NCBI GenBank assembly: GCA_041879365.1
Contig: CP089923.1
Coordinates: 1,399,095-1,463,094, forward strand
Source: Nodosilinea sp. LVE1205-7
Lineage (GTDB): Bacteria > Cyanobacteriota > Cyanobacteriia > Phormidesmidales > Phormidesmidaceae
DNA: 64,000 nt
Reading direction: 5' to 3'
In this document: one piece after another, positions 1-64,000 of the stretch
Position numbering within the stretch: position 1 is the stretch's first letter
How the letters are laid out: each line of letters begins with the position of its first letter
Position numbers and translations under genes: made by a program
The notes under the pieces: model-generated
Databases searched by the model: none
What the model was told of the DNA's origin: nothing
The model's input: the letters and a program-made list of their open reading frames with translations, nothing else

Positions 1-138
1 CAGCGCTTTATTCAACGCTTTGAGCAGGTGGAAGCCGCCCTGGACAAGCCCCTCAGCGACTATAGTGGGGCCGAATTAGAAGCCCTCTGGCAAGCGGCCA
101 AGGCTACCCTGGGTCAGGGTAGCAGTCAAGACTCCTAG
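1..138 (+). CDS. C-terminal fragment of a MazG-like nucleoside triphosphate pyrophosphohydrolase (partial, runs off window start)
   Basis: Frame-1 translation ...EQVEAALDKPLSDYSGAELEALWQAAKATLGQGSSQDS* resembles a MazG C-terminus; no start codon inside the window. Confidence 0.4.
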   Translation, partial: QRFIQRFEQVEAALDKPLSDYSGAELEALWQAAKATLGQGSSQDS

Positions 139-168
139 GGCATCCCAACTAGAACCCTTACATACCCC

Positions 169-1161
169 ATGGTTACCCCGATTACCTATAGTCCGGCCTA
201 TACCCTGGTACCCACCTACGAGTGCTTTAACCGCTGTACCTACTGTAATTTTCGGGTCGATCTGGGCCAGGCAGGCTGGATCGATGGGGCTCAGGCCCGC
301 TCCCAAATTGAAATAGCCCAGAGCCAGGGGGTGATAGAGGTTTTAATCATGAGTGGGGAGGTGGCCCCCCATAGCCCCCAACGGCAGGACTGGTTTAACC
401 ATATTTATCAACTCTGTGAATTGGTCCTGGAGGTCGGCCTTATACCTCATACCAATGTCGGCCCCCTATCCCACCAGGAGATGGCTCGATTGCAACAGGT
501 AAATGGGTCCATGGGGCTGATGCTGGAGCAGCTAACCCCCGATCTTTTACAAACGGTGCACCGCCACGCCCCCAGCAAACATCCCCAGGTGCGACTACAA
601 CAGTTGGCTCAAGCCGGAGAGCTACAGATTCCCTTTACCACGGGGCTACTGCTGGGTCTGGGGGAGACAGAGGCGGATTGGCGAGACGCCCTGGTGGCGA
701 TCGCTAATCTGCACCAGCGCTACGGCCACATCCAGGAGGTAATTCTCCAACCCCATAGCCCTGGCCAGCGGCAGCTTCACCCCGGTCAACCACTGGCGAC
801 CCAGCAGTTACTCCAGGCCCTGAACCTGGCCAGGGAGCATTTGCCCGCCGCCATTACCCTCCAGGTGCCCCCCAACCTGATCGACCAGTCCAGCCTACTG
901 GCGGCGCTGGCGGCGGGTGCCCGCGACCTGGGGGGGCTGAGTCCGGTGGATGAGGTGAATCCTGACTATAACCACCCCCAACCGGCCCACCTGGCCAGGA
1001 CGATCGCCCCAGCGGGCTGGCAACTCCAACCCCGGTTGCCGGTTTATCCCCAGTACGACGATTGGCTGCCCCCGGCCCTGAGATCGCCGGTGCGGGACTG
1101 GCGGCGGCGACTAACCCAAGCACAGGATTTGCAACCAGCGGCGCTTCCGCTAAGATGCTGA
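169..1161 (+). CDS. cofG: 7,8-didemethyl-8-hydroxy-5-deazariboflavin (FO) synthase subunit CofG, radical SAM
   Basis: 330 aa ORF with the radical SAM CxxxCxxC motif (ECFNRCTYCNF) near the N-terminus and CofG-like downstream conservation. Confidence 0.75.
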   Translation: MVTPITYSPAYTLVPTYECFNRCTYCNFRVDLGQAGWIDGAQARSQIEIAQSQGVIEVLIMSGEVAPHSPQRQDWFNHIYQLCELVLEVGLIPHTNVGPLSHQEMARLQQVNGSMGLMLEQLTPDLLQTVHRHAPSKHPQVRLQQLAQAGELQIPFTTGLLLGLGETEADWRDALVAIANLHQRYGHIQEVILQPHSPGQRQLHPGQPLATQQLLQALNLAREHLPAAITLQVPPNLIDQSSLLAALAAGARDLGGLSPVDEVNPDYNHPQPAHLARTIAPAGWQLQPRLPVYPQYDDWLPPALRSPVRDWRRRLTQAQDLQPAALPLRC

Positions 1162-1186
1162 CACAGTCATTTAGGGGGACGACGCC

Positions 1187-1288
1187 ATGGAGAAAACCAA
1201 CCCCCAGACCTGTCCGGTCTGCGGTGTAAAAATTTTAGTGGGCACCGTGGGGGGATTGGGTCCTGTTTGCCGCTGGCCCCCCTGGTAA
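1187..1288 (+). CDS. Possible small (33 aa) zinc-ribbon-like peptide immediately after cofG
   Basis: ATG 6 bp after a GGGGGA purine tract; MEKTNPQTCPVCGVKILVGTVGGLGPVCRWPPW*. Contains a C6 run, so the true length is uncertain (one extra C would give an ~89 aa product). Confidence 0.2.
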   Translation: MEKTNPQTCPVCGVKILVGTVGGLGPVCRWPPW

Positions 1289-1424
1289 CCGCGCCCGGCT
1301 CTACGATCGGGTGTGTCGCTACGTCACCAGGCCCGACTGCATTAACAAAAATGTTGGCGACCAATCTCCTCCAGCCCCCCGACTATAATCAAAGAGTGAT
1401 AAAAAACCAGGCAGAGTTGCTGCT

Positions 1425-1889
1425 GTGAATTTTCCTATGCAAATTCCTTTGTGTCTGCGTCCCAGCCTTTCCATCGCCGCTAGCCTGATTATGGTGACCG
1501 CCGCCACAGCCACGGCTCAGGCCCAAACCCGGCTCTATTCACCCATTTCTCTGACCACCTCGCGGCAAATTGACGATACCCTCAGTTCTCAAGATATTCC
1601 TACCGGATCCGGTGGCTTTTCTCGGGATTACATTGTCACCCTTAGCGCCGGAGACCAGGTGGCGATCGATGCGACCTCCGACGACTTTGATACCCTGGTT
1701 ACCCTGATCAATAAAGATGGGGTTACCGTTGGAGAAAACGACGATGGCTCCGATGGCAGTACAAATTCCCTATTATTTGTTCGTATTACCGAGTCGGGTG
1801 CCTATACGGTGAGGGTCAGCGCCTACGCTGGTGGCACTAATACGGGTAAATTTAAGCTCAAGGTGGCCCGTTTGAGAGAAGTACCCTAG
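1425..1889 (+). CDS. Secreted hypothetical protein with a pre-peptidase C-terminal (PPC)-like beta domain
   Basis: N-terminal signal peptide (LIMVTAATATAQA), then Gly/Asp-rich beta-sandwich-like sequence (TVGENDDGSDGSTNSLLFVRITESGAYTVRVSAY). Confidence 0.5.
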   Translation: MNFPMQIPLCLRPSLSIAASLIMVTAATATAQAQTRLYSPISLTTSRQIDDTLSSQDIPTGSGGFSRDYIVTLSAGDQVAIDATSDDFDTLVTLINKDGVTVGENDDGSDGSTNSLLFVRITESGAYTVRVSAYAGGTNTGKFKLKVARLREVP

Positions 1890-1983
1890 GCAAGGTAAAA
1901 CAAAAATTAAGAAAATTTGCCTGGGGAGCTTGCCATGGGTGACTCTAGCTTGTTATTTTAGTGAAGCGCTAGTTTTATCCCTT

Positions 1984-2056
<73 letters not shown>

Positions 2057-2073
2057 TTTAGATAAGATCAAGT

Positions 2074-2937
2074 ATGGATCCTATTCTTGCCTCACATACC
2101 TCCCATCCTTCTTTTACTTTTGAGGCGGTGATTCTCAATCATCAGGGAGACATTGTCAGGCGAAACCAGGGTGAAGCCCCCTACCGGCGAGTTACCCTGG
2201 CTCAGGATTTAATTTTAGATTTGGTGTGGGTGCCTGGCGGTACTTTTATGATGGGTACCCCAAGCCATGAACCGGTCCTGGGGGAGGGTTCTAAGTATTA
2301 TCACAGCCTCTTTAATGGGGAACGGCCTCAGCATCAGGTAACCGTGGCCGGTTTTTGGCTGGGTAAGTATGCGGTTACCCAGGCCCAGTATCGGGCTGTG
2401 ATGGGGGAAAATCCATCCCACTTTCAGGACGACAGCCGACCGGTAGAGCAGGTGAACTGGGATGAGGCCATGGAATTCTGCGATCGCCTTTCCGATGCCA
2501 CCGGTCAACCCTACACCCTGCCCAGCGAAGCCCAGTGGGAATACGCGGCTCGAGCGGGGGGCACCACTCCCTTTCACCAGGGTGAGACCATTACCACCGC
2601 TTTAGCTAACTACAACGGCGCTCAGGCCTACGGCTCGGGCCCCCCAGGCATCTATCGGCAAGCCACCAATCCGGTGGGCTGCTTTCCTCCCAACGACTTT
2701 GGTCTCTACGACCTGCACGGCAATGTGTGGGAATGGTGCCTTGATACCTACCACGAAGACTATGAAAACGCCCCCACCGATGGCAGTGCCTGGACCCAGG
2801 CCGGGTCTCCTGACTATCGCATGATCCGGGGTGGCTCCTGGTACTGCTATCCCCACTTTTGCCGCTCCGCCTCCCGAGACCACGAGCTACGTGACACCCG
2901 CATGAGTAACTTTGGTTTTCGAGTGGCGGGTGCCTAG
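2074..2937 (+). CDS. Formylglycine-generating enzyme (SUMF1/FGE-sulfatase) family protein
   Basis: C-terminal hallmark RMIRGGSWYCYPHFCRSASRDHE...FGFRVA plus WEYAARAG and NDFGLYDLHGNVWEW motifs. Confidence 0.8.
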   Translation: MDPILASHTSHPSFTFEAVILNHQGDIVRRNQGEAPYRRVTLAQDLILDLVWVPGGTFMMGTPSHEPVLGEGSKYYHSLFNGERPQHQVTVAGFWLGKYAVTQAQYRAVMGENPSHFQDDSRPVEQVNWDEAMEFCDRLSDATGQPYTLPSEAQWEYAARAGGTTPFHQGETITTALANYNGAQAYGSGPPGIYRQATNPVGCFPPNDFGLYDLHGNVWEWCLDTYHEDYENAPTDGSAWTQAGSPDYRMIRGGSWYCYPHFCRSASRDHELRDTRMSNFGFRVAGA

Positions 2938-2943
2938 GGAAGT

Positions 2944-3300
2944 TTATTCCACCACTTCGTATTCAAGCATCTGCTCTCCTTCCCTATCGGTATAGCTACG
3001 GTAGGCAATGCCAGTCTCATCGCCATCGGACCAACTGGCCTTACCGGTACACTTAAGCTCCCCATCGGTTTTGGAAACCTGGGTGGGTTCGTATATTTTG
3101 ACCAGGGCAAAGCCTCTGGAGGCGCGGTCTTTTTCTGTCATTTCCACCACCTGGTCCCGAAGGGAATCGCAGGTGTGGGATACCTGCTGAATCGATTTGC
3201 AACTGGCTAGCCAGCAAACCGCAGCCCCCGACAATAGCAAGGTGGCTTTTTGAGATATTGGCTTGAGACCAATTTTTTGAGACCAATAAAAGCAAACCAT
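2944..3300 (-). CDS. Small putative lipoprotein (hypothetical)
   Basis: Minus-strand ORF; choosing the internal Met (MVCFYWSQKIG...) gives a signal/lipobox-like LLLSGAAVCWLASC followed by a hydrophilic 80 aa body. Start uncertain. Confidence 0.35.
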   Translation of the reverse strand: MVCFYWSQKIGLKPISQKATLLLSGAAVCWLASCKSIQQVSHTCDSLRDQVVEMTEKDRASRGFALVKIYEPTQVSKTDGELKCTGKASWSDGDETGIAYRSYTDREGEQMLEYEVVE

Positions 3301-3420
3301 AGTTATTTTTTTAATGTTAAGCATTAAGAACAGTAACATGCCGGGGGTTTTCCCCGGCATCCGTAGGACTACCGATAACGGCGGGCTGGTACCCAGGGCC
3401 AAAGTTTCAGGCGGCGGCAA

Positions 3421-3516
3421 GGGGACAGAGGGGCTGGGGGATTCAAAGTCCCTCTTCCAAGGCGGGAGAGGGACTTTGGGTGAGGGCTACAAAAGCGGAA
3501 TGTACCCGGAGCGATG
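3421..3516. repeat. Degenerate partial copy of MITE family D (TIR GGGTGCATCCCA...)
   Basis: Shares GGGCTGGGGGAT, CCAAGGCGGGAGAGG and GGGTGAGGGCTACAAAAG(C/T)GG(A/G)ATG(T/C)ACC with the element nested at 36457-36596 (inverted orientation). Confidence 0.35.
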
Positions 3517-3612
3517 GGGCAGTCTGGGTCCATAGCGGGCTTTTAAATCGAGGCGCTACGCGCCAGGGAGAGGGTAATCGGTTGGGAAATTAAGGGTAAA
3601 AGGGCTAGAGGG

Positions 3613-4580
3613 TTACCCAAGAGTCCTGGGCGGCACACTCACAACTCGAAAACCGATGGAGGTGGTGCGGACGTCGGGGATGCCGTAGGTCCGAGAGGCG
3701 GAGCGACAAGCCCAGGGAAGGTCGCGCCAAGAACCGCCGCGTAGGATCCGATATTTGTCTTTCTCATGTTTTGGCGCAAAAACATAAGAACCGCCGCTTA
3801 GCATCCGGAGTGTGTTTTTTCTGCCTCGGCATCAACCCAGGCGCTACCATCAGCCGGTGCGCCTTCGTAGTTGTCGTGGAAGTGATCCAGGCACCACTCA
3901 GAAACGTTGCCGTGCATATCGTAGAGGCCAAAGCCATTAGGGGGGAAGATTCCCACATCGGTGGTTTGCGCTCGGAATGCTCCCCTTGGTCCCTGACCAT
4001 AGAACCCTGGATAGGTTAGGCTCTCGTAGTACTCCAAGTCGCTGCCCCGATAATTAGCCAGATCGGTGGTAATTGTATCGCCAAAATAAAAGGGCGTGGT
4101 GGTACCGGCCCGACAAGCGTATTCCCACTGGGCTTCGCTGGGCAGGGTGTAGGGTTGGCCTAGTCTTTGAGATAGGCGATCGCAAAATTCCACTGCATCG
4201 TTCCAGGAAACACTTTCCACTGGGCGTTTATCCCCCTTGAAGTGGGCAGGGTTGTTGCCCATGATGGCCTGATATTGAGCCTGGGTGACGGGGTATTTAC
4301 CCAGGGCAAAGGCTGTCAGGGTGACGGAGTGGCGGGGCAGTTCTCGGGCAAACCACTCTTTGTACTTCTCTTCCCCAACCTGACGGATCAGTTCCGCCTT
4401 TTCCGCCTCGGTTTGGCCCATCATAAAGCTGCCGCCAGGAATCGCCACCATATCCAGGGTGACGCCCTGGCCCAGGTCCAGGGTTTGGTAGGGGGCGCTG
4501 GCCTGTTTACGGTTGATGATCTGCCCCTGGGGGTTAACGGTCACCACCTCAAAGCTAAACAGTACTGCTTTCTCCACCAT
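3613..4580 (-). CDS. Second FGE/SUMF1-family paralog, apparently frameshifted at a T6 run (about 3814-3819)
   Basis: ORFs 3798-4580 and 3613-3804 together give an FGE domain (…WEYACRAG…NGFGLYDMHGNVSEW… / RILRGGSWRDLPWACRSASR…FRVV). Lengthening A6 to A7 on the coding strand restores AEAEKNTLRMLSGGSY. Confidence 0.7.
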
Positions 4581-5089
4581 ATTTCCTCCTCGATTAAGGC
4601 CAGCTCCATCCCTCCCTCAGGATAGCTGATCCCTCGGTGGTCGTCGCCGGAAGAACCCTCCAGTCCCACCGCCGAGGCATCGACCAGGAGTCCAGGAATC
4701 AGGAGTTGGGTGGCTACCCCCGCTGTTGTGGCCCCTGATTACCCAGGGGCCGCCATCTCACCATTAACCCTGCCAAAACTCCTGATCAATCTAGATCTTA
4801 ATCCCGTGTTACCTTAAATAGGGGTTTCTAGCCTGATCAGGCCAGTCCTGGGCAAGGTCAAGGATATGGTCAGGTGGGTGGCATGGCCCGGTTTCTTGAG
4901 CCAGTTGCTTGAACTGGTGGCTTGAAAATGGGTAAGTGGTGATTGCTCCAGTTCTGTTGTCATAGCTACCGGTAACGGGGTGCAGATGAGCCGGACTCTC
5001 TGGCTTTAAGGGTCCACAGGTTTCCTCCGCCATTCATCCCCGGCTAAATTTAGCCTTTCCTTGCTTGTTGGAATAATAGAGGTCTTGAA

Positions 5090-5535
5090 ATGTCTATTCG
5101 CCTTTATGTTGGAAACCTATCCAGGGATTTGCAACGCCAGGACTTTGAGAATGTGTTTGTTGCCTACAACGATGATCTGGTTTCGGTGAAGCTGATCGCG
5201 GATAAAAAAACCGGCAAATGCAGGGGCTTTGGCTTTGTAACGGTAAAAACCGAAGAGAAAGCTGATGAAATTGTGGCTCAACTCAATGGTTATGTCCTGG
5301 AAGATACTCCTTTAAAAGTTGAAAAAGCTCTCCCCGAACCAAGCCAGAGGGAGAAGCAGAAGAAGTTGAAACCAACCCCATTGTCCCTGTCAATGGTAAA
5401 CGGGCCAGGGGCAATGGCCGTAAGCCCTCCTCTACCGATCAGTCCAGCAGTGTTGTGGTCCAGCCCGATCCACGGTGGGCCGATAAACTGGAGCAGTTGA
5501 AGGCTATGCTGGCGGCTCAAGCCACCTCTAGCTAG
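5090..5535 (+). CDS. rbp: RRM-type RNA-binding protein (cyanobacterial Rbp, type II with the C-terminal PDPRWADKL motif), frameshifted at a C4 run (about 5332-5335)
   Basis: N-terminal RNP motifs (LYVGNL, RGFGFV). C-terminal 60 aa read in frame 1 (…QPDPRWADKLEQLKAMLAAQATSS*); C4 to C5 joins the frames. Confidence 0.75.
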
Positions 5536-5545
5536 GGCTTAAACT

Positions 5546-6001
5546 TTAACTTTGGTTTTCGGCTATTTGTCTAATCCGCTGCAACTGGGCTTCCATGTCT
5601 TTGCGAGTCCAGTGGGCAGCAAAATATTTGAAGCCCACCTCGACGATGGGCTGGGCAATGGTAAATTCAAACCGATTGGTTAATTGGGTGCCAGCGTCGG
5701 TGGCGTGCCATTGCCAGCGGTCCTGACCCCGGAAAAATCCCTCAAACTGCCAGGTAATCAGGTTTGGCAATCGCTCAATGACGGTGCTGATCAGGGTTGG
5801 TTGCCAGATTGGTATGGCAATGATAAATCGGCTTTGGGCACCGGGCTCGGTAGACCAATCTTCTACAGGCTCACAGCGCAGGGCAGGGTTAAGCCAGCGA
5901 TGCATTATGGCCAGATTGGTGATGCAATGTTCCACAACCCCTGGACTAGCGGCGATGGTAATACATTGAAGAAACTCATGGTTATTCTTCATAGTTTTCA
6001 A
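5546..6001 (-). CDS. SRPBCC (START/polyketide cyclase-like) superfamily hypothetical protein
   Basis: 151 aa minus-strand ORF with alternating beta/helix-grip-like composition; weak family assignment made by eye. Confidence 0.45.
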   Translation of the reverse strand: MKTMKNNHEFLQCITIAASPGVVEHCITNLAIMHRWLNPALRCEPVEDWSTEPGAQSRFIIAIPIWQPTLISTVIERLPNLITWQFEGFFRGQDRWQWHATDAGTQLTNRFEFTIAQPIVEVGFKYFAAHWTRKDMEAQLQRIRQIAENQS

Positions 6002-6124
6002 TTGCTAATATTTAAATTGCCAACAGCAGGTAGCCTTAACTAAGGGTGCTCTTCAAGTATTGCCTGATTTGTCCCCAGAGCTTGGGGCCAACCTTGATAT
6101 CAACCACCCGTAACCTGAAAAGGT

Positions 6125-8312
6125 ATGGCTATGGCTGTTCCACCCCAGGATCCAACTTCCCCTAACTACACCGATCCAGCCTACTACATTAATCGGGAGT
6201 CGAGCTGGCTGGAGTTTAACCGTCGAGTCCTGTGGGAAGGGCTTGATCGCCGCACTCCGTTGTTGGAAGCCCTGAAGTTTTTGGCGATCTTTAGCATTAA
6301 CCTGGACGAATACTTTATGGTGCGGGTAGCCGCCATCAAACAGCAAATCGGGGCCCAGGTCAATTCCCTCTCCGCCGATGGACTCAGCCCGCTACAGCAG
6401 CTTGCCCTAATTGGTCAAACTCTGCGGCCTATGATTAACCAGCAACACCAGGGCTTTTTCCGTCGTTTGCGGCCACAAATGGCGGGCCATGGCATCCATC
6501 TGGTTACCTACGGTGAACTGAGCCCCGATCAACGTCAGTTTATGGGGACCTACTTTGAGGAACAAATTTTTCCAGTTTTAACCCCGCTTATTGTTGATGC
6601 CGATCATCCTTTTCCCTACGTTTCTAACCTGAGCTTAAACCTGGTGGTAATTCTTAAGAGATCGCCAGACCGGTGGATCCCAGATTGCCCGGGTCAAAAT
6701 ACCCAAAGTTTTACCCCGGTTCATTACCCTGCCAGAACCCCTCTCTAGCCAACTCGATCCTCCCTGTCACTGGCTTGGAGTGCCCCTGGAGGAGGTGATC
6801 GCTCACCATCTTCAGACTTTGTTCCCGACCCTAGAGGTGCAGGGACACTACCTATTTCGCCTTACCCGTAACGCCGATTTAGTGGTGGCAGAAGCTGAAG
6901 CCGAAGATTTGATGTTAGCGATCGAGCAAGAACTCCGGAAACGCCCTCTAGGGGGATCGGCAGTGCGGTTAGAACTTCAACGCCACACCCCTAGGGCAAT
7001 TCGGATCCTGCTAAGGCGGGCCCTGGACCTGGAACCCCAGGACATTTATGCAATTGATGGTTGGCTGGGGCTGGGGGATTTAATCGCCCTCACCAGTCTA
7101 GCGATACCAAGCTTAAAGGATCCACCCTGGCTGCCGACCATTCCCCCAACCCTGGAAAAATTACCCCATCTAGTTGAGGAAGACAATAATTACCCCTCAC
7201 AGCAGGCAGAAACTTTTTTTGCCCTGGTGCGTCGCCAGGACCAGCTATTCCACCATCCTTATCATTCCTTTGTGGCCACTGTACAGCGGTTTATTATCCA
7301 GGCCGCCTATGATCCCCAGGTACTGGCCATTAAAATGACCCTTTATCGTATCGCTGGCGGCTCTCCCATCCTCAAAGCCCTGGTGGGGGCGGCGGCCAGG
7401 GGTAAGCAGGTAACGGTGCTGGTAGAACTTAAGGCTCGCTTTGGCGAAGAAAACAATATTAACTGGGCTCGCCACCTGGAACAGGCGGGTGTCCATGTTG
7501 TTTACGGTTTGATCGGCCTTAAAACCCATGCCAAGATGGTTATGGTGGTGCGCCGTGAGGGTGATACCATTACCCGTTACTGTCATTTAGGGACGGGGGA
7601 CTACAATGCTGAAACCGCCTCTGTTTATACCGATTTAAGCCTGCTTAGCGCCCAACCTGAGCTCGGATCGGACCTGACTGAGCTATTTAACTATCTCACC
7701 GGCTATTCTCGCCAGCGCAGTTATCGACAACTGTTAGTCGCCCCCCTAACCCTGCGCCAGAGCCTGGAGAACTTAATCCAGGGGGAAATAGAGCGGGTTC
7801 AACGGGGAGAAAAGGGCCAGATTATCGCCAAAATGAATACCCTGGTTGATCCAGACCTGATTGCCAGACTTTACCAGGCTTCTGCTGCCGGGGTCTCGAT
7901 TGATTTAATTGTGCGAGGAACTTGCTGCCTCCGCCCTGGTCTGGCCAACATCAGCGAGAACATTCGGGTCATCAGCATTGTTGGTCGCTTTTTAGAACAT
8001 TCCCGGATCCTTTACTTTAGGCGCGGGGGTGATGAAATTTTTTGGCTGGGCAGTGGAGACTGGACCGCCAGTAATTTAGATCGCCGGGTAGAAGTGCTGG
8101 TGCCGGTTCGCGATCGCAACCTTCAGGCCGAACTCCGATTGATTTTAGATCTGGCTCTGGCAGATCATCGTCACGCCTGGGATTTGGCTGCTGACGGTAG
8201 TTACCATCAGCGCCAACCAGCCCCCCAAACCAGCCCCTGCGACTCTCAACTCAGTCTGATCAACCGGGCCAGTCACCTAACCGTTGGAATCGACCCACGG
8301 CACCAGAGGTAA
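6125..8312 (+). CDS. ppk: Polyphosphate kinase 1, split into two ORFs by a frameshift near 6650-6700
   Basis: N-terminal ORF (…YYINRESSWLEFNRRVLWEGLDRRTPLLEALKFLAIFSINLDEYFMVRVA…) and C-terminal ORF (…QIARVKIPKVLPRFITLPE…HAKMVMVVRREGD…) together make about 720 aa of PPK1. The two HKD-like phospholipase D motifs are present. Confidence 0.9.
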
Positions 8313-9154
8313 AACAAGGCTAAAAGTCCGCTTAAAAAGCACAAACCAGTCAGACCCGCCAGAGGGTTGCCCTGAAGTCCGGTGACCCAGGTGGGCACCT
8401 GCCCCGTTGGCCGGGTTAGATGACTAACGTTCAAAACATAGTAGATCCACACCAGACCACTATGGAGACCAATCGGTAAACCCAGGCTGGTTTCTCCTGG
8501 CTGGGTGGGGAACCGCACCCGACGGGCCCGAACCAGAGTCATACCCAAGAGGGCCAGACCTAAAAATTGGGGCCAGGTGGCTAGAACCTGTTCTAAGGGC
8601 TTAATGAAGTGGGCCAGGGCAAAGATAAAACCGTTGGTAGCCAGGGCCAACCCAGGGGAAAAACCTTGCTCTAACTCTCGCAGCAACCATCCCCGAAACA
8701 GTAGTTCCTCTGCCCAGCCCACCGCAAGGGCCGTAACCGCCCCACTAAGGACAATGGGAGCCAGGAAGCCGGGGTTGAAAGCCTCTGGATTCAGCACTAA
8801 CCAGCCGGCAACCAACTCTATCAACACCATTGTGGCCAGGCTGAGGCTACCGATCAGGGCCCCTACCCCCAGGGCTGCCCAGAGCCTAACCGGTTTAATC
8901 AAGCCAAATTGACGCCAGACAGAAGAGCTTTGGTGGAGGCGACGTTCCCAAGGAGGCAATAGCAATACAAAAACCAGGTACAACAGTAACATCGGCAGCA
9001 GATCGCCACCTGGCAAGCGCCCCTGGGCCGATAGTCGGTAAAGGGGCCAGGCTACAGGAAACCAGAGAACCAGCACCATAGCCAGGAAAAATCCTATGCG
9101 GAGCAGGGGCGATCGCCTCAAGTAGGTTAGCCAATCCGACAGCATTTTATTCAT
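8273..9154 (-). CDS. CPBP family intramembrane glutamic endopeptidase (CAAX protease/Abi-like)
   Basis: Polytopic membrane protein with the EELLFRG motif and a downstream FALAHF motif. Confidence 0.8.
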   Translation of the reverse strand: MNKMLSDWLTYLRRSPLLRIGFFLAMVLVLWFPVAWPLYRLSAQGRLPGGDLLPMLLLYLVFVLLLPPWERRLHQSSSVWRQFGLIKPVRLWAALGVGALIGSLSLATMVLIELVAGWLVLNPEAFNPGFLAPIVLSGAVTALAVGWAEELLFRGWLLRELEQGFSPGLALATNGFIFALAHFIKPLEQVLATWPQFLGLALLGMTLVRARRVRFPTQPGETSLGLPIGLHSGLVWIYYVLNVSHLTRPTGQVPTWVTGLQGNPLAGLTGLCFLSGLLALFYLWCRGSIPTVR

Positions 9155-9171
9155 CCAGCATTTTATTCATC
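9140..9171. repeat. Perfect 16 bp tandem duplication (CAGCATTTTATTCATC x2) spanning the clpS stop and the CPBP-protease start
   Basis: On the minus strand this reads GATGAATAAAATGCTG twice; the first copy holds the clpS TAA and the second holds the ATG of the downstream gene. Confidence 0.7.
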
Positions 9172-9450
9172 GGGCTCAATAGTACTGGTCAAACCCAGAC
9201 TCCCCAGCCCCTCACTATAGAATTCTGCGGGTTCAAGGGCGCAGGTAATAACCAGGGCGACCCCAGCACTATGGGCTTGCATCATAATATCTACTGCCTG
9301 GGGAGTGGTTAGACTGGGTACCACCTTCAGCAAAGACTCGACGACGTATTCCATCGAGTTAAAGTCGTCGTTATGGAGGAGTACCCGGTAACGGGGAGCA
9401 GGCTTGCGAAGAGTAGACGTTGAACTTCGATCAATCGTTTCAATCGACAC
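9163..9450 (-). CDS. clpS: ATP-dependent Clp protease adaptor ClpS
   Basis: 95 aa; RYRVLLHNDDFNSMEYVVESLLKVVP…AVDIMMQAHSAGVALV is the canonical ClpS core. Confidence 0.9.
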   Translation of the reverse strand: MSIETIDRSSTSTLRKPAPRYRVLLHNDDFNSMEYVVESLLKVVPSLTTPQAVDIMMQAHSAGVALVITCALEPAEFYSEGLGSLGLTSTIEPDE

Positions 9451-10061
9451 AGCAATACCTCGTTTTGAAGAAGGAATGGGAAAGGGCCAGGAACCTTTGG
9501 CCAGGGCCTGCCTGTGTACTCCAGATCAACCTGACCATCTGATGGATCTTACCCAGGGAAGCGCGGTTTGGCTACCCAGCCCAGGCTCGCCTCTGGAGAA
9601 TCAAATCCCCCGATAGCCAGGCTATAGTGACTGCAACTACCGAGGTCGTAACTTAAGGTTGTAAGATGACAAAATGCTTCATAATTTAGAAGGTTTTTGT
9701 AAACTTTTTGTAAAGCCATCTTTGACAATGAAGTGCTATGGAAGTCCTGGTGGAAAATCATTCACAGCTAAATGTTTTTTTGCAGGTCTAAATTCCTGTT
9801 TGTTCACTGTTCTGGGGCATGAATAAGGGGCTTAAGTGGTTTTGGCTAAAAACCTGTCACTTTTGATACAAGAGAGCGATGAGATTCTGGTTATTTTAGG
9901 CAAAAGTGCTGAGGGACAGTCTTCAAAATTTACATTCCCATCAAGATTCTATGCAGCTATGGTGGTTAGCCCCAGCCCTGGTCAAAAACTACTCTTATAC
10001 TGAGGCATATTCCTTCTTTAATTTTTTTAGATTTTGGTTTCAAACTAGGAGTTTATCAGCT

Positions 10062-10391
10062 ATGCAAGCCGTCACTGAATCCATGGCAGTTATTCAGCCC
10101 CAGGGCTCTCTCAACGCCTCTAATGCTCAAGATTTTCAATCCATTTTACTAGAGCGCATTCAAGCAGAAGCCGCATCGGGTTTGCTGGTGGATATGAGTC
10201 GTCTGGAGTCTTTAGACAGTTCAGGCTTAATTTCTTTGATTGCAGCCTTTAAGCAGGCTCGTCTATTGGGTAAGAACTTCTATCTGTGCTCTGTGCCTCC
10301 TGCGATCCGGATTGTTTTTGAATTAACTCAATTAGATCAGGCCTTTGAAATCTTAGATGAAAGCTCCGCTTCTCTGCCGGTAGCCGCCTAG
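10062..10391 (+). CDS. STAS-domain anti-sigma factor antagonist (SpoIIAA-like)
   Basis: Start chosen at the ATG preceded by CTAGGAG; the domain (…QGSLNASNAQDFQSILLERIQ…DMSRLESLDSSGLISLIAAFKQARLLGKNFYLCSVPPAIRIVFELTQLDQAFEI) matches the STAS fold. Confidence 0.7.
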   Translation: MQAVTESMAVIQPQGSLNASNAQDFQSILLERIQAEAASGLLVDMSRLESLDSSGLISLIAAFKQARLLGKNFYLCSVPPAIRIVFELTQLDQAFEILDESSASLPVAA

Positions 10392-10623
10392 GCTGGTGTC
10401 AGCACAGGCTATGGCTGGCTAGCTTAATTAAATTCATTGAGTTCAGAAATGAACTGGGGCGCTGATTAAGGTTGCAGGTTCAAAGTTGCAGACTCCGCCC
10501 TAGATTCCATGAATGCAGTTCAACTCAACTGCTTAGGTAGCCTAACGGTCTATTGCCGCTGATTAATCTTGAGTTCGCTATAGTAAGTAGGGTAATTCTA
10601 ATCTGACTGCGGGGGCAGCCCCT

Positions 10624-13310
10624 GTGACCCTATCTCTCGATTCTTTGCTAACGCCAGAGATTCTCAAGCCAGCTCGCTATCTCGGTAACGAGTTGGGAGC
10701 GGTCCATAAGCCCTGGTCCTCAGCTCTGGTGCGCTGGGTTCTTACCTACCCGGAAATATACGAGGTAGGGGCTTCTAATTTAGGTCATATCATTCTCTAT
10801 AACATTCTTAATAGCCAGCCCCGCCAGCTGTGCGATCGCGCCTATCTACCGGCCCCTGACCTGGCCGCTAAGCTCAGACAGTCCCAAACCCCCCTATTTG
10901 CGGTTGAGTCTCGTCACCCCCTGGTAGCCTTCGACATTGTCGGTTTCAGTTTAAGTTACGAATTGGGTGCCACCAATATTCTAGAAATGCTTTCTCTGGC
11001 GGGCATTCCTCTAACCTGGCAAGAACGGGCTCAGTCTCAGTTAGAAGGGACCCCACCCTGGCCCCTAATTTTCGCCGGTGGCCAAACCGCCACCTCCAAT
11101 CCCGAGCCCTACGCTGATTTCTTCGACTTTATCGCCCTAGGCGATGGTGAGGAGCTACTGCCTGAAATCGGCCTGGTTGTGGAGGAAGGTAAGGCCGCTG
11201 GATTAAGTCGGGAAGCCCTACTGCTGGATCTGGCTCAAGTACCCGGAGTCTACGTACCCCAGTTTTATACTCTAAGGGATGACGGGTCAGTGCAACCCCA
11301 TCGATCAGATGTGCCTGAGCGAATCCTGCGCCGGGTAGCCACCCCGATGCCAGCCTATGCCATGGGTTTGGTTCCCTACGTGGAAACGGTCCACGATCGC
11401 CTGACAGTGGAAATCCGACGGGGATGCACCCGGGGCTGTCGCTTTTGCCAGCCTGGGATGCTTACCCGGCCAGCCCGGGATGTAGAACCAGAGGCGGTGG
11501 TAGAAGCCATTGAAACTGGCATGGGTAAAACTGGCTATAACGAGTTTTCCCTACTTTCCCTCAGTTGTTCCGACTACCTGGCTTTGCCAGCGGTGGGAGT
11601 AGAAATTAAAAATCGTTTGAAAGACGAAAATATTTCCCTATCCCTACCCAGTCAGCGGGTAGACCGCTTCGATGAAAATATTGCCCATATTGTCGGCGGT
11701 ACCCGTCTAACCGGGCTGACCTTTGCCCCTGAAGCCGGTACCCAGCGTCTGCGAGACATTATTAATAAGGGGCTAACCAACGAAGAATTACTGCGGGGCG
11801 TTAGTACAGCCTACCAACAGGGATGGGATCGGGTTAAGCTCTACTTTATGATTGGCCTGCCAGGAGAAACGGAAGAGGATGTCCTTGGTATTGGGGAAAC
11901 AGTTCGATGGCTGCGCCAGTCTTGCTATATCAAGGGACGGAAGCCGCTTTCCTTTAACATCACCATTTCCAACTTCACGCCCAAACCCCATACCCCTTTC
12001 CAATGGCATTCCGTTTCTACCCAAGCATTTCAACATAAGCAAACCCTGCTGCGGTCCGCCTTTAAAGGCGCGGGCTGGGCTAAGGTGAACTTTACCGATG
12101 TGCGGATTTCCGCCATGGAAGATTTCGTTGGCCGTGGCGATCGCCGGTTGGCGGTGGTGGTACGACGAGCTTGGGAATTGGGAGCTGGTATGGATGCCTG
12201 GTGGGAAAGCCTGGATACCGCCTTTCAAGCCTGGTCCCAGGCCATCGATGAGGCGGGCTTAAGCTGGAAATATCGTCAGGTAGACCAGGGTGAATGGCAG
12301 GGTAGCGCCGATCAATCCTGGCCCGATCTGGCGGCTCCCCTACCCTGGGATCACCTCGACACCGGAATTGATAAAACCTGGCTACAGCAAGATTTACAGC
12401 GAGCTCTGGAGGCGATTACCGTACCCGACTGTTCCTTTGAGGGTTGTTCCCACTGTGGGGTGTGTGGGCCTGACCTGGGCCACAACCAGGTCATCCCGCC
12501 GCCCCCGATTCCGGTTTTTATCGGTCACGGTCAGCCCGATCACACCAGGGTGCAGCGCCTCCGCCTCACCCTGGGCAAGTTGGGATCCATGGCCCTGGTT
12601 AGTCACCTCGATTTAATGCGCCTCTTCGATCGCGCCCTGCGTCGAGCCAGCCTACCCATTTCCTTTACCGGCGGTTTTCACCCCGGTCCCCGAGTATCGC
12701 CAGCTAATGCTCTGCCCTTGGGGGTAACCAGCACGGCAGAGGTAGTTGACTTTGAGCTAAAACAGCCTATCGATCCAGAGGCTTTCCGCCAGCGGCTGGC
12801 GGCCCAACTGCCCGATGAAATTCCCCTGTATGGGGTGGTAGAGGTGCCCCTAGATAGCCCCTCCGCCACTAAAGTGCTGGAACAGGCTGAGTACTATCTG
12901 CGGCTAGCTGCCGATAGTCACCCCCATGCCTGCCCCCCTGGCAGGATTGGGTTACCGGTTTGCTGGCCAGGGAGACCCTGACCTGGGTGAAGCAGACTAA
13001 ATCCGGTCGATCTCAAACCATTGACCTGCGCCCCCTGCTTTATGCCATGGACATTGTTACCGTGGCCCCCTGGCCTGTACCGGCCCTGGCCCCCGAGCTC
13101 CAGGAAGTGGTGATCCGATGCCTGGGCAGTTGTCGCAATGACGGCAACTTACTACGTCCTGATCAGATCGCCTGGATGCTGGAGCAGGTGGCTGGAGAGC
13201 CTCTAATCATTCGCCATCGCCACCGTTCCCGACTGGTTCTGAGGGAACCCTCCAGACAGCAGGTTAACTGTGCGGGGCCAGAGACTGCCAGCCAAACCCC
13301 GCCCCCGTAA
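10624..13310 (+). CDS. B12-binding-domain radical SAM protein fused to a DUF2344 (TIGR03960/TIGR03936-like) C-terminal domain; frameshift at a C6 run (12933-12938)
   Basis: Radical SAM core CTRGCRFCQ plus an upstream B12-binding-like region. The C-terminal DUF2344-like part continues in ORF 12960-13310 (…LARETLTWVKQTKSGRSQTIDLRPLLYAMD…); C6 to C7 restores ACPPWQDWVTGLLARE. Confidence 0.8.
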
Positions 13311-13338
13311 CTGAAGGAGCCGATAGAAAAGCTAGATC

Positions 13339-14019
13339 TTGGATATGCCAATACTGAATGCCAATCAATCCTTTTTCCCAGAAGGGGGGCAATTAGCCCA
13401 GAACTGGCGGCTCGCCCTGGTCCTCATCCTGGCTTTGGTTCCGGGCCTTGTCACCCCCGCCAGGGCCGTGGGGCTACCCGGTAGCCAGGACTGTCTGCCC
13501 CCCAACCCAACCCAACCCAGCCAGGAGGCGGGGGGCTGTTGCCCGAGGGACCTTCTAGGCAGTACCTTCATGACAGCCCCCCCCCAGGTTTTGCCAGGGC
13601 TTTGTCAGTTGTTACGGCTACCAACCGATAGTCGGTCCGAAGCGGATCGGTTCCATCGTCTGGTAGACCCCACCTCCATCACCAGAAACAGTTCTCCGTC
13701 GGCAGCAGGTACAACCTGGCCTAGCCTCTGGTGGAACCAGGACTCGGTTCCTCCTCAGTTGGGGGGGCAGCGCCTGGTTGAGGGCTGGGTAACCTATCGT
13801 CTGCAAACTAGCCAGATACAGGTGATGGACCTGATGGTTAATTCCCAGGTGTGGCAAGGATTAACCTTGCTAGAACGCTATGGAGTTTTACAAAGCTTTG
13901 GCAATGGGGCTCAGCAGTTTGGTTACCAATTACGTTTGCTAGAAAGTAATGGCTATACGGCCCAGCTGTTAGGATTGTACGCTTGTTTTGCCAGCACCTC
14001 TTCCCCCAGTGGTCTGTGA
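13339..14019 (+). CDS. Hypothetical secreted protein
   Basis: Signal-peptide-like N-terminus (WRLALVLILALVPGLVTPARA). Contains a C9 run (13577-13585), so the internal frame is unreliable. Confidence 0.3.
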   Translation: MDMPILNANQSFFPEGGQLAQNWRLALVLILALVPGLVTPARAVGLPGSQDCLPPNPTQPSQEAGGCCPRDLLGSTFMTAPPQVLPGLCQLLRLPTDSRSEADRFHRLVDPTSITRNSSPSAAGTTWPSLWWNQDSVPPQLGGQRLVEGWVTYRLQTSQIQVMDLMVNSQVWQGLTLLERYGVLQSFGNGAQQFGYQLRLLESNGYTAQLLGLYACFASTSSPSGL

Positions 14020-14187
14020 TGCCAGTTTAGATACCATTCGTCTGGGACAGTTACAACAAGAAGCCTTTCCTGATTATCCTGCCAGTCCAGAAAAACCCTG
14101 AGGTTATGGGGCTGGATAGGGGAAGCATGAATTGATAGTGAGGTGGTTTTCCAGGGTATTCTGGTTCAACGGATAGGATTAGGGTAA

Positions 14188-14822
14188 ATGGTTCAAGTAG
14201 ACGTATCCGGTTATCTGGCGGCCCTGCAGGCGGGAGAGTTGGTCAGTTTTCCTACCGATACCGTACCGGCCCTGGCTGCCCGTCCCGAGGCTGGTGAGCG
14301 CATCTACCAAATTAAACAGCGTAGTAGCACCAAGCCCCTAATTCTGATGGCCGCCAGCCTGGAACCCTTACTACCCTACCTGGCCGGGCAGGAGGCAGAG
14401 CTGGAGATTTGGAGGGCAGTAGTCCAAGGTTACTGGCCAGGCGCTCTGACCCTGGTATTGCCGGCTAGCGATCGCCTACCTGCCGCTATCAACCCCATGG
14501 GTACGGGAAGTTTGGGCCTCCGGGTACCGGCCCATCCCCTGGCTCGTTATATTCTGGAACGTAGCGGTCCTCTGGCTACCACCAGTGTGAATCGGTCCGG
14601 TAGTCCACCCTTGCAAACCATGGCAGATATTCAAGCCCAGTTTCCCCAAGTGTTCACCCTAACTGGGGAGGCAATTACCGAAATCTATGCTGACCTGGCC
14701 ACCGATCCCCCGATCAGAGCCGCCCCCAGGGTTCGGGCCAGCCTTCTACCGTTGTGGCCTGGCAGGGGCATAAATGGCAGGTGTTACGGCAGGGATTGGT
14801 TCACTTAGAGATCAGGTCATGA
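14188..14822 (+). CDS. tsaC: L-threonylcarbamoyladenylate synthase (YrdC/Sua5 family), frameshifted in a C5 run near 14712-14731
   Basis: YrdC domain (…SFPTDTVPALAARPE…KPLILMAAS…LGLRVPAHPLARYILERSGPLATTSVNRSGSPP…). Adding one C gives a YrdC-like C-terminus GSGQPSTVVAWQGHKWQVLRQGLVHLEIRS* ending at a TGA that overlaps the next ATG. Confidence 0.7.
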
Positions 14823-15578
14823 CAGAACAATCCACACCCCAGTCCCTAATCCCTGCATCGACTGAGATTCGATATCCAGAGCCTACAACTGGCCTGCGAT
14901 CGCCTAACTCAGCAGGGGCGCTTTCTGGCGGGTTTTCTAGGCACTGCCTCCCACGAGTTACGGGCTCCCATTAGCCAGATTCTCAGCTTGCACCAGCTAA
15001 TTCTAGAAGACCTGTGCGAAAGTCCCACAGAAGAACGGGAATTTATCGCCCAGGCTAATCAGGCGATGATCAAGGTGTTGCACAACCTGGATCTATTAAT
15101 TCGTCTATCTAAGCTAGAGATCGGCGCCCTTCAACCCCAGTTCAAACCCCTGGAAATTGGCTTACTGCTGACGGAGGTCCAACAGTTGACCACCATGAAA
15201 TGCACCAATCGTTATTGCCAGCTCACCCTGATCGGGGCTGATTCCGACGTTTTGGTCTATGGTGATTGGTCCTGGCTCCAGCAGGTATTAATTTTGCTGA
15301 TTGAGGGGGCTTTAGCGGCTGGTAGTGAAGCGCTTCAGCTAACCTTAGAGAGCTTTAAGGATAAGGATGACCCGGTGCAGATCCAGGTCCAGTGCAATCG
15401 CCCCCTGGCAAATTGGCAAGTTCCCCCACCCTCCGAAAAAACTTATCCGGCAGATTTCTCAGCCAGTTTTTATTATCAAATAGTAGCCCGTATGGCCGTG
15501 CCCTTGGGCCTTAACCTGGAGTTAAGGGAGGCCGAAGCAGGACAGGGCACCGTAGTAGTCTTACAATTTCCTGGCTAA
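14819..15578 (+). CDS. Histidine-kinase-like protein with an H-box but no recognisable ATPase (N/G1/G2) motifs; N-terminal frame uncertain
   Basis: ATG at 14819 overlaps the tsaC stop (ATGA). The H-box GFLGTASHELRAPISQI lies in the +1 frame relative to that ATG, so an indel is implied. The C-terminal 150 aa lacks DxGxG/GxGxG. Confidence 0.45.
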
Positions 15579-15636
15579 GGTTGTAGCCATGGCTGAGGGA
15601 AAATGCTGGTCTAACAAAATGCTGGTCTAACAAATA

Positions 15637-15661
15637 GGGGGCACCCCGATAGGATGCCCCC
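15637..15661 (-). terminator. GC-rich hairpin (GGGGGCA…TGCCCCC) between convergent genes; likely urtA terminator
   Basis: 7 bp G/C stem with an 11 nt loop, followed on the minus strand by a T-rich TATTTGTT. Directly preceded by a perfect 16 bp tandem duplication AAATGCTGGTCTAACA x2 (15601-15632). Confidence 0.4.
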
Positions 15662-15713
15662 TGACCTAGAATCAACTGCTCCCCATCCCTTCAAGGAGAA
15701 GAGCTAGGTCAAA

Positions 15714-17011
15714 CTAGATCTTATATTTGCCACCCTTGGCTGGGTCAGACCAGTCACAGGCGTAACCCTTAGTATCTGGAACATACTGGTTCCAGGGTTG
15801 GGGATCAACAGGACCAGGAGTAGCCCAAACGATATCGAACAGACCGTCATCCCTGACCTGGCCAATACGCACGGTCTTAGAAATATGGTGGTTGGGGAAC
15901 AGCTTCACCGGACCCTCTGGGGCAGCAAAGGACTGACCGATGGCAGCAGCCCGCACGGGCTCGAGGTCGAAGGTACCAGCCTTTTCTACAGCCTGCTTCC
16001 AAAGGTAAACCATGATGTAGGCAGCTTCCATGGGGTCATTGGTAACCCGGTCAGCCCCGTATTCTGCTTTAAAGTCTGCTACCCACTTTTTGTTTTCGGG
16101 AGTTTCTACGGTCTGGAAGTAGTTCCAGGAAGCGTAGTGACCCTTCAAAAACTCCTTACCAATCTGACGAACTTCTTCCTCAGCAATACTCACCGACATG
16201 GTGGGGTACTTATCAGGGGTTAGGCCCGCCCCTTGAAGCTGCTTAAAGAAGGCTACGTTGCTATCACCGTTGAGGCTATTGAAGATTACACCACCCTTGG
16301 GTAGGGCTGCCTTGATCTTGGTGATGATGGGGGTAACTTCTGTGTTGCCCAGGGGCAGGTAGTCTTCCCCAACGGTTTTGCCACCCTTGGCCTTCAACTG
16401 TTCTTTGATAATGGTGTTGGCAGTCCGGGGAAGACGTAGTCAGAACCCACCAGGAAAAATTCCTTGCCTTTATTCTTGAGCAGCCAGTCTACGGCGGGCT
16501 CAATCTGCTGGTTAGGAGCGGCTCCAGTGTAGAAAATATTCTTAGAACACTCTTGCCCTTCGTATTGCACTGGATACCACAGCATGTGGTTCTTAGATTC
16601 GAAGACAGGGAGCACAGCCTTACGACTGGCAGAGGTCCAGCAGCCAAAGATGGTTGCTACCTTGTCCTGGTCAATGAGCTTACCAGCCTTCTCAGCAAAG
16701 GTAGGCCAATCGGAGGCTCCATCTTCCTTGATAGGCTCGATTTTCTTCCCGAGCACTCCACCAGCTGCATTGATTTCCTTAATGGCCAGTAGCTCAGCAT
16801 CCACCACGGTGGTTTCACTGATGGCCATGGTGCCGCTGAGGGAATGGAGGATACCCACTTTAACGGTATCACCACCACTAGCCGCCTTATCTGTACTGCT
16901 GCTTTCTGGGGTAGTGGTAGTTGGGCTACCACAGGCCTTTAACAGCATAGAGGTCCCTAAGGTCGCAGACCCGTAAACCAAGAACTTACGTCGATTAAAT
17001 CGAGTTACCAT
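15714..17011 (-). CDS. urtA: Urea ABC transporter substrate-binding protein UrtA, split by a G4 run (16427-16430) that should be G5
   Basis: N-terminal ORF (signal peptide, …[17 protein letters not shown]…GSDYVFP) and C-terminal ORF (…[19 protein letters not shown]…[19 protein letters not shown]). Restoring one C gives the UrtA-conserved [23 protein letters not shown]. Confidence 0.9.
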
Positions 17012-17131
17012 TCAAGCTCGCTCCTGACTCAATAAAATGAGGTAATTTACCGGAAAAATGGCGAAATTCGCCAATCATAGAATTCACTCAACCTCCAGAA
17101 TGGATATTAGAGGTTGTATGGGTGGCTAAGT

Positions 17132-17145
17132 GTATCGTAGGTTAC
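17132..17145. promoter_or_regulatory. Candidate NtcA binding site GTA-N8-TAC upstream of urtA
   Basis: GTATCGTAGGTTAC lies 121 bp upstream of the urtA start. A TAATAT -10-like hexamer lies 22 bp downstream on the urtA strand, the spacing typical of NtcA-activated promoters. Confidence 0.5.
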
Positions 17146-17202
17146 AGATTTTCCCGATCTTCATTTATTTTTCTTCTCCTGGCCCAAATTTTCCTGGCCA
17201 AG

Positions 17203-17814
17203 TCATCGAGCCTGGGGATCGCCATGGTAGCGGATAAAATCAATCACAGCGGTTAAACCCTCCTGGGTTTTCAGGTTGGTAAAGCCAAAGGGGCGATCGC
17301 CCCTCATTTTGCGAGCATCTTGATCCATGACTGCAAGGCTAGCCCCCACCAGGGGAGCCAGGTCGATTTTATTAATCACCAGAAAGTCAGATTTGGTGAT
17401 TCCGGGCCCTCCCTTACGGGGAATTTTGTCTCCCGCCGCAACGTCAATGACGTAAAGGGTAAGGTCTACCAATTCAGGACTGAAGGTAGAGGCCAGATTG
17501 TCGCCACCACTCTCTACAAAGACAAAATCCAGGGGATCAAAGCGGGTCTCCAGGGTTTCAATCGCCACCAGATTCATCGAGGCATCTTCCCGAATGGCGG
17601 TATGGGGACAGCCTCCCGTTTCCACTCCAATGATGCGATCGGGGCTAAGGGCCTGACTACGCACCAGAAACTGGGCATCTTCCTGGGTGTAAATATCGTT
17701 GGTAACTACGGCAATCGAATAGCGATCGCGCAGACCCTTGCAGAGATGATCCACCAGGGCAGTTTTGCCTGACCCCACGGGTCCGGCAACGCCAACTCGA
17801 AAAGGATGGGGCAT
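17203..17814 (-). CDS. ureG: Urease accessory GTPase UreG
   Basis: 203 aa; P-loop GPVGSGKT plus [18 protein letters not shown] and ESGGDNL motifs. Confidence 0.95.
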
Positions 17815-17826
17815 GGATGAATGGGG

Positions 17827-19347
17827 CTAAACAGCTGTCTTTAGGCTATCGATCTTACGGTTGAATAAATCAATAAAGATCATGATGACTCGCTTGGGGC
17901 GGGTTCTAATGTTAGCACTCAAGGCCATGCCGGATTGTAATTTGATCGATCGCCCCTGAATGTTAATGGACTGCTGGTCTAGGGTAACATCGGCGGGAAA
18001 GCGATACTGGGGATGAATCTGGTCAGGGGGTAGGGCATCGGAACCGATGTGGGTCAGGGTACCCTTAACATCTCCAAATTCACTGTAGGGAAAGGAATCA
18101 ATACGGACATCGGCCTTCATACCCTCCTTCACAAAGCCAATATCGCGGTTAGTAATAAACACCTTGGCCACCAGGGCATCGGTGGGTACAATTTCCATAA
18201 TCGGTTCGGTAGAGTTGGCCACGTAGCCGGGCTGGTTCGCCTTCAAATTAAACACCACGCCACTGACTGGGGCCTTGAGTTCCTGGTATTGTAATTTCTG
18301 CCGCAGCTCTGTAATCTGGCTATCCAATTCTTGCAGCCGTTTTTCGTTTTCCAGCATAGTTTTAGTGATCTGGCTATCGATGGTGGCAATTTCATTGTTG
18401 TTGGCACCAATACGCTTTTGCAGATCGTCTTGGGAGGCGATCTGGGTGTTACGGAATTTTTCCCGAGCCTGGGCGATCGCCAGTTGCAGGCGCTGCTCCT
18501 CCTGAATCAGCCGATTCAATTCGGTGCGCCGGTTGTTAACCTCCTGCTTTTGCTGTAGGTAGGGAATTGCACCAATCGCCCCCCGCTCCGCCAGGGGGCC
18601 AATGCGCACCAAAATTTCCTGATTCACCTCCAGGGCTTCTCGAGCATTGGCTCGCTGTACCTGGGTTTGGACCAGCTGGCGATCTAGTTGGTTTACTTCC
18701 AGGTTGGCAATACTCAGGCGAGAGGTAAGTTCCTGGCTGGCGGCGGCGAGGCGATCGCGCTGGGCGACAGATAGCTGGGTGATCCCCTGCCGATCTCCCC
18801 CAACTGGGTCCGATAGAGGGCATTCTCCGCCACCAGGGCAGCCCGGTTACTGGTCAGTTGAACAATTTCTGGGGCGATATCCATGGGGGCTCTAACCTGG
18901 TCTTGATTGGCTAGTTGGGAACGATAGAAGTCATTTTCCTGAGTTAATTTACGTCGAATACTTTCCAGGGAAGTTAGTTGGGCCTGGGTGGCTTCAGGAT
19001 TCGAGGGTGATCAGGCGATCGCCAGCCTGGACAGCCTGACCTTCTTTGACAAACACCTGCTGCACCACCCCTCCCACGGGAGCCTGAACTGGCTGGACTA
19101 GGCCCTTGGGCTCCAATTTACCCTGGGCCGGTACCGCTTCTTCAAACTTAGCCAGGCAAGACCAGGCTACGGTTACTACGGTTACCCCAACAATACTCCA
19201 CACCACCGCTCGCGACCAATGGGAAGCCTGACGTAGGATTACGGGTTTATCAAAGACTTCACCAGAACGGGAGGACTGGGTGGAAATAATCACATTGTCA
19301 GCATCGGGAGAAGTCTGGCCAGGGGAAGAAGTCACCATAGGATCCAT
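17827..19347 (-). CDS. HlyD-family type I secretion periplasmic adaptor (membrane fusion protein), two frameshifts (C5 run 18797-18801 and near 18990-19000)
   Basis: N-terminal TM plus GDRLITLES, central coiled coil, and a C-terminal beta domain (…VKGTLTHIGSDALPPD…). The three ORF pieces join when single bases are restored. Confidence 0.8.
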
Positions 19348-19410
19348 CCGAAGGGGAAATATTGCTCAAGTCTCAAGGCAAACAGGGATCGTCAGCTAGC
19401 CTAAATCATC

Positions 19411-22391
19411 CTAAACCATGGCTGACTGCTGTTGGTAAAGGGTGTAGTAGCGACCTTGTAAGGCCATCAAGTGATCATGGCTGCCTAATTCCACCACCGA
19501 TCCCTGATCCATCACTAGAATCTGGTCGGCGTGCTTAATGGTGTTGAGACGGTGGGTAATAAAAAACACTGTGCGGTTCTCCGCCCAGTGCATCAGGTTG
19601 ATTGACACCTGGTGCTCGGTATCATAGTCGAGGGCACTGGTGGCTTCGTCCAGGATCAATAATCGGGGGTTTTGCAGAATGGTACGGGCAATGGCAATCC
19701 GTTGTCGCTGCCCTCCTGAGAGGGTAGAGCCTCGCTCTCCGACGCGGGTATTGTAACCCAGGGGCAACTCCATAATGAAATCGTGGCAACAGGCAATTTT
19801 AGCGGCCTCAATAATCGCACCCGCCTCAGCCCCAGAATTAGTCAGGGCAATATTCTCCTGAATCGTGCCCTCAAACAGCAAGCTATCTTGAGGGACGATA
19901 CCGATCTGCTGCCGCAGAGAATGGAGCTCCACCTTACTAATGTCGTAATGATCGATTAAAATTCGACCCGATTCTACTTCGTAAAGGCGAGGTAGTAGCT
20001 TCATCAGGGTACTTTTTCCCGACCCACTCTGACCGACAACACCCACAAAACTACCCGGGGAAAATCGAGGGAAACATTAATTAACTGCATGGGGCCACTG
20101 GGAGCAAAGCGAAAAGCCACATTCTCAAAACTCACCCGGCCCTCAATTTCTGGCATGGGTATTTGCTTAACATCCTCCAGGTTGGTTTCCTGAGGATAGT
20201 CAATAATGTCGGACAGGCGTTCCAGGGATAGGGCCGTCTCCTGAAAGTTTTGCCATAGCTGGGCTAGCCGTAAAATGGGGGCAGTGACGTAGCCTGAAAT
20301 AATGCGAAAGGCAATCAACTGGCCCAGGGTAAGGTCTCCCTTCAACACCAGGTAGGCCCCTACCCAAAGCACCAGCAGGGCTGACAGCTTATTTAGAAAA
20401 TTACTGGTGGAATTAGCTGTAGTTGAGGTGAGGACATTTTGAAAGCCCGCACTAACGTACTCGGCGTAGCGCTCTTGCCACTTCCAGCGAGTTCGTAGTT
20501 CAATATTCTGGGCTTTGACGGTTTGAATTCCAGAGAGAGACTCCACCAGCAGAGCCTGGGTAGCAGCGTTGCGTTCGGCCTTGACCCGTAACTGTCGCTG
20601 CACAATCGGGGCCACCAGAATGGTTAGCACCACAAACAGGGGGACGGTTGCCAGGGCCACCAGGGTAAGCAGCCAGCTATAGATGAACATGACGACGATG
20701 TACACCAGGGAAAATACCGCATCTAACACCACAGTCAGGGCGGTGCCCGTCAGGAATTGGCGAATATTTTCCAGCTCGTTGATCCGGCTGGACAGCTCTC
20801 CCACCGGACGGCGATCAAAATAACGTAGGGGTAAGCGAAATAGGTGATCGATAATTTCCGTACCCAGGGCCATATCGATGCGGTTAGTCGTATCGACAAA
20901 CAGGTAGGTGCGTAAGCTGGTTAGCAGGGCTTCAAAGATCGCCACAATCACCAGCAAAATCCCCAACACCTGTAGAGTATCGATACTGTTTTGAACAATC
21001 ACCTTATCAATAATGATTTGAATAATCAGGGGATTGGCCAGACCGAATAACTGCACAAAAAAGGAGGCGACAAAAACCTCTAACAATACCCAGCGATACT
21101 TTTGAAGGAAGGGCCAGAACCATTCCAACCCAAATCGTTGCCGGGGAGTTTCTCGGGTGGGCTCCAGCAACAACACCTCTCCCCAATCGCCCCAGGTCTC
21201 TGCAAAGCTAGCAGGGGTTCGACGAATCAAACCAACCTCTGGATCGCCCAGAATATAGCCCTTTTCCGAGGTTTCGTAGAGAACCGCGAAGCCTTCCTGC
21301 CAGCTAATTAAACAAGGGGTGGGGAGGCGATCAAAGGCCTGGGCTGGTACCTGCACCAACTGGGTTTTCAGACCGATCATTTCCGCCAGGGAGCCACAAA
21401 CTGGCAGGGACAGGCGGCCCATGCGTTCCTGTTGATTAGTCAGAATGCGGCGAATTACATCTTTGCGAAAAGGTATTTTAAACTGCTGGCTAACCATGTC
21501 GAAGCAGGCCAGGGGGTTATCCACGGGGCCTCGACCACGGGCATAGGGGTAGCTGTGGCTGCGATCGGAGGCCGGCGCGGAGGCCGTCAGAAGGGCTTCG
21601 CTAGCATAGGGAACGTCGCTAACGTCAAGGGAAACCCTAGGCTCTGGGGCAACCACCGGGGCAACCACCGAGGCAACCACCGAGGCAAAGGTTGCCGCCA
21701 GAACTGCCGGGGTCAGTCCCAGTAAACGTGCTCCCTGGGGACTGAGCACTTCCATAGTGAAAGACTGATCCAAGGGTAGGGTTGAGCCCACCGGCCAATT
21801 GAGCACCGTCCCACCGCTTAAAATCCAGGTGAGCTGGGAATCCAGGTGACTCAGGTTGCAGCTTCCCTCAGGCAGGGTAACCAGGGTGGATTCCTGGCAT
21901 AACCGCTGGGCCCTGGCTTTCAGATCTCCCAGGTCGAGGGCCTGATCTTTAGCGTGTTGACTGAGCAAATCGAAGGCTTCAATCAGGTAGATTTGATCGC
22001 GAATAGCCCGACCAAAGGCGGGATAATCCTGGAGATATTGGAGAAAGGTATAGGCAGGTAGGTTGAGGGCCACCACTTCACTAGAGGCGATCGCCGTTTC
22101 ACAGGGCAGCCCTCGCACCAGGCTAACGGCTCCAACCAGATTTCCCTCCCCCAGACGCTCAAGGGTAAGGGGCTGTTGACTACGAGGATCTTGACCTAAT
22201 AAGCGTACCTGACCTTCTAGAATGACCAGAACCTGCTGACTTAATACCTCTCGCAGAGCTAGAGGTTGACCAACTCGATAACGGAAGAGCTGGGCAGTTT
22301 GCAGCAACTGACTTAGGGCTGACGGCGACAGACTGTCAAAGGGATGCAGCCTGGCCAAGGTGGAGGACAGAGAAGGAGGAGTTTGAACCAT
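19411..22391 (-). CDS. Peptidase-C39 / cyclic-nucleotide-binding-domain ABC exporter (bacteriocin/HetC-like T1SS ABC transporter); frameshift at a G4 run (20057-20060)
   Basis: N-terminal cNMP-binding domains, a C39-like region (NPLACFDMVSQQFKIPF), six TM helices, then an NBD with Walker A GQSGSGKST, signature LSGGQRQR and Walker B LILDEAT. Start placed at the internal Met (MVQTPP…) so the gene does not overlap tRNA-Val. Confidence 0.85.
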
Positions 22392-22403
22392 CGGAGAAAA
22401 AAA

Positions 22404-22476
<73 letters not shown>

Positions 22477-22700
22477 CCGAAAATGGTTTGAAAAGCCCTG
22501 TAACAGTTTTAATTCACATCTTGGCTTTTAACCATATTCTTGATTTTCTAGATATTAGCAGGTTTCTGGCACCTGGCTAAAATATAGATCAATCTGGCTC
22601 GCTTCTTTGGCTACCATCCCTTGCCCGATGTTAAAGCCGCCCTGGTGACCGCTATTAGTTATGCCATTAGCCTATGTTACCTTCTATAAGGTTTTCAATT

Positions 22701-22854
22701 GGTTGACTGACAAAACTCTCAACGCTGGCGGCTAGAAGCCGCGCCTAGACAGGCAAAACCCGCCTACGCGGGTTATGGATCAGTCGGCGAAGGCCGACTT
22801 TGTCTGGATAGCAGCGGTTTGAACCGCCCTAAGCTAATGTTTTGTCAGTCAACC
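22701..22854. mobile_element. MITE family A copy 1 (TIR GGTTGACTGACAAAAC)
   Basis: 154 bp with 16 bp perfect terminal inverted repeats. The interior holds three short palindromic hairpins (AACCCGCCTACGCGGGTT, AGTCGGCGAAGGCCGACT, GCGGTTTGAACCGC). A second copy lies inverted at 36677-36818. Confidence 0.6.
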
Positions 22855-22906
22855 AGGGTTTTTAATCAAACGTGAATTTCCCCCGGCAAAACGGGCGACA
22901 GCAACC

Positions 22907-24610
22907 ATGTCATATTCATCTAAACCATTGGCTAAGCCTTGGGTAACCACCTTCGACGAGTTTGTGCAATTGGCAGATTATTCTCTGATGGATACTTTGA
23001 ATGCCGATCCTGATGCCACGGTCGATGGTGATGATCATCGGGCCCGCCAGGTTTTTTCTGGTCATTTCGTACCTGTGACACCCACGCCGCTTGCAGAACC
23101 AGAATATGTAGCCCATAGCAGCACTTTTTTTAAGGAACTTGGGTTGAGCGATGATCTGGTGCTGAATGAAAAATTTCGCCAGGTATTTTCTGGTGATCTG
23201 TCTGTGGTCCATGGGCCGATGCGTCAGGTTGGCTGGGTGACGGGTTATGCGCTGTCGATTTATGGCACCGAATATACTCAACAATGTCCCTTCGGCACGG
23301 GTAATGGTTATGGCGATGGTCGGGCCATATCGGTGTTTGAAGGAATCATCAATGGCCAGCGCTGGGAAATGCAATTGAAAGGGGGTGGCCCAACGCCCTA
23401 TTGCCGGGGTGCCGATGGGCGCGCCGTGCTCCGTTCAAGTGTGCGCGAGTTTCTGGCGCAAGACTATATGCAGGCGTTAGGTGTTCCCACATCGCGCTCT
23501 TTGACACTGTATGTTTCTAAATCTGAGACCGTTGCCCGGCCTTGGTATTCTCAAGACTCCCACTCCATCGACCCTGATATTTTGGTGGACAATCCTGTGG
23601 CCATTTCAACTCGCGTTGCACCATCCTTTCTGCGGGTTGGTCAGCTAGAGTTATTTGCCCGTCGCGCTCGCCGTGATGCTCATCCAAAAGCATTAGAAGA
23701 GTTGAGCATGATAGTATCCCATTTAATTGAGCGAGAATACAAAAGCGATATTGATCAAACCCTTGGTTTTGCAGATCAATTAGTTGAGTTGGCTAAGTTA
23801 TTTCGCCAGCGTCTTACGACCCTGGTGGCCAATTGGCTACGGGTTGGTTACTGCCAGGGTAATTTTAATAGTGACAACTGCGCTGCTGGTGGCTTTACTC
23901 TCGACTATGGACCATTTGGGTTTTGTGAAATTTTATACCCTTGGTTTCAACCTTGGACTGGCGGCGGCAAACACTTTTCCTTCTTCAATCAGCCCATCGC
24001 AGCAGAGGCAAATTATCATATGTTTTGGCAATCTGTAAGACCATTACTTGCAGAAGATGCTGAAGCTTTAGAACCGTTCGACCAAGTACGCCGTGGCTTT
24101 GCAGAAGCAATGCAGGAACAAGTTCAAAAAATGTGGGCGGCCAAACTTGGCTTACCTGAATTTAACCCAACGCTATTTAAGGGATTAATGGAGTTAATGA
24201 CCCAATCGGAGATAGATTACACTATCTTCTTTCGAGAGTTATCCCATATACCAGACGATATCTCACCATTGAAAAAAAGCTTCTATGGTAAAACGTCGCC
24301 CCAACTCGATGAACAATGGCAATCTTGGTTAAAAAGCTGGCGTGACCTCGCCCTTAACCACGGCAATTTGGCTGAGATATCAACAAAGATGAAACAGACT
24401 AACCCCAAATACGCATGGCGAGAGTGGTTGGTCGTCCCTGCCTATCAACAAGCCATGCAGGGTAACTACAGGTTAGTTAAAGAGTTGCAAGACGTACTGA
24501 GCTATCCCTATGATGAGCAATCCCAGGAAGTAGAAGATAAATACTATCGCCTAAAACCCAAGGCGTTTTCTAACCTTGGTGGCGTCTCGTACTATAGCTG
24601 TTCATCGTGA
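22907..24610 (+). CDS. selO: Protein adenylyltransferase SelO (YdiU/UPF0061 family)
   Basis: 567 aa; the conserved block [41 protein letters not shown] and the overall length match SelO. Confidence 0.85.
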
Positions 24611-24779
24611 TCAGTGTGTTCTAGACTAAGGGGTAATCCTTTTAGGACAAGGTGCGATCGCTGGTGCTGTCGGGGGCGATCGCTACACCAGCGATGCAGA
24701 GCCATCAGGTTTTGCTCTCCAACCTTTGAGCCGAGGGGGGTTGGGGGAGTCTTGACCGGCCTTGGGGTGAGGGATAGGG

Positions 24780-25600
24780 AGCCTGGTCACTTACTATCGA
24801 TGGTTGGTGATTTATCAGGGGTAGGATGGGCAAAGGGCCTGAGCCCGTGCCCATCACCTGAGAGTGATCAGGCCAGGTTAAACCCTGACCTGGAGCTGGG
24901 CAGATCCTGGCTGCGATCGCGGGTGGCGGGGGTGCGATCGCAGTTGGTCGCTGGCTAGGGGGTATTGTTGGGCCTTGATGCTTAAGTTGGGGGTGGAAGG
25001 GTGGTAAGGTCTAATCTATTACGGGCAAGGGCTCCTGATCACTGATTACTGACCCCTGATTACTGTTTTTCTTACCGGGGGAATGGCGATTTCCCCCGGA
25101 CCCCCTCGCCCAGGGCGTGCCGCCGCCCTGGACCCGACGGAAGGGGTTAAAGGGTGGGCCGCCGATCGCGCTTCGCTTTGCTCTCAGCCTGTAGACCCCG
25201 GTTGCTTGAGGAGAAGCTTCCTATGGGTGGGAATCTGGGTGGTGCGGGCTCCTGATCACTGACTACTGATTCCTGACCACTCACTTCGCTTTGCTCTCAG
25301 CCTGTAGACCTGGGGAGGGGGCTACAGGCGCAGGGCGGATAGAGAAGTCTATCTAAGGGTGAGGGAGTTGGTGGCCAGGGCTTCTGACTACTGACCACTG
25401 ATTCCTGACCACTCACTTCATCGCGCTTCGTATTGCTCTCAGCTTGTAGACCTCTGCTGCTTAAGCAGGAATTTTGTCAGGGTGAGATAGGGGGTAGAGG
25501 GGACTCCTGATGACTGACCGCTGAAACGCTTGCGAATCGCTTGCTGACTGAGGGAGAGGGCTGCAAAACCGGATGCACCCAGACGTTCTCGCCAAAGCGA
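24780..25600. repeat. Left block of a composite repeat region: element A (~105 bp), double-hairpin element B, then ~130-150 bp satellite-like units containing STRR-like heptamer tracts
   Basis: 24812-24916 is repeated verbatim at 28421-28525. 25076-25200 (CCGGGGGAATGGCGATTTCCCCCGG…CCCAGGGCG…CGCCCTGG) is repeated at 28705-28830. The units CTCAGCCTGTAGACC–TGGGGAGGGGGCTACAGG–…–CTGACTACTGACCACTGATTCCTGACCACTCACTTC recur at 27660-27840 and 28830-29060. Confidence 0.6.
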
Positions 25601-25759
25601 TAGTTGCATTATGTCACTGACAGTGCCTAGCCTGTAGCAGTCTGGCAACAGTTACATCCAGGCCAGTGCGGCCGTCCTGGTCAAGTTTTTTAACTGCGCT
25701 GCCAAACCCATGGGTTTTCGAGATAGAGTACCCACCAGTGTCTAGCGCTTTTCCAGAAC

Positions 25760-27419
25760 ATGTTCAAACGCCATTCCTTCTGCCGTTTAGCAATTTTATC
25801 ACTGTCTGGAGTTCTGTTGGGTTCAGCCCTGGGGGCTCCAGGCTTAAGGGCAGAGGTAACCGTACTAGACAAAGCAGTCAGTCCAGCACTGCAGTCCCGG
25901 GTAAGTCCGATGGTGTCACCGGTACCCTTGCCGAGGCAGGCCCGTCGCTTTTCTCCTCCGAGTGGCGAAGAGAAGGCTGCCCAGTGGTTTGAAGCCCATC
26001 GCCAGCGTCCCACCTTGCTGCGGGCCTTCGTTCAGCGCATGCCAAAGGGCGGCGATATCCACAGCCATCTAAGTGGAGCAGTCTATGCCGAAGATTACCT
26101 GCGGTGGGCGGCGGCAGATGGATACTGTGTCGCCCCCCAGGGACCTGCCTTGGTGAAACCCAGCGCTTGCGGGCAGGATAGCAGTTACTTCCCAGCCTCT
26201 GAACTCTTCAACCGCACCGCTACCTACAATGCTCTGATTAACCTATGGTCTACCCGCAACCTACCCTTTGCCGGGCAGTCAGGCCATGATCGAATTTTTC
26301 GAGGCCTTCGCTGGTTTTTCTGACATCTCCTCAGAGTTGGCTCGTCAGGACGATATGGTAGCTTCCGTGGCTAATCGAGCCGCCAAGCAACACATTGCCT
26401 ACCTGGAACTGATGATGACCGTGAAGGGAAGTGAGGTGCGTCAGCTGGGCCGGACCGTAGGCTGGCAGGATAACTTTACCCAGATGCAGCGGCAGTTGAT
26501 GCAGGGCGGCCTGATGAATTTAGTGGCTGTCGGCGCTCAGGAGATGACGAAGCTTGAGGAACAGGTGGCTCAGAACCTGGGTTGTGGTACGGCGGCAGCT
26601 CAGCCAGGCTGTGGGGTGACGGTGCGGTATTTGCAGCAAACAACCCGTACCAAGGCTCCAGAGGAAGTGTTTGCCCAGTTTGTCTACGCCTTTGAGTTAG
26701 CCAAGGCCAGTGCCCAGGTGGTGGGTATCAATCTGGTGGCCCCAGAGGATCATCCGATTGCCCTGCGGGACTACACCCTGCAGATGGAAATGCTGGAGTT
26801 TCTGAAGAAGCAGTCTCCTGAGGTGAAGGTTTCCCTCCATGCCGGTGAGCTGGCGTTGGGTCTGGTGCCACCGGAGGAAATGACCTTTCACATCCGTCAG
26901 GCCGTAGAGCTAGCTCAGGCCAGCCGTATCGGCCATGGAGTCGCCATTCTCCACGAGCAGAACCCCTTTGAACTGATGGCGGAGATGGCTAAACGGGGGG
27001 TGTTGGTGGAAATTTGTTTGACCAGTAATGAGGTGATTCTTAATGTTGAGAAGGAGGAACATCCCTTTTTGGAGTACCAAGCCGCCGGTGTACCCCTGAC
27101 CCTGGCTTCCGATGATGAGGGCATATCCCGGATTGACCTGAGTAATGAGTACTTGCTTGCCGCCCTGCGCTACGACCTGCGCTACCCAGAGCTGAAAAAG
27201 CTGGTCCGCAACAGTTTGGAGCATAGCTTTCTGGAGGGGGATAGTCTGTGGCAATCGCCCCAGTTCGCTGCCGTGACAGCGGTCTGTGCCAAGGATGAGC
27301 CTGGGACTCAGGCCCTTTCTCCTGGCTGTGCTAGCTTTCTGGCCCAGAGCGATCGGGCCCGGGTCCAGTGGCAGTTAGAAAGGGACTTTGCTGAGTTTGA
27401 GAACCTCTCCTGGTTCTAA
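25760..27419 (+). CDS. Adenosine deaminase family protein with an N-terminal signal peptide (secreted/periplasmic ADA-like); frameshift at a T5 run (26295-26299)
   Basis: Signal peptide LAILSLSGVLLGSALGAPGLRA. The metal-binding motif GGDIHSHLSGAV, SLHAGE, a later GHG and the C-terminal half match the adenosine/AMP deaminase fold. T5 to T6 gives the continuous read HDRIFFEAFAGF. Confidence 0.8.
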
Positions 27420-27483
27420 GGATGGCTGCTTAGTGGTGCGGAAAAGTCCTGAAAGTACTGATATTCGGGAGAGTGATTAGAAT

Positions 27484-27628
27484 TTTGTGTAAACCCTGGT
27501 TTTGGCAACTAAAAATCAATGGTTTCAGCCTGATCTGGCAATGTTTTCTGAACACTCCCGCTGGTTCCCATTTTGCTATCCTGTTTCCAGGACGTTTCAA
27601 TTTCTAACTAAATCCCCGTTTACACAAA
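27484..27628. mobile_element. MITE family B copy 1 (TIR TTTTGTGTAAAC)
   Basis: 145 bp bounded by TTTTGTGTAAAC / GTTTACACAAAA. A near-identical copy at 36386-36676 carries a nested insertion. Confidence 0.5.
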
Positions 27629-27644
27629 AATCCGAACAGTCCCC

Positions 27645-27840
27645 TTCTGATTACTGACCACTGATTCCTGACCACTCACTTCATCGCGCCTCTCAGCTTG
27701 TAGACCTGGGGAGGGGGCTACAGGCACAGGGCGCAGGACGCAAGGCGGATAGAGAAGTCTATCTAAGGGTGAGGGAGTTGGTGGCCAGGGCTTCTGACTA
27801 CTGACCACTGATAACTGACCACTCACTTCGCTGATTACGG
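27645..27840. repeat. One satellite-like unit with heptamer (STRR-like) tracts, same family as in the flanking blocks
   Basis: …CTGATTACTGACCACTGATTCCTGACCACTCACTTC…CTCAGCTTGTAGACCTGGGGAGGGGGCTACAGG…GGATAGAGAAGTCTATCTAAGGGTGAGGGAGTTGGTGGCCAGGG…. Confidence 0.55.
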
Positions 27841-27845
27841 TTTTT

Positions 27846-27860
27846 AGGGCAATTTGCCCT
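27846..27860. promoter_or_regulatory. 15 bp perfect palindrome AGGGCAATTTGCCCT at the head of the tandem-repeat locus
   Basis: AGGGCAA-T-TTGCCCT. A related AGGGCACCTTTGCCCT occurs at 63538-63553. Confidence 0.3.
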
Positions 27861-27878
27861 AAAAACCTTAAGGTTTCA

Positions 27879-28070
27879 TCTATGCATATGTCGATCACCA
27901 TTAAGCACATTCTAAACACACGCGTGCAACTGTTGTTGTAGTCTATGTGCATAAAGAGCACCATTGAGCGCATCCTAAACACAGGGTGTGATCGTTAAAA
28001 ATGCGCCAAAAACCACTGTTTTGATCTATGTGTATGGCGATCACCATTGAGTGCATGCTAAACACAGGCC
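27879..28070. repeat. Three tandem copies of a ~64-82 bp repeat (TCTATG…GATCACCATT(A/G)AG(C/T)(A/G)CAT(T/C/G)CTAAACACA…)
   Basis: Copies start at 27879, 27943 and 28025. The 3' end of each copy (…CACAGG(G/C)(T/C)TGTGATCG…) seeds the following 21 bp array. Confidence 0.6.
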
Positions 28071-28343
28071 TGTGATCGATGTTTGCACGCCTGTGATCGT
28101 TATACACACCCGTGTGATCGATGTGCGCAGCGGTGTGATCGTTATACACAGGCGTGTGATCGATATGCGCACGGGTGTGATCGTTAAGCACAGCCGTGTG
28201 ATCGATATGCGCAGCGGTGTGATCGGTATGTACAGCCGTGTGATCGATGGTTGCAGGGGTGTGATCGTTAAACACACCCCTGTGATCGCTGTTGGCGGAG
28301 GTGAAATCGGTGTGTACAGCCCTGCGATCGCGGTTGGTCACCG
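28071..28343. repeat. Array of 13 perfectly phased 21 bp direct repeats, consensus TGTGATCG(A/T)T(A/G)T(G/A)C(G/A)CA(G/C)(C/G)(C/G)G
   Basis: Unit starts at 28071 + 21n (n = 0-12). Units alternate between two sub-types (…CGATGTGCGCAGCGG / …CGTTATACACAGGCG), giving a 42 bp super-period. Four adjacent units (28092-28175) read TGTGATCGTTATACACA or TGTGATCGATGTGCGCA, resembling CRP-family TGTGA-N6-TCACA sites. Confidence 0.85.
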
Positions 28344-28379
28344 TCTGAGGAGTGTTGTTCTGCCTCAATGCTGAGCTTG

Positions 28380-29110
28380 GGGGTAAAAGCTTAGATACAG
28401 AGGTCTCCTAATCACAGCGGGGTAGGATGGGCAAAGGGCCTGAGCCCGTGCCCATCACCTGAGAGTGATCAGGCCAGGTTAAACCCTGACCTGGAGCTGG
28501 GCAGATCCTGGCTGCGATCGCTATGGGCCGGGGGGACATGGATGAAGCCATGGGGGAGACTACTCTTCCCGGCCCCCCATAGGGTGTTGTCTGGCTTTGA
28601 GCTTGAAGGGTGGATGCTTGAGGAGCAGCTTCCTGTGGGTGAAAATCTGCGTGTTAAGAGCTCCTGATCGCTGATTACTGACTACTGGATTACTATTTCT
28701 TTTGCCGGGGGAATGGCGATTTCCCCCGGACCCCCTCGCCCAGGGCGTTCCGCCGCCCTGGACCCGACGGAAGGGGTTAAAGGGTGGGTGGCCGATTGCG
28801 CTTCGCATTGGTCTCAGCTTGTAGGCCTGGGGGAGGGGGCTACAGGCGCAGGGCGCAGGGCGGATAGAGAAGTCTATCTAAGGGTGAGGGAGTTGGTGGC
28901 CAGGGCTTCTGACTACTGACGACTGATAACTGACTGCTGATTCCTGACCACTCACTTCATCGCCCTTCGCTTTGATCTCAGCCTGTAGACCTGGGGGAGG
29001 GGGCTACAGGCGCAGGGCGCAAGGCGGATAGAGAAGTCTATCTAACGGTGAGGGGGTCGGTGGCCAGGGATTCACCCTATAGAACCCGCGACTAGGATCG
29101 AGCTAAGGGC
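28380..29110. repeat. Right block of the composite repeat region (element A, spacer, element B, two satellite units); direct repeat of 24780-25450
   Basis: 28421-28525 is identical to 24812-24916. 28705-28830 matches 25076-25200. 28830-29060 holds two units of the CTCAGC(C/T)TGTAGACC…GGCTACAGG…CACTCACTTC family. Confidence 0.6.
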
Positions 29111-29480
29111 AATGGTTGGGGGGCTAGTTATATTGGGCCGGACACCAGTTGATCAGATGCCCAGTTCTTACTCAAGAATGACGCATCCATGAGCAAACCC
29201 GTACCATTGCTAAAGAAATCTTGAGTTACAGAGCAGCCAGGGCGCGGGGGTATTTATACTGAAACTTTCCACCTAAGATCCCCTATTCGGCATTTAGGCT
29301 GAATTTTTTCCACCTAAGATCCCTCCAGGGGTGTTTAGGCGGACAGATTTCCACCTAAGATTCCCTATAGGGGTATTAGACGGAAAATTTCCCTCTATTT
29401 AGTAGTTGGACTGAATTGGCAACAGTGATTTTGAGAAAACTGCTGGATTTAAACCAAAGCCAAGGGAGAACGTTTAGCTT

Positions 29481-30891
29481 ATGTCTTTTGGAAAGTTTGT
29501 CTTTATCCTCCTATTTTTCACGATTTTCGATCTTCCTACCAAAGCATTTGCCGCAGAACAGCCCGTCGCGAATCTTTCACGCATTTAACCAAAAATACAG
29601 TGAGGTTGACGACTTTGTTTGTACGCTTGCTGAGCAAGGGTATTCCCACATACAAATCTCACCCGCACAACAATCGAATCCTAACAACGTCAATTCTAAT
29701 CCAAATGCCCCTGTGAATGTATGGGCAGGGCGTTATCAGCCTGTTAGCTATAGGGTGATTGACGGATTAGGATCTGAGCAAGACTTAAAGACTCTAACTG
29801 ATAAAGCCCATAGCTGTAAGATTAAGGTGATTGCCGACGTGGTTTTTAATCACATGGCGAGCATGAATCAATATAGCTCTCTAACTAACTTCCCTGACTT
29901 TCCCGATCCAAATGCTAGAGATGTCAGGAAAAATGGGTCAACCTATTTTCACAAGCAATGTGACATCAACTACAATGATGGTAACAGATCCACGGAAGTA
30001 AATTGTTGGTTGGGAGGTGCTCTTCCCGATCTCAATCAAAACAATTCAACTGTTAAGCAGGTTCAGAAAGCGCATTTGCAGAAGCTGCTGGATCTGGGGA
30101 TTGATGGCTTTCGGTTTGATGCCGCTAAACATATGCCGCCAGAAGCTATTCAAGAGTACATTAGCTACATTAATCAAGCGAGTAATAATCAGGCATGGAA
30201 TTATCTTGAGGTGATTGAAGATAATGATACGAGTGCGACCAACTATAATTTCATTGCTGCTGTAGAAGACTTTGTTCTCTATAGCTCAATGAAAAATGCA
30301 TTTACCTTTGGTGGGGATCTGCGATCATTACGAGTCCCCGTTGCCATTAACGATTCACGTAGCGTAGTATTTGGGCGAAACCATGACCAGATTAAACGTT
30401 TGAATGATGACGCTCTAAATGCCTACGATGATGAAACAGATTCTTATCTGGCGACGGCTTATGTGTTGGCTAGGCAGCAGGGCACTCCATTAATATTTGG
30501 ACCAGACAATTTAGTTCCTTATATTCCTGCTGGAGTCAAGTTTCGTCGGATCATGCATGAGAGAGGGAAGGAAGGTCGTAACGTAAAAGATAATGTTTTG
30601 CAGGTACCTGATAGTAAAACCGTCTTAATGATGGAACGGGGTAGCGAAGGATTCTTTGTTGTTAATAAGGGATTGGATAAATTTAATGTTCAGGTTATGG
30701 ACTTGACGCTCACTAATTTAGAGGGGTGTTACAGAGAACTACGAAATAACTTTACCGTCGCAATTGAGAGGAGGGCTAACAATAAGAAGTTTGTCACTCG
30801 GTGGGGAACGTGGGATCGCGGTGGGATGGAAGTTCAAGGTCGAGATGCAATATACTTCATTCGTGAACCATTTAATCAATGTGCGAAATAA
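29481..30891 (+). CDS. Secreted alpha-amylase family (GH13) protein; signal peptide is in a different frame from the catalytic domain
   Basis: GH13 conserved regions DVVFNHM and GFRFDAAKHM are present. A signal peptide MSFGKFVFILLFFTIFDLPTKAFAAEQ (29481-) reads in the +1 frame relative to the main ORF (29416-30891), so an indel near 29560 is implied. Confidence 0.7.
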
Positions 30892-31300
30892 ATAGCTGTG
30901 TTATGGCGGCTCCTGGACTAATGAGGTGTGGCCAGCCCCTTACTAGTAAGGATTTCGCGCTGGAGGATGTACCTCACTCGGACAAGAACTGCTATATAAC
31001 CAGCCGCCCAACACTGCGCTGCAACGGACGAAATCGAGTCTTGATGAGAATGCCAAAATTACTTGCTGCCGTTGAGCTTCACCGTTAGACCGCTGAATTG
31101 TCGGTTGGAGCAGTACTTGAAGCTTATCTGTTTGTTAAACTGTTTCAGTGTTCGATTGCGGAGTGTGCGAAAGTTCTTGTTTGAAACATAAAGTCTAACT
31201 ACTAAACGTTATCAATTAAGCACGTCTTAAATTCTTAAGTCTCCCAAGCACTTTAGCTAGCAATCAAAGTTAATGTTTAACGAACCTAGAAAAACTTTAG

Positions 31301-32695
31301 ATGCTTATGTATAAAGCCCTTCCAACAATCATATTTTTAAGTTCTGTTACTGCTGTGTTGTCTCTTATTGTATGGTTGTTGGGCACATGGCTTAAATTTA
31401 ATTATTTAACATCCTTACTAATCTTCACTGGCTTATTTTTGCTCATCCTATACTCTGTAGGCTCAATCAGAATAATTAATCAAGGAAACGAAGGTTTAAT
31501 AGAGCGGTTAGGGCGTTATCATCGCAAACTTGTACCGGGTTTGAACTTTATTATTCCATTTATGGACACGATTGTTTTAGAAGAAAGCACTCGTGAGAGA
31601 GTTTTTGATATAACTCCACATCTGACTATCACAAAAGATGGGGTTCCTCTAGAAATAGGTGTTGTTGTTTTTTGGCGAATCCTACAACTTGAAAGGACTT
31701 ATTATAGCATTGAGGATATTGAGGAGGGCTTAAGAAATATTATAGTTAATTCTCTTCGATTTAAAGTTGGCAGATTTGAATTGGAAAAAGTATTTTCTTT
31801 GAGAGATGACATAAGTTATAGTCTTTTAGCAATCTTAGATGATGCCACTGCTACTTGGGGAATTAAAATTACACGTATCGAAGTAGGAGATATTCTTCTC
31901 GCCAAAGCAGTGTTAGGTGAAAATTCCGACACCATTGAATTCAGCTTCCACAATGGGATCGATTGGGAAGCTTTTAGATATTCATTCAACTTGACGATTG
32001 AAAATGAAGGAGTGGAACTCAGCATTCAAGGTATAGAAGATAGAGGTGATGGAGTCCTTGTAGTTAAAGTTAGGGTTCCTTCTAACGTAAATAAAGCACA
32101 AATTTACAAAGACTTTACTACAAATTATGAAACAGCTTTTAAGGAATTGGAAGCTAGATACAGTGCTGAATTAAAAGCTAAGGAAGGTGAGATTGCAATC
32201 TACCGTGAACAAAGTTCAAGTATGTGGACGGTAATAAATTCATTGGCAAACCGACCTATAAATGTACAAGCAATTGCAAAAGCTATGAACGAAAGTACGG
32301 ATCAGAGTCAAAATATCAACATTGGTGGCAATGTCACTGGATCAACTATCAATTTGGGGGAAATCAGTGGTAGTGTTTCAAATACAGTTGCTCAATTGCC
32401 AAGTTCTCCAGATCCCAATCAACCTGGTGTAAAGGAACTACTGAGTCAGCTCCAAGAGATTATTGAGCAAGAGAAAGAACTATCATCTGAAGACAAAGCA
32501 GATCTGTTGGAGCAAGTTAAAGCTTTGGCAGAAGTGCAACAAGCTCCTGAGCAAAACCAGAAAGAAGGATTGGCACGGAAAGCCAAAAAGATGTTTGAAG
32601 CGACTTTGAAGAGTTTACCTGAAACTGCCAAAATTGTAGATGCTAGTGCTAAATTACTGCCTATGATCTTAAAGTTGCTAGGATTGCCAGTATAA
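31301..32695 (+). CDS. SPFH/band-7 (stomatin/prohibitin-like) membrane protein with a ~150 aa C-terminal extension
   Basis: Two N-terminal TM helices, then an SPFH core (…IINQGNEGLIERLGRYHRKLVPGLNFIIPFMDTIVLEESTRERVFDITPH…). The extension (NINIGGNVTGSTINLGEISGSVSN…KADLLEQVKALAEVQQ…KKMFEATLKSLPETAKIVDASAKLLPMILKLLGL) resembles N-terminal adaptor domains of cyanobacterial STAND/CHAT-type proteins. Confidence 0.75.
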   Translation: MLMYKALPTIIFLSSVTAVLSLIVWLLGTWLKFNYLTSLLIFTGLFLLILYSVGSIRIINQGNEGLIERLGRYHRKLVPGLNFIIPFMDTIVLEESTRERVFDITPHLTITKDGVPLEIGVVVFWRILQLERTYYSIEDIEEGLRNIIVNSLRFKVGRFELEKVFSLRDDISYSLLAILDDATATWGIKITRIEVGDILLAKAVLGENSDTIEFSFHNGIDWEAFRYSFNLTIENEGVELSIQGIEDRGDGVLVVKVRVPSNVNKAQIYKDFTTNYETAFKELEARYSAELKAKEGEIAIYREQSSSMWTVINSLANRPINVQAIAKAMNESTDQSQNINIGGNVTGSTINLGEISGSVSNTVAQLPSSPDPNQPGVKELLSQLQEIIEQEKELSSEDKADLLEQVKALAEVQQAPEQNQKEGLARKAKKMFEATLKSLPETAKIVDASAKLLPMILKLLGLPV

Positions 32696-32882
32696 GAAGT
32701 TTTTGAAGTTGTCATAGTCAATTAGGTTAAGTGCGCGGTCTAACAATTCAAATGCAGCGGACAGACTGAAATGCTTTCTGCTTCGTTTCGAGTCCTATGC
32801 TGCCGCTGATTTGAGCCGTTAGCAATCCACGGCGCTTCACACCTTCAGGGTGAAAGTAACTAGCTCTCGCCAATAAGTATAT

Positions 32883-34433
32883 ATGCTCATCATGTATAAC
32901 TCAGACAATTCAAGAGATAGAGCACTAGTAAGTACAATCTTCTCTGGAAAAGTGAAGTCTATGGTTAATCAATTAAGAGAGATGAACTATCAACACAGGG
33001 AGCTATACAGCCGTATTCAGGCATTTTCTTTAGATCAACCAAATACTCAGTTATTGTTTCACAAGCGATTGGCTAGGGATAATGGTTGGTCGATAGGCTA
33101 TGCTCAGAGAGTGATTGAGGAATATAAAAAGTTTGTATTTCTAGCTGTTGCAGCAGGTCATCCTGTCACGCCATCCGATCAAGTTGATCAAGTTTGGCAT
33201 TTGCATTTGACTTATACACGATCGTACTGGCAAGAGTTCTGCCCCAAAATTTTGCAGACCACATTACATCATGATCCAACTCGTGGAGGTTCATCCGAGC
33301 AATTAAAATTTGACAACTGGTATAGCAAAACACTAGAGAGTTACCAACAGTTTTTTGGACAGATTCCTCCAATTGACATTTGGCCCAAACCTAAAGACCG
33401 ATTTGGGCGCGATTTACATTTTATCCGGATCAACACTCAAGAAAATTGGGTTTTGACAAAACCCAATTTCAAAATCTCCTTCAAACCACAACTGCAACAA
33501 GGAGTAACCTTTTCCTTTTTATTTGTGCTTGCGCTTGTTGTAACTAGCTGTCAAGTAATCTCCCAAATTCCTAACCCAATCAATTTTACAGGTTCGGAAT
33601 TTTTAACGTTCTATATTTCGATAGCAGTGATAGGAATTGCTTTGGCTACCTGGCTACGTTTTTCTCTTCGCTTGCCTAACGGGATCACAAATAAACACCC
33701 TGATTTAAATGCTTACGAGATAGCTTTCTTAGCTGGCGGCAATAATCGCATGATTATGACTGCGATCACCAGTTTAGTAAAACAAGGCTATGTAGAGGTA
33801 GCAAAAGAAAAACTACCATCTTTTATTGGTAGCATAACGCAAAGAAAACTGGCTTTGAGAACAAGTATTGATAATATTACTGACCCTGTAGAAAAGGCAG
33901 TTGCACAAAATATTTTCACAACTGATGGAGGAATTGAACAGGTCTTGCAGAAATCCACAGTAGTGGAGGATAGTATTCGCTCCCGCCTACAACAATTGAG
34001 CTTGTTTCTAAGTAATGATCAGGCAGTCAAAGCACAACTTTATCCATCGTTGATTGTACTTATTCTCTTAGGGCTAGGCTTATGTAAAGTATTTGTCGGA
34101 ATTTCTCGCGATAAGCCAGTTGGTTTTCTTTTGATGTGTATGTGGGTGCTTCTAGTTTTGGGATCAAGGTTTTTTGTAAAACCATATCGTAGCCGTTATG
34201 GAGATCGCATTTTTAATGATTTAACAAATCGCTCACAAGACTTAAAAACAGCCAATAGCAGCGATTCTAAGCTTCCACTTGCGGTTGCGTTGTTTGGAGC
34301 AACAGTTCTGACAGCCGATAGTGCTTTAGCAGATTTGCATCAAATGTTGGTTTCTACAGCTGGTGGTGGCGGCGATGGCGGCGATGGTGGCGGTTGCGGT
34401 GGTGGCGGTTGTGGTGGATGCGGTGGTGGTTGA
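32883..34433 (+). CDS. Fusion of a DUF1399 (glycine-rich-domain protein, GRDP-like) N-terminal domain with a TIGR04222-like membrane domain ending in a Gly/Cys tail
   Basis: The N-terminus (LFHKRLARDNGWSIGYAQRVIEEYKKFVFLAVAAGHPVTPSDQVDQVWHLHLTYTRSYW) matches the DUF1399 core. Several TM helices follow, and the gene ends AGGGGDGGDGGGCGGGGCGGCGGG*. Confidence 0.55.
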   Translation: MLIMYNSDNSRDRALVSTIFSGKVKSMVNQLREMNYQHRELYSRIQAFSLDQPNTQLLFHKRLARDNGWSIGYAQRVIEEYKKFVFLAVAAGHPVTPSDQVDQVWHLHLTYTRSYWQEFCPKILQTTLHHDPTRGGSSEQLKFDNWYSKTLESYQQFFGQIPPIDIWPKPKDRFGRDLHFIRINTQENWVLTKPNFKISFKPQLQQGVTFSFLFVLALVVTSCQVISQIPNPINFTGSEFLTFYISIAVIGIALATWLRFSLRLPNGITNKHPDLNAYEIAFLAGGNNRMIMTAITSLVKQGYVEVAKEKLPSFIGSITQRKLALRTSIDNITDPVEKAVAQNIFTTDGGIEQVLQKSTVVEDSIRSRLQQLSLFLSNDQAVKAQLYPSLIVLILLGLGLCKVFVGISRDKPVGFLLMCMWVLLVLGSRFFVKPYRSRYGDRIFNDLTNRSQDLKTANSSDSKLPLAVALFGATVLTADSALADLHQMLVSTAGGGGDGGDGGGCGGGGCGGCGGG

Positions 34434-34906
34434 TTGAAAACCGTCTAACATTCGCTTGGAGCGGACTGACGAAAATCCTTAGTTTATTGTAGAGATTGTT
34501 AGCAGCCTCTCAAGTGGAGCGTTACCCACGAAGGTCCGCCTAAAGTCATGGGGAGACAGGCCCGCGATCGCCCACCGAACGGGGGTATTGACTGCCTTAA
34601 CTGGGATATTGGCCGAGGAGCAGCGATCGCCCCACCAATACAGCTCCTGGGGCTAGGGCTATTGCCAAGACTTAGCCCCACGGCACCGGAGATCGCAGCA
34701 GAACCCCCCGCCACCCATGAGTCACCCCACACAGCGGATACCTTCGGCCCCCTCAGACCTGGTCACCTTAAACTCACCTGAAGGCCGCACAGCCCTGCTG
34801 GATCACTGGTTGACGCTGTGGCTAGAGCGCCTGAACAACACGCCTTCTCTACCCAGCCCTTTATCGATGCTGCCCAGCAACGCCTCTGGGAACTAGCAGA
34901 GTAAAG

Positions 34907-36189
34907 TGTACCCCGTTGTCTAGACAGTTAGGGTAGGAATTTAAAGTAGAGTCGCCATTTAGTTCATTTTCTTTCTCTACGTCTCTTTTTTACATCACTA
35001 TCCTCCTGCTTACTGAAGTAGACACTGGCTGGCGGCCTATAGTTCAGTGACTGGTGTAGCCGCTCCTGGTTATAAAACCGAAAATAACGCTCCAGATTCT
35101 CAATGGCACTTGAAACACTGTCGTAGTCTTTGAGGTAGACCTCTTCGTACTTGACGGTACGCCACAGCCGTTCCACGAAAATGTTATCAAAAGCCCGGCC
35201 CTTGCCGTCTTGAGAAATTTGGATCGCTCGCCCCTCTAACGCCCCTGTAAAGGCCAGGCTGGTAAATTGACTGCCCTGATCTGAGTTAAAGATCGTAGGC
35301 TGACTGACCTGCAGCGCCTCCTCCAGGGCCACCAAACAAAAATGCACATCCATGGTATTCGATAGCTGCCAGGACAGTACATAACGGCTGTACCAGTCCA
35401 TCACCGCTACCAAATACACAAACCCATTCGCCAGCCGAATATAGGTAATATCCGTGCTCCACACCAGATCGGGGCGGTCAATACACAGCCCCCTCAGCAA
35501 GTAGGGATACCGGCGAGCGTTGTCCCCAGCTATCGTTGTCCGGGGCTTCGGATAGATCGCCTGAATCCCCATCTGACGCATGATCCGCGCCACCCGCTTA
35601 TGATTGACCGCCTCGCCCTGTTGTCTCAACCAGGCGGTCATTCGGCGCACCCCGTAAAACGGCGTCGCCGTGTATTGTTCGTCTATTCGTTCCATCAGAT
35701 GTAACTCGTAAGGGTCAATCGCCACTGGTTCGTAGTACCAGCTAGACCGCGCCAGCTCTAGTAACTCACATTGTCGACGGATACTCAGCTGAGGATGCTC
35801 TGGCTCCACCAGCCGTCGTTTATTCGCCAGCGGTAAGGCCAGATTTTTTTTCAACCAGTCCACTTCTACCTTCAGTTGACCGATTTGTTGATAAAGTTGG
35901 GCGGTTAGCTCTTCCTGGTCTTTACGGCCCTGGGCTCGCCGTGACGAAAAAATGCCAGGAAGCTCATCGAGCACCTGCTTCTTCCATTGGTTGATCTGGC
36001 TGGCATGGACGCCATACTCACTCGATAGTTCGTTCACAGTTTTTAGCCCCTTGATGGCCTCTAGAGCCACCTTAGCCTTGAAGTCCGCACCATGTCGCTT
36101 GCGCTGCATTTCCCTGTTGATCTCCGTATAGCTACTGAATTGCTGGGCAGCGACTCTATCTTATTTCCCTGTACAGTTTCCGGGGTACA
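34907..36189 (-). mobile_element. IS3-family insertion sequence (1283 bp) with terminal inverted repeats TGTACCCCG…
   Basis: The left end TGTACCCCGTTG… matches the reverse complement of the right end …CCGGGGTACA, and both ends carry AGAGTCGC. Encodes an OrfAB-type transposase. Confidence 0.8.
34964..36109 (-). CDS. IS3-family transposase (HTH OrfA part fused in-frame to the DDE integrase-core OrfB part)
   Basis: 381 aa: HTH region (…ALEAIKGLKTVNELSSEYGVHASQINQWKK…), leucine-zipper-like segment, then an rve/DDE core (…WSTDITYIRL…NSDQGSQFTS…). An A8 run (35855-35862) sits exactly where IS3 elements carry their -1 frameshift window. Confidence 0.85.
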   Translation of the reverse strand: MQRKRHGADFKAKVALEAIKGLKTVNELSSEYGVHASQINQWKKQVLDELPGIFSSRRAQGRKDQEELTAQLYQQIGQLKVEVDWLKKNLALPLANKRRLVEPEHPQLSIRRQCELLELARSSWYYEPVAIDPYELHLMERIDEQYTATPFYGVRRMTAWLRQQGEAVNHKRVARIMRQMGIQAIYPKPRTTIAGDNARRYPYLLRGLCIDRPDLVWSTDITYIRLANGFVYLVAVMDWYSRYVLSWQLSNTMDVHFCLVALEEALQVSQPTIFNSDQGSQFTSLAFTGALEGRAIQISQDGKGRAFDNIFVERLWRTVKYEEVYLKDYDSVSSAIENLERYFRFYNQERLHQSLNYRPPASVYFSKQEDSDVKKRRRERK

Positions 36190-36385
36190 TCATAGAGGAA
36201 GACGCTCTGGAATTGGGTGCAGCGGACTACGATTACGTCCGATCGTGGATATCAGAGTCGCTAGAGAGGCGGCACCTGGCCCAAACCTACAACGACGACA
36301 AAAAACGCGTCCAACGGAAGGCGGTGAGCCACCGATGACGCGAGTTGTCTCTTATTTCAAGACCTTCGGTGGAGAGTGATCAGAA

Positions 36386-36676
36386 TTTTGTGTAAACCCT
36401 GGTTTTGGCAACCAGAAATCAATGATTTCAGCCTGATCTGGCAATGTTTTCTGAACGGGTGCATCCCACTTTTGTAGCCCTCACCCTAAATCCCTCTCCC
36501 AAGGCGGGAGAGGAATTTAGAATCCGGCTCCCCTTCTCCCAAAAAGGGAGAAGGGGCTGGGGGATGAGGGCAAACTTGCAAAACTGGGATGCACTCTTCT
36601 GAACACTCCCGCTGTTTCCCATTTTGCTATCCTGTTTCCAGGACGTTTCAATTTCTGACCAAATCCCCGTTTACCT
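36386..36676. mobile_element. MITE family B copy 2, carrying a nested 140 bp insertion and truncated at its right TIR by MITE A copy 2
   Basis: Collinear with 27484-27628 except for the inserted block 36457-36596. The right end stops at GTTTAC, where MITE A (GGTTGACTGACAAAAC) begins. Confidence 0.5.
36457..36596. mobile_element. MITE family D nested inside MITE B, flanked by an 8 bp target-site duplication TTCTGAAC
   Basis: TTCTGAAC occurs once in the uninterrupted copy 1 (…GTTTTCTGAACACTCCCG…) and twice here (36449-36456 and 36597-36604), flanking an element with TIRs GGGTGCATCCCA…TGGGATGCACTC. Confidence 0.6.
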
Positions 36677-36818
36677 GGTTGACTGACAAAACATTGACTT
36701 ACGGCGGTTCAAACCGCTGCTATCCAGACGAAGTCGGCCTTTGCCGACTGACCCAAAACCCGCGTAGGCGGGTTTTGCCTGTCTAGGCGCGGCCAGCGTT
36801 GAGAGTTTTGTCAGAAAT
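36677..36818. mobile_element. MITE family A copy 2 (inverted relative to copy 1; distal TIR partly truncated)
   Basis: The reverse complement aligns over about 140 bp with 22701-22854, with a ~10 bp indel. The left TIR GGTTGACTGACAAAAC is intact; the right end is GTTTTGTCAGAAATGG. Confidence 0.6.
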
Positions 36819-36966
36819 GGCTCAAGGACCCCAAGGGGCGCACCCTCAGCCCAGAAGACATTGCCCATTACCAGCCTATGGTTGTCGCCCTGCAAGAAAC
36901 CATCCGACTAATGCAGCAAATTGACGAAGCTATCCCAGGATTCCCGATTACTTAGGAGGCATCCCT

Positions 36967-37581
36967 ATGACTAGACCTGCCATTCTCCAGCCCGGACAGT
37001 CCTACACTTTTAGGCAATACTTTGAGATGGCCTACGAGCCAGAAGATATTCTGGCAGAGTTTGGCTACACCCTGAATCGATCGATTCTATCTTTGCCCCA
37101 ATCCGCCGCAGACCTCGATCGGCTTGACAATCTTAAAACTCGTATTCAAGAAAGCCTCCCCTACATCAGTCTTACGAGTGAAGCTGCCCGCCGCGAACTG
37201 CTCATTGCTCCTTTGCTACTCGACGTGGTGCATTACACCCGTGCCCAACTCCGCATCGAATATCCCCTCACCGTTACAGAACAGCTTAAAGGTTCTCTCG
37301 ATTATTACCTCTACTCGGTTGGCAAATTGCTAGTCATTGAAGCAAAAAATGCCGACTTAGCCAAAGGCTTTACCCAGCTTGCCGTTGAACTCATCGCTCT
37401 CGACAAATGGATAGACAGCGAACAACCGATTCTGCAAGGAGCCGTTTCCACAGGCGATATCTGGCAATTTGGCGTCTTACACCGAGAGCAAAAGCAAATT
37501 CAACAGGGTTTTACCCTCTACCGGGTTCCCGATGATCTAGAGAGCCTGATTCGCATCCTGATCAAGATTTTGGAGCCATAA
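36967..37581 (+). CDS. Hypothetical protein, possibly PD-(D/E)XK nuclease-like
   Basis: 204 aa. The motif …LDVVHYT…KLLVIEAKNADLAK… resembles a D…(D/E)xK nuclease core. Weak assignment. Confidence 0.4.
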   Translation: MTRPAILQPGQSYTFRQYFEMAYEPEDILAEFGYTLNRSILSLPQSAADLDRLDNLKTRIQESLPYISLTSEAARRELLIAPLLLDVVHYTRAQLRIEYPLTVTEQLKGSLDYYLYSVGKLLVIEAKNADLAKGFTQLAVELIALDKWIDSEQPILQGAVSTGDIWQFGVLHREQKQIQQGFTLYRVPDDLESLIRILIKILEP

Positions 37582-37819
37582 AACTACCATGCCCAGAGCC
37601 GCCATTATTAGCCCGATCAGTCCTACACCTTTGGCGACGAACTATAGCAGATTTCATTCGGGCGAAGTGCGATGTGAACACCCCCTGCCCCCTTGCCAAG
37701 GCTACGGTGTACAGCGTCAAACCCCTACAGTTAGGCGCTGGGGGGTAGGATTGAGCAATGGGGTGTCTCACTCTATGGAAAACCGCTATATACCTGAGCC
37801 CTTTTCAAATAACCCCTAA

Positions 37820-37891
37820 AGCCGATGGCGGGATTTGAACCCGCGACCGCTCGATTACGAATCGAGTGCTCTACCACTGAGCCACATCGGC
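37820..37891 (-). tRNA. tRNA-Thr (anticodon CGT)
   Basis: Reverse complement GCCGATGTGGCTCAGTGGTAGAGCACTCGATTCGTAATCGAGCGGTCGCGGGTTCAAATCCCGCCATCGGCT; anticodon loop TTCGTAA. Confidence 0.85.
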
Positions 37892-37898
37892 AAACCCG

Positions 37899-38037
37899 CT
37901 TAGAGGTTGTTTGAAGAGTCAAAAAGAATATCAGACTATACCTAGAGAGTCGGATAATCATCGCAAAATTCCGTATTTTAGCGACCCCTTGGCGGCGAAC
38001 TATACCTGGGACAACCCCCTTCAAACAACCTCTTAAG
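37899..38037. mobile_element. MITE family C copy 1 (TIR CTTAGAGGTTGTTTGAAG), 8 bp from the 5' end of tRNA-Thr
   Basis: 139 bp; CTTAGAGGTTGTTTGAAG…CTTCAAACAACCTCTTAAG are 18/19 bp near-perfect terminal inverted repeats. Related copies at 57640-57776 and 58386-58523. Confidence 0.6.
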
Positions 38038-38198
38038 ATAGTATAACAACAGCGCCGGACCAGGACATCAGGCAATTCCTGAAGCCAGCTTGATAGCCTT
38101 AGCCCTGGGTAGGTCAGCATGGTTACCCAATATTCCCTTTAGCAATTAGCCTGGCCTCAGGGCTCTAGCTAAGTTTTATATCCTGTAGAGCCAATTCT

Positions 38199-38465
38199 AT
38201 GCCAGCGGATCCTTCCAAATCATCCAACTCCAACCTTAGACCAGAACAGTATGCTCGTTTAAAGGCGGAAGCCAGGGCTCCCTACCGGGGGCTACGCAAG
38301 GTAATTTACGCCACCGCTGGAGCCTCAGGGGCGATCGGTGCCCTAATTATGATTACTCGCTTAATGGCAGGAGCCGAGGTCGGTACCACCCTTACCAACT
38401 TGGGTATTCAGGCGGTGGTTTTACTGGTAGTTATCGGGTTATTTCGTCTGGAAAGTCGTCCCTAA
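38199..38465 (+). CDS. Small membrane protein (DUF3493-like, conserved in cyanobacteria and plastids)
   Basis: 88 aa with two hydrophobic segments and a Lys/Arg-rich N-terminus. Family assignment is from memory of the motif AGASGAIGALI. Confidence 0.45.
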   Translation: MPADPSKSSNSNLRPEQYARLKAEARAPYRGLRKVIYATAGASGAIGALIMITRLMAGAEVGTTLTNLGIQAVVLLVVIGLFRLESRP

Positions 38466-38836
38466 GCTGCGAACTTACCGCAGTAATTGCTTCACAGTGT
38501 TGATCATATCTTCAGGGTGAAAGGGCTTACTAATGTAAGCATCAGCCCCTTGTTTCAAACCCCAATAGTGATCATGCTCCTCGCCCTTAGAGGAACACAG
38601 AATCACCGGTATAGTTTTGGTCGTTACATTTTTTTCAACCAGCGACAAAGTTCATAACCGTTCATATTGGGCATGACAATATCGAGCACCACCAAGTCCG
38701 GTGGTTGCACCTCAATCATGGCCTGGGCTTCAGCCCCATCCCTGGCTTCTACAACGGTTAGGCCAGCTTTGGTTAACAGCCCTGAAATCATTTCTCGCAA
38801 GGTTGAACTATCGTCGACAATTAACACCGTACTCAT
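38466..38836 (-). CDS. Single-domain response regulator (CheY-like receiver); frameshift at a T7 run (38629-38635)
   Basis: MSTVLIVDDSSTLREMISGLL…DLVVLDIVMPNMNGYELCRWLKK, then in the other frame NVTTKTIPVILCSSKGEEHDHYWGLKQGADAYISKPF…; A7 to A8 on the coding strand joins them. The phospho-acceptor Asp context (VVLDIVMP) and the conserved K (YISKPF) are present. Confidence 0.75.
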
Positions 38837-39234
38837 CACCTGCGCCTCCCCAGAGGATGAACCAGAGGATATTTCCCCCAGACTTGTTGCTACTAAAATC
38901 AACTTACGCAAACTCTAACAGGAGAGTCATCCGTAGTTCAACTCAAATACCAGGGTCCAGGGGTAAAGACCTCGCCATCAGAAGGCGGTAGCAAGTCCAA
39001 AACAGGAGACAATGGAACCATCGCTTGGCGCAGAACCCTGGAAACAGGGTTAACCAGGCAGGCTGGGATCGCTGGCCTGAAAAATGGCCCTGCCTGAGAA
39101 AACAGCCACAAGCACGGCCTGGAGTGACTTTCTGGTTTACCTCCGGCTGGGGCTACCCATATCCAGAATGGAATTAATTCTAGTTGCCATTCCTAAGCGG
39201 TTTTTAATTATCTATTTCTGGTATCTTTCCATCC

Positions 39235-41025
39235 ATGGTTTCCAGTTCCTCTCTCCATCCACTCGAGCGCTTGCTACGCTATGGCCGCCGCTATCGCTAT
39301 CGAATCTGGCAGGCCAGTCTATGCTCGGTGCTAAATAAAACCTTTGACCTGGCACCCCCCGTCTTGATTGGCCTGGCCGTAGATGTTGTGGTTAAGCAGC
39401 AAAATTCCTGGATTGCCGGATGGGGAGTGAGTTCAATTGCCGCTCAGTTTACTGTGCTAGCGGTCCTAACCCTGGTGATCTGGGGTTTAGAGTCTTTATT
39501 TGAATACGCCTACGATGTGTTGTGGCGTAATCTGGCCCAATCTATTCAAAAGGATTTGCGTATTGATGCCTATGCCCACTTGCAAGGCTTGGATATGGTT
39601 TATTTTGAGGATCGCAGTAGTGGTCGGCTGATGGCCATTTTGAATGATGACATCAACCAACTAGAGCGGTTTCTAGACCGGGGTGCCAATGAGGTTTTGC
39701 AGGTCATTACAACGGTGATTTTGATCGGAGGTGCCTTTTTCCTGCTAGCACCAGGGGTGGCCTGGTGGGCCATGCTGCCCATGCCCTTAATTATCTGGGG
39801 GCGATCGCCTTTCAACGCCTGCTGGCCCCTCGCTACGCTCAGGTGCGAGAGCAGGTAGGCTTACTCAACGGTCGGCTGGCCAATAATTTGGCTGGCATGA
39901 TGACCATTAAAAGTTTTACCGCTGAGAATTACGAAATTGAGCGGGTCAGTGCAGAAAGCGAAGCCTACCGCCTCAGTAACCAGCGAGCGATCGCCTTAAG
40001 TGCCCTATTTATCCCCCTGATTCGGGTGTTAATTTTATTTGGCTTTACCGCCACCCTAGTTTACGGGGGCCTGGCTACGGTAGCTGGCCATCTAGCGGTG
40101 GGTACCTACAGTGTACTGGTATTCATTACCCAGCGGTTGCTCTGGCCCCTTACCCGGTTAGGGGAAACCCTGGATCAATATCAACGGGCTATGGCTTCAA
40201 CCCAGCGGGTTTTAGATCTACTGGATACCCCCATAGCCATTTGCCCTGGTCAACAGCGCCTGGCTGCCAGCCAGATTCAGGGCAACATTCAGTTCGAGGC
40301 GGTGAGCTTTACCTACCCCAATCGAGAGCCTGTTATTCAGCGTTTAAATCTATCTATACCAGCCGGGCAAACCATTGCCATTGTGGGGTCAACGGGGTCT
40401 GGCAAAAGTACCCTGGTAAAGCTGCTGTTGCGTTTTTATGAGGTTGGTGAGGGTCGGATTACTCTAGATGGCCTGGATATTAGAGACCTTAACCCTGAGG
40501 ACCTCCGGCGGGCGATTGGCCTGGTCAGTCAGGATGTGTTTTTATTCCACGGCACCGTGGCGGAAAATATTGCCTACGGTAGCTTTGCGGCCAGTCCTGA
40601 AGCGATCGCTTGGGCGGCCCAAATGGCAGAGGCTGACGGGTTTATTCAGGCCTTACCTCAGGGCTACCATACCCTGGTGGGGGAGCGGGGTCAAAAGCTT
40701 TCGGGAGGGCAGCGCCAGCGGCTGGCGATCGCCCGGGCTATTCTCAAAAACCCGCCGATTCTGGTCCTGGATGAGGCCACCTCGGCGGTGGATAACGAAA
40801 CCGAGGCGGCGATCCAGCGATCCCTGAGAAAAAATCACCCAAAACCGTACTACCATTGCCATTGCCCATCGCCTTTCCACCGTCCGTAATGCTCACTGCA
40901 TTTACGTTATGGAAGCAGGTCAGCTGGTGGAAGCCGGTACCCACGAAGAGCTCCTGACCCAGCAGGGACTCTATGCCAGCCTGTGGCAAATTCAAATGGG
41001 AGGACGGGCCGGTAAGCAATTCTAG
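39235..41025 (+). CDS. ABC exporter, fused permease and ATPase (MsbA/type-1 exporter-like); two frameshifts (G5 run 39796-39800; A6 run near 40832)
   Basis: Six-TM domain followed by an NBD with Walker [10 protein letters not shown], signature [14 protein letters not shown] and Walker [13 protein letters not shown]. The C-terminus (…[35 protein letters not shown]…) is read in another frame. Confidence 0.85.
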
Positions 41026-41924
41026 CGCAGGGAAAACCGCCGTACCGCCAGCAAACTACCCATCAACCCCACCAGGGTGCCAAGACCAATTAAGGCTCCA
41101 GGTAAAATAATTAACTGCTGGGGAGTAAGACTCAACCCCTGGGCTAGAAACTGAATAAAATCGGCCTGCTGAACCGCCAGTTCTGCTAAAAACCGCTGAA
41201 TTGCAAACAGCAGGCCCCAGGCCAGGGTAGCCCCGACAATTCCGAAAACAGCACCCTGCAGAATAAAGGGGAGATAAATCCATACCTGGGTAGCCCCCAC
41301 CAGTTGCATAACCTCTATTTCTCGACGGCGAGCCAGCACAATCAGGCGGATGGTGGTGGTAATAACGGCGGTGGCAGTCAGGGTTAAAATTCCAATCACA
41401 AAGGCGCTAGTCCAGCGTAGACCAGCGTTAATCTGTGCTAAACGAATCACCGCTTCGTTAATGTAGCGCACCTCGTCGATTCCCTTCACCTGCTGAAGTT
41501 GGCTGGCGATAGCGGGCACGGCACGGGCATTCCTGGCCTTAACCTTGAGCTCATCCACCAGGGGATTCCCCTTCAGTTGGGTAGTGGCCGCCTCAATATT
41601 GGAAACGCCTAAGTCTTTGACCAGGCTAGCCCAGGCTTCTTCCTTGCTCACCGGAGTCACTGCCACCACATCGGGAATGGTTTCTACCATGGTTTTTAAA
41701 TCGGCGGACTGAAAACCGGTTTCTAAATAGGCCGATACTTCTAACTGGCTGCCAAATTGGTTTAATAATCGTTCAAGTTGCCAGGTTGACTGCAAACTAA
41801 TGCCAAATAAAAATAACAGCACTGTAATGGTGCTGATGGCGGCCCAATTCATCCATCCTCCCCGCCGTAGCCCCAATAGGGTTTCTCGCAACAGGTAGTC
41901 AAACTGGGTAAAAAGCTTCAGCAT
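41022..41924 (-). CDS. ftsX: Cell-division ABC transporter permease FtsX-like
   Basis: 300 aa: N-terminal TM, large periplasmic loop, three C-terminal TMs, consistent with FtsX topology. Confidence 0.8.
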
Positions 41925-42188
41925 AGTGACTGGGATGGGGTCTGGTACAGCTATTTAGTAGACCTTAGCATCGATCCACTGACTTCCTGGGGCTGCTTGA
42001 GTTTTAACTCCTGCCGTCCCTTGAGGGGTTGCCAAATCTATGCCACGAAATACTGGGGCATAGTCTTGAACAGAATGGTACAGTTTATTGGCTGGATTAG
42101 CGATCTGTTCAGCAAAAACCTGCCAGGTGGTTTAGGCGATAGTTCTCCAGCTAGGATAACTCCAGCTATCTGTAGGGGTGACCCACCT

Positions 42189-42866
42189 ATGGTCCTAGTC
42201 AGTACTAACTCTGTTTTAATTTCTCCAGGCTTACCAACGGTCTGGCCCCGGTTTAGTCAGCCTCTAAAACTGGGAGTTCTGGCCTCTGGCCGGGGCACCA
42301 ACCTGGAGGCGATCGCGGCTTCAATTCAGCGCCAGGAACTGCACGCCACCATCCAGGTGGTGATTTACAACAACCCTGGGGCCGGAGTCGTTGACCGGGC
42401 CGATCGCCTGGGATTGCCCAGGGTGTTGCTGAACCACCGCCACTATCCCAGCCGTGAAGCCCTGGATCTAGAGATTATTCAAACCTTGCAAAATTATCAG
42501 GTGAATTGGGTGATCATGGCCGGTTGGATGCGCTGTGTCACCCAGGTCTTGATTGAGGCCTTTCCCCGCCAGATTTTGAACATTCACCCCAGTCTACTAC
42601 CCAGTTTTCCAGGTACCCACGCCATCGATCAGGCCCTCACTGCGGGGGTAAAACTATCGGGGTGTACGGTACACCACGTCGAGTTACAGGTGGATAGTGG
42701 CCCAATTATTATGCAGGCGGTGGTGCCGGTGCAGCCGCAAGACAGCGTAGAAACCCTGCAAGCTCGAATTCAAACCCAGGAATACTGTATTTACCCTGCG
42801 GCCATTGCCCTGGCCGCCCTGGAAAAGGCTAATCCTGTTGATGGGAAAACTGGTAAGCCCCAATGA
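42189..42866 (+). CDS. purN: Phosphoribosylglycinamide formyltransferase PurN
   Basis: LKLGVLASGRGTNL, the formyl-transferase motif NIHPSLLPSFPG, and HHVELQVDSGPII are present. Start taken at the internal ATG (42189), giving about 225 aa. Confidence 0.85.
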   Translation: MVLVSTNSVLISPGLPTVWPRFSQPLKLGVLASGRGTNLEAIAASIQRQELHATIQVVIYNNPGAGVVDRADRLGLPRVLLNHRHYPSREALDLEIIQTLQNYQVNWVIMAGWMRCVTQVLIEAFPRQILNIHPSLLPSFPGTHAIDQALTAGVKLSGCTVHHVELQVDSGPIIMQAVVPVQPQDSVETLQARIQTQEYCIYPAAIALAALEKANPVDGKTGKPQ

Positions 42867-43659
42867 AAGCCAGGGCAACCGCCACCGCCAGTAACACCGG
42901 TGGACTATACCAGGGAAAATCCGCCAGAGGTTTATAGGCAGCAGCCCGCAAGCCCAGGGTGGTATAGGTTAGGGGTAAGAGATAAACAATGGTTTTCAAG
43001 GCCGCGGGTAACGGGGTAGGGTCAAAGAAAGTACCCCCCAGAAAGGACATGGGTACAATTAAAAAATTATTAAATAACCCCACACTTTCTAGAGACTTGA
43101 CATTGAGTCCTACGATTACTCCCAGGCCTGCAAACACCGCACAGTTCAGCACCACTAGCACCAAAAACAGGGGATTGACGAAATTCCAAATTTTATGGGT
43201 AAACACGATCGCCACTAAAATTACCGTAGAGGCCGTCATGAGGCCCCGGACAATACCCGCCAGCATCTTACCCAGGTGCAGCGCCAGGGGATGGACCGGA
43301 TAAAGCAGCATTTCTTCAAAGGTTTTGGTAAACAGGCGATCGCCGCAAATGGAAAAGGTAGTGCCGCCAAAGCTAATCACCATAGAGGAGAGGGCCACCA
43401 TCCCCGGCAGAATAAATTCCAGGTAGGTGTCCCCTGCCGAGGGGGTGGCCACCTGGTCGATGGCGCTGCCTAAACCCAGGCCGAAGGCCAAAATATAGAT
43501 CAGGGGCGATACTAACCCCGATGCGGCCACCTGGGGAATGCGTACCCGCAGATTTAACCAGTCGCCCCAGAAAACCGTCAGGGTATCGGCCCAGAGATTA
43601 CGCTGGGGTAAATGTATCTGGAAAGATTGACCTGACTTGAGAATTGCTTTCATTACCAT
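42829..43659 (-). CDS. ABC-2 type transporter permease
   Basis: Six predicted TM helices with the ABC-2 family layout; start chosen at the internal Met (MVMKAILKS…). Confidence 0.65.
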   Translation of the reverse strand: MVMKAILKSGQSFQIHLPQRNLWADTLTVFWGDWLNLRVRIPQVAASGLVSPLIYILAFGLGLGSAIDQVATPSAGDTYLEFILPGMVALSSMVISFGGTTFSICGDRLFTKTFEEMLLYPVHPLALHLGKMLAGIVRGLMTASTVILVAIVFTHKIWNFVNPLFLVLVVLNCAVFAGLGVIVGLNVKSLESVGLFNNFLIVPMSFLGGTFFDPTPLPAALKTIVYLLPLTYTTLGLRAAAYKPLADFPWYSPPVLLAVAVALAFIGAYQFSHQQD

Positions 43660-43782
43660 CGCCGATCGCTTACTGAAATCTTTCTTTACAAATCCTGGTT
43701 TATCTAGTGTAAGGCCTGGAGAGGAAAGTTCGGCAACCCACACCTACTAAAGAATTGTCGGCATCCCCGGTGGTTGGCTAAA

Positions 43783-43809
43783 TTAGCACTCAGGGGATGA
43801 GAGTGCTAA
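43783..43809. promoter_or_regulatory. CIRCE operator (HrcA binding site) upstream of groES
   Basis: Perfect TTAGCACTC-N9-GAGTGCTAA, 53 bp upstream of the groES ATG. Confidence 0.9.
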
Positions 43810-43861
43810 TTTTCATCCATCTCCTATCCATGCCAATTATCTAGAGTTTTGGAGGAAAACT

Positions 43862-44173
43862 ATGGCCGCTGTTACCCTGAGTGCGTCAACGGTAAAGCCC
43901 CTGGGCGATCGCATCCTGGTGAAGGTGAGCGAAGCCGAAGAGAAAACCGCTGGCGGCATTCTCCTACCCGATACCGCCAAGGAAAAGCCCCAGGTCGGGG
44001 AAGTGGTGCAGGTGGGACCTGGCAAACGCAACGATGATGGCGCTTACCAGGGGCTAGAGGTGAAGGTGGGCGATCGGGTGCTCTATTCCAAGTACGCTGG
44101 CACCGATATCAAACTCGGTAGCGAAGAATACGTACTGCTGCGGGAGTCCGATATTCTGGCAGCCCTGGCTTGA
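43862..44173 (+). CDS. groES: Co-chaperonin GroES
   Basis: 103 aa; [10 protein letters not shown]…TAGGILLPD…VGPG…. Confidence 0.95.
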
Positions 44174-44243
44174 TGCTCGGCGCTAACTACCACCGTTTTG
44201 TCTGAACTAACGACGACCACACAACTATTAAGGAGAGCAATAA

Positions 44244-45884
<1,641 letters not shown>

Positions 45885-46193
45885 CCAATCGGTGCTGATC
45901 GGTCATGGAGTGTTTGTCAGGTCCCTGAGAGGTTGTTGGGCCTTAAGTCCCGACCCTATAGCAACGACAAGGACCTCCCTCCTGTCACCACTGTTATAAC
46001 CAGAACCCCTATCCAGAGTCCTGGCTATAACTCATCCACTCCGTCCTTAGAGATGCCGGTCAAGACCTCATAGCAAGATATTTTCTGGCTACCTGGTAAC
46101 AGGTAGCTTTTTTTAGCCTCTCAAATTTTAATTGCTTGCTGAGCTAACCTACTGATCTGTAAATTTAGTCTTTATTTATTTAAAACAGACAAT

Positions 46194-46221
46194 AAAAGAG
46201 GGGTAAGACCCCTCTTTTATT
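46194..46221 (+). terminator. Rho-independent terminator downstream of groEL
   Basis: AGAGGGG-TAAGA-CCCCTCT hairpin (7 bp stem) followed by TTTATT. Confidence 0.6.
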
Positions 46222-46400
46222 GGTTTATTTAGTCCTAAAAAAATCAATTTTAAGAGTTTTAATACATCACCGATTACTTGTCAAGAGTGTGAGAGCCCAA
46301 TAGCTAAAGTTAATATTCACAGCTAATCTATTCACCATCGGTCGGGGAAAAAACCCATACTGAATGACCCCCTATTCTGTAGCTGGAACCACTTTATACT

Positions 46401-46790
46401 ATGAAAGACTTTACCCCCTGGTCTCCTGGTAGAACGATTGAACTAAATCGTTTCGATGCTTTAGTAGTGGTGATTGTCACTACCCTTTTAGCCATGATTG
46501 CTGCCCCTAATCGCTCTACTTCCTTTTACCCTCAACAGGTAGATACCTGGTCAGGACGAGGGATAGAAAATCTTTATTCAATTCCCCAAAATCCTGGCCG
46601 CTCAGGACAACAAGTAGAAATTAGATCGGCTAAACCTGTTTTTTCCCTTGCCCAGGGAAACTTAAAGCCTGCGCCAACCATGGTGGCTAATTCCCCCTAT
46701 GGTGCTCGCCCCTATATTGCCCAGTGGAGTTACTATTTGACCGATGACCAACCCCGTAGTCAAGCCACGGAAGCTGGTGCAGTACTCTAA
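46401..46790 (+). CDS. Hypothetical protein
   Basis: 129 aa ORF with one hydrophobic segment near the N-terminus; no family recognised. Confidence 0.35.
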   Translation: MKDFTPWSPGRTIELNRFDALVVVIVTTLLAMIAAPNRSTSFYPQQVDTWSGRGIENLYSIPQNPGRSGQQVEIRSAKPVFSLAQGNLKPAPTMVANSPYGARPYIAQWSYYLTDDQPRSQATEAGAVL

Positions 46791-46909
46791 AAGGGCAAAC
46801 CTAAGGCCTCAAGCAATCACCAACCTACACACCAGGACTATAGCCCTGGTGCCATCCCATAGAGGGATAAACAGAACTGGGTGCAACGATAATCACACGC
46901 CATAGGCAG

Positions 46910-49900
46910 CTAAGCCGCCTCAGATTCCCCCAGTTCGGTTAGAAACTCCAGAGCTCTAGCAATATAGGTGGCGCACTGACTCGGGGACAGTTGATAAAAG
47001 CCCTGCCAGGCAGCCGCCTTATCGCTTTCATAGGTAGATGCCCGCTGGGGCTGGTGGTCTAGCCAACCTATACGGACGGCATGGCCAATCAACACATCCA
47101 GGTAGAGATAATCTTCGAAGTAGAGGTCGGGATTAACCTTGAAAATTTCTCCCATCTCCCGTAGTGCCTCCAAATTGACATGGCGGTATTCAGGGGCTTC
47201 AATCTTGCTCAACAAATGGGTAATACGACGCTCGAAGTTTTGCTCACCAGGGGTCATCTCGGACAGAATAGAGGCGCTATCCAGCCGGTTTTTACGGTCT
47301 AGCTTGTTACCAATTACAATCCCTTTGCAGTGTTTGAGTACCTCCCACAATTGGGTATAAAACTCTGGGGGAATGCGAGTGATTTCCCCGTCGATTACCC
47401 GCTTGCGCCACCAATCCTGGGGGCTGGTGATGGCTTCCGGCGGAGATTTTTCGACTTCGGCTGGCAGCACCTCCCAATTGATATCGCTGAGGGGCTTTAC
47501 CCGCAAAGATTCCCGTTGAAAAATCGATTGGTTGAGTCCACTAAACCCGGCCAGTACCTGACGCAGGCGAGTTTTGAGTTCAAAGGGGCTGAGACTGAGC
47601 AGCTCCCCGTAGGCTTCATCCTGGGGAAGCTGGCGTTCTCGGGCCAGTTCGCTGGTCAGGAGCAGCAGCAGGTAGCCTACCCTTAGGGTGAGAAGACCCT
47701 TGAACAGGCTGGGCTCAGCTTTCATCAGCAGGCTCAGGTCAATCAAGACCTCCTGGGTGAGGACATGGTCGCGCACATCGTCACCGCAGAAGGTACGAAT
47801 TTTCTCAATAATTTCTCCATGGGCCATGGGTTCCGTAATCAGAGAGGCTTCACTGTAGGCCTTGCCCACGGAAATTTGCTTCTGTCGAACCAGTAACTCT
47901 GTCACCGCATCCGATAGACTGATATCGGTTTTTTCCAGTAGACCGGCTGTGCGCCGCAGAATATCCCACTGTTCTAGCTGACTGGCCTTAGCGTAGATTT
48001 CATCCAGCAGATCGGTGACCGTTACCCGTCGCTGGGGACCCCCCAGACCTGTATCAAAACCCAGACCTTTGAGGTGCTTGAGGGTGCTGAGCAACTCCAC
48101 CTGGACGTAGACATTATTAGAGGCCTGGAGCTGGGCCAGCAGGCGCTCCAGGTTAGTTTCTCGCTCCAGGTCAAATTCTTCTACCACAGATAACGGCCCA
48201 TCCCGATTGGGCTCAAAGCCCAGGTAGGCAGTCCAGGGGGAAGGATAGATAATGGCGCTACTACCCAATTGGTAGCTGTTGAGATTATCTACTCGCTCCA
48301 GGCTGGTGGTTATGATCAGCTGGTGTAGGGGGGCTAGTTTAACCGGTACATGGTCACAACGTCCCGTCATGAGTTCCTGCATCAGTGCCAACAAGGGAGA
48401 TTCATGGATGGGCTTATGGCCTAGTTGGAACATAGCGTGGCTGAGGAGCAAAACCACCGTAGGGCGACCCGGTTCCCGCCAGTGGTCGTAGATGTAGGCC
48501 AATTCGCTGCGGATTTGGGCCACCAGAAAATGGTAGTCGAGGGTGAGATAAAATCGCTCTTGATCAAGAAAGGAGGGCAGAAATACGACCTGATGGTCTT
48601 GAATACGAAAAATACGAGAGGTGGTTAAGCTGCGCAGGCGACGGATAGGGCGTCCACTCAGACTTAGGGTGGGATTTTTACCAATTTCGGCATAAATAGC
48701 CGATAGCTCAGTGGCTGAAAAGACCTGAATAGGCGCAATTTCTGCCGGAGTTTGGGTGGTTAGTCCGTAGGTGCTGAGTTCTTCCCGCAGGGCCTTATCT
48801 TCTGCCAGCAAAGCTAACTGCAGCACCGGGTAGCGTTGTTCTCCCACCAAATGGTGGCGGCCCAGGGGTCTCAGATCCTCGGGTTTAAGCAGGCCATCGT
48901 CGAGCAGTTGGCCCAACAGGTAAAGGCTCTGGGCCCAGACCAGGGGAAGGTTGTCGTTGGGCTGGCGGTTTTGACTACCAGGTTGCTGGCGTTCCAGCTC
49001 TAGCTTATCGGCGGGGACGTAGTAGAGTTCGGGTAAGAGGGCCTGACCCCCATGATCGATCGCCAGGTCCGCCAGACGCTCTCGATAGTCGGCAATGGCA
49101 TCGCGATCGCCACTAAATAAACTATCCAGCCAGAGGTAGGTAAAAAATAGGGGCCACTCACACTCGATATGCTCGAATTGTTTTAACTCCTCCGGTTCGT
49201 AGTGCAGGCGACTGGTGTCTTCAATTACGGTCTGGTGGCCATCCCGCAAAAACCGCTTACAGCCATAGCGGCCCTGGAGTTTATCGATAATTTTCTGGCG
49301 GGTCTGGCGCACCACATCGGCACTCTCTATGGCGAAGGCCGGAAAGCCAATCACACTCAGCAAGGCCCCATCCACCTCCTTGGAGCCAGACTCACGAGGC
49401 AGGAGGGATTCCAGGGTAATTCGGGCTCGAGCGATTTCGTCAGGCAGAACATGAATCATGGAAGCCTGGCCTCCCCGCATACCAAACAGGTTCATTCCCC
49501 GCATGGCTTCCAGGGCAGCCTTAGCCATGCCTACGGAACTGGCGTTCAGCTCTGGCTTACCGTGGTTAATTTTGTTGCCCCGCTCCCAAATCCCGTAGTC
49601 GGGAGTCCGGTAGGCGCGACCAATGTAGTACACCAGGTTCTGGACAAAATTAACTTCGTCCAAGGTATAAATAATTTGCAACCCAGAGGCGGTCATCTGA
49701 GCCAGCATCAGCAGAAACACAGAGGTGGCGTCGATTTGTAGATGCCCCCATTCTCCGTCTCCTACCACGGGGGTACCGGTGGCGGTGTCATACTTGGCGT
49801 GGAGGGCTGCCAGGGGGTCCTGCCGTTCTTTAAAGCGCTCGACTTTAGAGGCTTGCCGCAGCATGGCCAGGAGTAATCCCCGCATTAGTTTGACTACGCT

Positions 49901-50191
49901 TTGTTCCAGCTCTACGGTGCGGCCCTGGTCGTCATCCAGGCGGCGATAGGCTAGGGCCAGCCCCCACACCGCCAGAATGCTGTAGACATTGTCTCGCACC
50001 CAGGCATCGGTGTAGTTGCCGTGGCTATTCACTGCCGTGCTAGCGGGCATTAAACCACTGACGGGATGCTGGCGCACCAGAATGGTGGTTTTGATCTGGC
50101 GATAGTAGCGGTCAAGCTGGGCTTGCAGTGAGGAGAGGGACATAGGCAGATAAGCAGGGGAATTTCTACAGTATGGGACTGAGATGATCAA
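46910..50191 (-). CDS. Large GH15 (glucoamylase)-like domain protein, phosphorylase-kinase alpha/beta-like
   Basis: 1093 aa. The N-terminal region (…NYTDAWVRDNVYSILAVWGLALAY…LQIDATSVFLLMLAQM…GIWERGNKINHG…) matches the (alpha/alpha)6 GH15-like fold seen in the phosphorylase kinase A/B family. Confidence 0.65.
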   Translation of the reverse strand: MIISVPYCRNSPAYLPMSLSSLQAQLDRYYRQIKTTILVRQHPVSGLMPASTAVNSHGNYTDAWVRDNVYSILAVWGLALAYRRLDDDQGRTVELEQSVVKLMRGLLLAMLRQASKVERFKERQDPLAALHAKYDTATGTPVVGDGEWGHLQIDATSVFLLMLAQMTASGLQIIYTLDEVNFVQNLVYYIGRAYRTPDYGIWERGNKINHGKPELNASSVGMAKAALEAMRGMNLFGMRGGQASMIHVLPDEIARARITLESLLPRESGSKEVDGALLSVIGFPAFAIESADVVRQTRQKIIDKLQGRYGCKRFLRDGHQTVIEDTSRLHYEPEELKQFEHIECEWPLFFTYLWLDSLFSGDRDAIADYRERLADLAIDHGGQALLPELYYVPADKLELERQQPGSQNRQPNDNLPLVWAQSLYLLGQLLDDGLLKPEDLRPLGRHHLVGEQRYPVLQLALLAEDKALREELSTYGLTTQTPAEIAPIQVFSATELSAIYAEIGKNPTLSLSGRPIRRLRSLTTSRIFRIQDHQVVFLPSFLDQERFYLTLDYHFLVAQIRSELAYIYDHWREPGRPTVVLLLSHAMFQLGHKPIHESPLLALMQELMTGRCDHVPVKLAPLHQLIITTSLERVDNLNSYQLGSSAIIYPSPWTAYLGFEPNRDGPLSVVEEFDLERETNLERLLAQLQASNNVYVQVELLSTLKHLKGLGFDTGLGGPQRRVTVTDLLDEIYAKASQLEQWDILRRTAGLLEKTDISLSDAVTELLVRQKQISVGKAYSEASLITEPMAHGEIIEKIRTFCGDDVRDHVLTQEVLIDLSLLMKAEPSLFKGLLTLRVGYLLLLLTSELARERQLPQDEAYGELLSLSPFELKTRLRQVLAGFSGLNQSIFQRESLRVKPLSDINWEVLPAEVEKSPPEAITSPQDWWRKRVIDGEITRIPPEFYTQLWEVLKHCKGIVIGNKLDRKNRLDSASILSEMTPGEQNFERRITHLLSKIEAPEYRHVNLEALREMGEIFKVNPDLYFEDYLYLDVLIGHAVRIGWLDHQPQRASTYESDKAAAWQGFYQLSPSQCATYIARALEFLTELGESEAA

Positions 50192-51408
50192 TCAGGCGAT
50201 CGCACTCTTCCAGGGTGTTGTAGTGCACCATACTAACCCGAACTACTCCCTGGTGGGCCAGTAACCCCAAAGCCTCGATCAATCGCGGGGCATAGAAGTG
50301 GCCAGAGCGTAGACCAATCCTCTGGCTATCCAGATAGGGCGGTATTTGATCGCTCCCCAAGCCGTCTACCACAAAGGAAAGGGTGGGGACGCGTTGGCTG
50401 CCGTCGGCACTTGTAGAACCGATTACCCGTACCCCCGACCTGGAGTTCAGAAAGCTCAATAGGCGTTCCGCCAGTTGAGCTTCGTGGGCCTCAATCAGGG
50501 CAAAGGCCTGGCTCAGCTGATCCGCTGGAGTCGCCCCAGTTGCCGTTCCCCAGTGGTGCTGGGCCAGGTTTTGTAAATATTCCGTGATCGCCACCAGGCT
50601 GTAGCTCAACTCGTAACAGGGCCCCCCGGGCTGAAACTTGTAGGGAATGGTACTGGCGGCGATGAAATCGTGATTGTAGCCCGGTAAGGCCAGCAGGCGA
50701 TCGCGCTTACCGTACAGCAGGGCAATGTGGGGACCGTAGACCTTATAGAGACTAAAGCTATAGAAATCCACATCCAGCGCCTGGACATCCACCTGACGGT
50801 GGGGGGCAAAGGCTACCCCATCGACACAAACTAAGGCTCCTTGGGCATGGACGAGATCGGCAATGGCCCGAATTGGGTTGAGGTTACCCAACACGTTAGA
50901 GGTATGGGTAAGGGTAACCAGGCGGGTACGGGGAGTCAGCAGAGCCTCTCAGATCGGCCAGATCTAGCTCAAAGCTGGTGGGGTTAAGGGCCCAGGTCTT
51001 AATCACAATACCCATGCAGGCTAGAGATCGCCAGGGACTCAGGTTAGCCTCGTGGTCCGTATTGGTAACGATAATTTCGTCCCCCACCGCCAGGGTAGCC
51101 CCCAAACACTGGGCCAGCATGCGCAGCAAAGCTGAGGTACTGGATCCCAGTATCACCTCATCAGGGTTAGCAGCATTAATCAGGGTGGCCATGGCCTGGG
51201 TGCCGGCGGCAACCCGTTCCGCCGCCAGTTGAGACAGGGCGTAGGAGGCCCCTAATTGAACATTAGAGCCGTAGAGAAATTCCCCAATCCGATCCACCAC
51301 GCCCCTGAGCACCTGGGAGCCGCCAGCATTGTCAAAAAAGGTCCAGCCCCGTTCCAGGGCAGGAAACTGCTGACGTACATAATTAAGGTCGAGGGAAGGA
51401 GTGGCCAT
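50166..51408 (-). CDS. Class V aminotransferase-fold PLP enzyme (cysteine desulfurase / selenocysteine lyase-like), frameshift near 50905-50920
   Basis: The N-terminal ORF (…VTNTDHEANLSPW…) and C-terminal ORF (…VDGVAFAPHRQVDVQALDVDFYSFSLYKVYGPH…, PLP-Lys context SLYK) join if one base is removed from CTGAGAGG, giving DLADLEALLTPRTRLVTLTHTSNVLGNLNP. Confidence 0.7.
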
Positions 51409-51434
51409 TCTGCCTGTGGGGTAGCCTTACCATT

Positions 51435-52349
51435 TTAATGGAACGGGGCCGGGTTACTACCATCGCTGGCTGACCAATCCCGCACCGCCCGTAGTCCCGC
51501 TTCTATGCCTCGGGGATGGTAGCCTAGGGCTAGAGCCCGTTGGTTATCGGTAGAGACATCGGCGGGCCGGCGGGCCGGCATGGTTACATCCCGTTGATAG
51601 CAGGGCGTCAGCAGATCCTGGGGGAAACCAAAGACCGCCGCCATGCGCAAACCAAACTCATAGCGGCTGATGCGCTCGGGTCCTCCTAGATGAACTAGAT
51701 CTACTCCAGCTTTCAGGGCTAACAGCAGACCATCGGCCACATCTTCGACATAGGCGGGACTGCGAAATTCGTCCACAAACAGGGACAGGGGCTGGCCTGC
51801 GGCTAAGGTCTGCAAAAAGCCTTGAAGAAAGGATCCGGCCCTGGGGGTGGCAGGTCCGTAAAGCAGGGGTAACCGACAAATGGTGGGACAGGGATGGAGG
51901 GTCTGAATCCGCTGTTCTGCCTCTAACTTGTGCTGACCATAAATGTTAATGGGGTGGGGGGTACTGACTTCTGAGTAGGGAGCGTCCTCGCCATCAAAAA
52001 CCTGCTCGGTGGAGGTAAATACAAAGGGAATCGAGTGCTGGCCACACAATTCCGCCAGTCTACAGGAAGCGATGACGTTAATAGCGTAGGACTGGTGGGG
52101 GTCCTGTTCACATTGATTGGGCTGGGCGATCGCGGCGGTATGAATCACCGCCCTGGGGTTGAGCTGCCTCAACCAGGCCCCGATTTGATCGCGATCGCTC
52201 AAATCAACTGAGGTCATGGCAACTCCTGGTTGCGCGACTGGATGACGATGGTAAGTACCATGTACCAGCCCTCTAGTACTGGCCATACGGCTCAGATGCC
52301 AGCCCAGAAAGCCACTGGCACCGGTAACCAGTAAGGGGCGATCGCCCAC
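51435..52349 (-). CDS. NAD(P)-dependent epimerase/dehydratase (SDR, RmlD/dTDP-4-dehydrorhamnose reductase-like)
   Basis: Rossmann motif VTGASGFLG at the N-terminus and an SDR YxxxK-type catalytic dyad in YGQHK. Confidence 0.6.
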   Translation of the reverse strand: MGDRPLLVTGASGFLGWHLSRMASTRGLVHGTYHRHPVAQPGVAMTSVDLSDRDQIGAWLRQLNPRAVIHTAAIAQPNQCEQDPHQSYAINVIASCRLAELCGQHSIPFVFTSTEQVFDGEDAPYSEVSTPHPINIYGQHKLEAEQRIQTLHPCPTICRLPLLYGPATPRAGSFLQGFLQTLAAGQPLSLFVDEFRSPAYVEDVADGLLLALKAGVDLVHLGGPERISRYEFGLRMAAVFGFPQDLLTPCYQRDVTMPARRPADVSTDNQRALALGYHPRGIEAGLRAVRDWSASDGSNPAPFH

Positions 52350-52473
52350 ACCTTTAAACTCTCTATGGCCATAGGAACCCTGGATTTACCTGATGTCTAA
52401 CCCTTCTAACCAGAGCCCTATATTAGGCGGATTACCATCCCCTGGTTAACAGATCAGATCGAGTCCTTAACCT

Positions 52474-53814
52474 TCAGCGGGTTGACCTGGGCTGGTGATC
52501 GCTGACCACCTGGGGAGGAGGAAAGGGCATCACTAAAATCTTATCGACCCTGGGACCATCCATATCCATAACTTCAAAGCGTAGTCCCTCCCACTCAAAG
52601 TGTTCGCCGGATTGGGGAATATAACCCAGGTAGTGCATGATAAATCCTCCCAGGGTGTGGAAGTTGCCGGTTTCCTCCTCAGGTAGGGTACGCTTTCTAA
52701 ATAAATCCTTGAGGTCATTAATATCAAGGGAGCCGTCCAACAACCAGGAACCATCCTCCCGCTGAATGACCAGGGGCTCCTCTTGATCTTCTACGGAAGG
52801 TAAATCGCCCACAATGGCCTCCATCAAGTCATTCAGAGTGACTAATCCCTCAATACCCCCATACTCATCAATCACCAGGGCGATGTGAATACCGGTTTGC
52901 TTGAACTGTTCTATGATGCTCAGGGCCCGGGCATTTTCAGCCACATAAAGGGGGGGCTGGGTAAGGGTTTCCAGGTCAAAGGCTTGGGCCGATAGTTGAG
53001 CCACTAAGATATTACTGCCCCGAATAATACCCACACAGTCATCCAGGCTGCCCCGTCCTACCGGAAAACGAGAGTGGTTACTGGTCATCACCTCTTGGAG
53101 AGTTTCCGCCAGGGTAGCTTGGGTATCTAGCCAGGTGATTTCCGTACGAGGAGTCATCATGGCCTTGATGGGGCGATCGCCCAGGCGAAATACCCGTTCT
53201 ACCATTTCATGTTCCGCCTCCTCAAACATGCCTGATTCTGCCCCTTGCCGAATCAAAACCTTAATTTCTTCCTCAGTAATATCAGGTTCTTGAGAAGCCT
53301 CAATCGCCATAATTTTTAGCAAGGTATCGGTAGAAAGACCAAGAATATGAACAAAGGGAGCGGTCAATCGAGCCAGATATCGCATCGGCGGAGCAACGAT
53401 GCAGGCAATTTGTTCCGGGTCATTGAGGGCAATACGTTTGGGTACCAGTTCTCCCACCACCAGGGAAAGATAGGTAATAATCGATACTACAACCCCGACG
53501 CTAATCCCTTCGCTGTAGGGCTCTAGAGCTGGAATGCCATCGAGAAGAGGTTTCAGTCTCTGGGCAATGGTTGCTCCTCCCACCGCCCCACTAAGAATGC
53601 CAATCAGGGTAATACCTATTTGTACTGTGGCCAAAAAATTATTGGGGGAGTTGGCCAGCTTTAAAGCAACATGGGCCCGATGATTTCCCCGATCTACCAA
53701 CTGCTCTAATCGAACTTTGCGGGCCGATACCACTGCAATTTCTGATCCTGAAAAGATGCCGTTTGCAATAATGAGTAAAAAGATGATCAGAATTTCAGAA
53801 TAAATTGATGCCAT
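52474..53814 (-). CDS. HlyC/CorC (CNNM) family transporter: DUF21 membrane domain, CBS pair and CorC_HlyC domain
   Basis: 446 aa with an N-terminal 4-TM DUF21, two CBS motifs and a C-terminal transporter-associated domain. Confidence 0.8.
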   Translation of the reverse strand: MASIYSEILIIFLLIIANGIFSGSEIAVVSARKVRLEQLVDRGNHRAHVALKLANSPNNFLATVQIGITLIGILSGAVGGATIAQRLKPLLDGIPALEPYSEGISVGVVVSIITYLSLVVGELVPKRIALNDPEQIACIVAPPMRYLARLTAPFVHILGLSTDTLLKIMAIEASQEPDITEEEIKVLIRQGAESGMFEEAEHEMVERVFRLGDRPIKAMMTPRTEITWLDTQATLAETLQEVMTSNHSRFPVGRGSLDDCVGIIRGSNILVAQLSAQAFDLETLTQPPLYVAENARALSIIEQFKQTGIHIALVIDEYGGIEGLVTLNDLMEAIVGDLPSVEDQEEPLVIQREDGSWLLDGSLDINDLKDLFRKRTLPEEETGNFHTLGGFIMHYLGYIPQSGEHFEWEGLRFEVMDMDGPRVDKILVMPFPPPQVVSDHQPRSTR

Positions 53815-53894
53815 GGAGTCAATTAGAAGGATAAAAAGCTTGGCAATAGCCTAGAGTATAAAGCCTAAAATCCTGATCCCCAGGTTAGTTATGG

Positions 53895-54296
53895 TTAATC
53901 ATCCTGCAGTAGCTCTGTGAGTTTAATGATCAACATTGCCATTTCGGGATTACTCTGGGCCAATCGCTGACTGCGGCTCTGGAAAGCTTCACCAATTTCC
54001 GTGGCTTGTAGCAGATAACGGGTTTGACCAATCAATTCTGTAGCTCGCTCAATAGCCTGGGGTTGCTTAGCCATCAGTACCTCATCAATTTGAACAATGA
54101 GTTGGGAAATCGGGCGCAGCCAACTAAACTGCTCATGGTGTAACACCAGATGCAAATATTCCCCCTTAGTAGCAATGGGAGCATAAATGGCTTCGTAGTG
54201 GTCCTTCTCCGCCTCCATCAAAATTCTATGGGACTTTAAGAGCAGAGGACGTAGTTCCCTCAATCTACCAAAGGCAGGATCAACGGCAGGAATCAT
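53895..54296 (-). CDS. Hypothetical protein
   Basis: 133 aa ORF with helical composition; no family recognised. Confidence 0.35.
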   Translation of the reverse strand: MIPAVDPAFGRLRELRPLLLKSHRILMEAEKDHYEAIYAPIATKGEYLHLVLHHEQFSWLRPISQLIVQIDEVLMAKQPQAIERATELIGQTRYLLQATEIGEAFQSRSQRLAQSNPEMAMLIIKLTELLQDD

Positions 54297-54310
54297 AACG
54301 GTTTCGTAAA

Positions 54311-55156
54311 TTAAAGTCGTCTCAATAAACTTTGCCCATGGGTATCAGTGCCACAGGTGGTGAAGAGATTATACTGATGGGCCAGGTCAATGGCCACCGG
54401 TGTGGATCTGGCACAGGGTTGCCAGCAGTCTGGATTACTATAGGCATAGTAGGCCTCAATGCCATCGATGCCAGCCGCAGCGGCCTGGGCAACCGTTGTT
54501 TCTATGTCTAGGCGATAGCGGCCTGGGTGGGCCAGCACCGCTAGTCCTCCTGCGGTTTGAATAGCCTTAATCACCTGCCTGGCGGAATGTAGATCCTTTC
54601 TGCATCCATAATTTTGTAAGTAGGTATCTAGGGCTGCGTGACCAGGGTAAAAACCGTAGCCTAAAATGTGAACTTCTAGATCTTCTAAAAGGGCTGTAAT
54701 TTCTATGCCGGTGAACAGTCGGGGCACCCTATCACCCAACGGATGATGGTGAACCGATCGCCGCAGGAGGGTAGGATGATGCCAGCGCCAATCCTCCAAC
54801 CAGGCTTTAGCCTGGTTAAACCCCTGCAAGGTGTGGTGATCGGTAATAGCAAAGGCCTGTAAACCAATATCGATGACTTGCTCCATTAAGGCTGATGGGG
54901 TTAATCTTCCATCGGAGCAAACCGTATGCATGTGGAAGTTATAGGTGCGTGGGCAACTGGTCCAATCTACAGATTCAAAGATTTGACTCAAAATCTGAGC
55001 TTCGCCCGTTATCTTGCGTTGAGTCAGCGATGGAGAATCTGGCGTAGGAGCCATGGGTTTAGAGAGGTAATTGGGTTTAGAAGATACTGGATCAAAGCAG
55101 TTCTGGCACAGCCGAAGCAATATTAGCCAGGTGGGTAGGGCAACTATATCAGCCAC
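54311..55156 (-). CDS. PHP-domain metal-dependent phosphoesterase
   Basis: The His cluster YNFHMHTVCSDG…AITDHHT…HILG…LAHP fits the PHP (polymerase and histidinol phosphatase) fold. The true start may be an internal Met. Confidence 0.65.
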   Translation of the reverse strand: MADIVALPTWLILLRLCQNCFDPVSSKPNYLSKPMAPTPDSPSLTQRKITGEAQILSQIFESVDWTSCPRTYNFHMHTVCSDGRLTPSALMEQVIDIGLQAFAITDHHTLQGFNQAKAWLEDWRWHHPTLLRRSVHHHPLGDRVPRLFTGIEITALLEDLEVHILGYGFYPGHAALDTYLQNYGCRKDLHSARQVIKAIQTAGGLAVLAHPGRYRLDIETTVAQAAAAGIDGIEAYYAYSNPDCWQPCARSTPVAIDLAHQYNLFTTCGTDTHGQSLLRRL

Positions 55157-55413
55157 CAGCCTCGGTACATTTTACTGGTTCCCCACCAGAGTTTTAGCAA
55201 CCCCAAGTATCTAAGAATTGCCCATCACTCCTGTGGTCCATCCCAATCATTGCCCCAGCTATCATTAAAATAATAATTCTAAATAATAAATTCAGTCCAT
55301 GGTGCTGATTAATAACAGATTAGGGTTGAAAAAAGTAGGAACAGCCATAGACCTGGGTGGAATCGCCCTGGTTCCCTATAATGGGGGCTGATTCCCCTAG
55401 TTAGTACCTACCT

Positions 55414-56978
<1,565 letters not shown>

Positions 56979-56987
56979 GTACCCCAC

Positions 56988-57245
56988 CTAGACTTGCTTA
57001 AGCCGTTGCCAATCTTCTGGTGTGTAGGTTTTCAAGGCCAGGGCATGGATAGCGGCAGAGGACATGGCCTCTCCTACTGCCCCGTAAACTAACTGATGTT
57101 GCTGCACCAGGCTCCGGCCCCCAAAGGCCGAGGAAACTACCACAACCTGATAATGATCGCCACCACCGGTTAAATCGTCTACCTGAACATCGGCATCGGG
57201 TAGATGGGTTTTAATCATAGCCACCACCTGGTCTGGACTAATCAT
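56988..57245 (-). CDS. BolA family protein
   Basis: Start at the internal Met (MISPDQVV…), 85 aa. Motifs [12 protein letters not shown] and [11 protein letters not shown] are characteristic of BolA. Confidence 0.7.
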
Positions 57246-57532
57246 GGGTATGGGTCTCCCTAAAAATTCTCTTAAAGGCAGTAAATACAAACATGGGTAG
57301 TATAACTTTCCCCAGCCCTCAATTGTCTGGGGGGTTGTTTAGAGGCATTAAGTGCTACCGTTCCCATTCAGGTCATTAGTTAAGGGGCACTGCATAGCAA
57401 TAACTCCGTCGCCAAACTATCTAGGGAAATCTTGTCTATCCTTTGCCAGTGTGTTTTATTCTTATATAGTTGAGTACAGTTGAGAATCGGAGCATATCCC
57501 TCTTGAGTCCGATTTATGACTGGATAGTCTCT

Positions 57533-57614
57533 GCGGATGTGGTGGAACTGGTAGACACGCACGCTTGAGGGGCGTGTGGCTTATGCCTTGCGAGTTCGAG
57601 TCTCGCCATCCGCA
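57533..57614 (+). tRNA. tRNA-Leu (anticodon GAG), long variable arm
   Basis: GCGGATGTGGTGGAACTGGTAGACACGCACGCTTGAGGGGCGTGTGGCTTATGCCTTGCGAGTTCGAGTCTCGCCATCCGCA; anticodon stem CACGC/GCGTG with loop TTGAGGG. Confidence 0.85.
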
Positions 57615-57639
57615 TTGTCATAATTGGTGAAGGATAATC

Positions 57640-57776
57640 CTTAGAGGTTGTTTTAAAGGGTTGTCCCAGGTATAGCTTGCCGTCAGGATAATCACCGCAA
57701 AATTTTGAATTTTGCCATTATCCTTCTCCATAGGTATAGTCTGGGATTCTCTTTGGCCTTTAAGCAACCCCTTAAA
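57640..57776. mobile_element. MITE family C copy 2 (inverted, right TIR degenerate), 25 bp downstream of tRNA-Leu
   Basis: Left TIR CTTAGAGGTTGTTTTAAAG. The interior matches the reverse complement of copy 1 (GGGTTGTCCCAGGTATAG…CAAAATT…ATAGGTATAGTCTG). Confidence 0.45.
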
Positions 57777-57825
57777 CGAGGTGGGATCAGCTCGACCGAT
57801 CCCACCTAATTTTAAACACCCAGTC

Positions 57826-58227
57826 TCAGTCCTGGTCAGGCTGAAACTCAAGAGCGGCAGAGTTAATACAGTAGCGCTGCCCCGTAGGAGCTGGACCATC
57901 ATTGAATACATGGCCCAGGTGAGCATCACAACGGGCACAGAGAACCTCTGTCCGGGTCATAAAATGGCTCATATCTCTCTTGGTTGCGAGGTTTTCAGCC
58001 TGAGCCGGACTCCAAAAACTGGGCCAACCCGTACCCGAGTCAAATTTGGTTGCAGAAGAAAAAAGTTCGGCACCACAGCACACGCATTTATAGGTGCCGA
58101 CCGTCTTATGATCGTGATAGGCTCCGGTAAAGGCTCTTTCCGTACCGTGCTTACGGGTTACCTGATATTGTTCAGGAGTGAGTTGCTGCTGCCATTCCTG
58201 GTCAGTTTTTGTGACTTTTTCCGACAT
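57826..58227 (-). CDS. msrB: Peptide-methionine (R)-S-oxide reductase MsrB
   Basis: 133 aa with both Zn-binding CxxC pairs (CVCCG…CARCDAH) and the catalytic [11 protein letters not shown] region. Confidence 0.9.
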
Positions 58228-58385
58228 AAATCTTAACCTGCCAATTCTTTCTCCATCATAGATGAATTATGGCGTTGGGTAGAACCCTAGGGTGTCGCTG
58301 AGGCGGTCAACTAGATAGCTGCCCACCAGGCTGGCTAGTACTTTAGGAGCCAGCCAGTCTGCCCTAGCCAGACCGGGTGAGCAGC

Positions 58386-58523
58386 CTTAGAGGTTGTTTG
58401 AAAGGGGTTGCGCCCAGTATGGTTCGTCTCCAGAAAGCCACCCAAATAGTGGATTTTCGGAGGCTGTTCGACTCCCTGGGTATAGTTTCAGGCTTTCCTT
58501 GGTTTTTCAGACAACCTCTTAAA
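58386..58523. mobile_element. MITE family C copy 3
   Basis: CTTAGAGGTTGTTTGAAAG…TTCAGACAACCTCTTAAAG terminal inverted repeats; ~138 bp. Confidence 0.55.
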
Positions 58524-58568
58524 GGGTATGAGCCAGGGTTTGCTGCATTCCCTATTAGTCACCGTTAC

Positions 58569-59498
58569 TTAGGGAGTATTGGATAGGGGAGCACCGCTTA
58601 AAGGGGAAAAACCAGGTGTTTGCCCAGATAATTCTGGCCCAGTACCGCCAGTCGACAGGGGTAAGACTTGATTTTTAACTCCCTGGGTGGAAACCTCTGC
58701 TCCAGTTAGGGTGGTCATATTCTCCCCTGGGTTCCTGACCTGGGAAAGTAGTTTAGAGCCGGCAGCCGCCTGGCTGTTTAGTTCTTGAGTATGGAAGCTA
58801 TCGGAGCCATTGGAGGGTCTAGCTAAGGGCGTCAAAGGCGATGCTATCCCCTGGCCAAGGCTATAGCTTTGGTGTTGGGAAGCAGGAACTTGAGGCGGCA
58901 GCACTGTAGGGATAACCGCTGGGACCGAAGCTGCTGCCAGGGGTAGGTCGGAGGACAGGGGCTGGGGCGTGGCTGGAGCGGGCTTCAAAGCTGCTGGAGC
59001 GGGCCCTGCAGCGGTACGAGTCACCGCTGTCCTTCCATGTAAAGCACTTACCGCTGGCACAACAGGGGTAACTACGGCCCGATCCACTCGATTCAGGCTT
59101 TGCGGTAGTCTAGCTATGGTCAGGCTTTGAATTTTGGTCGGTGGATTAGGAACGACTACCGATCGCGACTGCATCATAGTTTCCCGTTCCTGGCGCAGTT
59201 GTTTTAGCCGGGCTTTGACCAGAGCATCGGTAGAAGAAGTATTCTGGGAGCTGATAAAATTTACTTGTTTACCCAGGCGAAGGGGGAATCGCAGTTCTGG
59301 TGTAGTAGCAGAACCCGAGGAAACCCTGGCTACCTTAGCGTTGGGTTTAACCTGGGATGCCCCCTGATCAGCACTAGCGGAGGAATCGACCTCGGGGGCT
59401 TGAGGTTTGTAGTGGTTCCAGGCTGTCAGCGTCAGCAAGCCGCCGCAGGAGGCCAGCGTACAAATACGAATGGTGGAATTGTTCATGGTTTTGATCAA
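58569..59498 (-). CDS. Hypothetical secreted Pro/Ala/Ser-rich protein
   Basis: Signal-peptide/lipobox-like N-terminus (ICTLASCGGLLTLTA), then a low-complexity Pro/Ala/Ser/Thr-rich body. Confidence 0.4.
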   Translation of the reverse strand: MIKTMNNSTIRICTLASCGGLLTLTAWNHYKPQAPEVDSSASADQGASQVKPNAKVARVSSGSATTPELRFPLRLGKQVNFISSQNTSSTDALVKARLKQLRQERETMMQSRSVVVPNPPTKIQSLTIARLPQSLNRVDRAVVTPVVPAVSALHGRTAVTRTAAGPAPAALKPAPATPQPLSSDLPLAAASVPAVIPTVLPPQVPASQHQSYSLGQGIASPLTPLARPSNGSDSFHTQELNSQAAAGSKLLSQVRNPGENMTTLTGAEVSTQGVKNQVLPLSTGGTGPELSGQTPGFSPLSGAPLSNTP

Positions 59499-59636
59499 AT
59501 TGCTTTTATCGTTTATCAGACTGACTGCGTATTAATAATAAATACAGAGATATTTGAAGCCGTCAGAATAATTTGGCCTCACAAGTGTGAAAACTTTCTA
59601 TAAATATGGTTCCCAGCTTTGCAGATATAATCCCCA

Positions 59637-60525
59637 TTGATACTCATGAATGGTGAACTAGCAGCCTTAGGGGCCGCCTTTCTATGGGCTGCCGCTACCA
59701 TGATGTTTGGTCAATTGGGGCAGTTTCTATCACCCCTGCTACTGAACCTGACTAAGGGGACGATCGCGAGCGGTTTAATACTGCTAACCCTGGTCCTGGT
59801 GGAGGGTCCCCCCACCGGCCTAGCGCCCAGGCCCATACTTTTACTCATCTTGAGCGGCATGGTAGGCATCGGTCTAGGGGATACCGCCTACTTTACCGCC
59901 ATTAACCGAATTGGAGCCCGGCAGGCCCTATTACTAGAAACCCTGGCTCCAGCCATAGCTGCTGGGCTAGCTTGGATCCTATTAGGAGAAAATATTAGTC
60001 TGCGCTCCTGGACCGGCATACTCTTTACCCTGGCAGGGGTGAGTTGGGTGATCAGCCAGCGGCTATCCTCACCTCAAACCACTACCTGGCAATGGAATTG
60101 GGGCCTTGTTTACGGAATTCTGGCCGCGCTGGGCCAGGCCACTGGAGCAGTCCTATCCAGGGCGGCCCTGGCCCACAGTGCGATTAATCCCCTGTGGAGT
60201 TCCCTTTTACGACTGAGCGGTGGGGGAGTTTTGATTCTGGTAATTCTGGTTGGAAAGGGGGACTCAGGAATCAGATCAAGCCATTACAGAACTCGAGGGT
60301 CCTGGCCATGGTGGGATTGGCAGCCCTACTGGGCACCTACCTGGCAATTTACTTACAGCAATTTGCCTTGCAGCATAGTGCTGCCGGTATCGCCCAGGCT
60401 CTAACGGGCACCAGTCCTCTATTTATATTGCCGATGGCGGCGGCCCTGGGGACCGGATCACTGGCCGTACAGTAGTCGGAGTCGGCCTGGCCCTGGTGGG
60501 TATATTTCTGCTGTTTCAGCCCTAG
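59637..60525 (+). CDS. EamA/DMT-superfamily transporter, two homopolymer frameshifts (G5 run near 60257; G4 run near 60445)
   Basis: Ten-TM DMT-like hydrophobicity pattern. Restoring one G at each site gives the continuous read …VGKGGLRNQIKPLQNSRVLAMVGLAALLGTYLA…AALGDRITGRTVVGVGLALVGIFLLFQP*. Confidence 0.65.
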
Positions 60526-60558
60526 GGAGAGCCTCACTTAGGCAGCCCCATTGACCTG

Positions 60559-61892
60559 CTAAAAGACGAACTGTAAAACCACCTGACAGCTTTTCTCCTG
60601 GGAATTAAGAGGTTGAGGATTAATCTGAATCTGGCGAATGAATTCCCGAAAGAAAAAACGCCGTTCAGCTTCCGAGAGATTTAACCAGAATTGGGGAATA
60701 GCCACCGACTGGGAAAGTTCTTGCAAATTAACTGGAGGCAGTTGGGCCCGCCGCTGTTCAAGCTGGGCAATTTCTCCCTGAAGTTTATAACGGCGCAGAG
60801 CAGCCGTATCTGGATCCAGCACTCCTTCTTGAACTAAGCCGGATAACTGTTGGAGAACCCCCTGGCGTTGCTGAATTTGGGTTTGGATCTCGGTGGCAGG
60901 GGTAACCGGGGCCCCACTCTGGGGGAACGGTTGTAATTGGGCCACGGCCTGGGGTAGATCGTGACAGATTTGTTCAATGATAGCGTTGAGGGCCCGATCG
61001 TAGGGAATGGCCCGACAGCGGGGAGAATGGGGACAATTGGTTGGCCTCAAGTAAAGGTAGGCCTGACTCTGACCCCGTCGGGTAGTAGTAGTAATGGTGA
61101 GTCTTCCCCCACAGGTCTGACAATAAACTAATCCCGCCAGGGATCGGGCAGCCCCTGCTGTTCGAGAGGGTAACTGACTGTTGCGGCGCAGTAGGCGATC
61201 AATCTGAGCGGCTTCCTCGCGACTAATAATGGCTGTATGGGTATCACGAATGACTTGGCCATCCTGGTATTGCAGGTCTCCCCGATAGACCGCATGGGTG
61301 AGCCAGCGACGGCCCGTAGAAACGGCGATGCGTTTGCCAAAACGATGATCCACAAATCGCACGGCACCGCGCAGTGATCCGTAGAGTAAAAACTCGTTAA
61401 CAAAGGCGGTAATCACCGGGGCGGTAGTGCGATCGACAAGGTAACGATCCTGGCCACGGCGATAACCGTAGGGAGCTTTACCAGGGGAGGTAGGGCCTGC
61501 AAACGATTACGGGCATGTCCAGTACGTAGTTGGCGGCGGCGCAGGCGATCGGGTAAGCTAGCCAGGGCCTGTAAACTACCAGCGGCATCAGGAATCTGCT
61601 GTGTCAGGTCGATCGCTTCTGAGGCGACACTCACAACTTGACTACCCATGGCTTGCAGGGTCTGGCAACGGGCTTCGATCTCAGCCAGGTTATCTCCCAG
61701 GGAGTCCAATCCTGCCACCAGGATCAAGTCGGCAGGATGCTCCTGGTTGTCCGCAATCAGCTGGGCCAATTGGGGACGGTAGCTGGGTTCGGCAGGTAGC
61801 CAGGTATCCTGGTAGAGTCGTTCCAGGGTATAACCCCAGGCTGGGGAGGGCGGTTGGCCGCACTCCAGGTAGTAATAGGCAACCACACGCAT
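60559..61892 (-). CDS. Serine-recombinase-family protein (resolvase-like N-domain, recombinase domain, Zn ribbon, coiled coil) lacking the canonical catalytic Ser; frameshift at a G4 run (61485-61488)
   Basis: The N-domain begins MRVVAYYYLECGQ where resolvases have …Y.RVST.Q. Downstream motifs (…GKAPYGYRRGQDRYLVD…VYCQTCGGRL…) match large serine recombinases. One added C on the coding strand joins ORFs 61413-62138 and 60559-61416. Confidence 0.6.
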
Positions 61893-62016
61893 AGGCTCAA
61901 ATGCCTGGTAAAGAGACTTTGGTAAGGCCAGAAAGGAGTGATCGGGATTGTATATCAACAAGTACCCCACTCTCCCATCACCATGGCAAGATAGGGGGTA
62001 GAGTAGGGGGCTTCTG

Positions 62017-62978
62017 GTGCAGATTACATTTCTCGGAACCAGTTCTGGCGTACCCACCCGGTCTCGCAACGTCTCCAGCGTGGCTCTGCGGTTACCCCAG
62101 CGGGGGGAAGTATGGCTGTTTGACTGCGGCGAAGGCACCCAGCACCAGTTTTTGCGTAGCGAGTTTAAGTCCAGTCAGATTCGTCGTATTTTCATCACCC
62201 ATATGCACGGCGACCATATTTTTGGGCTGATGGGGTTACTGGCCAGTTGCGGACTGGCGGGTAATCGACAGCAGTGTATCGATATCTATGGTCCCAAACC
62301 CCTGGGTGATTATTTGCAGGCCTGTCGGCGGTATTCCCACACCCACTTCACCCTCCCTATTCAGGTCCATGGGGTAGAACCTGGGGTAGTTTTTGAGGAT
62401 CGAGAATATCGAGTCCTATGCGATCGCCTGGAGCACCGGATTCCCGCCTACGGCTATCGGGTAGAAGAACGGGATCGACCTGGTCACTTCGATGTTAAAC
62501 GGGCAGAGGCCCTGGGCATTCCCCCGGTCCCATCTATGGTCAGCTGAAGCAGGGACTACAGGTGACCCTACCTAATGGTCGAAAGGTCAAGGGTACCGAT
62601 CTCTGTGGGCCTGACCTGGTAGGTCGCAAACTGGTGTACTGTACCGATACGATTTATTGCGATCGCTCCGTTGCCCTGGCCCACCAAGCCGATGTCTTAA
62701 TTCACGAAGCCACCTTTGCCCACCAGGATGCTGGACTGGCCTACGAGCGTCTGCATTCCACCTCTACCATGGCAGCCCAGGTAGCCCTTGGGGCCCAGGT
62801 GAGACAGCTCATTATGACCCACTTTAGTCCCCGCTATGCCCCCGGCAACAACGTTCAACTAAGCGATCTACTGACGGAAGCCCAGGCAATTTTCCCCAGT
62901 ACCACCATGGCCTACGACTTTATGATCTACAACATTTTACGCCAGGAGGAAAAAACTGCCCTGTCTTCGGCTTCGTAG
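62017..62978 (+). CDS. rnz: Ribonuclease Z (tRNA 3' processing endoribonuclease), frameshift near 62526-62530
   Basis: Metallo-beta-lactamase His motif ITHMHGDH and the rest of the RNase Z fold are present. The C-terminal half continues in ORF 62562-62978; one added G gives [19 protein letters not shown]. Confidence 0.85.
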
Positions 62979-63421
62979 GTACTTCTGGAGGCTGGGACTG
63001 ATTGACCTTGAATACGGCTAAGACGTTGCCGAACCTGACTAAGCTGACGTTGGTCATCAACGGCACCACGGGGAACCGGAATGTCTTGATTAGGCCAGGT
63101 CAACAGATCATGACAAGGACAGGGAAAGGAATTTAATCCTAAGGTGGGGATAGACACCGGCATCGTGCAGCGGGCACAGTCCTGCACATCCCAGGCGGAG
63201 GAAAGCATGGCGGCGATGGTCTGAATGGTGCCCTTGAGGTAGCAATCCTGACCCTGGGTAACCATGATTTGATCCCAGCAATCTTCAAAGTCCTGGCTGT
63301 AGTTGCCCTGAAAAAAAACTGGGGAGGGCAAATAATCACCGCGATCGCCAGATAGTACCACAGGCTTACCCAACTGAAACCAATGGGCTAAAAAGTCCCG
63401 AACCTGAGCTTCAGATGCCAT
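62927..63421 (-). CDS. Hypothetical Cys-rich (Zn-binding-like) protein
   Basis: 164 aa with Cys clusters DCWDQ…DCYLKG…CARCTMPV…FPCPCHDL; no family recognised. Confidence 0.4.
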
Positions 63422-63705
63422 AGTTGTATACCGTAGGTGAGGAGAGGATTTCTATCTATGGCCCCATCCTAGCCTTTTTAATAACTGCCGGGCTCCATCT
63501 GTATCGATTCTTTCTAAAGTCTCCAGGTTTGGGCCTTAGGGCACCTTTGCCCTGAATCGGCAGGTTAAAATCAATTATAGAATTTTGGTCATAGCCCTGG
63601 GGACCTGGACCTGGTTAACGGATCAACTCCCAGATCTGGCTAGCCCTCCTTTCTGTCCCTTATCCGCAGCTACAGCTTCAGGAATTCCTTAATTTTCTCC
63701 ATCCA

Positions 63706-64000
63706 TGAGTGAAAACACCGTCACCGTCAATCGAGCTGAACTGGAAGCCTTGAACGATCAACTATCGAAACGTTTTATCAAGCTTGATCCAGGAGGCTAC
63801 TTTCTCATTTATCTGGATCAGCAGCAGGGATTAATTTGTGCCAAACATTTTACTAATACCATTAACGATCTGGGTCTGGCCTGTGATCCGGCCACCGGCC
63901 TACCCCTACCGGTACGGGGCAAGGTTCAACGGCAAGCGACTCTGATCTATAGTGGGCGAACTGCCAAGGAGCTTTGCATCGCTATTTTTGAAAACCCTCA
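63706..64000 (+). CDS. Hypothetical protein (N-terminal fragment, runs off window end)
   Basis: ATG at 63706 and an open frame to the window edge (MSENTVTVNRAELEALNDQLSKRFIKLDPGGYFLIYLDQQQGLICAKHF…). Confidence 0.4.

Follow-up and report, generated by a model that had tools for sequence, protein, structure and literature searches.

The window, as the whole stretch of 64,000 nucleotides analysed here is called, agrees with Nodosilinea sp. LVE1205-7 as deposited in GenBank (3,787,723 bp), a MAG made up of a single 3.79-Mb contig. It carries, among others, ppk, urtA, lysS, genes for RNase Z, adenosine deaminase and several transporters, and an IS3-family element at 34964-36109. About one third of the window genes appear broken. 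In total, 18 protein genes are affected at 24 frameshift sites (Table 1), which is fewer than the more than 20 split genes counted by an earlier note made from the sequence alone. The seven junctions that this note had named, in urtA, lysS, the radical SAM gene, the response regulator, the C39 exporter, the FGE paralog and the aminotransferase (the last with one extra base in CTGAGAGG, as described), proved exact.

For comparison, the assembly was also available as another public consensus, an IMG metagenome contig of 3,787,690 bp. The short-read references of the same species or strain comprised the MAG GCA_046080705.1, ENA k141 contigs and one Logan contig, and are 99-100% identical to the window. 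The short-read MAG represents a related strain (~99.2% identity) from a different DNA sample, and the Logan contig (L172), whose platform is unstated, represents the same strain. The comparison with short-read assemblies spanned 34,565 aligned bp with 199 substitutions. The reference for lysS was a relative with 93% DNA identity, and that for ppk was a set of protein orthologues at 77-80%. A literature search by strain name retrieved no publication on LVE1205-7.

Table 1. Frameshift sites, intergenic differences and the IS3 run in the window, with the form found in the references
Gene or site	Position	Strand	Window	Reference form	Reference	Remark
FGE-sulfatase paralog 2, 322 aa	3815..3820	-	T6 on + strand	7 bases	ENA short-read contig L177; protein P0127	260 + 63 aa
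RRM RNA-binding protein	5332..5335	+	C4	C5	L177	C-terminal 70 aa misframed; 148 aa in L177
ppk (polyphosphate kinase 1)	6653..6657	+	one extra base within CTTAA		P0141, P0157, P0143	207 + 510 aa
Radical SAM, 881 aa intact, lesion 1	12933..12938	+	C6	C7	L169 (same-species MAG), L002	
Radical SAM, lesion 2	13246..13247	+	A2	A3	L169	7 codons before stop
Conserved hypothetical, 252 aa	14003..14007	+	C5	C7	L169	two bases short
Sua5/YrdC threonylcarbamoyl-AMP synthase, 211 aa	14707..14711	+	C5	C6	L169; IMG L168	
HisKA-like, 252 aa	14866..14870	+	GATTC	GATC	L169	first 17 codons lost
Intergenic run	15657..15661		C5	C6	L169	
urtA urea-binding protein, 432 aa	16427..16430	-	G4	G5	L169, L002	
HlyD-family secretion protein, 503 aa, lesion 1	18797..18801	-	C5	C6	L169, L002	
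HlyD, lesion 2	18998..19002	-	GATTC	GATC	L169, L002	one-base insertion
C39-peptidase ABC exporter, 993 aa	20057..20060	-	G4	G5	L169	
Adenosine deaminase, 502 aa	26288..26295	+	GATCGAAT	GATCGAT	IMG L168	insertion at 26293
IS3-family transposase slippery run	35844..35851	-	A8 in gene sense	A9	IMG consensus	in-frame orfAB fusion, 381 aa
Intergenic stretch	37681..37702		C5...C5...GGCTACGGTG	C7...C7...G7	MAG contig L162	long runs shortened or garbled
Response regulator, 120 aa	38629..38635	-	T7	T8	MAG contig L162; IMG L001	
ABC transporter, 596 aa, lesion 1	39797..39801	+	G5	G6	L162; P0004 (99% identical, intact)	adjoins GCGATCGC palindrome
ABC transporter, lesion 2	40824..40829	+	CTGAGA	CTAGA	L162, L163, L164	insertion at 40826, 3 nt after GATC
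GH15-family gene	48865..48873	-	G4; inserted base in TCTAGATC, 4 nt apart	G5	MAG contig L175	ORF open
Class V aminotransferase / cysteine desulfurase-like, 413 aa	50947..50955	-	TCTCAGATC	TCTAGATC	L175, L176, P0135	insertion at 50950
lysS, lesion 1	56076..56082	+	G7	G8	intact relative L082	
lysS, lesion 2	56392..56397	+	C6	C8	L082	two bases short
lysS, lesion 3	56492..56496	+	C5	C6	L082	
Intergenic site	57480..57490		GAATC	GATC	MAG contig L173	one-base insertion
EamA transporter, 293 aa, lesion 1	60254..60256	+	A3	A4	MAG contig L173	A3 also in Logan contig L172
EamA, lesion 2	60448..60451	+	G4	G5	L173, L172, IMG consensus	
Serine recombinase	61484..61487	-	G4	G5	L172; MAG contig L181	
Intergenic run	61994..61998		G5	G6	L181	
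RNase Z, 320 aa	62521..62525	+	C5	C6	MAG contig L181	

Structure of the split genes

All 24 lesions are indels of one or two bases, and neither nonsense substitutions nor large deletions were found among them. Downstream of the breaks, the fragments have kept 96-100% identity with intact same-species proteins or orthologues and show no decay; apart from its lesion, for example, FGE paralog 2 is 100% identical to its intact counterpart. In some genes the lesions are combined. In lysS, three contractions amounting to four bases occur within 420 nt and take the reading through frames 1, 0, 1 and 0, and in the HlyD gene the two lesions together shift 68 codons to another frame. In the GH15-family gene, the contraction and the insertion compensate each other, leaving the ORF open with one or two residues garbled relative to the MAG contig, and the IMG consensus carries a different base inserted at the same spot.

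The case of ppk was judged from protein orthologues, since no intact same-species ppk was found in the protein collection and the best match reached 77%. In the orthologues exactly 12 residues separate SLNLVV from ARVKIP, and because only the removal of one base gives this spacing, the lesion would be an insertion, with a frame change of +1, and it would precede the GATC at 6660-6663 by 3 nt.

Other apparent splits were considered and rejected. Between the ORFs at 36803-36952 and 36967-37581, the upstream ORF stops at TAG, after which come a GGAGG and an ATG, and the region upstream of the FGE paralog (4583-4717) is an ordinary gene boundary with a GGAGG ribosome-binding site. Twenty further window ORFs either had Pfam matches covering the profiles or had no match, and signs of splitting were absent from them.

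Comparison with short-read assemblies and the IMG consensus

Short-read assemblies from the same strain or from the species cover 20 of the coding sites, and at all of them the frame was intact in those assemblies. Each of these lesions breaks the window ORF, and a full-length product is encoded by the short-read counterpart. As every tested gene is intact there, the lesions are best regarded as artefacts rather than biology, which agrees with the central claim of the earlier note that these are assembly indels and not pseudogenes. The contraction at the intergenic run at 15657..15661 indicates that the same errors also occur outside genes. The sole indel in the opposite direction concerns SelO, in which the window is intact and the MAG contig has an extra base corresponding to 23064, 148 nt from the contig end. 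Differences at 60889 and 57655 were specific to the Logan contig, the window agreeing there with the MAG and ENA contigs.

The two public versions of the assembly also disagree with each other. Along 57 kb, the window and the IMG contig differ by six one-base indels and four distinct mismatches (five listed). Five of the six indels lie in runs (T9/T8, T8/T7, G4/G5, G6/G5 and C5/C4) and the sixth adjoins CGATC, while all four mismatches are at GATC sites, three of them within the motif and one in an adjoining TCTAGATC. Each version has breaks that are absent from the other: four genes broken in the window are intact in the IMG consensus, which has one extra break of its own. Adenosine deaminase is intact in the IMG consensus, and same-species proteins of 502 and 552 aa exist; the GenBank fragment XGB43550.1 corresponds to the window version. 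Exact look-up of the broken Sua5 ORF, the SRPBCC ORF and the fused IS3 ORF retrieved no protein record.

Two classes of error

Contractions of single-base runs account for 18 of the 24 sites, in runs with a true length of three to eight bases, two of these sites being two bases short. In 16 of the 18 the true length is at least five, and since runs of this length account for about 3% of the sequence this is far beyond chance. Relative to the short-read assemblies (34,565 bp), the proportion of contracted runs rises steeply with true length, from 1/1500 (0.07%) for three bases and 2/482 (0.4%) for four to 6/130 (4.6%) for five, 6/34 (17.6%) for six and 4/9 (44%) for seven, with one of the two runs of eight also contracted. 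Along the same 34.6 kb, 22 contractions were observed versus one expansion.

The remaining six sites are one-base insertions, in ppk and in the HisKA-like, HlyD, adenosine deaminase, ABC transporter and aminotransferase genes, and all of them lie within a GATC or no more than 4 nt from one. In the short-read comparison, 7/9 one-base insertions fall within 4 nt of a GATC, versus 7.3% of the alignment columns. The split genes and junctions described by the earlier note stand, whereas its pattern was drawn too narrowly: indels confined to homopolymers and one base short describe most but not all of the sites, and the aminotransferase, which it took for the lone exception, is one of six sites of a second class tied to GATC. 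Likewise, a mechanism that always deletes does not fit a quarter of the sites, and two of the contractions lie in short runs, at the radical SAM site 13246-13247 (A3 to A2) and the EamA site 60254-60256 (A4 to A3).

Taken together, it is highly probable that what look like pseudogenes here are errors in the consensus of a long-read-only assembly that was un- or under-polished, most probably from Oxford Nanopore data, to judge from the error spectrum. The first class would reflect under-calling of single-base runs, with a probability that increases steeply with length. The second would comprise one-base insertions together with G/A or C/T miscalls within GATC or up to about 4 nt away, likely caused by methylation of GATC or CGATCG distorting the signal for a basecaller that was not trained on it. 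By analogy with other cyanobacteria, in which orphan methyltransferases for GATC and CGATCG are common (PMC4390886, PMC6105098), GATC is likely to be methylated in this Nodosilinea. It is known that the consensus errors of ONT assemblies concern mainly methylation motifs and homopolymer lengths (PMC6591954), and the error class tied to GATC thus points to nanopore data.

The IS3 element and other possibly genuine lesions

In the IS3 element, the A run is located exactly at the orfA/orfB junction. Its homologues align in two frames, with the Desulfosarcina homologue in the phase equivalent to A9; the fetched comparison loci contained no IS3 homologues. Because the IMG consensus has A9 and calls orfA and orfB separately, the A8 fusion is unreliable, and the suspicion already voiced about it in the earlier note was well placed. 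Both the A run at the junction and the two-frame homologues recall the programmed -1 frameshifting and slippage systems of IS3 elements. The window version differs from the classic arrangement in being an in-frame fusion, one base off the A9 of the IMG consensus, and with A9 the frame of orfB is +1, which is also that of the Desulfosarcina homologue, and not the classic -1. If A9 with orfB in +1 is the natural state, the fusion could be produced by transcriptional slippage yielding an A8 mRNA, and not by -1 ribosomal frameshifting.

The A4 to A3 change in EamA could also be real, since it also occurs in the Logan contig, an independent contig of the same strain. A reading in which a minority of the lesions is real or functional, with this change as a true frameshift, A9 as the natural IS3 state and the GATC errors as a read-out of Dam-type methylation, is considered rather doubtful.

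Alternative explanations

Artefacts of another chemistry, such as PacBio CLR or 454/Ion Torrent, would explain part of the pattern, as contraction dominated by G and C runs is likewise characteristic of flow-based chemistries and of PacBio CLR data with weak polishing, and a single contig of 3.79 Mb needs only long reads. However, a metagenome contig of this size is not expected from 454 or Ion Torrent, and a concentration of insertions and miscalls at GATC is what basecalling from the signal is known to leave at modified bases (PMC6591954), and is atypical of a polymerase-based consensus. This origin is therefore improbable, and nanopore data remain the preferred source.

Genuine recent mass pseudogenisation, with real frameshifts that became fixed in this lineage, comparable to the decaying genome of a symbiont, would account for the high share of split genes and for the EamA lesion common to the Logan contig. 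The sequence context alone is not decisive here, because homopolymer slippage also belongs to the natural mutation spectrum. Nevertheless, the near-identical short-read contigs are intact at every covered site, the IMG consensus restores four genes and breaks a different spot, and about 20 breaks in the window stand against one in the MAG. The lesions also reach lysS and RNase Z, which are essential genes, the former hit three times and still 93% identical to its intact relative, and they recur in intergenic runs; neither nonsense substitutions nor decay of the fragments accompanies them. Such pseudogenisation is thus very unlikely.

Equally remote is true run-length variation within the population, at contingency loci or through hypermutability related to mismatch repair, each consensus sampling another subpopulation: it would fit the disagreement at several runs among the two consensus versions and the same-strain Logan contig, but the affected runs, of 4-8 bases, are short and are scattered arbitrarily over housekeeping genes instead of sitting in the 5' parts of surface or restriction genes, the 22 to 1 excess of contractions contrasts with the bidirectional change more likely in real variation, and the short-read assemblies have the frame-preserving length at every covered junction.

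Practical significance

The value of these observations is practical and not biological. The public 'complete' MAG of Nodosilinea sp. LVE1205-7, in GenBank and IMG, contains an error about every 1-3 kb, with about one third of its genes split, and fragments have already been deposited in protein databases (e.g., XGB43529/43530 and XGB43550). Until it is polished, pseudogene counts, gene-content comparisons, protein databases and features that depend on run length, such as the IS3 slippery site, are untrustworthy. Additionally, the insertion class linked to GATC is a useful diagnostic, since it accounts for the non-homopolymer lesions, and it could flag the same artefact in other cyanobacterial long-read assemblies.

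Comparison with known systems

The closest likeness is to nanopore-only bacterial assemblies (Wick et al. 2019, PMC6591954), in which indels also prevail, run length governs the extent of under-calling, some errors form a second class linked to a methylated motif, differently polished versions disagree and short reads restore the genes. The present case differs in its motif, GATC (frequently as part of CGATCG or GATCTAGA) instead of the enterobacterial Dcm site CCWGG, in the lesion typical of the motif, which is the insertion of one base (GATTC or GAATC for GATC, CTGAGA for CTAGA), and in the platform being deduced from the errors themselves.

Genomes undergoing reductive evolution, such as those of Mycobacterium leprae and 'Nostoc azollae', are rich in pseudogenes, and they share with the window a large proportion of frameshifted genes. 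In contrast to them, the lesions described here are only indels of one or two bases at runs or GATC, they affect essential genes, their fragments are free of decay, and near-identical short-read assemblies are intact. Phase-variable contingency loci resemble the window in changing frame at single-base runs. However, the runs affected here are of three to eight bases, occur anywhere in housekeeping genes and undergo contraction almost solely, and the short-read data showed no length polymorphism in them.

Frameshift sites and their references

The window is cyanobacterial DNA of 52% G+C, in which an Rfam scan returned four tRNA genes and no other matches. Candidate frame switches came from lists of ORFs and from scanning codon usage in the six reading frames. 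Because runs of at least four bases occur once per ~53 nt, a run near a junction is little proof alone, and base-level comparison was needed. The references were REEB459, a species representative (~80% DNA identity, syntenic over 10.6–22.4 kb), a metagenome contig with 93% identity across lysS, and same-species contigs sharing 98.9–100% identity with the window and jointly covering 34,565 bp of it. The latter comprised five short-read contigs of the MAG GCA_046080705.1 (L162, L169, L173, L175, L181), together with ENA k141/NODE (L170, L174, L177, L182) and Logan (L172, L176) contigs.

It was verified that 18 protein genes are broken, at 24 frameshift sites, of which 18 are contractions of single-base runs, shorter in the window than in the intact reference, and six are one-base insertions. 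The earlier note was right that genes are split and somewhat high in counting more than 20, and the seven junctions it named were all exactly right. In a GH15-family gene, a contraction lies 4 nt from an insertion; the two cancel each other and leave the ORF open. A Pfam search of 20 further ORFs gave no sign of a split, and two candidate splits were rejected as ordinary gene boundaries. For the C39 exporter, the longest ORF begins at 22433, inside tRNA-Val (22404–22476); since same-species proteins begin at 22391 (MVQTPPSL...), this 14-codon extension is spurious.

Lesions and other features of the window (contractions as true length to window length)
Feature	Position	Lesion or content
FGE-sulfatase paralog 2		7 to 6
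RRM protein		5 to 4
Radical SAM		7 to 6; 3 to 2
252-aa conserved protein		7 to 5
Sua5		6 to 5
urtA		5 to 4
HlyD		6 to 5; one-base insertion
C39 exporter		5 to 4
Response regulator		8 to 7
ABC transporter		6 to 5; one-base insertion
lysS		8 to 7; 8 to 6; 6 to 5
EamA		4 to 3; 5 to 4
Recombinase		5 to 4
RNase Z		6 to 5
ppk		one-base insertion, 3 nt before GATC
HisKA-like gene		one-base insertion
Adenosine deaminase		one-base insertion
Aminotransferase		one-base insertion
Affected intergenic runs	15657–15661, 61994–61998, 37681–37702	
GATC to GATTC or GAATC	14866, 18998, 57485	also beside CGATC at 26293
CTAGA to CTGAGA	40826, 48872, 50950	shortly after GATC
IS3 orfAB	35844–35851	A8 run
16-nt tandem duplications	9140–9171, 15600–15631	GATGAATAAAATGCTG (start of CPBP protease gene); GTTAGACCAGCATTTT (intergenic)
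AGGTCC duplication	near 63606	6 nt
21-bp tandem array	28062–28337	~13 copies, each with TGTGATCG; higher-order periods 42, 84 bp
41-bp array	29247–29392	3.6 copies
Dispersed intergenic repeats	22738–22857, 25249–25402, 27468–27829, 28419–29073, 36371–36793	~80–190 bp, 83–96% mutual identity
Low-GC segment	28000–36000	45% G+C (52–56% elsewhere)

Artefact or mutation

The same-species short-read contigs cover 20 of the coding sites, and at every one of them the encoded protein is full-length; these intact proteins map back to the window in two or three frames at 96–100% identity. Every lesion is an indel of one or two bases, with no nonsense substitutions or larger deletions at the 24 sites. Moreover, lysS, expected to be essential, carries three contractions within 420 nt while being otherwise 93% identical to its intact relative; the lysS call is based on that relative, and the ppk call on orthologues of 77–80% identity. 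Breaks in the window outnumber those in the MAG by ~20 to 1. The single indel in the other direction breaks SelO in the MAG, which has T4 (L169 position 148) versus T3 in the window (23064); it is 148 nt away from the contig end, indicating that short-read references are not error-free near contig ends.

The two public consensus versions demonstrate the calling noise directly. An exact look-up of the window GroEL led to IMG metagenome 3300045937, contig Ga0496538_1457, a single piece of 3,787,690 bp; from a metagenome, contigs of this size are obtained with long reads only. The second record, GenBank Nodosilinea sp. LVE1205-7, with 3,787,723 bp, was reached by exact matching of gene fragments. 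The window represents the GenBank consensus, since its translation is identical to the 377-aa adenosine deaminase fragment XGB43550.1, whereas the enzyme is intact (502 aa) in IMG. Over 57 kb (window 7204–64000 against L001 and L168, the IMG consensus contig, and L171 and L180), the versions differ by just six indels, five in single-base runs and one beside CGATC, and four distinct mismatches, three being G/A or C/T inside GATC and the fourth in TCTAGATC adjoining GATC. Sua5, the response regulator and adenosine deaminase are intact in IMG, where the EamA run at 60448 is also repaired; the ABC transporter run at 40679–40683 is broken in IMG, the window there agreeing with the MAG.

The EamA A4-to-A3 change (60254–60256), which could be genuine, is common to the window and L172 (Logan contig SRR17230300_17171, window 57587–62525), which is of the same strain, with one mismatch in 4.9 kb. 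L172 differs from all other assemblies by a deletion adjoining GATC (60889) and a T3-to-T2 contraction (57655), and judging from these differences it may come from long-read sequencing of the same culture or sample.

The intact short-read contigs, the disagreement between consensus versions, the lesion type, lysS and the asymmetry all bear out the earlier diagnosis of assembly indels: the broken genes are an ordinary, already well-understood artefact. To this, the present analysis adds the census of 18 genes and 24 sites, the two-base contractions and a GATC-linked insertion class. The split genes are thus of low biological interest, and the public LVE1205-7 genome needs polishing before pseudogenes, gene content or slippery sites are interpreted.

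Repeats and the IS3 element

The 16-nt duplications are present in both long-read versions and absent from the short-read MAG; these and the AGGTCC duplication could be either real strain differences or artefacts. On both strands at 27.9–28.4 kb, the 21-bp array gives rise to long, repetitive shadow ORFs. The dispersed repeats, which could be MITE-like, flank the adenosine deaminase gene and the low-GC segment. This segment, which may be an island gained by horizontal transfer, carries an alpha-amylase-family gene, an SPFH/Band-7 gene, the IS3 element and a large membrane protein whose tail is rich in Gly and Cys.

The A8 run on which the 381-aa orfAB fusion hinges had been regarded as suspect, and rightly so. 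The IMG consensus has A9, with orfA and orfB called separately. Alignments to IS3 homologues from plasmid records span two frames, and in the closest homologue (Desulfosarcina, 60% identity) the same Leu codon is followed by nine As, giving the A9 phase. The fusion is therefore most likely an artefact. It might be speculated that, in nature, the run is A9 and the element relies on transcriptional slippage.

Run contraction, GATC-linked insertions and sequencing platform

Over the 34.6 kb compared, the share of reference runs shorter in the window was 1/1500 at a true length of 3, 2/482 at 4, 6/130 at 5, 6/34 at 6, 4/9 at 7 (two of these by two bases) and 1/2 at 8, and only one run was expanded. 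Intergenic runs were likewise affected. That two-base contractions belong to the longest runs refines the earlier diagnosis.

In the same comparison, seven of nine one-base insertions fell within or at most 4 nt from a reference GATC, a neighborhood holding 7.3% of alignment columns (chance probability ~3e-7). The aminotransferase, previously taken as the one exception, belongs to this class. GATC occurs 374 times in the window, where base composition predicts ~249. There are 41 copies of the HIP1 palindrome GCGATCGC, and several errors lie in or beside them.

According to published benchmarks, nanopore consensus errors are chiefly methylation-motif and then homopolymer-length errors (PMC6591954), and orphan methyltransferases for GATC and CGATCG are common in cyanobacteria (PMC4390886, PMC6105098). 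The nanopore signal at such modifications, read by a basecalling model not handling them, would give rise to GATC-linked errors. Set against these reports, the GATC class together with run contraction points to nanopore as the probable platform, presumably called with a modification-unaware model.

Follow-up and report, generated by a model that had tools for sequence, protein, structure and literature searches.

The block at 24.8-29.1 kb of the window (the whole 64 kb stretch of the Nodosilinea sp. LVE1205-7 chromosome that was analysed) carries two direct-repeat modules, 24818-25453 and 28419-29073, which are colinear at 73.2% identity over 663 columns (blastn, 24818-25384 against 28419-29073, E 3.7e-113). 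In a MAFFT alignment both have the same order of parts: element A, a spacer, heptamers with element B, and satellite units. Behind A, the spacers of the two modules are largely non-homologous, and left and right also differ in the core of the satellite unit that comes first after B. Within the window, A, B and the satellites are confined to this block. All features are given on the forward (+) strand, the MITE and the palindrome being unstranded. No integrase, transposase or att-like repeat is found in the bracket formed by the modules or at its edges.

The left side begins 3' of selO with a leader (24611-24782) that is common to the nearest relative, L002 (84-97% identity to L002 10422-10677). 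It is followed by the remnant of a 21 bp tandem array (24783-24817) that is intact in relatives: the remnant has the sequence that closes an L002 array (10804-11069; ~300 bp, 21 bp units) situated directly 5' of the REP head, and in L137 the array-remnant junction sequence also lies directly 5' of the REP head. Element A (left 24818-24920, right 28419-28521) consists of a GTAG-tagged REP hairpin (24821-24855 and 28422-28456) and a 65 nt tail with a second hairpin and a terminal HIP1 site; both folds are predictions, with z = -2.1 on one strand and -2.9 on the other. The two copies of A are identical (103/103) and those at two other loci of the chromosome, L189 and L190, differ at 2 positions each; as a sequence pattern, the identity within the window fits local gene conversion. 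The REP head of A is present in 103 copies on 96 related metagenome stretches, mostly as inverted doublets. Both heads in the window are singlets, and singlet REPs are considered immobile (PMC3116915). RAYT genes directly flanked by the REP head are found in L134 and L151/L156, with 44-46% identity to the E. coli RAYT (E 1e-40). No RAYT of Nodosilinea sp. LVE1205-7 is among the best 120 RAYT homologues, so that mobilisation of REPs in this genome is judged from its relatives.

Spacer X follows A on the left (24921-25028) and precedes it on the right (28323-28418), with 75% identity between 24933-24999 and 28323-28389; the right type is 97% identical to L133 and L163 and is kept in L189 and L190. 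On the right, A is instead followed by a palindromic spacer R, a core II unit and a heptamer tract (28522-28694), all conserved in L189 and L190, and 28415-28688 is found again with other flanks in L104, L169, L115 and L121 (89-91% identity). The B core, with two GC-rich hairpins, and the junction motif GCGCTTCGCTTTGCTCTCAGCCTGTAGACC lie at 25029-25197 on the left, where this range includes the heptamer tract, and at 28695-28827 on the right. The tracts are of CTGAYYA, about 4 units each. Left and right B (25058-25197 and 28688-28827) are 91% identical over 140 nt, the left being 93% identical to the copy L189_8768 and 92% to that of L190, and the right 95% to both; thus both are nearer to copies 0.2-2.6 Mb distant than to each other. 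The B hairpins are invariant in 9 copies, which vary too little for a covariation signal, and none is seen (covariation term +1.36); Rfam gives sub-threshold matches only. The suggested role of the units as transcribed structured RNAs would be hypothetical. A 68 aa ORF over B (28713-28919) has 23 homologues, 13 of them named from the Nodosilinea sp. LVE1205-7 MAG, and B-derived ORFs have at least 13 separate locus tags in this genome (LVS60_01550 to LVS60_16760). After B, the left module has three satellite units (core II, core I and core III) and then a degenerate linker (25198-25581), each unit closing with heptamers and the junction in self-similarity comparison. The right module has two core I units (28795-29073), mutually 90% identical, and a right extension of the composite (29074-29415) with 3.6 copies of a 41 bp repeat (29247-29392; TRF). 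This extension reaches up to where the amylase gene is called to start, which is also the onset of a low-GC island in the GC profile.

Between the modules lies a 1.85 kb segment (25582-27428) with an adenosine deaminase gene (25760-27419, PF00962), 178 nt of the gene's own upstream DNA and 9 nt downstream. DNA homology to L178-L183 (91-92%) covers exactly 25582-27428 and is nil outside it. In relatives, the deaminase homologues (91-93% identity) stand in an Alpha-E / deaminase / HI0933-like context, and ATGGCTG at 27422-27428 is the start of the HI0933-like gene, the deaminase's 3' neighbour. The segment is found at the present site in this lineage only. It is apparently a relocated piece of chromosome, a guest inside one repeat copy that has retained a scrap of its former neighbour, with the direction of the move based on three related taxa and the 7 nt remnant. 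Whether the whole block is an insertion had been raised as a question; an insertion holds for the deaminase segment, to which homology with the relatives is limited, and not for the block. The single deaminase gene is at the place described, but not as one open frame: one additional A at 26293 breaks the frame, leaving 25760-26323 and 26268-27419. In the JGI version of the contig this A is missing and the gene is intact.

The segment is followed by a MITE with 27 nt imperfect inverted ends (27468-27644, I1), of which there is a second, longer copy at 36371-36674 and further copies in L189 (8161-8251 and 18260-18358). A core I satellite unit (27644-27829), which aligns with L190 8928-9065, then opens the right-hand composite, with 85% identity to 25249-25419 and 92% to 28812-28934. 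Next come a palindrome of 18+18 nt, TTACGGTTTTTAGGGCAA/TTGCCCTAAAAACCTTAA (27835-27871, I2, 94% complementary), kept in L189, L190 and L193, and three 73-83 bp repeats that lead into a 21/42 bp tandem array (27874-28352, the array itself at 28017-28352). In the array, some 16 direct repeats of 21 bp adjoin one another and show a 42 bp super-period; its units TGTGATCGATATGCGCAGCGG and TGTGATCGTTATACACAGGCG carry one GATC each, and its length differs between genome copies in steps of whole units. ORFs called across it are taken as artefacts, since 4/6 frames are open over 27874-28352; no Pfam family matches them above threshold. The preliminary description was accurate on the colinear modules with identical A and on the heptamer tracts, 21 bp array, palindrome and MITE. 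Its account of the bracket, with deaminase, MITE and array, needs the addition of the satellite unit at 27644-27829, the third of its kind.

Elsewhere on the chromosome, three loci (L189, L190 and L193) each have a ~1.25 kb copy of the composite, in the shared order satellite, palindrome, 73-83 bp repeats, 21/42 bp array, REP/A, hairpin spacer, heptamers, B and satellite. Window 27690-28966 is 87.9% identical to L190 (1342 columns), 28059-28909 is 90.0% identical to L189 (854 columns), and 28959-29415 is 96.1% identical to L189 10083-10539 (457 columns); L189 and L190 are 88.1% identical to each other (1248 columns). In the composite alignment (A2), the flanking parts are conserved far better than the array, and identity is lost chiefly through whole-unit indels inside the array. 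L193 has the palindrome, array, a full REP doublet, X, B and core I, and is close to the left module of the window, with 96.2% identity from X to B (24910-25197 against L193 9828-10115: 96%). L189 has REP (8624) first, followed by junction, core II, heptamers and B, and immediately afterwards the palindrome, array and A (9712); the array thus stands between arms of REP-B and A-B type that enclose no gene, which places the modules with the repeat. The sample is of four other loci of the 3.79 Mb genome, three of them reached via ORFs derived from B, and it therefore gives biased estimates of copy number, typical architecture and flank statistics.

At the orthologous selO locus of L002, REP, B and satellites are present in another number and order, with 690 bp extra immediately 3' of the selO stop. 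Unit number and order also differ in L163, L130 and L192, and structural plasticity, as had been anticipated, is borne out. L192, an ENA contig that is 96.8% identical to 25284-25584, joins a right-type core II and B to this left-type tail. It has an Illumina adapter at its start and a B that is 99% of L190 type; chimeric assembly of short reads, or simply a strain whose units are ordered differently, may explain it. L001, from the 3.79 Mb contig that bears the LVS60 locus tags, is 99.98% identical to the window, and the two released contig versions agree except for four single-base differences. The window and L001 are probably from the same reads, and their agreement therefore says little on structural stability.

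The block probably consists of two adjacent copies, in the same orientation, of a multi-copy non-coding mosaic repeat, one complete and one degenerate, and the modules first noticed are the REP-to-satellite arms of these copies. A full copy runs satellite, palindrome, 73-83 bp repeats, 21/42 bp array, X and REP hairpin (in the form of A, or of a complete inverted REP doublet), and then a B part of hairpin spacer, CTGAYYA heptamers, B and satellite unit(s), sometimes with a 340 nt extension with 41 bp repeats. As the modules are arms of a dispersed repeat and the deaminase lies inside one copy, there is no gene cassette with ends of its own.

The preliminary description had instead suggested that the modules could be the ends of a cassette or remnant integrated element, between which deaminase and array would be excised, amplified or inverted. 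Direct repeats with a 103 nt perfect core, the lineage-specific position of the deaminase, and the L192 junction, which is what a circle or tandem duplication would yield, all agree with this. However, the L192 junction has the two other explanations given above, the L189 arms enclose the array without cargo, the composite recurs at three other loci and every part is dispersed in the genome (B-derived ORFs at 13 or more locus tags), which the preliminary description itself had named as evidence that would count against it, homology in the relatives is to the deaminase alone, mobility genes and att sites are lacking within and beside the bracket, and A-to-A recombinant flank combinations are absent from 14 A copies (2 in the window and 12 at other loci). 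The cassette is accordingly very improbable. An error of long-read metagenome assembly that joined repeats wrongly, for which several probable frameshift errors in the MAG might speak, is more improbable still, as the same sub-structures occur in independent short-read assemblies from other samples (L002, L130, L163, L133, L191, L192, and L104 to L169) and the released contig versions agree apart from the four bases.

A local segmental duplication, in which ~640 bp 3' of selO were copied ~3.6 kb away and diverged, with A later gene-converted, would account for the proximity, order and orientation of the modules, and for As that are identical here and differ in L189 and L190. It is nevertheless unlikely: each B is nearer to remote copies, the left module resembles L193 from X to B and the right is colinear with L189 and L190 over 1.25 kb, the post-A spacers are unrelated and X changes sides, and the left module is already at the same locus in L002. 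The composite may also be a selected functional module: a protein-binding platform, in which 21 bp units with GATC beside hairpins would act like an iteron, centromere or nucleoid-site array, a long structured non-coding RNA locus, or a landing pad that marks island boundaries. The better conservation of the array flanks in four copies, the unchanged B hairpins, the 21 bp-period arrays of unrelated sequence that L002 and L171 have beside this REP head, and the L002-type array junction kept in the window and L137 are in keeping with selection. The same holds for the neighbouring genes of the full copies: in 4/4, core genes lie towards the palindrome, and genes of accessory, mobile or defence type lie towards B. 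Four loci are a small and biased sample. Recent spread or gene conversion explains the high identity equally, array unit number is freely variable, rep, par and regulator genes are not adjacent, and neither an Rfam family at threshold nor covariation is seen; a selected function is therefore doubtful.

For a mosaic repeat in two copies, a RAYT-type tyrosine transposase would seed the REP heads, as in REP/REPIN elements, slippage and unequal recombination would turn over satellites and arrays, and ectopic recombination or gene conversion would spread or homogenise whole composites. The deaminase piece and the MITE would have inserted among the satellites of one copy. Recombination between satellite units is a possible route, because core I units flank the insertion on either side (25249-25419 and 27644-27829). 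Between the 103 nt identical copies of A, rare RecA-dependent deletion or duplication of the intervening 3.6 kb could occur, and any such recombination would be a by-product of the repeat, with no dedicated excision system.

Iteron arrays of plasmid and phage origins, and tandem-repeat centromeres such as sopC of F, resemble the array in its contiguous 21 bp direct repeats and two-unit super-period. They differ in that the array has at least 4 chromosomal copies, varies in unit number and has no rep/par neighbour, and no plasmid in PLSDB matches the module. Mazel and colleagues reportedly described in 1990 the STRR1 (CCCCAGT), STRR2 (TTGGTCA) and STRR3 (CAACAGT) heptamers of filamentous cyanobacteria. 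A likeness to STRR and LTRR families had been suggested. The former stands, as short intergenic tandem-heptamer tracts are joined to hairpin repeats in a filamentous cyanobacterium, and CTGACCA, reverse-complemented and read in another register, agrees with STRR2 at 6/7 positions. However, CTGAYYA is variable and its short tracts are always linkers between hairpin units, never free-standing arrays. The likeness to LTRR does not stand, as the 21 bp units follow one another without spacers.

RAYTs are IS200/IS605-type tyrosine transposases that mobilise REP/REPIN elements. The A head, a ~35 nt imperfect palindrome with a GTAG start, an 8 bp stem and a large loop, is like these elements in being dispersed, in forming inverted doublets in relatives and L193, and in adjoining RAYT genes (L134 and L151). 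It differs in that the window heads are fused to the tail inside a larger composite. Cyanobacterial GTAG REP families are on record in Di Nocera et al. 2013 (PMC3733652); the A head is likened to them by tag and fold, and no assignment to GTAG-12, -15 or -16 is claimed. BIMEs (bacterial interspersed mosaic elements) are said to have been described in enterobacteria by Gilson and colleagues in 1991. The composite is like them in that REP hairpins and short conserved motifs are arranged by a fixed grammar, at many intergenic sites, with variable internal unit number. At 1.25-1.7 kb, it exceeds the tens to few hundred bp of BIMEs, and it has a long palindrome, heptamer tracts, further hairpin families and the 340 bp array of 21/42 bp period in addition; binding of IHF or gyrase to it would be hypothetical. 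The family of this mosaic repeat appears to be undescribed, and the kind of element is an ordinary one, a REP/BIME-like mosaic with STRR-like heptamers.

A comparison of the block against itself and against the entire window bears out the two direct-repeat modules of the preliminary description. Positions 24818-25384 align with 28419-29073 at 73.2% identity over 663 columns (E 3.7e-113), and in pairwise alignment the order of parts is common to both sides, as had been proposed: element A, a spacer, heptamers with the GC-rich hairpin core B, and satellite units. The reported sameness of A is exact, with 103/103 positions identical between 24818-24920 and 28419-28521, and B is 91% identical between left and right over 140 nt. 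The spacers 3' of A are largely unrelated between the modules, the satellite unit that immediately follows B differs in its core between left and right, and X, a 67 nt spacer (repeat family D10), follows A on the left and precedes it on the right. The contents described for the bracket are likewise found: a 21/42 bp array (28017-28352), an 18+18 nt palindrome (27835-27871), a MITE (27468-27644), heptamer tracts, and an adenosine deaminase gene as the only Pfam-supported gene between the modules. A third satellite unit (27644-27829) also lies inside the bracket, and the ORFs of the modules match no protein family. Outside the block at 24.8-29.1 kb, the 64 kb window has no copy of A, B or the satellites, and the GC content of block and deaminase (52-60%) equals or slightly exceeds that of the rest of the window.

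An ORF across B has homologues at no fewer than 13 locus tags of LVE1205-7. Composite copies, mosaics of 1.25-1.7 kb, were compared between the window and three of these B-ORF loci, L189, L190 and L193. L190 matches window 27690-28966 at 87.9% identity over 1342 columns; in L189, the matching parts are 27763-28330 and 28059-28909 (87-90%) and 28959-29415 (96.1%). L193 carries the palindrome, 73-83 bp repeats, the array, a full REP doublet, X, heptamers, B and a core I satellite unit, and its stretch from X to B is 96.2% identical to the left module of the window. The order of parts is constant in all four loci, so that the composite is BIME-like, combining a REP with other motifs at several loci. 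In a three-way alignment, conservation is far higher on the flanks of the array than within it, where the changes are mainly of whole 21/42 bp units. In L189, an arm consisting of REP, junction, core II, heptamers and B directly adjoins the palindrome and array, which are followed by A, spacer, B and satellite. This is the window's left-plus-right arrangement minus the intervening DNA, with 1088 nt from REP head to REP head, compared with 3601 nt in the window. An origin of the paired modules by local duplication is argued against by the B identity matrix, since each window copy is 92-95% identical to distant copies, but 91% identical to the other window copy. The best-supported reading of the block is a REP/BIME-like mosaic repeat family with STRR-like heptamers.

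The head of A is a hairpin, GTAGGATGGGCA-loop-TGCCCATC, at 24821-24855 and 28422-28456, an imperfect palindrome within the 20-40 nt size range of REPs, and belongs to the minimum-free-energy fold of either strand. Scanning public metagenome contigs for this hairpin gave 103 copies in 96 stretches, with many per genome-sized contig set. The matched GGATGGGCA is preceded by GTA, giving a GTAG end, in both copies of the window and in nearly all of the 103 listed. This tetranucleotide at one end defines the REP super-family of Di Nocera et al., for which cyanobacterial families have been reported (PMC3733652). In most metagenome copies the inverted partner GATGGGCACGCTTTGCTTTGCCCATCCTAC follows after a short spacer; such an inverted doublet is the REPIN arrangement of Bertels and Rainey, a singlet REP being viewed as a REPIN that has decayed (PMC3116915). 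Relatives as a rule have doublets, and so does L193 of LVE1205-7 itself, whereas the two REP heads of the window are both singlets, each fused to a 65 nt tail, with no REPIN doublet in the window. All six REP heads in the ~125 kb sampled of LVE1205-7 lie inside a mosaic copy, and the 103 nt A form occurs with at least four further flank combinations in contigs of relatives. A literature search on the REP sequence or the STRR units returned nothing usable.

RAYT genes were searched for by tblastn, with sequences from the supplement of PMC3733652 as queries. They are found in L134 and L151/L156, contigs of related cyanobacteria, with 44-46% identity to the E. coli RAYT (E 1e-40). The RAYT of L134 (1100-1624) is accompanied by REPs of the A-head type at 907, 970, 1015 and 1656, and that of L151 (1850-2371) has REP doublets on both sides. 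L134 900-1670 and L151 1682-3160 (equal to L156) are complete REPtrons, with a 174 aa RAYT and 1-3 flanking REP doublets of the A-head family. RAYTs are annotated in other Nodosilinea genomes; none of the top 120 RAYT homologues belongs to LVE1205-7, and the window contains no RAYT.

STRR-type tandem heptamers in non-coding DNA were detected by TRF (period 7, 3.3-4.4 copies) at 25035, 25384, 27794, 28671 and 28909. The unit, CTGAYYA, agrees at 6/7 positions at most with STRR2, and equals none of STRR1, STRR2 or STRR3. The resemblance to LTRR that had also been suggested does not hold, as the 21 bp units follow one another directly, without spacers (spacing 21, 21, 21 ...), whereas LTRRs are 37 bp repeats interrupted by unique spacers similar in length, nowadays regarded as CRISPR arrays. 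In iteron or partition sites, direct repeats of 17-22 bp or ~43 bp adjoin a cognate rep or par gene; the array is present in the four composite copies, and no rep or par gene lies beside any of them. The unit of the 21 bp array has no stop codon, which leaves four of the six frames open, and no match to a Pfam family exceeds the threshold; a coding reading was rejected on these grounds, and the array is read as non-coding. The characters of a MITE are found in 27468-27644 only, with 27 nt imperfect inverted ends that are 78% complementary. This element is present in at least four copies (window 27468-27644 and 36371-36674, L189 8161-8251 and 18260-18358), the one at 36.4 kb having ~140 extra bases in the middle.

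Upstream of the amylase gene, the stretch 29074-29415 contains a 41 bp repeat in 3.6 copies (TTTCCACCTAAGATCCC...TTTAGGCGGA) at 29247-29392, and a stretch 96% identical to it precedes a TIR-GUN4 gene in L189 (10083-10539); it could serve as a promoter, as binding sites or as the end of an element. A Tn7-like or iteron-origin reading of the 41 bp and 21 bp repeats was rejected, with no fitting transposition or replication genes nearby. Another dispersed repeat (37642-38039), next to tRNA-Thr (37820-37891), is 76-83% identical to stretches in L099, L133 and L137, in each of which the repeat stretch is 1-4 kb from a REP head.

The selO product is also encoded on a 3.79 Mb JGI version of the window contig, of which 21.7 kb (L001) were compared; these are 99.98% identical to the window, with four single-base differences. 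One of the four is an additional A at window 26293, by which the adenosine deaminase gene is broken into the frames 25760-26323 and 26268-27419, and the gene is intact in L001 (PF00962). Further split genes are present in the MAG (an ABC/C39 exporter at ~19.4-22.4 kb, a Peripla_BP_6 gene, and homoserine dehydrogenase in L189), which suggests that the splits are homopolymer errors of long-read assembly rather than pseudogenes.

The nearest deaminase homologues (88-93%) have an Alpha-E gene on one side and a gene for an HI0933-like flavoprotein on the other, with dnaA a few kb away, and remoter homologues have a CMD / deaminase / Metallophos context. DNA homology to the deaminase region of relatives covers window 25582-27428 only (91-92%). 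In relatives, the HI0933-like gene begins, from its start codon on, with the final 7 bases of this segment, ATGGCTG, and thus the position of the deaminase in the window is derived. A satellite tract holds the deaminase segment and the MITE, with core I units on either side of them (25249-25419 and 27644-27829). On these sequence comparisons, the deaminase appears to be a guest in a pre-existing mosaic repeat.

Synteny around selO was tested against 185,579 species genomes, giving 80 selO loci. One of these shares DNA with the block: L002, from a Leptolyngbya sp. MAG (selO 96%). In none of the 80 is there a deaminase, amylase or Band_7 gene near selO, so selO-amylase synteny is not comparable. 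In L002, selO is followed on its 3' side by a 690 bp insert and then by a different array of 21 bp units, the last unit of which survives at window 24783-24817. Beyond this come a REP head and then B and satellite units, differing in number and order from those of the window, and the contig ends within the repeats. In the metagenome contigs L163 and L130, the arrangement is array, X, REP doublet, core I, palindrome, array, a permuted or tandem order. Thus, the repeat nest at the selO locus is old and quick to turn over. The L002 array (10804-11069) and an array in L171 (628-786), both of 21 bp period and with unit sequences unrelated to that of the window's array, lie close to an A-type REP head, and L137 has the same junction sequence as the L002 array end at ~1490-1530.

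The block had been interpreted as a recombination-prone cassette or the remnant of an integrated element. The STRR-like resemblance and the insertion of one gene remain from this interpretation; the rest of it is not supported. Neither the bracket nor its borders contain a recombinase, a transposase or an att-like repeat, and the nearest transposase (34964-36109) is outside the block. The A-B modules have no terminal inverted repeats, and the right module has no match among PLSDB plasmids. Insertion of the block as a whole unit is likewise not seen, as relatives share 25582-27428 only, in another context, and the selO locus of L002 already has the left module. A tRNA-derived att at the junction of composite and island was also rejected, since the match to tRNA-Thr is no longer than 11 nt (E 0.78), with the same sequence found in L189 without a tRNA.

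Recombination between the A copies would give TTATCAGG-A-CTATGGGCC as the deletion junction and CACAGCGG-A-GGGTGGCGG as the circle or duplication junction; no recombinants of the A flanks are found among 14 A copies examined (the two of the window included). By the substrate requirements of RecA, an identity of 103 nt would be long enough for occasional homologous recombination between the A copies. In one contig (L192, ENA ERZ27299101, 580 nt), a right-type 'core II, B' is joined to a left-type tail up to 25584. Its unit order, unlike that of the left module, is core II, B, core I and core III, after which the sequence continues up to the position corresponding to window 25584. L192 may be a chimeric assembly, a strain variant or a recombinant junction, the first two being possible because it is, like L191, a short contig opening with Illumina adapter sequence, and because its B is of the L190 type.

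Only tRNAs exceed the Rfam gathering threshold in the window, and at E<=1 the only additions are sub-threshold matches to the NiCo riboswitch on the tail of A (24854-24953 and 28455-28541, 20.6 and 23 bits vs a threshold of 37). The two are not independent because the A copies are identical; they are taken as chance, and no metal-transport gene lies downstream. Fold z-scores are modest (-0.8 to -2.9). Covariation for A and B amounts to 1 compensatory pair in 38, with an unfavourable covariation term and copies too alike for the analysis, which is neutral as to an RNA structure, and a promoter and terminator scan gives no useful excess over shuffled expectation.

In all four complete copies of the composite (L189, L190, L193 and window 27644-29415), the genes beyond the palindrome are core or housekeeping genes, whereas the B/satellite side adjoins genes of an accessory or horizontally acquired, mobile or defence kind. 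The latter are a low-GC amylase island in the window and, in the other copies, TIR-GUN4 with rve and IS66 transposases, a tyrosine recombinase with DDE_Tnp_1, and a type I restriction-modification system with Fic. The low-GC island (29416-34500, 37-44% GC vs ~52-55% elsewhere) starts exactly where the composite ends and carries genes for an alpha-amylase, a Band_7 protein and a 516 aa protein without a Pfam family; an IS3-type transposase gene (HTH_21 + rve, minus strand, 34964-36109) follows it. The core-side/accessory-side pattern is unexplained by the mosaic-repeat account and is the most interesting lead, though four loci are too few, and too biased a sample, for conclusions to be drawn from them. 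The composite, with its palindrome, 73-83 bp repeats, GATC-bearing 21/42 bp array, REP and GC-rich hairpins and, in some copies, 41 bp repeats, could be a maintained functional unit instead of debris, such as a protein-binding platform or a recombination landing pad edging variable regions, although this seems decidedly improbable; if true, the deaminase capture would be one more insertion into a hotspot. Should the border association be genome-wide, the composites would be useful markers of variable regions, and might mechanistically help to create them.

Under the mosaic-repeat reading, the family would be spread and reshaped by transposition of small hairpin elements and by ectopic recombination, with slippage and unequal crossing-over as further means of reshaping. 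In a filamentous cyanobacterium, direct repeats on both sides of a gene can mean that the gene was dropped into an older mosaic repeat, for which the gene-free L189 paralogue provides an internal empty-site control. The analysis documents a REP-containing mosaic family in Nodosilinea, its fast unit turnover between sister taxa, and the relocation of a single gene with breakpoints resolved to a few bases. The Nodosilinea mosaic is much larger than the BIMEs of enterobacteria, and the family is a variant, new in itself, of a known kind of repeat.

What the first reader, a model, noticed from the sequence alone, without database searches (positions are those of the whole stretch)
28071..28343. 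Thirteen strictly phased 21 bp direct repeats (TGTGATCG core) with CRP-like palindromes every 42 bp: an iteron-like or regulator-binding array in a gene-free repeat island
Thirteen contiguous units start exactly every 21 bp (28071 + 21n), which is two helical turns. The units alternate between two sub-types, giving a 42 bp super-period. Four adjacent units (28092-28175) approximate the CRP/FNR-family palindrome TGTGA-N6-(T)CACA (for example TGTGATCGTTATACACA), so identical half-sites are displayed on one face of the helix along about 270 bp. Nothing in a normal intergenic region needs this. It is the architecture of plasmid or phage replication iterons, partition (parS-like) centromeres, or a high-occupancy binding array for a CRP-family regulator or nucleoid protein. 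A ~64-82 bp repeat present three times immediately upstream (27879-28070) ends in the same TGTGATCG motif and looks like the seed from which the array expanded. No coding interpretation is convincing (see rejected items).
Basis: seen in the sequence. Interest (0 to 1): 0.85.

Follow-up and report, generated by a model that had tools for sequence, protein, structure and literature searches.

The report
BOX-like dispersed repeat with 21-bp array
The 13 phased 21-bp repeats are real, but they are the variable-length middle of a roughly 530-bp non-coding repeat element scattered through this cyanobacterium (Nodosilinea) and its relatives, not a replication origin, partition site or CRP-binding array.

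Summary
There are eleven exact TGTGATCG cores at 28071+21n, two decayed units run to 28343, and there are no indels.

The array is not a one-off. It is the central module of a composite element at about 27856-28385:
- a conserved ~215-nt leader with three sub-repeats spaced 63 and 84 nt;
- a variable array;
- a conserved tail.

I found about 40 copies. At least 4 are in the source genome (Nodosilinea sp. LVE1205-7). At least seven related Nodosilinea/Leptolyngbya-type MAGs carry 1-7 each, and there are 18 metagenome contigs. All copies are intergenic, lie in any orientation, have no recurrent neighbour gene, and sit in mosaic repeat islands.

Arrays differ by whole units between near-identical strains (11/12, 5/8 and 12/10 units with flanks 99-100% identical).

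Protein coding is not supported, although one frame is open. No Rfam family, promoter, CRP or NtcA site, rep/par gene, or plasmid or phage match was found.

The closest analogue is the pneumococcal BOX element (boxA-(boxB)n-boxC).

What stays unexplained is an invariant 8-bp GATC-containing core and a strict 21-bp register (246 of 247 spacings). These survive fast unit turnover and hint at sequence-specific recognition.

Verdict: a new member of a known kind, of moderate to low interest.

The parts
27835..27871 (.). Near-perfect palindrome (TTACGGTTTTTAGGGCAA / TTGCCCTAAAAACCTTAA) at the left edge of the element. It is specific to the window sub-lineage (also in L079, L087, L089, L096).
   Evidence: I2: 18-nt arms, 94% complementary, 1 nt apart; left-end comparison.
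27856..28070 (+). Conserved leader module, about 215 nt. It is 85-97% identical among ~40 copies in different genomes (relative to the L057 copy) and shows no indels. It holds three 46-nt sub-repeats plus one solitary direct unit, all in 21-bp register with the array.
   Evidence: 29 unique copies; the only gap is the window's 1-nt G deletion at 27984, which is absent from the JGI version of the same contig.
27879..27924 (+). Leader sub-repeat 1: an inverted 21-nt unit (TCTATGCATATGTCGATCACC), a 13-nt linker, then TAAACACA+SSSS.
   Evidence: Sequence.
27942..27986 (+). Leader sub-repeat 2, 63 nt after sub-repeat 1. The window version lacks one G of the GGGG run at 27984.
27987..28007 (+). Solitary direct unit inside the leader (TGTGATCGTTAAAAATGCGCC), 84 bp (4x21) upstream of the array start.
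   Evidence: exact core at 27987; conserved in most copies.
28025..28070 (+). Leader sub-repeat 3 (TCTATGTGTATGGCGATCACC ATTGAGTGCATGC TAAACACAGGCC), which abuts the array.
28071..28343 (+). Array of 13 x 21-bp units. The family consensus is TGTGATCG-N-TA-NNNN-CA-SSSS. Two unit types alternate here, giving 42-bp and 84-bp super-periods. The last units decay to TGCGATCGC (the HIP1 motif).
28344..28385 (+). Conserved tail module (tctgaggagtgttgttctgcctcaatgctgagcttgggggta). It is homologous to the '(g/t)ctggggggtactgttgggccttgattctcaagttgggggt' tail of many other copies. Similarity between copies ends here.
   Evidence: The second copy in the same genome (L079) aligns to window 27828-28412 at 85% identity.

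Best explanation
The array is the variable-number central module of a composite, non-coding, interspersed repeat element of about 530 bp (leader, then n 21-bp units, then tail). The element belongs to the Nodosilinea/Leptolyngbya-type cyanobacteria. Its organisation matches the pneumococcal BOX element (boxA-(boxB)n-boxC).

Shown:
- The element is multi-copy within and between genomes.
- It is always intergenic and occurs in every orientation relative to neighbouring genes.
- It sits in mosaic repeat islands together with heptamer STRR-type repeats and MITE-like modules.
- Its array gains and loses whole 21-bp units (or 42-bp pairs) and swaps unit variants much faster than its flanks change.
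- In the window it lies where synteny with close relatives breaks.

Inferred:
- Copies spread by recombination or trans-mobilisation by an unidentified enzyme.
- Arrays change by replication slippage or unequal recombination and gene conversion between units.
- The invariant 8-bp core (TGTGATCG, which contains a GATC methylation site) and the strict 21-bp (two helical turns) register are kept because something recognises the core sequence specifically. That could be a DNA-binding protein, or the machinery that copies the units.
- The element has no demonstrated role for the flanking genes.
For: Family and architecture:
- A three-core pattern finds arrays with the same unit consensus at 1-7 loci in each of at least 7 cyanobacterial MAGs.
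- A leader 27-mer finds 18 more metagenome contigs.
- The source genome holds at least 4 copies: the window (P0029), L079 (P0009), P0013 and P0030.
- Leader, array and tail come in the same order everywhere, with 3-15 units and two alternative tails.

Variable unit number (VNTR behaviour):
- L094/L095: flanks 100% identical, 11 vs 12 units.
- L086/L090: flanks 100% identical, 5 vs 8 units.
- L097/L109: 99.1% identical over 8.7 kb, 12 vs 10 units.
- L041/L082: flanks 99.5% identical, yet many substitutions inside the array.

Context:
- Elements lie between convergent, tandem and divergent ORFs (6, 5 and 4 cases). No neighbour protein family recurs apart from the element's own ORFs.
- Many short-read contigs end inside the array.
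- Relatives whose adenosine deaminase gene is 92% identical at the DNA level lack the element, and their homology to the window stops 9 bp after that gene.

Non-coding:
- The core is invariant even at would-be synonymous sites. Unit variability has no codon phase that fits an open frame.
- In the leader, pN/pS is 0.74 in the open frame, against 0.60-1.20 in the five closed frames.
- Only 13 of 576 possible substitutions could create a stop, so the open frame carries no information.
- There is no conserved start codon and no Pfam family.
- Gene callers start the 'protein' at different internal Met codons.

Register: 246 of 247 core-to-core distances are multiples of 21. The 29 unique leaders show no indel.

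BOX elements share the modular build, open frames on both strands, clustering with other repeats and alternative end modules (PMC3049150).
Against: - No transposase, terminal inverted repeats with target-site duplications, or clean empty site was found, so mobility is inferred from distribution only.
- The ends show only a weak inverted similarity (GGCCCAAAATACC / GGTACTGTTGGGCC) and a constant direct TTGGGGGT.
- Purely neutral turnover does not explain why 8 core positions, T10-A11 and C16-A17 stay fixed across 140 distinct unit variants while the other positions vary freely. It also does not explain the absence of indels. Some function or a biased copying process is therefore likely and remains unidentified.
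- No transcript, methylation or protein-binding data exist for these organisms.
Confidence: 0.7

Rival explanations
1. Chromosomal protein-loading array. Each 21-bp unit is a binding site for a lineage-specific DNA-binding protein, and the two-turn spacing puts all cores on one face of the helix. The arrays would act as iteron-like, centromere-like or nucleoid-organising platforms, or as GATC-methylation-sensitive platforms. This can coexist with the dispersed-repeat description.
For: - The invariant core plus fixed T10-A11 and C16-A17 among 226 units (140 distinct) looks like a footprint about one and a half helical turns long.
- The 21-bp register is strict.
- The leader keeps the same register with no indels.
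- The core survives rapid unit turnover.
- Every unit carries GATC. [quoted passage not shown]
Against: - No candidate binding-protein gene is linked to the arrays.
- There is no match to the CRP or NtcA consensus.
- Copy number and position are not conserved, and the element is absent from the same locus in close relatives.
- Array length is unconstrained, from 3 to 15 units.
Confidence: 0.15
2. Non-coding RNA gene family. The leader plus array would be transcribed into a structured or protein-sponging RNA with repeated motifs, or the element would act as a cis-RNA stabiliser or terminator on neighbouring transcripts, as proposed for BOX and BIME elements.
For: - The whole element folds better than shuffled sequence on both strands (z = -4.9 on +, -4.4 on -). 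This is because the leader's inverted cores can pair with the array's direct cores.
- BOX elements are transcribed in some contexts.
Against: - No Rfam hit.
- No sigma-70-like promoter, and no convincing terminator belonging to the element.
- The leader consensus fold is weak (-23 kcal/mol over 194 nt; z = -2.7 and -1.75).
- A permutation test found no within-element co-variation between the leader's inverted unit and the array units (6.19 vs 6.20).
- The element has no orientation bias relative to neighbouring genes.
Confidence: 0.1
3. A family of small His/Asp-rich heptad-repeat proteins encoded on the minus strand (…NDHTRAH IDHTPVY… followed by a conserved C-terminal part …MHSMVIDMCIDHNNGF…MVIDMCID), or a VIxxxxx-repeat protein on the plus strand, as called by the JGI annotation.
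For: - The minus-strand frame is open through the array and leader in about 20 of 24 copies inspected. Only 3 stops occur among 29 unique leaders.
- The unit length is 7 codons and there are no frame-breaking indels.
- 34 database 'hypothetical proteins' match.
Against: - pN/pS in the open frame (0.74) is no lower than in out-of-frame controls.
- Variability is not concentrated at third codon positions in either candidate frame.
- The His and Asp codons are invariant at the nucleotide level.
- The open frame is not informative: the expected number of stop-creating variants is 1.2-2.0 and 1 was observed.
- There is no conserved start codon or ribosome-binding site, and the stop position varies (CID* in some copies, read-through into unrelated flank in others).
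- Called ORFs range from 60 to 159 aa with different starts.
- No Pfam domain.
Confidence: 0.03
4. Iterons or a partition centromere of an integrated plasmid or prophage, or a chromosomal origin element.
For: - The 21-bp direct repeats at two-turn spacing and the 42-bp super-period resemble iteron arrays and sopC-type centromeres (general knowledge).
- In close relatives dnaA lies about 5 kb from the adenosine deaminase gene.
Against: - No Rep, ParA/ParB or DnaA gene in the 64-kb window.
- No plasmid or phage match. The viral-contig hits are unrelated 3-unit duplications.
- There are several dispersed copies per genome.
- There is no GC-skew switch at the array.
Confidence: 0.01
5. Assembly artefact: a collapsed or expanded repeat.
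For: - The window version of the contig carries indel errors: 3 indels and 1 substitution in 21.7 kb relative to the JGI version.
- Short-read assemblies often break inside these arrays.
Against: - The same 13 units appear in both versions.
- The array is spanned within a 3.79-Mb contig.
- About 40 independent assemblies contain homologous arrays with the same architecture.
Confidence: 0.01

Closest known systems
BOX elements of Streptococcus pneumoniae and S. suis (boxA-(boxB)n-boxC composite interspersed repeats; Croucher et al. 2011, PMC3049150)
   Same: - Multi-copy and intergenic.
- Modular: conserved end modules flank a tandem array of a short sub-unit whose number varies between copies and strains.
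- Open reading frames arise on both strands and are sometimes annotated as genes.
- Found clustered with other small repeats.
- Alternative end modules exist (boxE/boxF in S. suis; two tail types here).
- Predicted to fold if transcribed.
   Different: - No sequence similarity, and a different phylum.
- The sub-unit is 21 bp rather than 45 bp.
- The sub-unit has an invariant 8-bp core with a hypervariable remainder.
- Arrays are longer (up to 15 or more units).
- The leader is itself built from inverted and direct unit-derived pieces in the same 21-bp register.
- There is no clear TIR match to an IS element.
Plasmid and phage iterons (e.g. R6K, P1, F, pSC101) and sopC/parC-type partition repeats
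   Same: Direct repeats of about 17-22 bp (or ~43 bp) at a spacing of about two helical turns, each unit with a conserved core. This is general knowledge and was not tested for function here.
   Different: - Not in a replicon origin.
- No rep or par gene.
- Many dispersed chromosomal copies.
- Copy number is hypervariable between strains.
- Absent from plasmid and phage collections.
Cyanobacterial short repeats: HIP1 (GCGATCGC), heptamer STRRs including TAACTGA-type repeats, small dispersed repeats (SDR, 21-27 nt, Nostoc), and Nezha MITEs
   Same: - Lineage-specific, highly iterated and intergenic.
- The island around the array is full of heptamer repeats (CTGAYYA).
- The decayed end units of the array are HIP1 sites.
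- The core shares GATCG with HIP1 (PMC5861425, PMC4679880; SDR and Nezha from my own knowledge and from mentions).
   Different: None of these is a leader-array-tail composite. HIP1 is a dispersed 8-mer, STRRs have 7-bp units, SDRs are single insertions rather than tandem arrays, and Nezha is a classical TIR-bounded MITE.
Hypervariable minisatellites with a conserved core (eukaryotic sense) and bacterial VNTR loci
   Same: Whole-unit gain and loss between near-identical strains, variant units interspersed along the array, and a core shared by all units.
   Different: Here the same array type, with the same flanking modules, is dispersed at many loci and across species.

Membership tests
Composite interspersed repeat (BOX/BIME-type mosaic element) | Many copies per genome at unrelated intergenic sites | tested here: met
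   At least 4 copies in the source genome. Between 1 and 7 loci in each of 7 related MAGs. All copies lie between ORFs, in all orientations.
Composite interspersed repeat (BOX/BIME-type mosaic element) | Modular build: conserved end modules around a tandem sub-unit present in variable number | tested here: met
   Leader (85-97% identical), then 3-15 units, then one of two tails. Unit number differs between strains whose flanks are 99-100% identical.
Composite interspersed repeat (BOX/BIME-type mosaic element) | Not protein-coding | tested here: met
MITE (miniature inverted-repeat transposable element) | Terminal inverted repeats matching an IS element, plus target-site duplications that differ between insertions | tested here: inconclusive
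   Only a 13-14-nt sub-terminal inverted similarity and a constant TTGGGGGT at both ends. No filled-versus-empty site pair was recovered: the relatives at the window locus are rearranged, not cleanly empty.
Iterons of a plasmid or phage origin | Phased direct repeats of ~17-22 bp | tested here: met
Iterons of a plasmid or phage origin | Located in a replicon origin next to the cognate rep gene (with DnaA boxes or an AT-rich unwinding element) | tested here: not met
   No Rep, Par or DnaA domain in any large ORF of the window. tblastn with the relatives' DnaA finds nothing in the window. No plasmid or phage match.
Iterons of a plasmid or phage origin | Bound by the initiator protein | not testable with these tools
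   Needs EMSA or DAP-seq.
CRP/FNR-family (or NtcA) binding site | TGTGA-N6-TCACA (or GTA-N8-TAC for NtcA) at canonical spacing | tested here: not met
   No match with up to 2 mismatches inside 28071-28343. The window as a whole has 14 matches against 20 expected. No GTA-N8-TAC in the array. The B unit is TGTG-N9-CACA.
CRISPR array | Repeats of 23-47 nt separated by unique spacers of similar length, with cas genes or a leader | tested here: not met
   The period is 21 bp with an 8-bp constant part. The 'spacers' come from a small recurring repertoire. No CRISPR family reaches threshold in Rfam.
Known RNA family (Rfam 15) | Covariance-model hit at the gathering score | tested here: not met
   Only 4 tRNAs in the window. 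The best hits in the island are sub-threshold chance matches.
Heptad-repeat protein gene | Purifying selection in frame, with a start codon and a conserved stop | tested here: not met

The most novel reading that the evidence does not exclude
The arrays are functional chromosomal platforms. A lineage-specific protein would recognise the invariant GATC-containing 8-bp core, perhaps in a methylation-dependent way. It would polymerise along cores displayed on one helix face every two turns, like an iteron or centromere array that has been dispersed around a polyploid cyanobacterial chromosome. The 13-bp inter-core segments would be free to vary. That would make this a new class of nucleoid-organising or segregation site, not just selfish DNA.
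Probability: 0.12. Interest if true: 0.6.

Novelty: new member of a known kind. Interest (0 to 1): 0.3.

Why it matters
For annotation: several pipelines call 'hypothetical proteins' of 60-159 aa on both strands of these elements. These should be masked as repeat-derived ORFs.

For assembly: the arrays break short-read contigs.

For strain typing: the arrays change by whole units between otherwise identical strains, so they are ready-made VNTR markers for Nodosilinea and Leptolyngbya populations.

For genome biology: the family adds a BOX-like composite repeat to the cyanobacterial repertoire, and it marks rearrangement points. An invariant GATC-bearing core kept in a strict two-turn register through fast turnover makes a small, testable puzzle about what reads that sequence.

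Tried and rejected
1. Protein coding, in three candidate frames. Rejected on unit-position entropy, leader pN/pS against out-of-frame controls, a stop-opportunity count, a start-codon survey and Pfam.

2. Within-element co-variation between the leader's inverted unit and the dominant array unit. By eye it looked promising (ATGCACAT with ATGTGCAT, ATGTGTAT with ATACACA). A permutation test showed no excess (6.19 vs 6.20; 3106 of 5000 permutations were at least as good).

3. Conserved RNA structure of the leader. Weak on both strands. No Rfam hit.

4. CRP and NtcA consensus scans. No hit in the array.

5. Promoter and terminator scan. No promoter-like site in the island. The terminator-like hits are at chance level.

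6. Plasmid, phage and viral-contig searches. Nothing related.

7. Linked gene. Clustering of ORFs of at least 100 aa from the 39 loci that carry the element gave only the element's own ORFs, plus a 132-aa ORF with no Pfam family present at five loci only.

8. Empty-site search. At the window locus, relatives with a 92% identical adenosine deaminase gene differ by rearrangement, not by a clean insertion. At the L097 locus, the flanking gene turned out to be a horizontally mobile type I restriction hsdR, so only same-species alleles were informative.

9. The apparent frameshift of the leader ORF in the window is a 1-nt difference between two versions of the same assembly, not biology.

10. Literature search by core sequence and by topic found no description of this family.

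11. The non-cyanobacterial hits to the three-core pattern have unrelated unit consensus sequences, mostly lie inside long ORFs, and are coincidental.

Full report

Yes. The 8-mer TGTGATCG occurs at 28071 and then every 21 bp up to 28281, giving 11 exact copies. Two decayed units follow (TGAAATCG, TGCGATCG) and end at 28343. One more exact copy at 27987 lies 84 bp (4x21) upstream. The only other occurrence in 64 kb is one reverse-strand copy at 12537.

A two-core pattern with up to 2 mismatches gives 12 hits, against 0.03 expected from shuffles. Tandem Repeats Finder (TRF) reports periods of 21, 42 and 84 with 0% indels.

The array lies in a 2-kb gap between an adenosine deaminase gene (ending at 27419) and an alpha-amylase-family gene (starting at 29416). 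Three upstream repeats start at 27879, 27942 and 28025.

**2. Where the window comes from**

SelO (the protein encoded at 22907-24610) is found on one record only: a 3.79-Mb contig of JGI sample 3300045937. Database proteins translated from the element are on a 3,787,723-bp contig of the NCBI MAG 'Nodosilinea sp. LVE1205-7'.

The window and the JGI copy (L001) differ at 4 positions in 21.7 kb (three 1-nt indels and one substitution):
- One G is missing from the window at 27984, inside the leader.
- An extra A at 26293 splits the deaminase gene in the window.

The window therefore carries small indel errors. The array has 13 units in both versions.

The window holds 41 HIP1 sites, four tRNAs and ordinary housekeeping genes: ppk, groEL, a formyltransferase, an aminoacyl-tRNA synthetase and ABC transporters. 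There are no Rep, ParA/ParB or DnaA domains.

**3. The array belongs to a dispersed family**

A pattern of three cores at 21-bp spacing hit 77 stretches in 185,579 species-representative genomes.

Most non-cyanobacterial hits have unrelated unit consensus sequences and lie in long ORFs. I treat them as coincidences among the many 21-bp repeats that exist.

A coherent group has the window's unit consensus:
- Leptolyngbya MAG JBEITR, 4 loci.
- Leptolyngbya MAG JBEIGU, 6 loci.
- Leptolyngbya MAG JBEIUS, 4 loci.
- Cyanobacteria bacterium REEB459, 4 loci.
- Cyanobacteriota bacterium 455109, 6 loci carrying 7 arrays.
- A Leptolyngbyaceae MAG, 1 locus.
- A Nodosilinea MAG, 1 locus.

Laid side by side, every copy has the same order of modules:
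- A conserved leader of about 215 nt.
- An array of 3-15 units.
- One of two conserved tails.

A 27-mer from the leader found 18 more metagenome contigs. The source genome holds at least four copies: the window, L079 at 1.6 Mb, and two more known from ORF calls.

**4. Anatomy**

*Units.* Over 226 units (140 distinct), the unit logo is TGTGATCG-N-TA-NNNN-CA-SSSS. The core is almost invariant. Positions 9, 12-15 and 18-21 vary freely, and the last four are G or C only.

*Leader.* It contains three 46-nt sub-repeats. Each is an inverted unit (TCTATGyryATnnCGATCACC), a 13-nt linker, and then TAAACACA+SSSS (the 3' part of a direct unit). They are spaced 63 and 84 nt, that is 3 and 4 units. A solitary direct unit lies between the second and third sub-repeats.

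*Indels.* Among 29 unique leaders there is no indel except the window's assembly error.

*Register.* 246 of 247 core-to-core distances in 37 arrays are multiples of 21. The whole ~500-bp element therefore keeps a single 21-bp register.

*The 42-bp alternation.* It is seen in the window and in a few relatives (L079, L089, L096, L041, L082). Other arrays are nearly homogeneous, so the alternation is not a family property.

**5. Dynamics**

Arrays change by whole units between near-identical strains:

| Pair | Flank identity | Units |
|---|---|---|
| L094 / L095 | 100% | 11 vs 12 |
| L086 / L090 | 100% | 5 vs 8 |
| L097 / L109 | 99.1% over 8.7 kb | 12 vs 10 |
| L041 / L082 | 99.5% | 9 vs 9, but several variable segments differ |

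Runs of identical units, for example seven in L036, show recent local duplication. Many short-read contigs end inside the arrays.

**6. Context**

Elements lie between convergent, tandem and divergent ORFs without bias. No neighbour gene family recurs.

The window's island is a mosaic of other dispersed modules that also accompany the element elsewhere: heptamer repeats, a 115-nt repeat, a MITE-like element and a 41-bp tandem repeat.

In relatives whose deaminase gene is 92% identical at the DNA level, a flavoprotein gene starts 3 bp after the deaminase gene, dnaA lies about 5 kb further on, and there is no element. Homology to the window ends at 27428. The island therefore marks a lineage-specific rearrangement or insertion point. 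It is not a conserved regulatory region of the flanking genes.

**7. Coding?**

A minus-strand frame is open through the array and leader in most copies (…NDHTRAH IDHTPVY… then …MHSMVIDMCIDHNNGF…MVIDMCID). The JGI pipeline called a plus-strand ORF over the array. The evidence is against coding:
- The core is fixed at would-be synonymous sites, and unit variability has no codon phase that matches an open frame.
- Leader pN/pS in the open frame is 0.74, within the 0.60-1.20 range of the five closed frames. Entropy is flat across codon positions.
- Only 13 of 576 possible substitutions could create a stop. The expected number of stop variants is 1.2-2.0 and 1 was observed, so the open frame is uninformative.
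- There is no conserved start codon. The frame ends at CID* in some copies and runs into unrelated flank in others.
- Database ORFs are 60-159 aa long with different starts.
- No Pfam family.

**8. RNA?**

- No Rfam family.
- No promoter-like site, and terminator-like hits at chance level.
- The whole element folds better than shuffled sequence on both strands (z = -4.9 and -4.4). This is expected, because the leader carries inverted cores.
- The leader's consensus fold is weak.
- A permutation test found no within-element co-variation between the leader's inverted unit and the array units.

An RNA role is not excluded, but it has no positive support.

**9. Iteron, centromere or CRP site?**

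- The B unit TGTGATCGTTATACACA is TGTG-N9-CACA, one base longer than the CRP core. No CRP match (up to 2 mismatches) and no NtcA match falls in the array.
- There are no rep or par genes.
- There is no plasmid or phage similarity. The viral-contig hits are unrelated.
- There is no skew switch at the array.
- Multi-copy dispersal is itself inconsistent with a replicon-specific origin or centromere.

**10. What it most likely is**

It is a composite interspersed repeat with a variable-number internal array. The nearest described analogue is the pneumococcal BOX element: boxA and boxC around a variable tandem array of boxB, ORFs open on both strands, clustering with other repeats, and alternative end modules in S. 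suis (PMC3049150).

Spread by recombination or trans-mobilisation is inferred, not shown. I found only a weak sub-terminal inverted similarity and a constant TTGGGGGT at both ends, and I recovered no clean empty site.

One feature goes beyond a neutral minisatellite. Eight core positions (plus TA and CA) stay fixed, and no indel appears, while the rest of each unit turns over quickly. That points to sequence-specific recognition, either by a DNA-binding protein or by the process that copies the units. The core contains GATC. GATC and CGATCG are known cyanobacterial methylation sites, and the decayed terminal units are HIP1 sites (PMC5861425). I cannot test this further here.

**11. Novelty and score**

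I found no description of this family, but its kind is well known. It matters mainly for annotation (spurious ORFs), assembly, and strain typing. It also poses a small puzzle about what reads the phased core. Interest: 0.3.

Noticed in passing
window 25035-25065, 25384-25413, 27647-27676, 27794-27823, 28671-28694, 28909-28952: Short arrays of heptamer repeats (CTGAYYA, including TAACTGA) flank the element and also lie upstream of the deaminase gene. The same heptamers sit next to family copies in other genomes. TAACTGA-type intergenic direct repeats are described for Beggiatoaceae and cyanobacteria (PMC4679880, seen).
   Followed up: partly
window 27680-27794, 28795-28909, 28959-29073: A ~115-nt dispersed repeat (ctcagcttgtagacctgggg...ggtggccagggcttctga) is present three times in the island (68-100% identity between copies). 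It is found at 80-98% identity beside family elements in L036, L041, L055, L064, L079, L089 and L096.
   Followed up: partly
window 27468-27644: A MITE-like module of about 180 bp with 27-nt imperfect inverted ends (GGAGAGTGATTAGAATTTTGTGTAAAC / GTTTACACAAAAATCCGAACAGTCCCC). Its left ~90 nt recur at 75-91% identity next to the element in at least 10 other loci.
   Followed up: partly
window 29247-29392: A 41-bp tandem repeat (3.6 copies), each unit containing TTTCCACCTAAGATCCC, lies directly upstream of the alpha-amylase-family gene. A related stretch occurs in L064. A weak CRISPR-DR12 hit (E = 1.5) falls inside it and is probably chance.
   Followed up: no
window 28527-28580: A G/C-clamped hairpin-like module (gggccggggggacatggatgaagccatgggggagactactcttcccggcccccc) lies about 190 bp downstream of the array. 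In L004 and L028 the same module abuts the array directly, as a third kind of tail.
   Followed up: no
window 29400-36100: A low-GC block (40-45% against 52% for the window) carries an alpha-amylase-family gene, an SPFH/Band 7 gene and a 516-aa ORF of unknown function with GGTGGY repeats at its 3' end. An IS3-family transposase follows at 34964-36109. The block is probably horizontally acquired.
   Followed up: no
window 26293, 27984, 14707; also 6125-8312, 39235-40889, 50166-51408, 60559-62138: The window differs from the JGI version of the same contig by three 1-nt indels and one substitution in 21.7 kb. One indel splits the adenosine deaminase gene. Several other genes in the window are also split in two (ppk, an ABC transporter, a class-V aminotransferase, a serine recombinase). 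This suggests residual indel errors in this assembly version.
   Followed up: partly
L098, L101 (relatives of the window's 25.6-27.4 kb): In metagenomic relatives with a 94% identical adenosine deaminase, the downstream genes are an HI0933-like flavoprotein, two unknown genes, psbP-like MSP, dnaA and peptide deformylase. None of these is in the window, so the deaminase gene sits between two synteny breaks in this genome.
   Followed up: yes
L005, L010, L014, L053, L077 (Planococcus beigongshangi); L016, L030, L040, L058 (a Thermoanaerobaculia MAG); L024, L044, L048, L072 (Nostoc): Three unrelated lineages each have their own multi-locus 21-bp tandem arrays that happen to start with TGTGATCG but have different unit bodies (for example TGTGATCGGCATAACGGCATT and TGTGATCGCGCTTAGCCGGCG). 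They are probably independent dispersed VNTR families.
   Followed up: no
L041, L043, L045, L067, L082, about 300-900 bp upstream of the leader: A 132-aa ORF (MPTINVARRLASRIINADIEAIHG...), 92-100% identical in five loci and more conserved than the leader, lies inside a ~1-kb block shared beyond the element. It has no Pfam family and is absent from the window.
   Followed up: partly
window 20004-22433 (-): An ABC exporter with a C39 peptidase domain and an N-terminal cyclic-nucleotide-binding domain. It is followed by an AprE-type (HlyD-like) beta-barrel membrane-fusion gene and looks like a bacteriocin- or peptide-export system.
   Followed up: no

What the first reader, a model, noticed from the sequence alone, without database searches (positions are those of the whole stretch)
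29416..34530. AT-rich, HIP1-free island encoding a secreted GH13 amylase, an SPFH protein with an adaptor-like tail and a DUF1399/TIGR04222 fusion: likely horizontally acquired
Base composition drops sharply and visibly across this ~5 kb, with long A/T tracts. The GCGATCGC octamer, frequent in the flanking DNA, does not occur once. The island is bounded upstream by the repeat block and downstream by an IS3 element and nested MITEs. Normal composition with HIP1 resumes at about 34530, in what looks like the 3' remnant of a disrupted host gene (…FIDAAQQRLWELAE*, 34790-34905). The three proteins do not form a known operon. The SPFH protein carries a C-terminal domain (…NINIGGNVTGSTINLGEISGSVSN… followed by a Lys/Glu-rich helix ending LLPMILKLLGL) that, to my recollection, is normally an N-terminal adaptor of cyanobacterial STAND/CHAT/TIR conflict-system proteins. 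That hints at a defence or conflict role for the island.
Basis: partly seen in the sequence, partly recalled or inferred. Interest (0 to 1): 0.65.

Follow-up and report, generated by a model that had tools for sequence, protein, structure and literature searches.

The report
Three integron gene cassettes in a cyanobacterium
The AT-rich stretch is real foreign DNA: three single-gene integron cassettes, each ending in a classic attC recombination site, sit in a Nodosilinea-like cyanobacterial chromosome with no integrase gene nearby, which is a known kind of element and not a new defence island.

Summary
GC is 0.40 across 29250-34440 against 0.53 elsewhere, about 11 SD below any other 5-kb window. 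There is no HIP1 for 6 kb, although a longer HIP1 gap occurs elsewhere at normal GC.

The three genes are a GH13 amylase, an SPFH protein with an added C-terminal module, and a TIGR04222 membrane protein. Each is followed by an 85-87 bp imperfect palindrome with the same layout as class 1 integron attC sites. These lie at 31006-31090, 32738-32824 and 34443-34527. A rule-based scan finds exactly these three in 64 kb, where 0.013 are expected.

Near-identical copies (94-98% DNA identity) of each gene block occur singly in unrelated metagenomic contexts. For two of them the similarity stops at the attC crossover point (G|TT). One of those contigs is itself a cassette array.

Horizontal acquisition is supported and the mechanism can now be named. 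The defence reading is not supported: PADLOC found nothing for the SPFH or TIGR04222 proteins, and the genes are not linked elsewhere. The tail is a C-terminal module, fused mostly to pentapeptide-repeat proteins. DUF1399 was not detected.

The parts
29382..31084 (+). Cassette 1: secreted-type GH13 alpha-amylase gene plus attC_1. The left end is uncertain, somewhere between about 29250 and 29382.
   Evidence: 93.9% nucleotide identity to L049 588-2292, ending at GTTA of the attC R' core. PF00128. The amylase is 100% identical to a Nodosilinea sp. LVE1205-7 protein.
29481..30891 (+). Amylase coding region. ATG 29481 encodes a Sec-type signal peptide. A 1-nt insertion at 29571 shifts the frame, so the catalytic part reads in the frame of the listed ORF 29416-30891.
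   Evidence: The GH13 motifs GFRFDAAKH, EVIED and NHD are invariant in the alignment.
31006..31090 (+). attC_1 (85 bp): GCCCAAC-ACT-GCGCT[G]CAACGG-AC...CCGTTG-AGCTT-CACC-GTTAGAC. Crossover at G31084|T31085.
   Evidence: Rule-based scan, geometry table, covariation. The bottom strand folds as a hairpin.
31085..32818 (+). Cassette 2: SPFH protein with an added C-terminal module, plus attC_2.
   Evidence: Bounded by the R' cores of attC_1 and attC_2. The inner block 31200-32745 is 98.4% identical to L012/L013, which have unrelated GC-rich flanks.
31301..32695 (+). SPFH chimera gene (464 aa). It has two N-terminal helices, an SPFH domain (aa 56-200), a small alpha/beta domain (211-258), a long helix (265-316), a disordered Gly/Asn/Ser linker (324-347) and a five-helix bundle (352-459).
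   Evidence: Pfam, BLASTP comparisons, AlphaFold model with pLDDT 89.6, Foldseek hits to QmcA, stomatin and HflK/C.
32738..32824 (+). attC_2 (87 bp): GTCTAAC-AATT-CAAAT[G]CAGCGG-AC...CCGCTG-ATTTG-AGCC-GTTAGCA. Crossover at G32818|T32819.
   Evidence: Fold -21.1 kcal/mol, z -2.6. The first 12 nt are identical to the aadA2 attC, and the L box is nearly identical to the lnu(F) attC.
32819..34521 (+). Cassette 3: TIGR04222 / UCP032817-like membrane protein plus attC_3.
   Evidence: 32888-34524 is 97% identical to L007 and 86% to L008/L009. In L007 and L008 the shared block starts at G|TTAGAC and G|TTAGAA. In all three contexts it ends at G|TTA.
32883..34433 (+). TIGR04222 protein ORF. The likely true start is ATG 32961. 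It has a Gly/Cys-rich C-terminal tail.
   Evidence: TIGR04222 2e-50 over aa 243-476. The closest named relatives are Microcystis proteins at 71-75%.
34443..34527 (+). attC_3 (85 bp): GTCTAAC-ATT-CGCTT[G]GAGCGG-AC...CCTCTC-AAGTG-GAGC-GTTACCC. Crossover at G34521|T34522. GC-rich host DNA with HIP1 resumes immediately after it.
   Evidence: The L007 copy pairs 11/11 in the L box.
29266..29393 (+). Three 41-nt direct repeats (TTTCCACCTAAGAT...) upstream of the amylase gene. The same decamer recurs in the opposite orientation upstream of the L049 copy. Their role is unknown.
34907..36175 (-). IS3-family insertion sequence 380 bp to the right of the array. It is not part of the cassettes.
   Evidence: HTH_21, rve and rve_3 domains. 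The ends were read from the sequence.
27468..27644 (+). MITE copy directly after the adenosine-deaminase gene. A second copy at 36371-36674 is interrupted by another small element at 36457-36596.
   Evidence: Repeat families D5 and D6 (95-96% identity) and inverted repeats I1 and I2.

Best explanation
The island is a short array of three integron-type gene cassettes with no integron integrase nearby. This is a CALIN (cluster of attC sites lacking an integron integrase), sitting in the chromosome of a Nodosilinea-like cyanobacterium.

Each cassette is one gene followed by an attC site. By the established integron mechanism, the attC bottom strand folds into an imperfect hairpin: R box, unpaired spacer, L box with an extrahelical base, then a variable loop. 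An IntI tyrosine recombinase cuts it between G and TT of the R' core. This lets a cassette be excised as a circle and re-inserted at attI, at another attC, or at a loose genomic GWT site.

Shown here:
- the three sites have attC architecture;
- they are arranged head to tail;
- there is no integrase in the 64 kb window;
- the same cassettes occur elsewhere;
- for cassettes 1 and 3, similarity to those copies ends exactly at G|TT.

Inferred:
- the cassettes arrived by integrase action, supplied in trans or since lost, or the array was separated from its integron by the MITE, IS3 and repeat rearrangements that surround it;
- they come from low-GC donors;
- without a Pc promoter they may be poorly expressed. 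The amylase gene is frameshifted in this assembly.
For: 1. A scan was written from the layout of class 1 attC sites: RYYYAAC, GAC at +22/23, a 10-nt L box with a one-base bulge, then GTT. It hits exactly 31006-31090, 32738-32824 and 34443-34527. All are on the + strand, and each lies 10-116 nt after a stop codon. 0.013 hits per window are expected from 300 Markov simulations. The same scan recovers attC sites of aadA2, aac(6')-Ib4 and aac(6')-IIc in real class 1 integrons.

2. The geometry is identical in 15 sites from the window, the metagenomic contigs and the plasmids.

3. Covariation: 85.7% of cells pair, against 69.2% after shuffling. There are 44 double-change cells against 18, and the score is 0.456 against 0.145 (0/500 shuffles reach it). 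Sliding the partner by +/-1 drops pairing to about 40%. Eight of 11 L-box pairs show compensatory changes.

4. Independent contexts:
- The amylase block is 93.9% identical to L049 and stops at GTTA of R'.
- The TIGR04222 block is 97% identical to L007 and 86% to L008/L009. Similarity stops at G|TTA, followed by three different sequences.
- L007 carries at least 5 same-strand attC sites, each lying just downstream of a called gene or gene pair, including toxin-antitoxin-like pairs.
- The SPFH block is 98.4% identical to L012/L013.

5. No IntI-like coding sequence was found in the window. The tblastn query was an IntI1 sequence verified as 100% identical to plasmid intI1.

6. No promoter-like excess in the island (11 sites against 12.2 expected, none just upstream of the ORFs).

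7. Integrons, CALINs and a cyanobacterial attC model are documented (PMC4889954, PMC8352920). Cassette insertion outside att sites is also documented (10.1101/2022.09.11.507474).
Against: - The attC scan was written by me after I had seen the sites, so it is not fully independent. IntegronFinder's attC covariance model could not be run.
- The R' cores of attC_2 (GTTAGCA) and attC_3 (GTTACCC) match GTTRRRY at only 5 of 7 positions. The last six bases do belong to the neighbouring DNA by design.
- The bulged base is G on the top strand in all three window sites. It is C in the five class 1 sites examined.
- The window's version of attC_3 does not come out as the minimum-energy fold.
- Similarity of the SPFH block to L012/L013 stops at the R'' core (32745) and starts at 31200, not at the predicted cassette ends.
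- No attC, attI or integrase was found left of cassette 1.
- At about 1.7 kb, the cassettes are larger than most described cassettes (from my own knowledge).
Confidence: 0.85

Rival explanations
1. It is a generic genomic island brought in by another route: IS3/MITE-mediated transposition, or homologous recombination after transformation. On this view the palindromes after each gene are just transcription terminators or host repeats.
For: Two direct copies of one MITE (27468-27644 and 36371-36674) bracket the whole 9-kb region. An IS3 element lies 380 bp to the right. No integrase is present.
Against: The palindromes have no T-tract and were not picked up as terminators. They share RYYYAAC...GAC...GTT spacing and L-box covariation with genuine attC sites. 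They occur only after these three genes in 64 kb. Breakpoints with other contexts fall at G|TT, not at MITE or IS ends. Each gene travels alone elsewhere, not as a 5-kb unit.
Confidence: 0.07
2. It is a defence or conflict island. The SPFH protein with an adaptor-like tail and the TIGR04222 protein would act together, or singly, against phage or competitors.
For: Integron cassettes are reported to be rich in anti-phage systems (10.1101/2024.07.02.601686). The tail module occurs rarely on CHAT, nSTAND1 and Roc-COR proteins (1 each of 105). Homologues of the SPFH chimera and of the TIGR04222 protein often sit beside toxin-antitoxin genes.
Confidence: 0.06
3. It is an assembly chimera: low-GC DNA from another organism joined into a metagenome-assembled chromosome at repeats.
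For: The source appears to be a MAG. Several genes in the window are frameshifted, namely the adenosine deaminase, two ABC transporters and the amylase. This suggests an error-prone assembly. The island is flanked by repeats.
Against: The right junction is not in a repeat. It falls exactly at the attC_3 crossover, G|TTACCC, with HIP1-rich DNA starting about 40 bp later. Cassettes 1-2 and 2-3 are joined at attC cores, as an integrase would join them. Low-GC copies of the same cassettes sit inside GC-rich DNA in independent assemblies, L007 and L012.
Confidence: 0.02

Closest known systems
CALIN (cluster of attC sites lacking an integron integrase), as defined by Cury et al. 2016 (PMC4889954)
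   Same: At least two attC sites within 4 kb on one strand. Single-gene cassettes lie head to tail in the attC orientation. No intI is nearby. The cargo is non-resistance genes of mostly unknown function. Transposable elements are close by.
   Different: The host is a filamentous cyanobacterium of the Nodosilinea/Leptolyngbya type. The cassettes are long, about 1.7 kb. The extrahelical base is G rather than C on the top strand. The first cassette has no recognisable left-hand att site.
attC sites of class 1 integron cassettes: aadA2, lnu(F), aac(6')-Ib4, aac(6')-IIc, ereA2
   Same: Same layout: R'' (7) - spacer (3-4) - L'' (5 + bulge + 6) - AC - loop - L' (11) - spacer (3-4) - R' (7). attC_2 shares GTCTAACAATTC with the aadA2 attC. 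It shares AAATxCAGCGGAC...CCGCTGATTT with the lnu(F) attC.
   Different: The loops are longer (39-40 nt against 12-26). The bulged base differs. No integrase, attI or Pc promoter is associated.
Isolated cassettes inserted at genomic attG sites (SALIN; Loot et al., 10.1101/2022.09.11.507474)
   Same: The right end of the array joins host-like DNA directly at G|TT with no partner attC, as expected for insertion at a GWT site. Single copies of the same cassettes lie in non-array contexts (L049, L008, L012).
   Different: Here three cassettes are together. Insertion at a genomic site is inferred, not shown, and no empty site was recovered.
Stomatin/paraslipin-type SPFH proteins (QmcA, HflK/C, stomatin)
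   Same: An N-terminal membrane anchor and an SPFH domain with 59% identity to cyanobacterial stomatin-like proteins over aa 41-205, followed by a long helix.
   Different: From aa 210 the sequence is replaced by a 255-aa module. That module is otherwise found at the C-terminus of about 700-aa pentapeptide-repeat membrane proteins, at 55-62% identity.

Membership tests
Integron attC site / gene cassette | Inverse core R'' = RYYYAAC at the 5' end and core R' = GTTRRRY at the 3' end | tested here: met
   R'' is GCCCAAC, GTCTAAC and GTCTAAC (3/3 exact). R' is GTTAGAC (exact), GTTAGCA and GTTACCC (5/7 each). The six bases after G come from the neighbouring DNA by the mechanism.
Integron attC site / gene cassette | Imperfect palindrome of 57-141 bp: R box, unpaired central spacer, L box with extrahelical base(s), variable loop | tested here: met
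   Lengths are 85, 87 and 85 bp. The L box pairs 10/11, 11/11 and 10/11, with one bulged base at the same position as in five class 1 attC sites. Covariation is well above the shuffled and slid controls. The bulged base is G, not C, on the top strand.
Integron attC site / gene cassette | Score above threshold with the curated attC covariance model (IntegronFinder) | not testable with these tools
   The model is not available here. My own rule-based scan gave 3 hits against 0.013 expected and recovered 3 known class 1 attC sites.
Integron attC site / gene cassette | A mobile unit of one ORF plus attC, found in different contexts with the junction at G|TT of R' | tested here: met
   Cassette 1 against L049: similarity ends at GTTA. 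Cassette 3 against L007, L008 and L009: it starts at G|TTAGAC or G|TTAGAA and ends at G|TTA. Cassette 2 against L012/L013: the breakpoints lie at 31200 and 32745, inside the predicted cassette, so this one is not met.
CALIN | At least 2 attC sites clustered (<4 kb apart) with no integron integrase nearby | tested here: met
   Three sites are spaced about 1.7 kb apart. tblastn with verified IntI1 found nothing in the 64-kb window at E <= 10. The rest of the genome could not be examined.
Complete integron | intI gene with adjacent attI and Pc promoter upstream of the first cassette | tested here: not met
   No IntI-like ORF. Left of cassette 1 there are only repeats and a MITE. No attC-like site lies upstream.
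Known anti-phage defence systems (PADLOC-DB v2) | Significant match of a component protein to a defence-system model | tested here: not met
   There is no hit for the SPFH chimera or the TIGR04222 protein. The amylase hits only a generic GlgB-like model.
   The match ends at the C-terminus in 150 of 150 best representatives. Pfam partners in 105 of them: 38 pentapeptide, 6 Band_7, and 1 each of CHAT, nSTAND1, COR-B, LRR and GNAT. No TIR was found.
SPFH / Band 7 (PF01145) | SPFH alpha/beta domain after an N-terminal membrane anchor | tested here: met
   PF01145 1.5e-27 over aa 58-204. The model matches QmcA, stomatin and HflK/C at E 1e-11 to 5e-14.
DUF1399 (PF07173) | Pfam HMM match in the N-terminal part of protein 3 | tested here: not met
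   No Pfam family at E <= 0.1 for aa 27-230. Homologues are labelled PF27765, UCP032817-like.
TIGR04222 membrane protein | NCBIfam TIGR04222 above its cut-off | tested here: met
   171.6 bits against a cut-off of 43, over aa 243-476.
GH13 alpha-amylase | PF00128 catalytic domain with conserved regions II-IV (Asp nucleophile, Glu, His-Asp) | tested here: met
   PF00128 9.8e-15. GFRFDAAKH, EVIED and NHD are invariant among nine homologues. The gene is frameshifted after the signal peptide in this assembly.

The most novel reading that the evidence does not exclude
The SPFH chimera may be a membrane-scaffold effector of an undescribed conflict or stress system that travels as a single-gene integron cassette. 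Its C-terminal five-helix bundle is found at the end of at least 707 protein clusters. These include pentapeptide-repeat membrane proteins, many short stand-alone proteins, and rare CHAT, nSTAND1 and Roc-COR proteins. The bundle could be a homotypic docking module that links these proteins into one network.
Probability: 0.1. Interest if true: 0.6.

Novelty: new member of a known kind. Interest (0 to 1): 0.35.

Why it matters
It replaces a vague 'foreign island' with a named, testable mechanism. It adds a documented case of integron cassettes moving among freshwater cyanobacteria and GC-rich bacteria. The same 1.7-kb cassettes occur at 94-98% identity in unrelated genomes, so integrase-mediated exchange is recent in these communities.

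It also flags two cassette-borne proteins of unknown function: an SPFH chimera with a widely shared C-terminal bundle, and a TIGR04222 protein whose Microcystis relatives keep only half of the attC. These could be useful for studying what environmental cassettes do and how cassettes arise or decay.

None of this changes current understanding of integrons.

Tried and rejected
- Exact look-ups of the SPFH and TIGR04222 ORFs, and of the 100%-identical amylase, found nothing on record.
- The orthologous-locus test was inconclusive as an empty-site comparison. Four related genomes share only the adenosine-deaminase gene (25582-27428) with the window, and synteny breaks at the MITE.
- I first considered that the array ran on the minus strand, because the SPFH block shared with L012 is flanked by GTCTAAC on both sides. 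I rejected this because no attC-like fold lies upstream of the gene, and the three downstream sites fit the + orientation.
- A loose palindrome scan was too noisy to use (17 hits per 20 kb in random sequence). A fixed-geometry scan still gave 3.8 per window by chance.
- A MAFFT alignment of whole attC sites put the 3' arms out of register, so arms-only sequences were used.
- The metagenome scan with the SPFH protein returned no close full-length relative.
- Solved-structure sequence searches gave nothing for the tail module or protein 3.
- Pfam found nothing for the small GC-rich fragments at 34700-34905 and 36190-36340.
- Rfam found only four tRNAs.

Full report
**Observation**

The composition drop is real and sharp.
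- GC is 0.404 over 29250-34440, against 0.532 for the rest of the window.
- No other 5.19-kb stretch falls below 0.507 (mean 0.530, sd 0.011).
- Third-position GC of the three genes is 0.29-0.41. In five flanking genes it is 0.45-0.72.

HIP1 (GCGATCGC) occurs 41 times in the window, where 0.5 are expected. It is absent from 28514 to 34564. That gap is not unique. A 9.2-kb gap at 53173-62420 has normal GC, and there is also a 5.2-kb gap. Composition is therefore the strong signal, and HIP1 absence only agrees with it.

- tandem and dispersed repeats at 27647-29073;
- an IS3-family element at about 34907-36175;
- a MITE at 36371-36674 that is split by a second small element at 36457-36596.

An intact copy of the same MITE lies at 27468-27644, directly after the adenosine-deaminase gene.

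**The genes**

*Amylase.* ORF 29416-30891 carries the alpha-amylase catalytic domain (PF00128). The GH13 signature regions are invariant among homologues. Homologues begin with a Sec-type signal peptide. In the window that peptide is encoded from ATG 29481, but a one-base insertion at 29571 separates it from the enzyme frame. An identical protein is annotated in Nodosilinea sp. LVE1205-7 on a 3.79-Mb contig, which is probably the source genome.

*SPFH protein.* ORF 31301-32695 is an SPFH protein only up to about residue 205, with 59% identity to cyanobacterial stomatin-like proteins. Residues 210-464 are 55-62% identical to the C-terminal 255 residues of about 700-aa pentapeptide-repeat membrane proteins. 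Full-length relatives with the same fusion exist in other cyanobacteria at 41-58% identity.

*TIGR04222 protein.* ORF 32883-34433 matches TIGR04222. Its closest named relatives are Microcystis proteins at 71-75%. DUF1399 was not detected.

**The tail**

The last 147 residues were searched against 1.84 billion representatives. This gave 707 hits at E <= 0.001. In all 150 best hits, the match runs to the C-terminus of the protein.

Pfam domains were scanned in 105 of them:

| Partner domain | Proteins |
|---|---|
| Pentapeptide repeats | 38 |
| SPFH (Band_7) | 6 |
| CHAT | 1 |
| nSTAND1 | 1 |
| Roc-COR (COR-B) | 1 |
| LRR | 1 |
| GNAT | 1 |

Many are short proteins with no recognised domain.

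AlphaFold models are confident (pLDDT 89.6 for the whole protein, 93.6 for the tail). They show the following parts:
- two N-terminal helices;
- the SPFH domain;
- a small alpha/beta domain;
- a 50-residue helix;
- a disordered Gly/Asn/Ser linker, which is the 'NINIGGNVTGS...' stretch;
- a compact five-helix bundle.

**No operon, no defence match**

PADLOC has no model matching the SPFH or TIGR04222 proteins. I examined the contexts of seven homologues. These covered the SPFH chimera (three contexts), the TIGR04222 protein (three) and the amylase (one). In none of them are the three genes neighbours.

**What the island is**

Each gene block recurs on its own, nearly unchanged, in unrelated contigs:

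| Window block | Matching contig | DNA identity | Context of the match |
|---|---|---|---|
| 31200-32745 (SPFH) | L012, L013 | 98.4% | different, GC-rich flanks |
| 32888-34524 (TIGR04222) | L007 | 97% | contig is 56% GC overall |
| 32888-34524 (TIGR04222) | L008, L009 | 86% | other contexts |
| 29382-31087 (amylase) | L049 | 93.9% | other context |

The ends of these blocks drew attention to a repeated motif, GTCTAAC...GCGGAC, after the SPFH and TIGR04222 genes. Closer reading showed an 85-87 bp imperfect palindrome after all three genes.

For reference I fetched real class 1 integrons from plasmids. The search used IntI1, and the query proved 100% identical to annotated intI1. I then read their attC sites. 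The window's sites share the class 1 layout base for base:
- R'' core (RYYYAAC);
- 3-4 unpaired bases;
- five paired bases, one bulged base, six paired bases ending in G, then AC;
- a variable loop;
- the 11-base complement;
- 3-4 unpaired bases;
- R' core (GTT...).

attC_2 begins with the same 12 bases as the aadA2 attC. Its L box is almost that of the lnu(F) attC.

A scan encoding this layout finds exactly three sites in the 64-kb window, where 0.013 are expected by chance:
- 31006-31090;
- 32738-32824;
- 34443-34527.

All three are on the + strand, 10-116 nt after a stop codon. The same scan recovers three of the known plasmid attC sites.

I aligned the arms of 14 sites and counted base pairs:
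- 85.7% of cells pair, against 69.2% after shuffling.
- 44 cells carry compensatory double changes, against 18.
- The covariation score is 0.456 against 0.145 (0 of 500 shuffles reach it).
- Pairing collapses to about 40% if partners are slid by one column.

**Junctions**

The established integron mechanism places the crossover between G and TT of R'. Three observations fit this:
- The amylase block shared with L049 ends at ...CACCGTTA. After that the two sequences differ.
- The TIGR04222 block ends at ...GCGTTA in the window, L007 and L008. It is then followed by CCC, TGC and ACA respectively.
- In L007 and L008 the same block begins at G|TTAGAC and G|TTAGAA.

In the window the first 65 bases of that cassette are much more diverged, but they are collinear with the others.

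L007 is itself a cassette array. It has at least five same-strand attC sites, each lying just downstream of a called gene or gene pair. These include toxin-antitoxin-like pairs.

The SPFH cassette is the exception. Its similarity to L012/L013 runs only from 31200 to the R'' core at 32745. In L012 only the 5' arm of an attC follows, so that copy looks truncated.

**No integrase**

tblastn with IntI1 finds nothing in the window. No attC-like site lies left of the amylase gene. By the published definition, this is a CALIN (PMC4889954). Integrons and chromosomal attC families are known in cyanobacteria (PMC4889954, PMC8352920). Integrase-mediated insertion of cassettes at loose genomic sites has been shown experimentally (10.1101/2022.09.11.507474).

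I cannot tell which of these happened here:
- the array was split from an integron by the surrounding MITE, IS3 and repeat activity;
- the cassettes were inserted directly;
- an integrase is encoded elsewhere in the genome.

**Related genomes**

Four related species share the adenosine-deaminase gene at 90-93% DNA identity. There it is an intact 552-codon ORF. Their similarity to the window ends at 27428, about 40 bases before the MITE. The 10 kb downstream in two of them is conserved between those two genomes and contains none of the window's genes. The island is therefore absent there. Because synteny is broken, this is not a clean empty site.

**Function and expression**

No promoter-like excess is seen in the island, as expected for cassettes. 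The amylase is frameshifted in this assembly. Three other genes in the window are also split, so assembly error is as likely as decay.

Cassettes are reported to be rich in anti-phage genes (10.1101/2024.07.02.601686). A defence role for the SPFH chimera or the TIGR04222 protein therefore cannot be excluded, but nothing measured here supports it.

**Verdict**

Horizontal origin is supported, and the mechanism is identified as integron cassettes. The defence reading is unsupported. This is a new member of a known kind of element and is of moderate interest.

Noticed in passing
L007:1-10621: This GC-rich (56%) metagenomic contig is an integron cassette array. It has at least five same-strand attC sites (61-127, 1775-1862, 7907-7998, 8735-8824, 10488-10572), each just downstream of a called gene or gene pair. 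These include a YopA-like protein and Gp49/HTH toxin-antitoxin-like pairs. Its last cassette is the 40%-GC TIGR04222 gene, 97% identical to the window's.
   Followed up: partly
L010:9440-9520 and L011 (Microcystis aeruginosa): The Microcystis chromosomal homologues of the TIGR04222 gene keep only the 3' half of attC_3 (TTAGCAGCCGCTCAA...GTTGAAC) and lack the 5' arm. This may be a decayed cassette, or a hint about where the cassette came from.
   Followed up: no
window 25760-27419, 19411-22433, 39235-40889, 29481-29640: Four genes are split by frameshifts: the adenosine deaminase, two ABC transporters and the amylase. The deaminase is one intact 552-codon ORF in relative L015. This points to indel errors in the assembly or to widespread pseudogenes.
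   Followed up: partly
window 28017-28352: There are at least 11 tandem copies of a 21-nt unit (…GTGTGATCG…). They give open frames on both strands, with His/Thr/Asp-rich repeats on the minus strand. Nature unknown.
   Followed up: no
window 27647-29073: Dispersed repeats: a 115-nt unit in three copies (27680, 28795, 28959) and CTGA(C/T)TACTGACCACTGAT-type runs in four copies. They lie between the MITE and the cassettes.
   Followed up: no
window 29266-29393; L049:480-590: Three 41-nt direct repeats, each an internal hairpin (CCTAAG...TTTAGG), start with TTTCCACCTA. The reverse complement TAGGTGGAAA recurs upstream of the 94%-identical amylase copy in L049. They could be regulator binding sites that belong to the amylase cassette.
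   Followed up: partly
window 27468-27644 and 36371-36674: Two direct copies (95-96% identical) of a 177-bp MITE with 27-nt terminal inverted repeats bracket the whole 9-kb variable region. The right copy is interrupted by a 140-bp element at 36457-36596.
   Followed up: partly
window 34907-36175: The IS3-family element has a single fused 381-aa transposase ORF. Read by eye, the flanks are AAG on the left and GTT on the right, so there is no obvious 3-bp target duplication. This would fit an IS-mediated rearrangement.
   Followed up: no
window 53173-62420: This is the longest HIP1-free stretch in the window (9.2 kb), yet GC is normal (0.47-0.58). HIP1 absence by itself does not mark foreign DNA here.
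   Followed up: partly
window 32342-32692 (protein tail); P0241-P0383: The C-terminal five-helix bundle preceded by a Gly/Asn/Ser linker is a widespread, apparently unnamed module. It has 707 representative clusters, is always C-terminal and has no Pfam model in the copy searched. It is often the only recognisable part of 100-300-aa proteins.
   Followed up: partly
window 37820-37891: A tRNA-Thr(CGT) gene on the minus strand lies 3.3 kb right of the array, beyond the IS3 and the MITEs. No integrase is associated with it.
   Followed up: no
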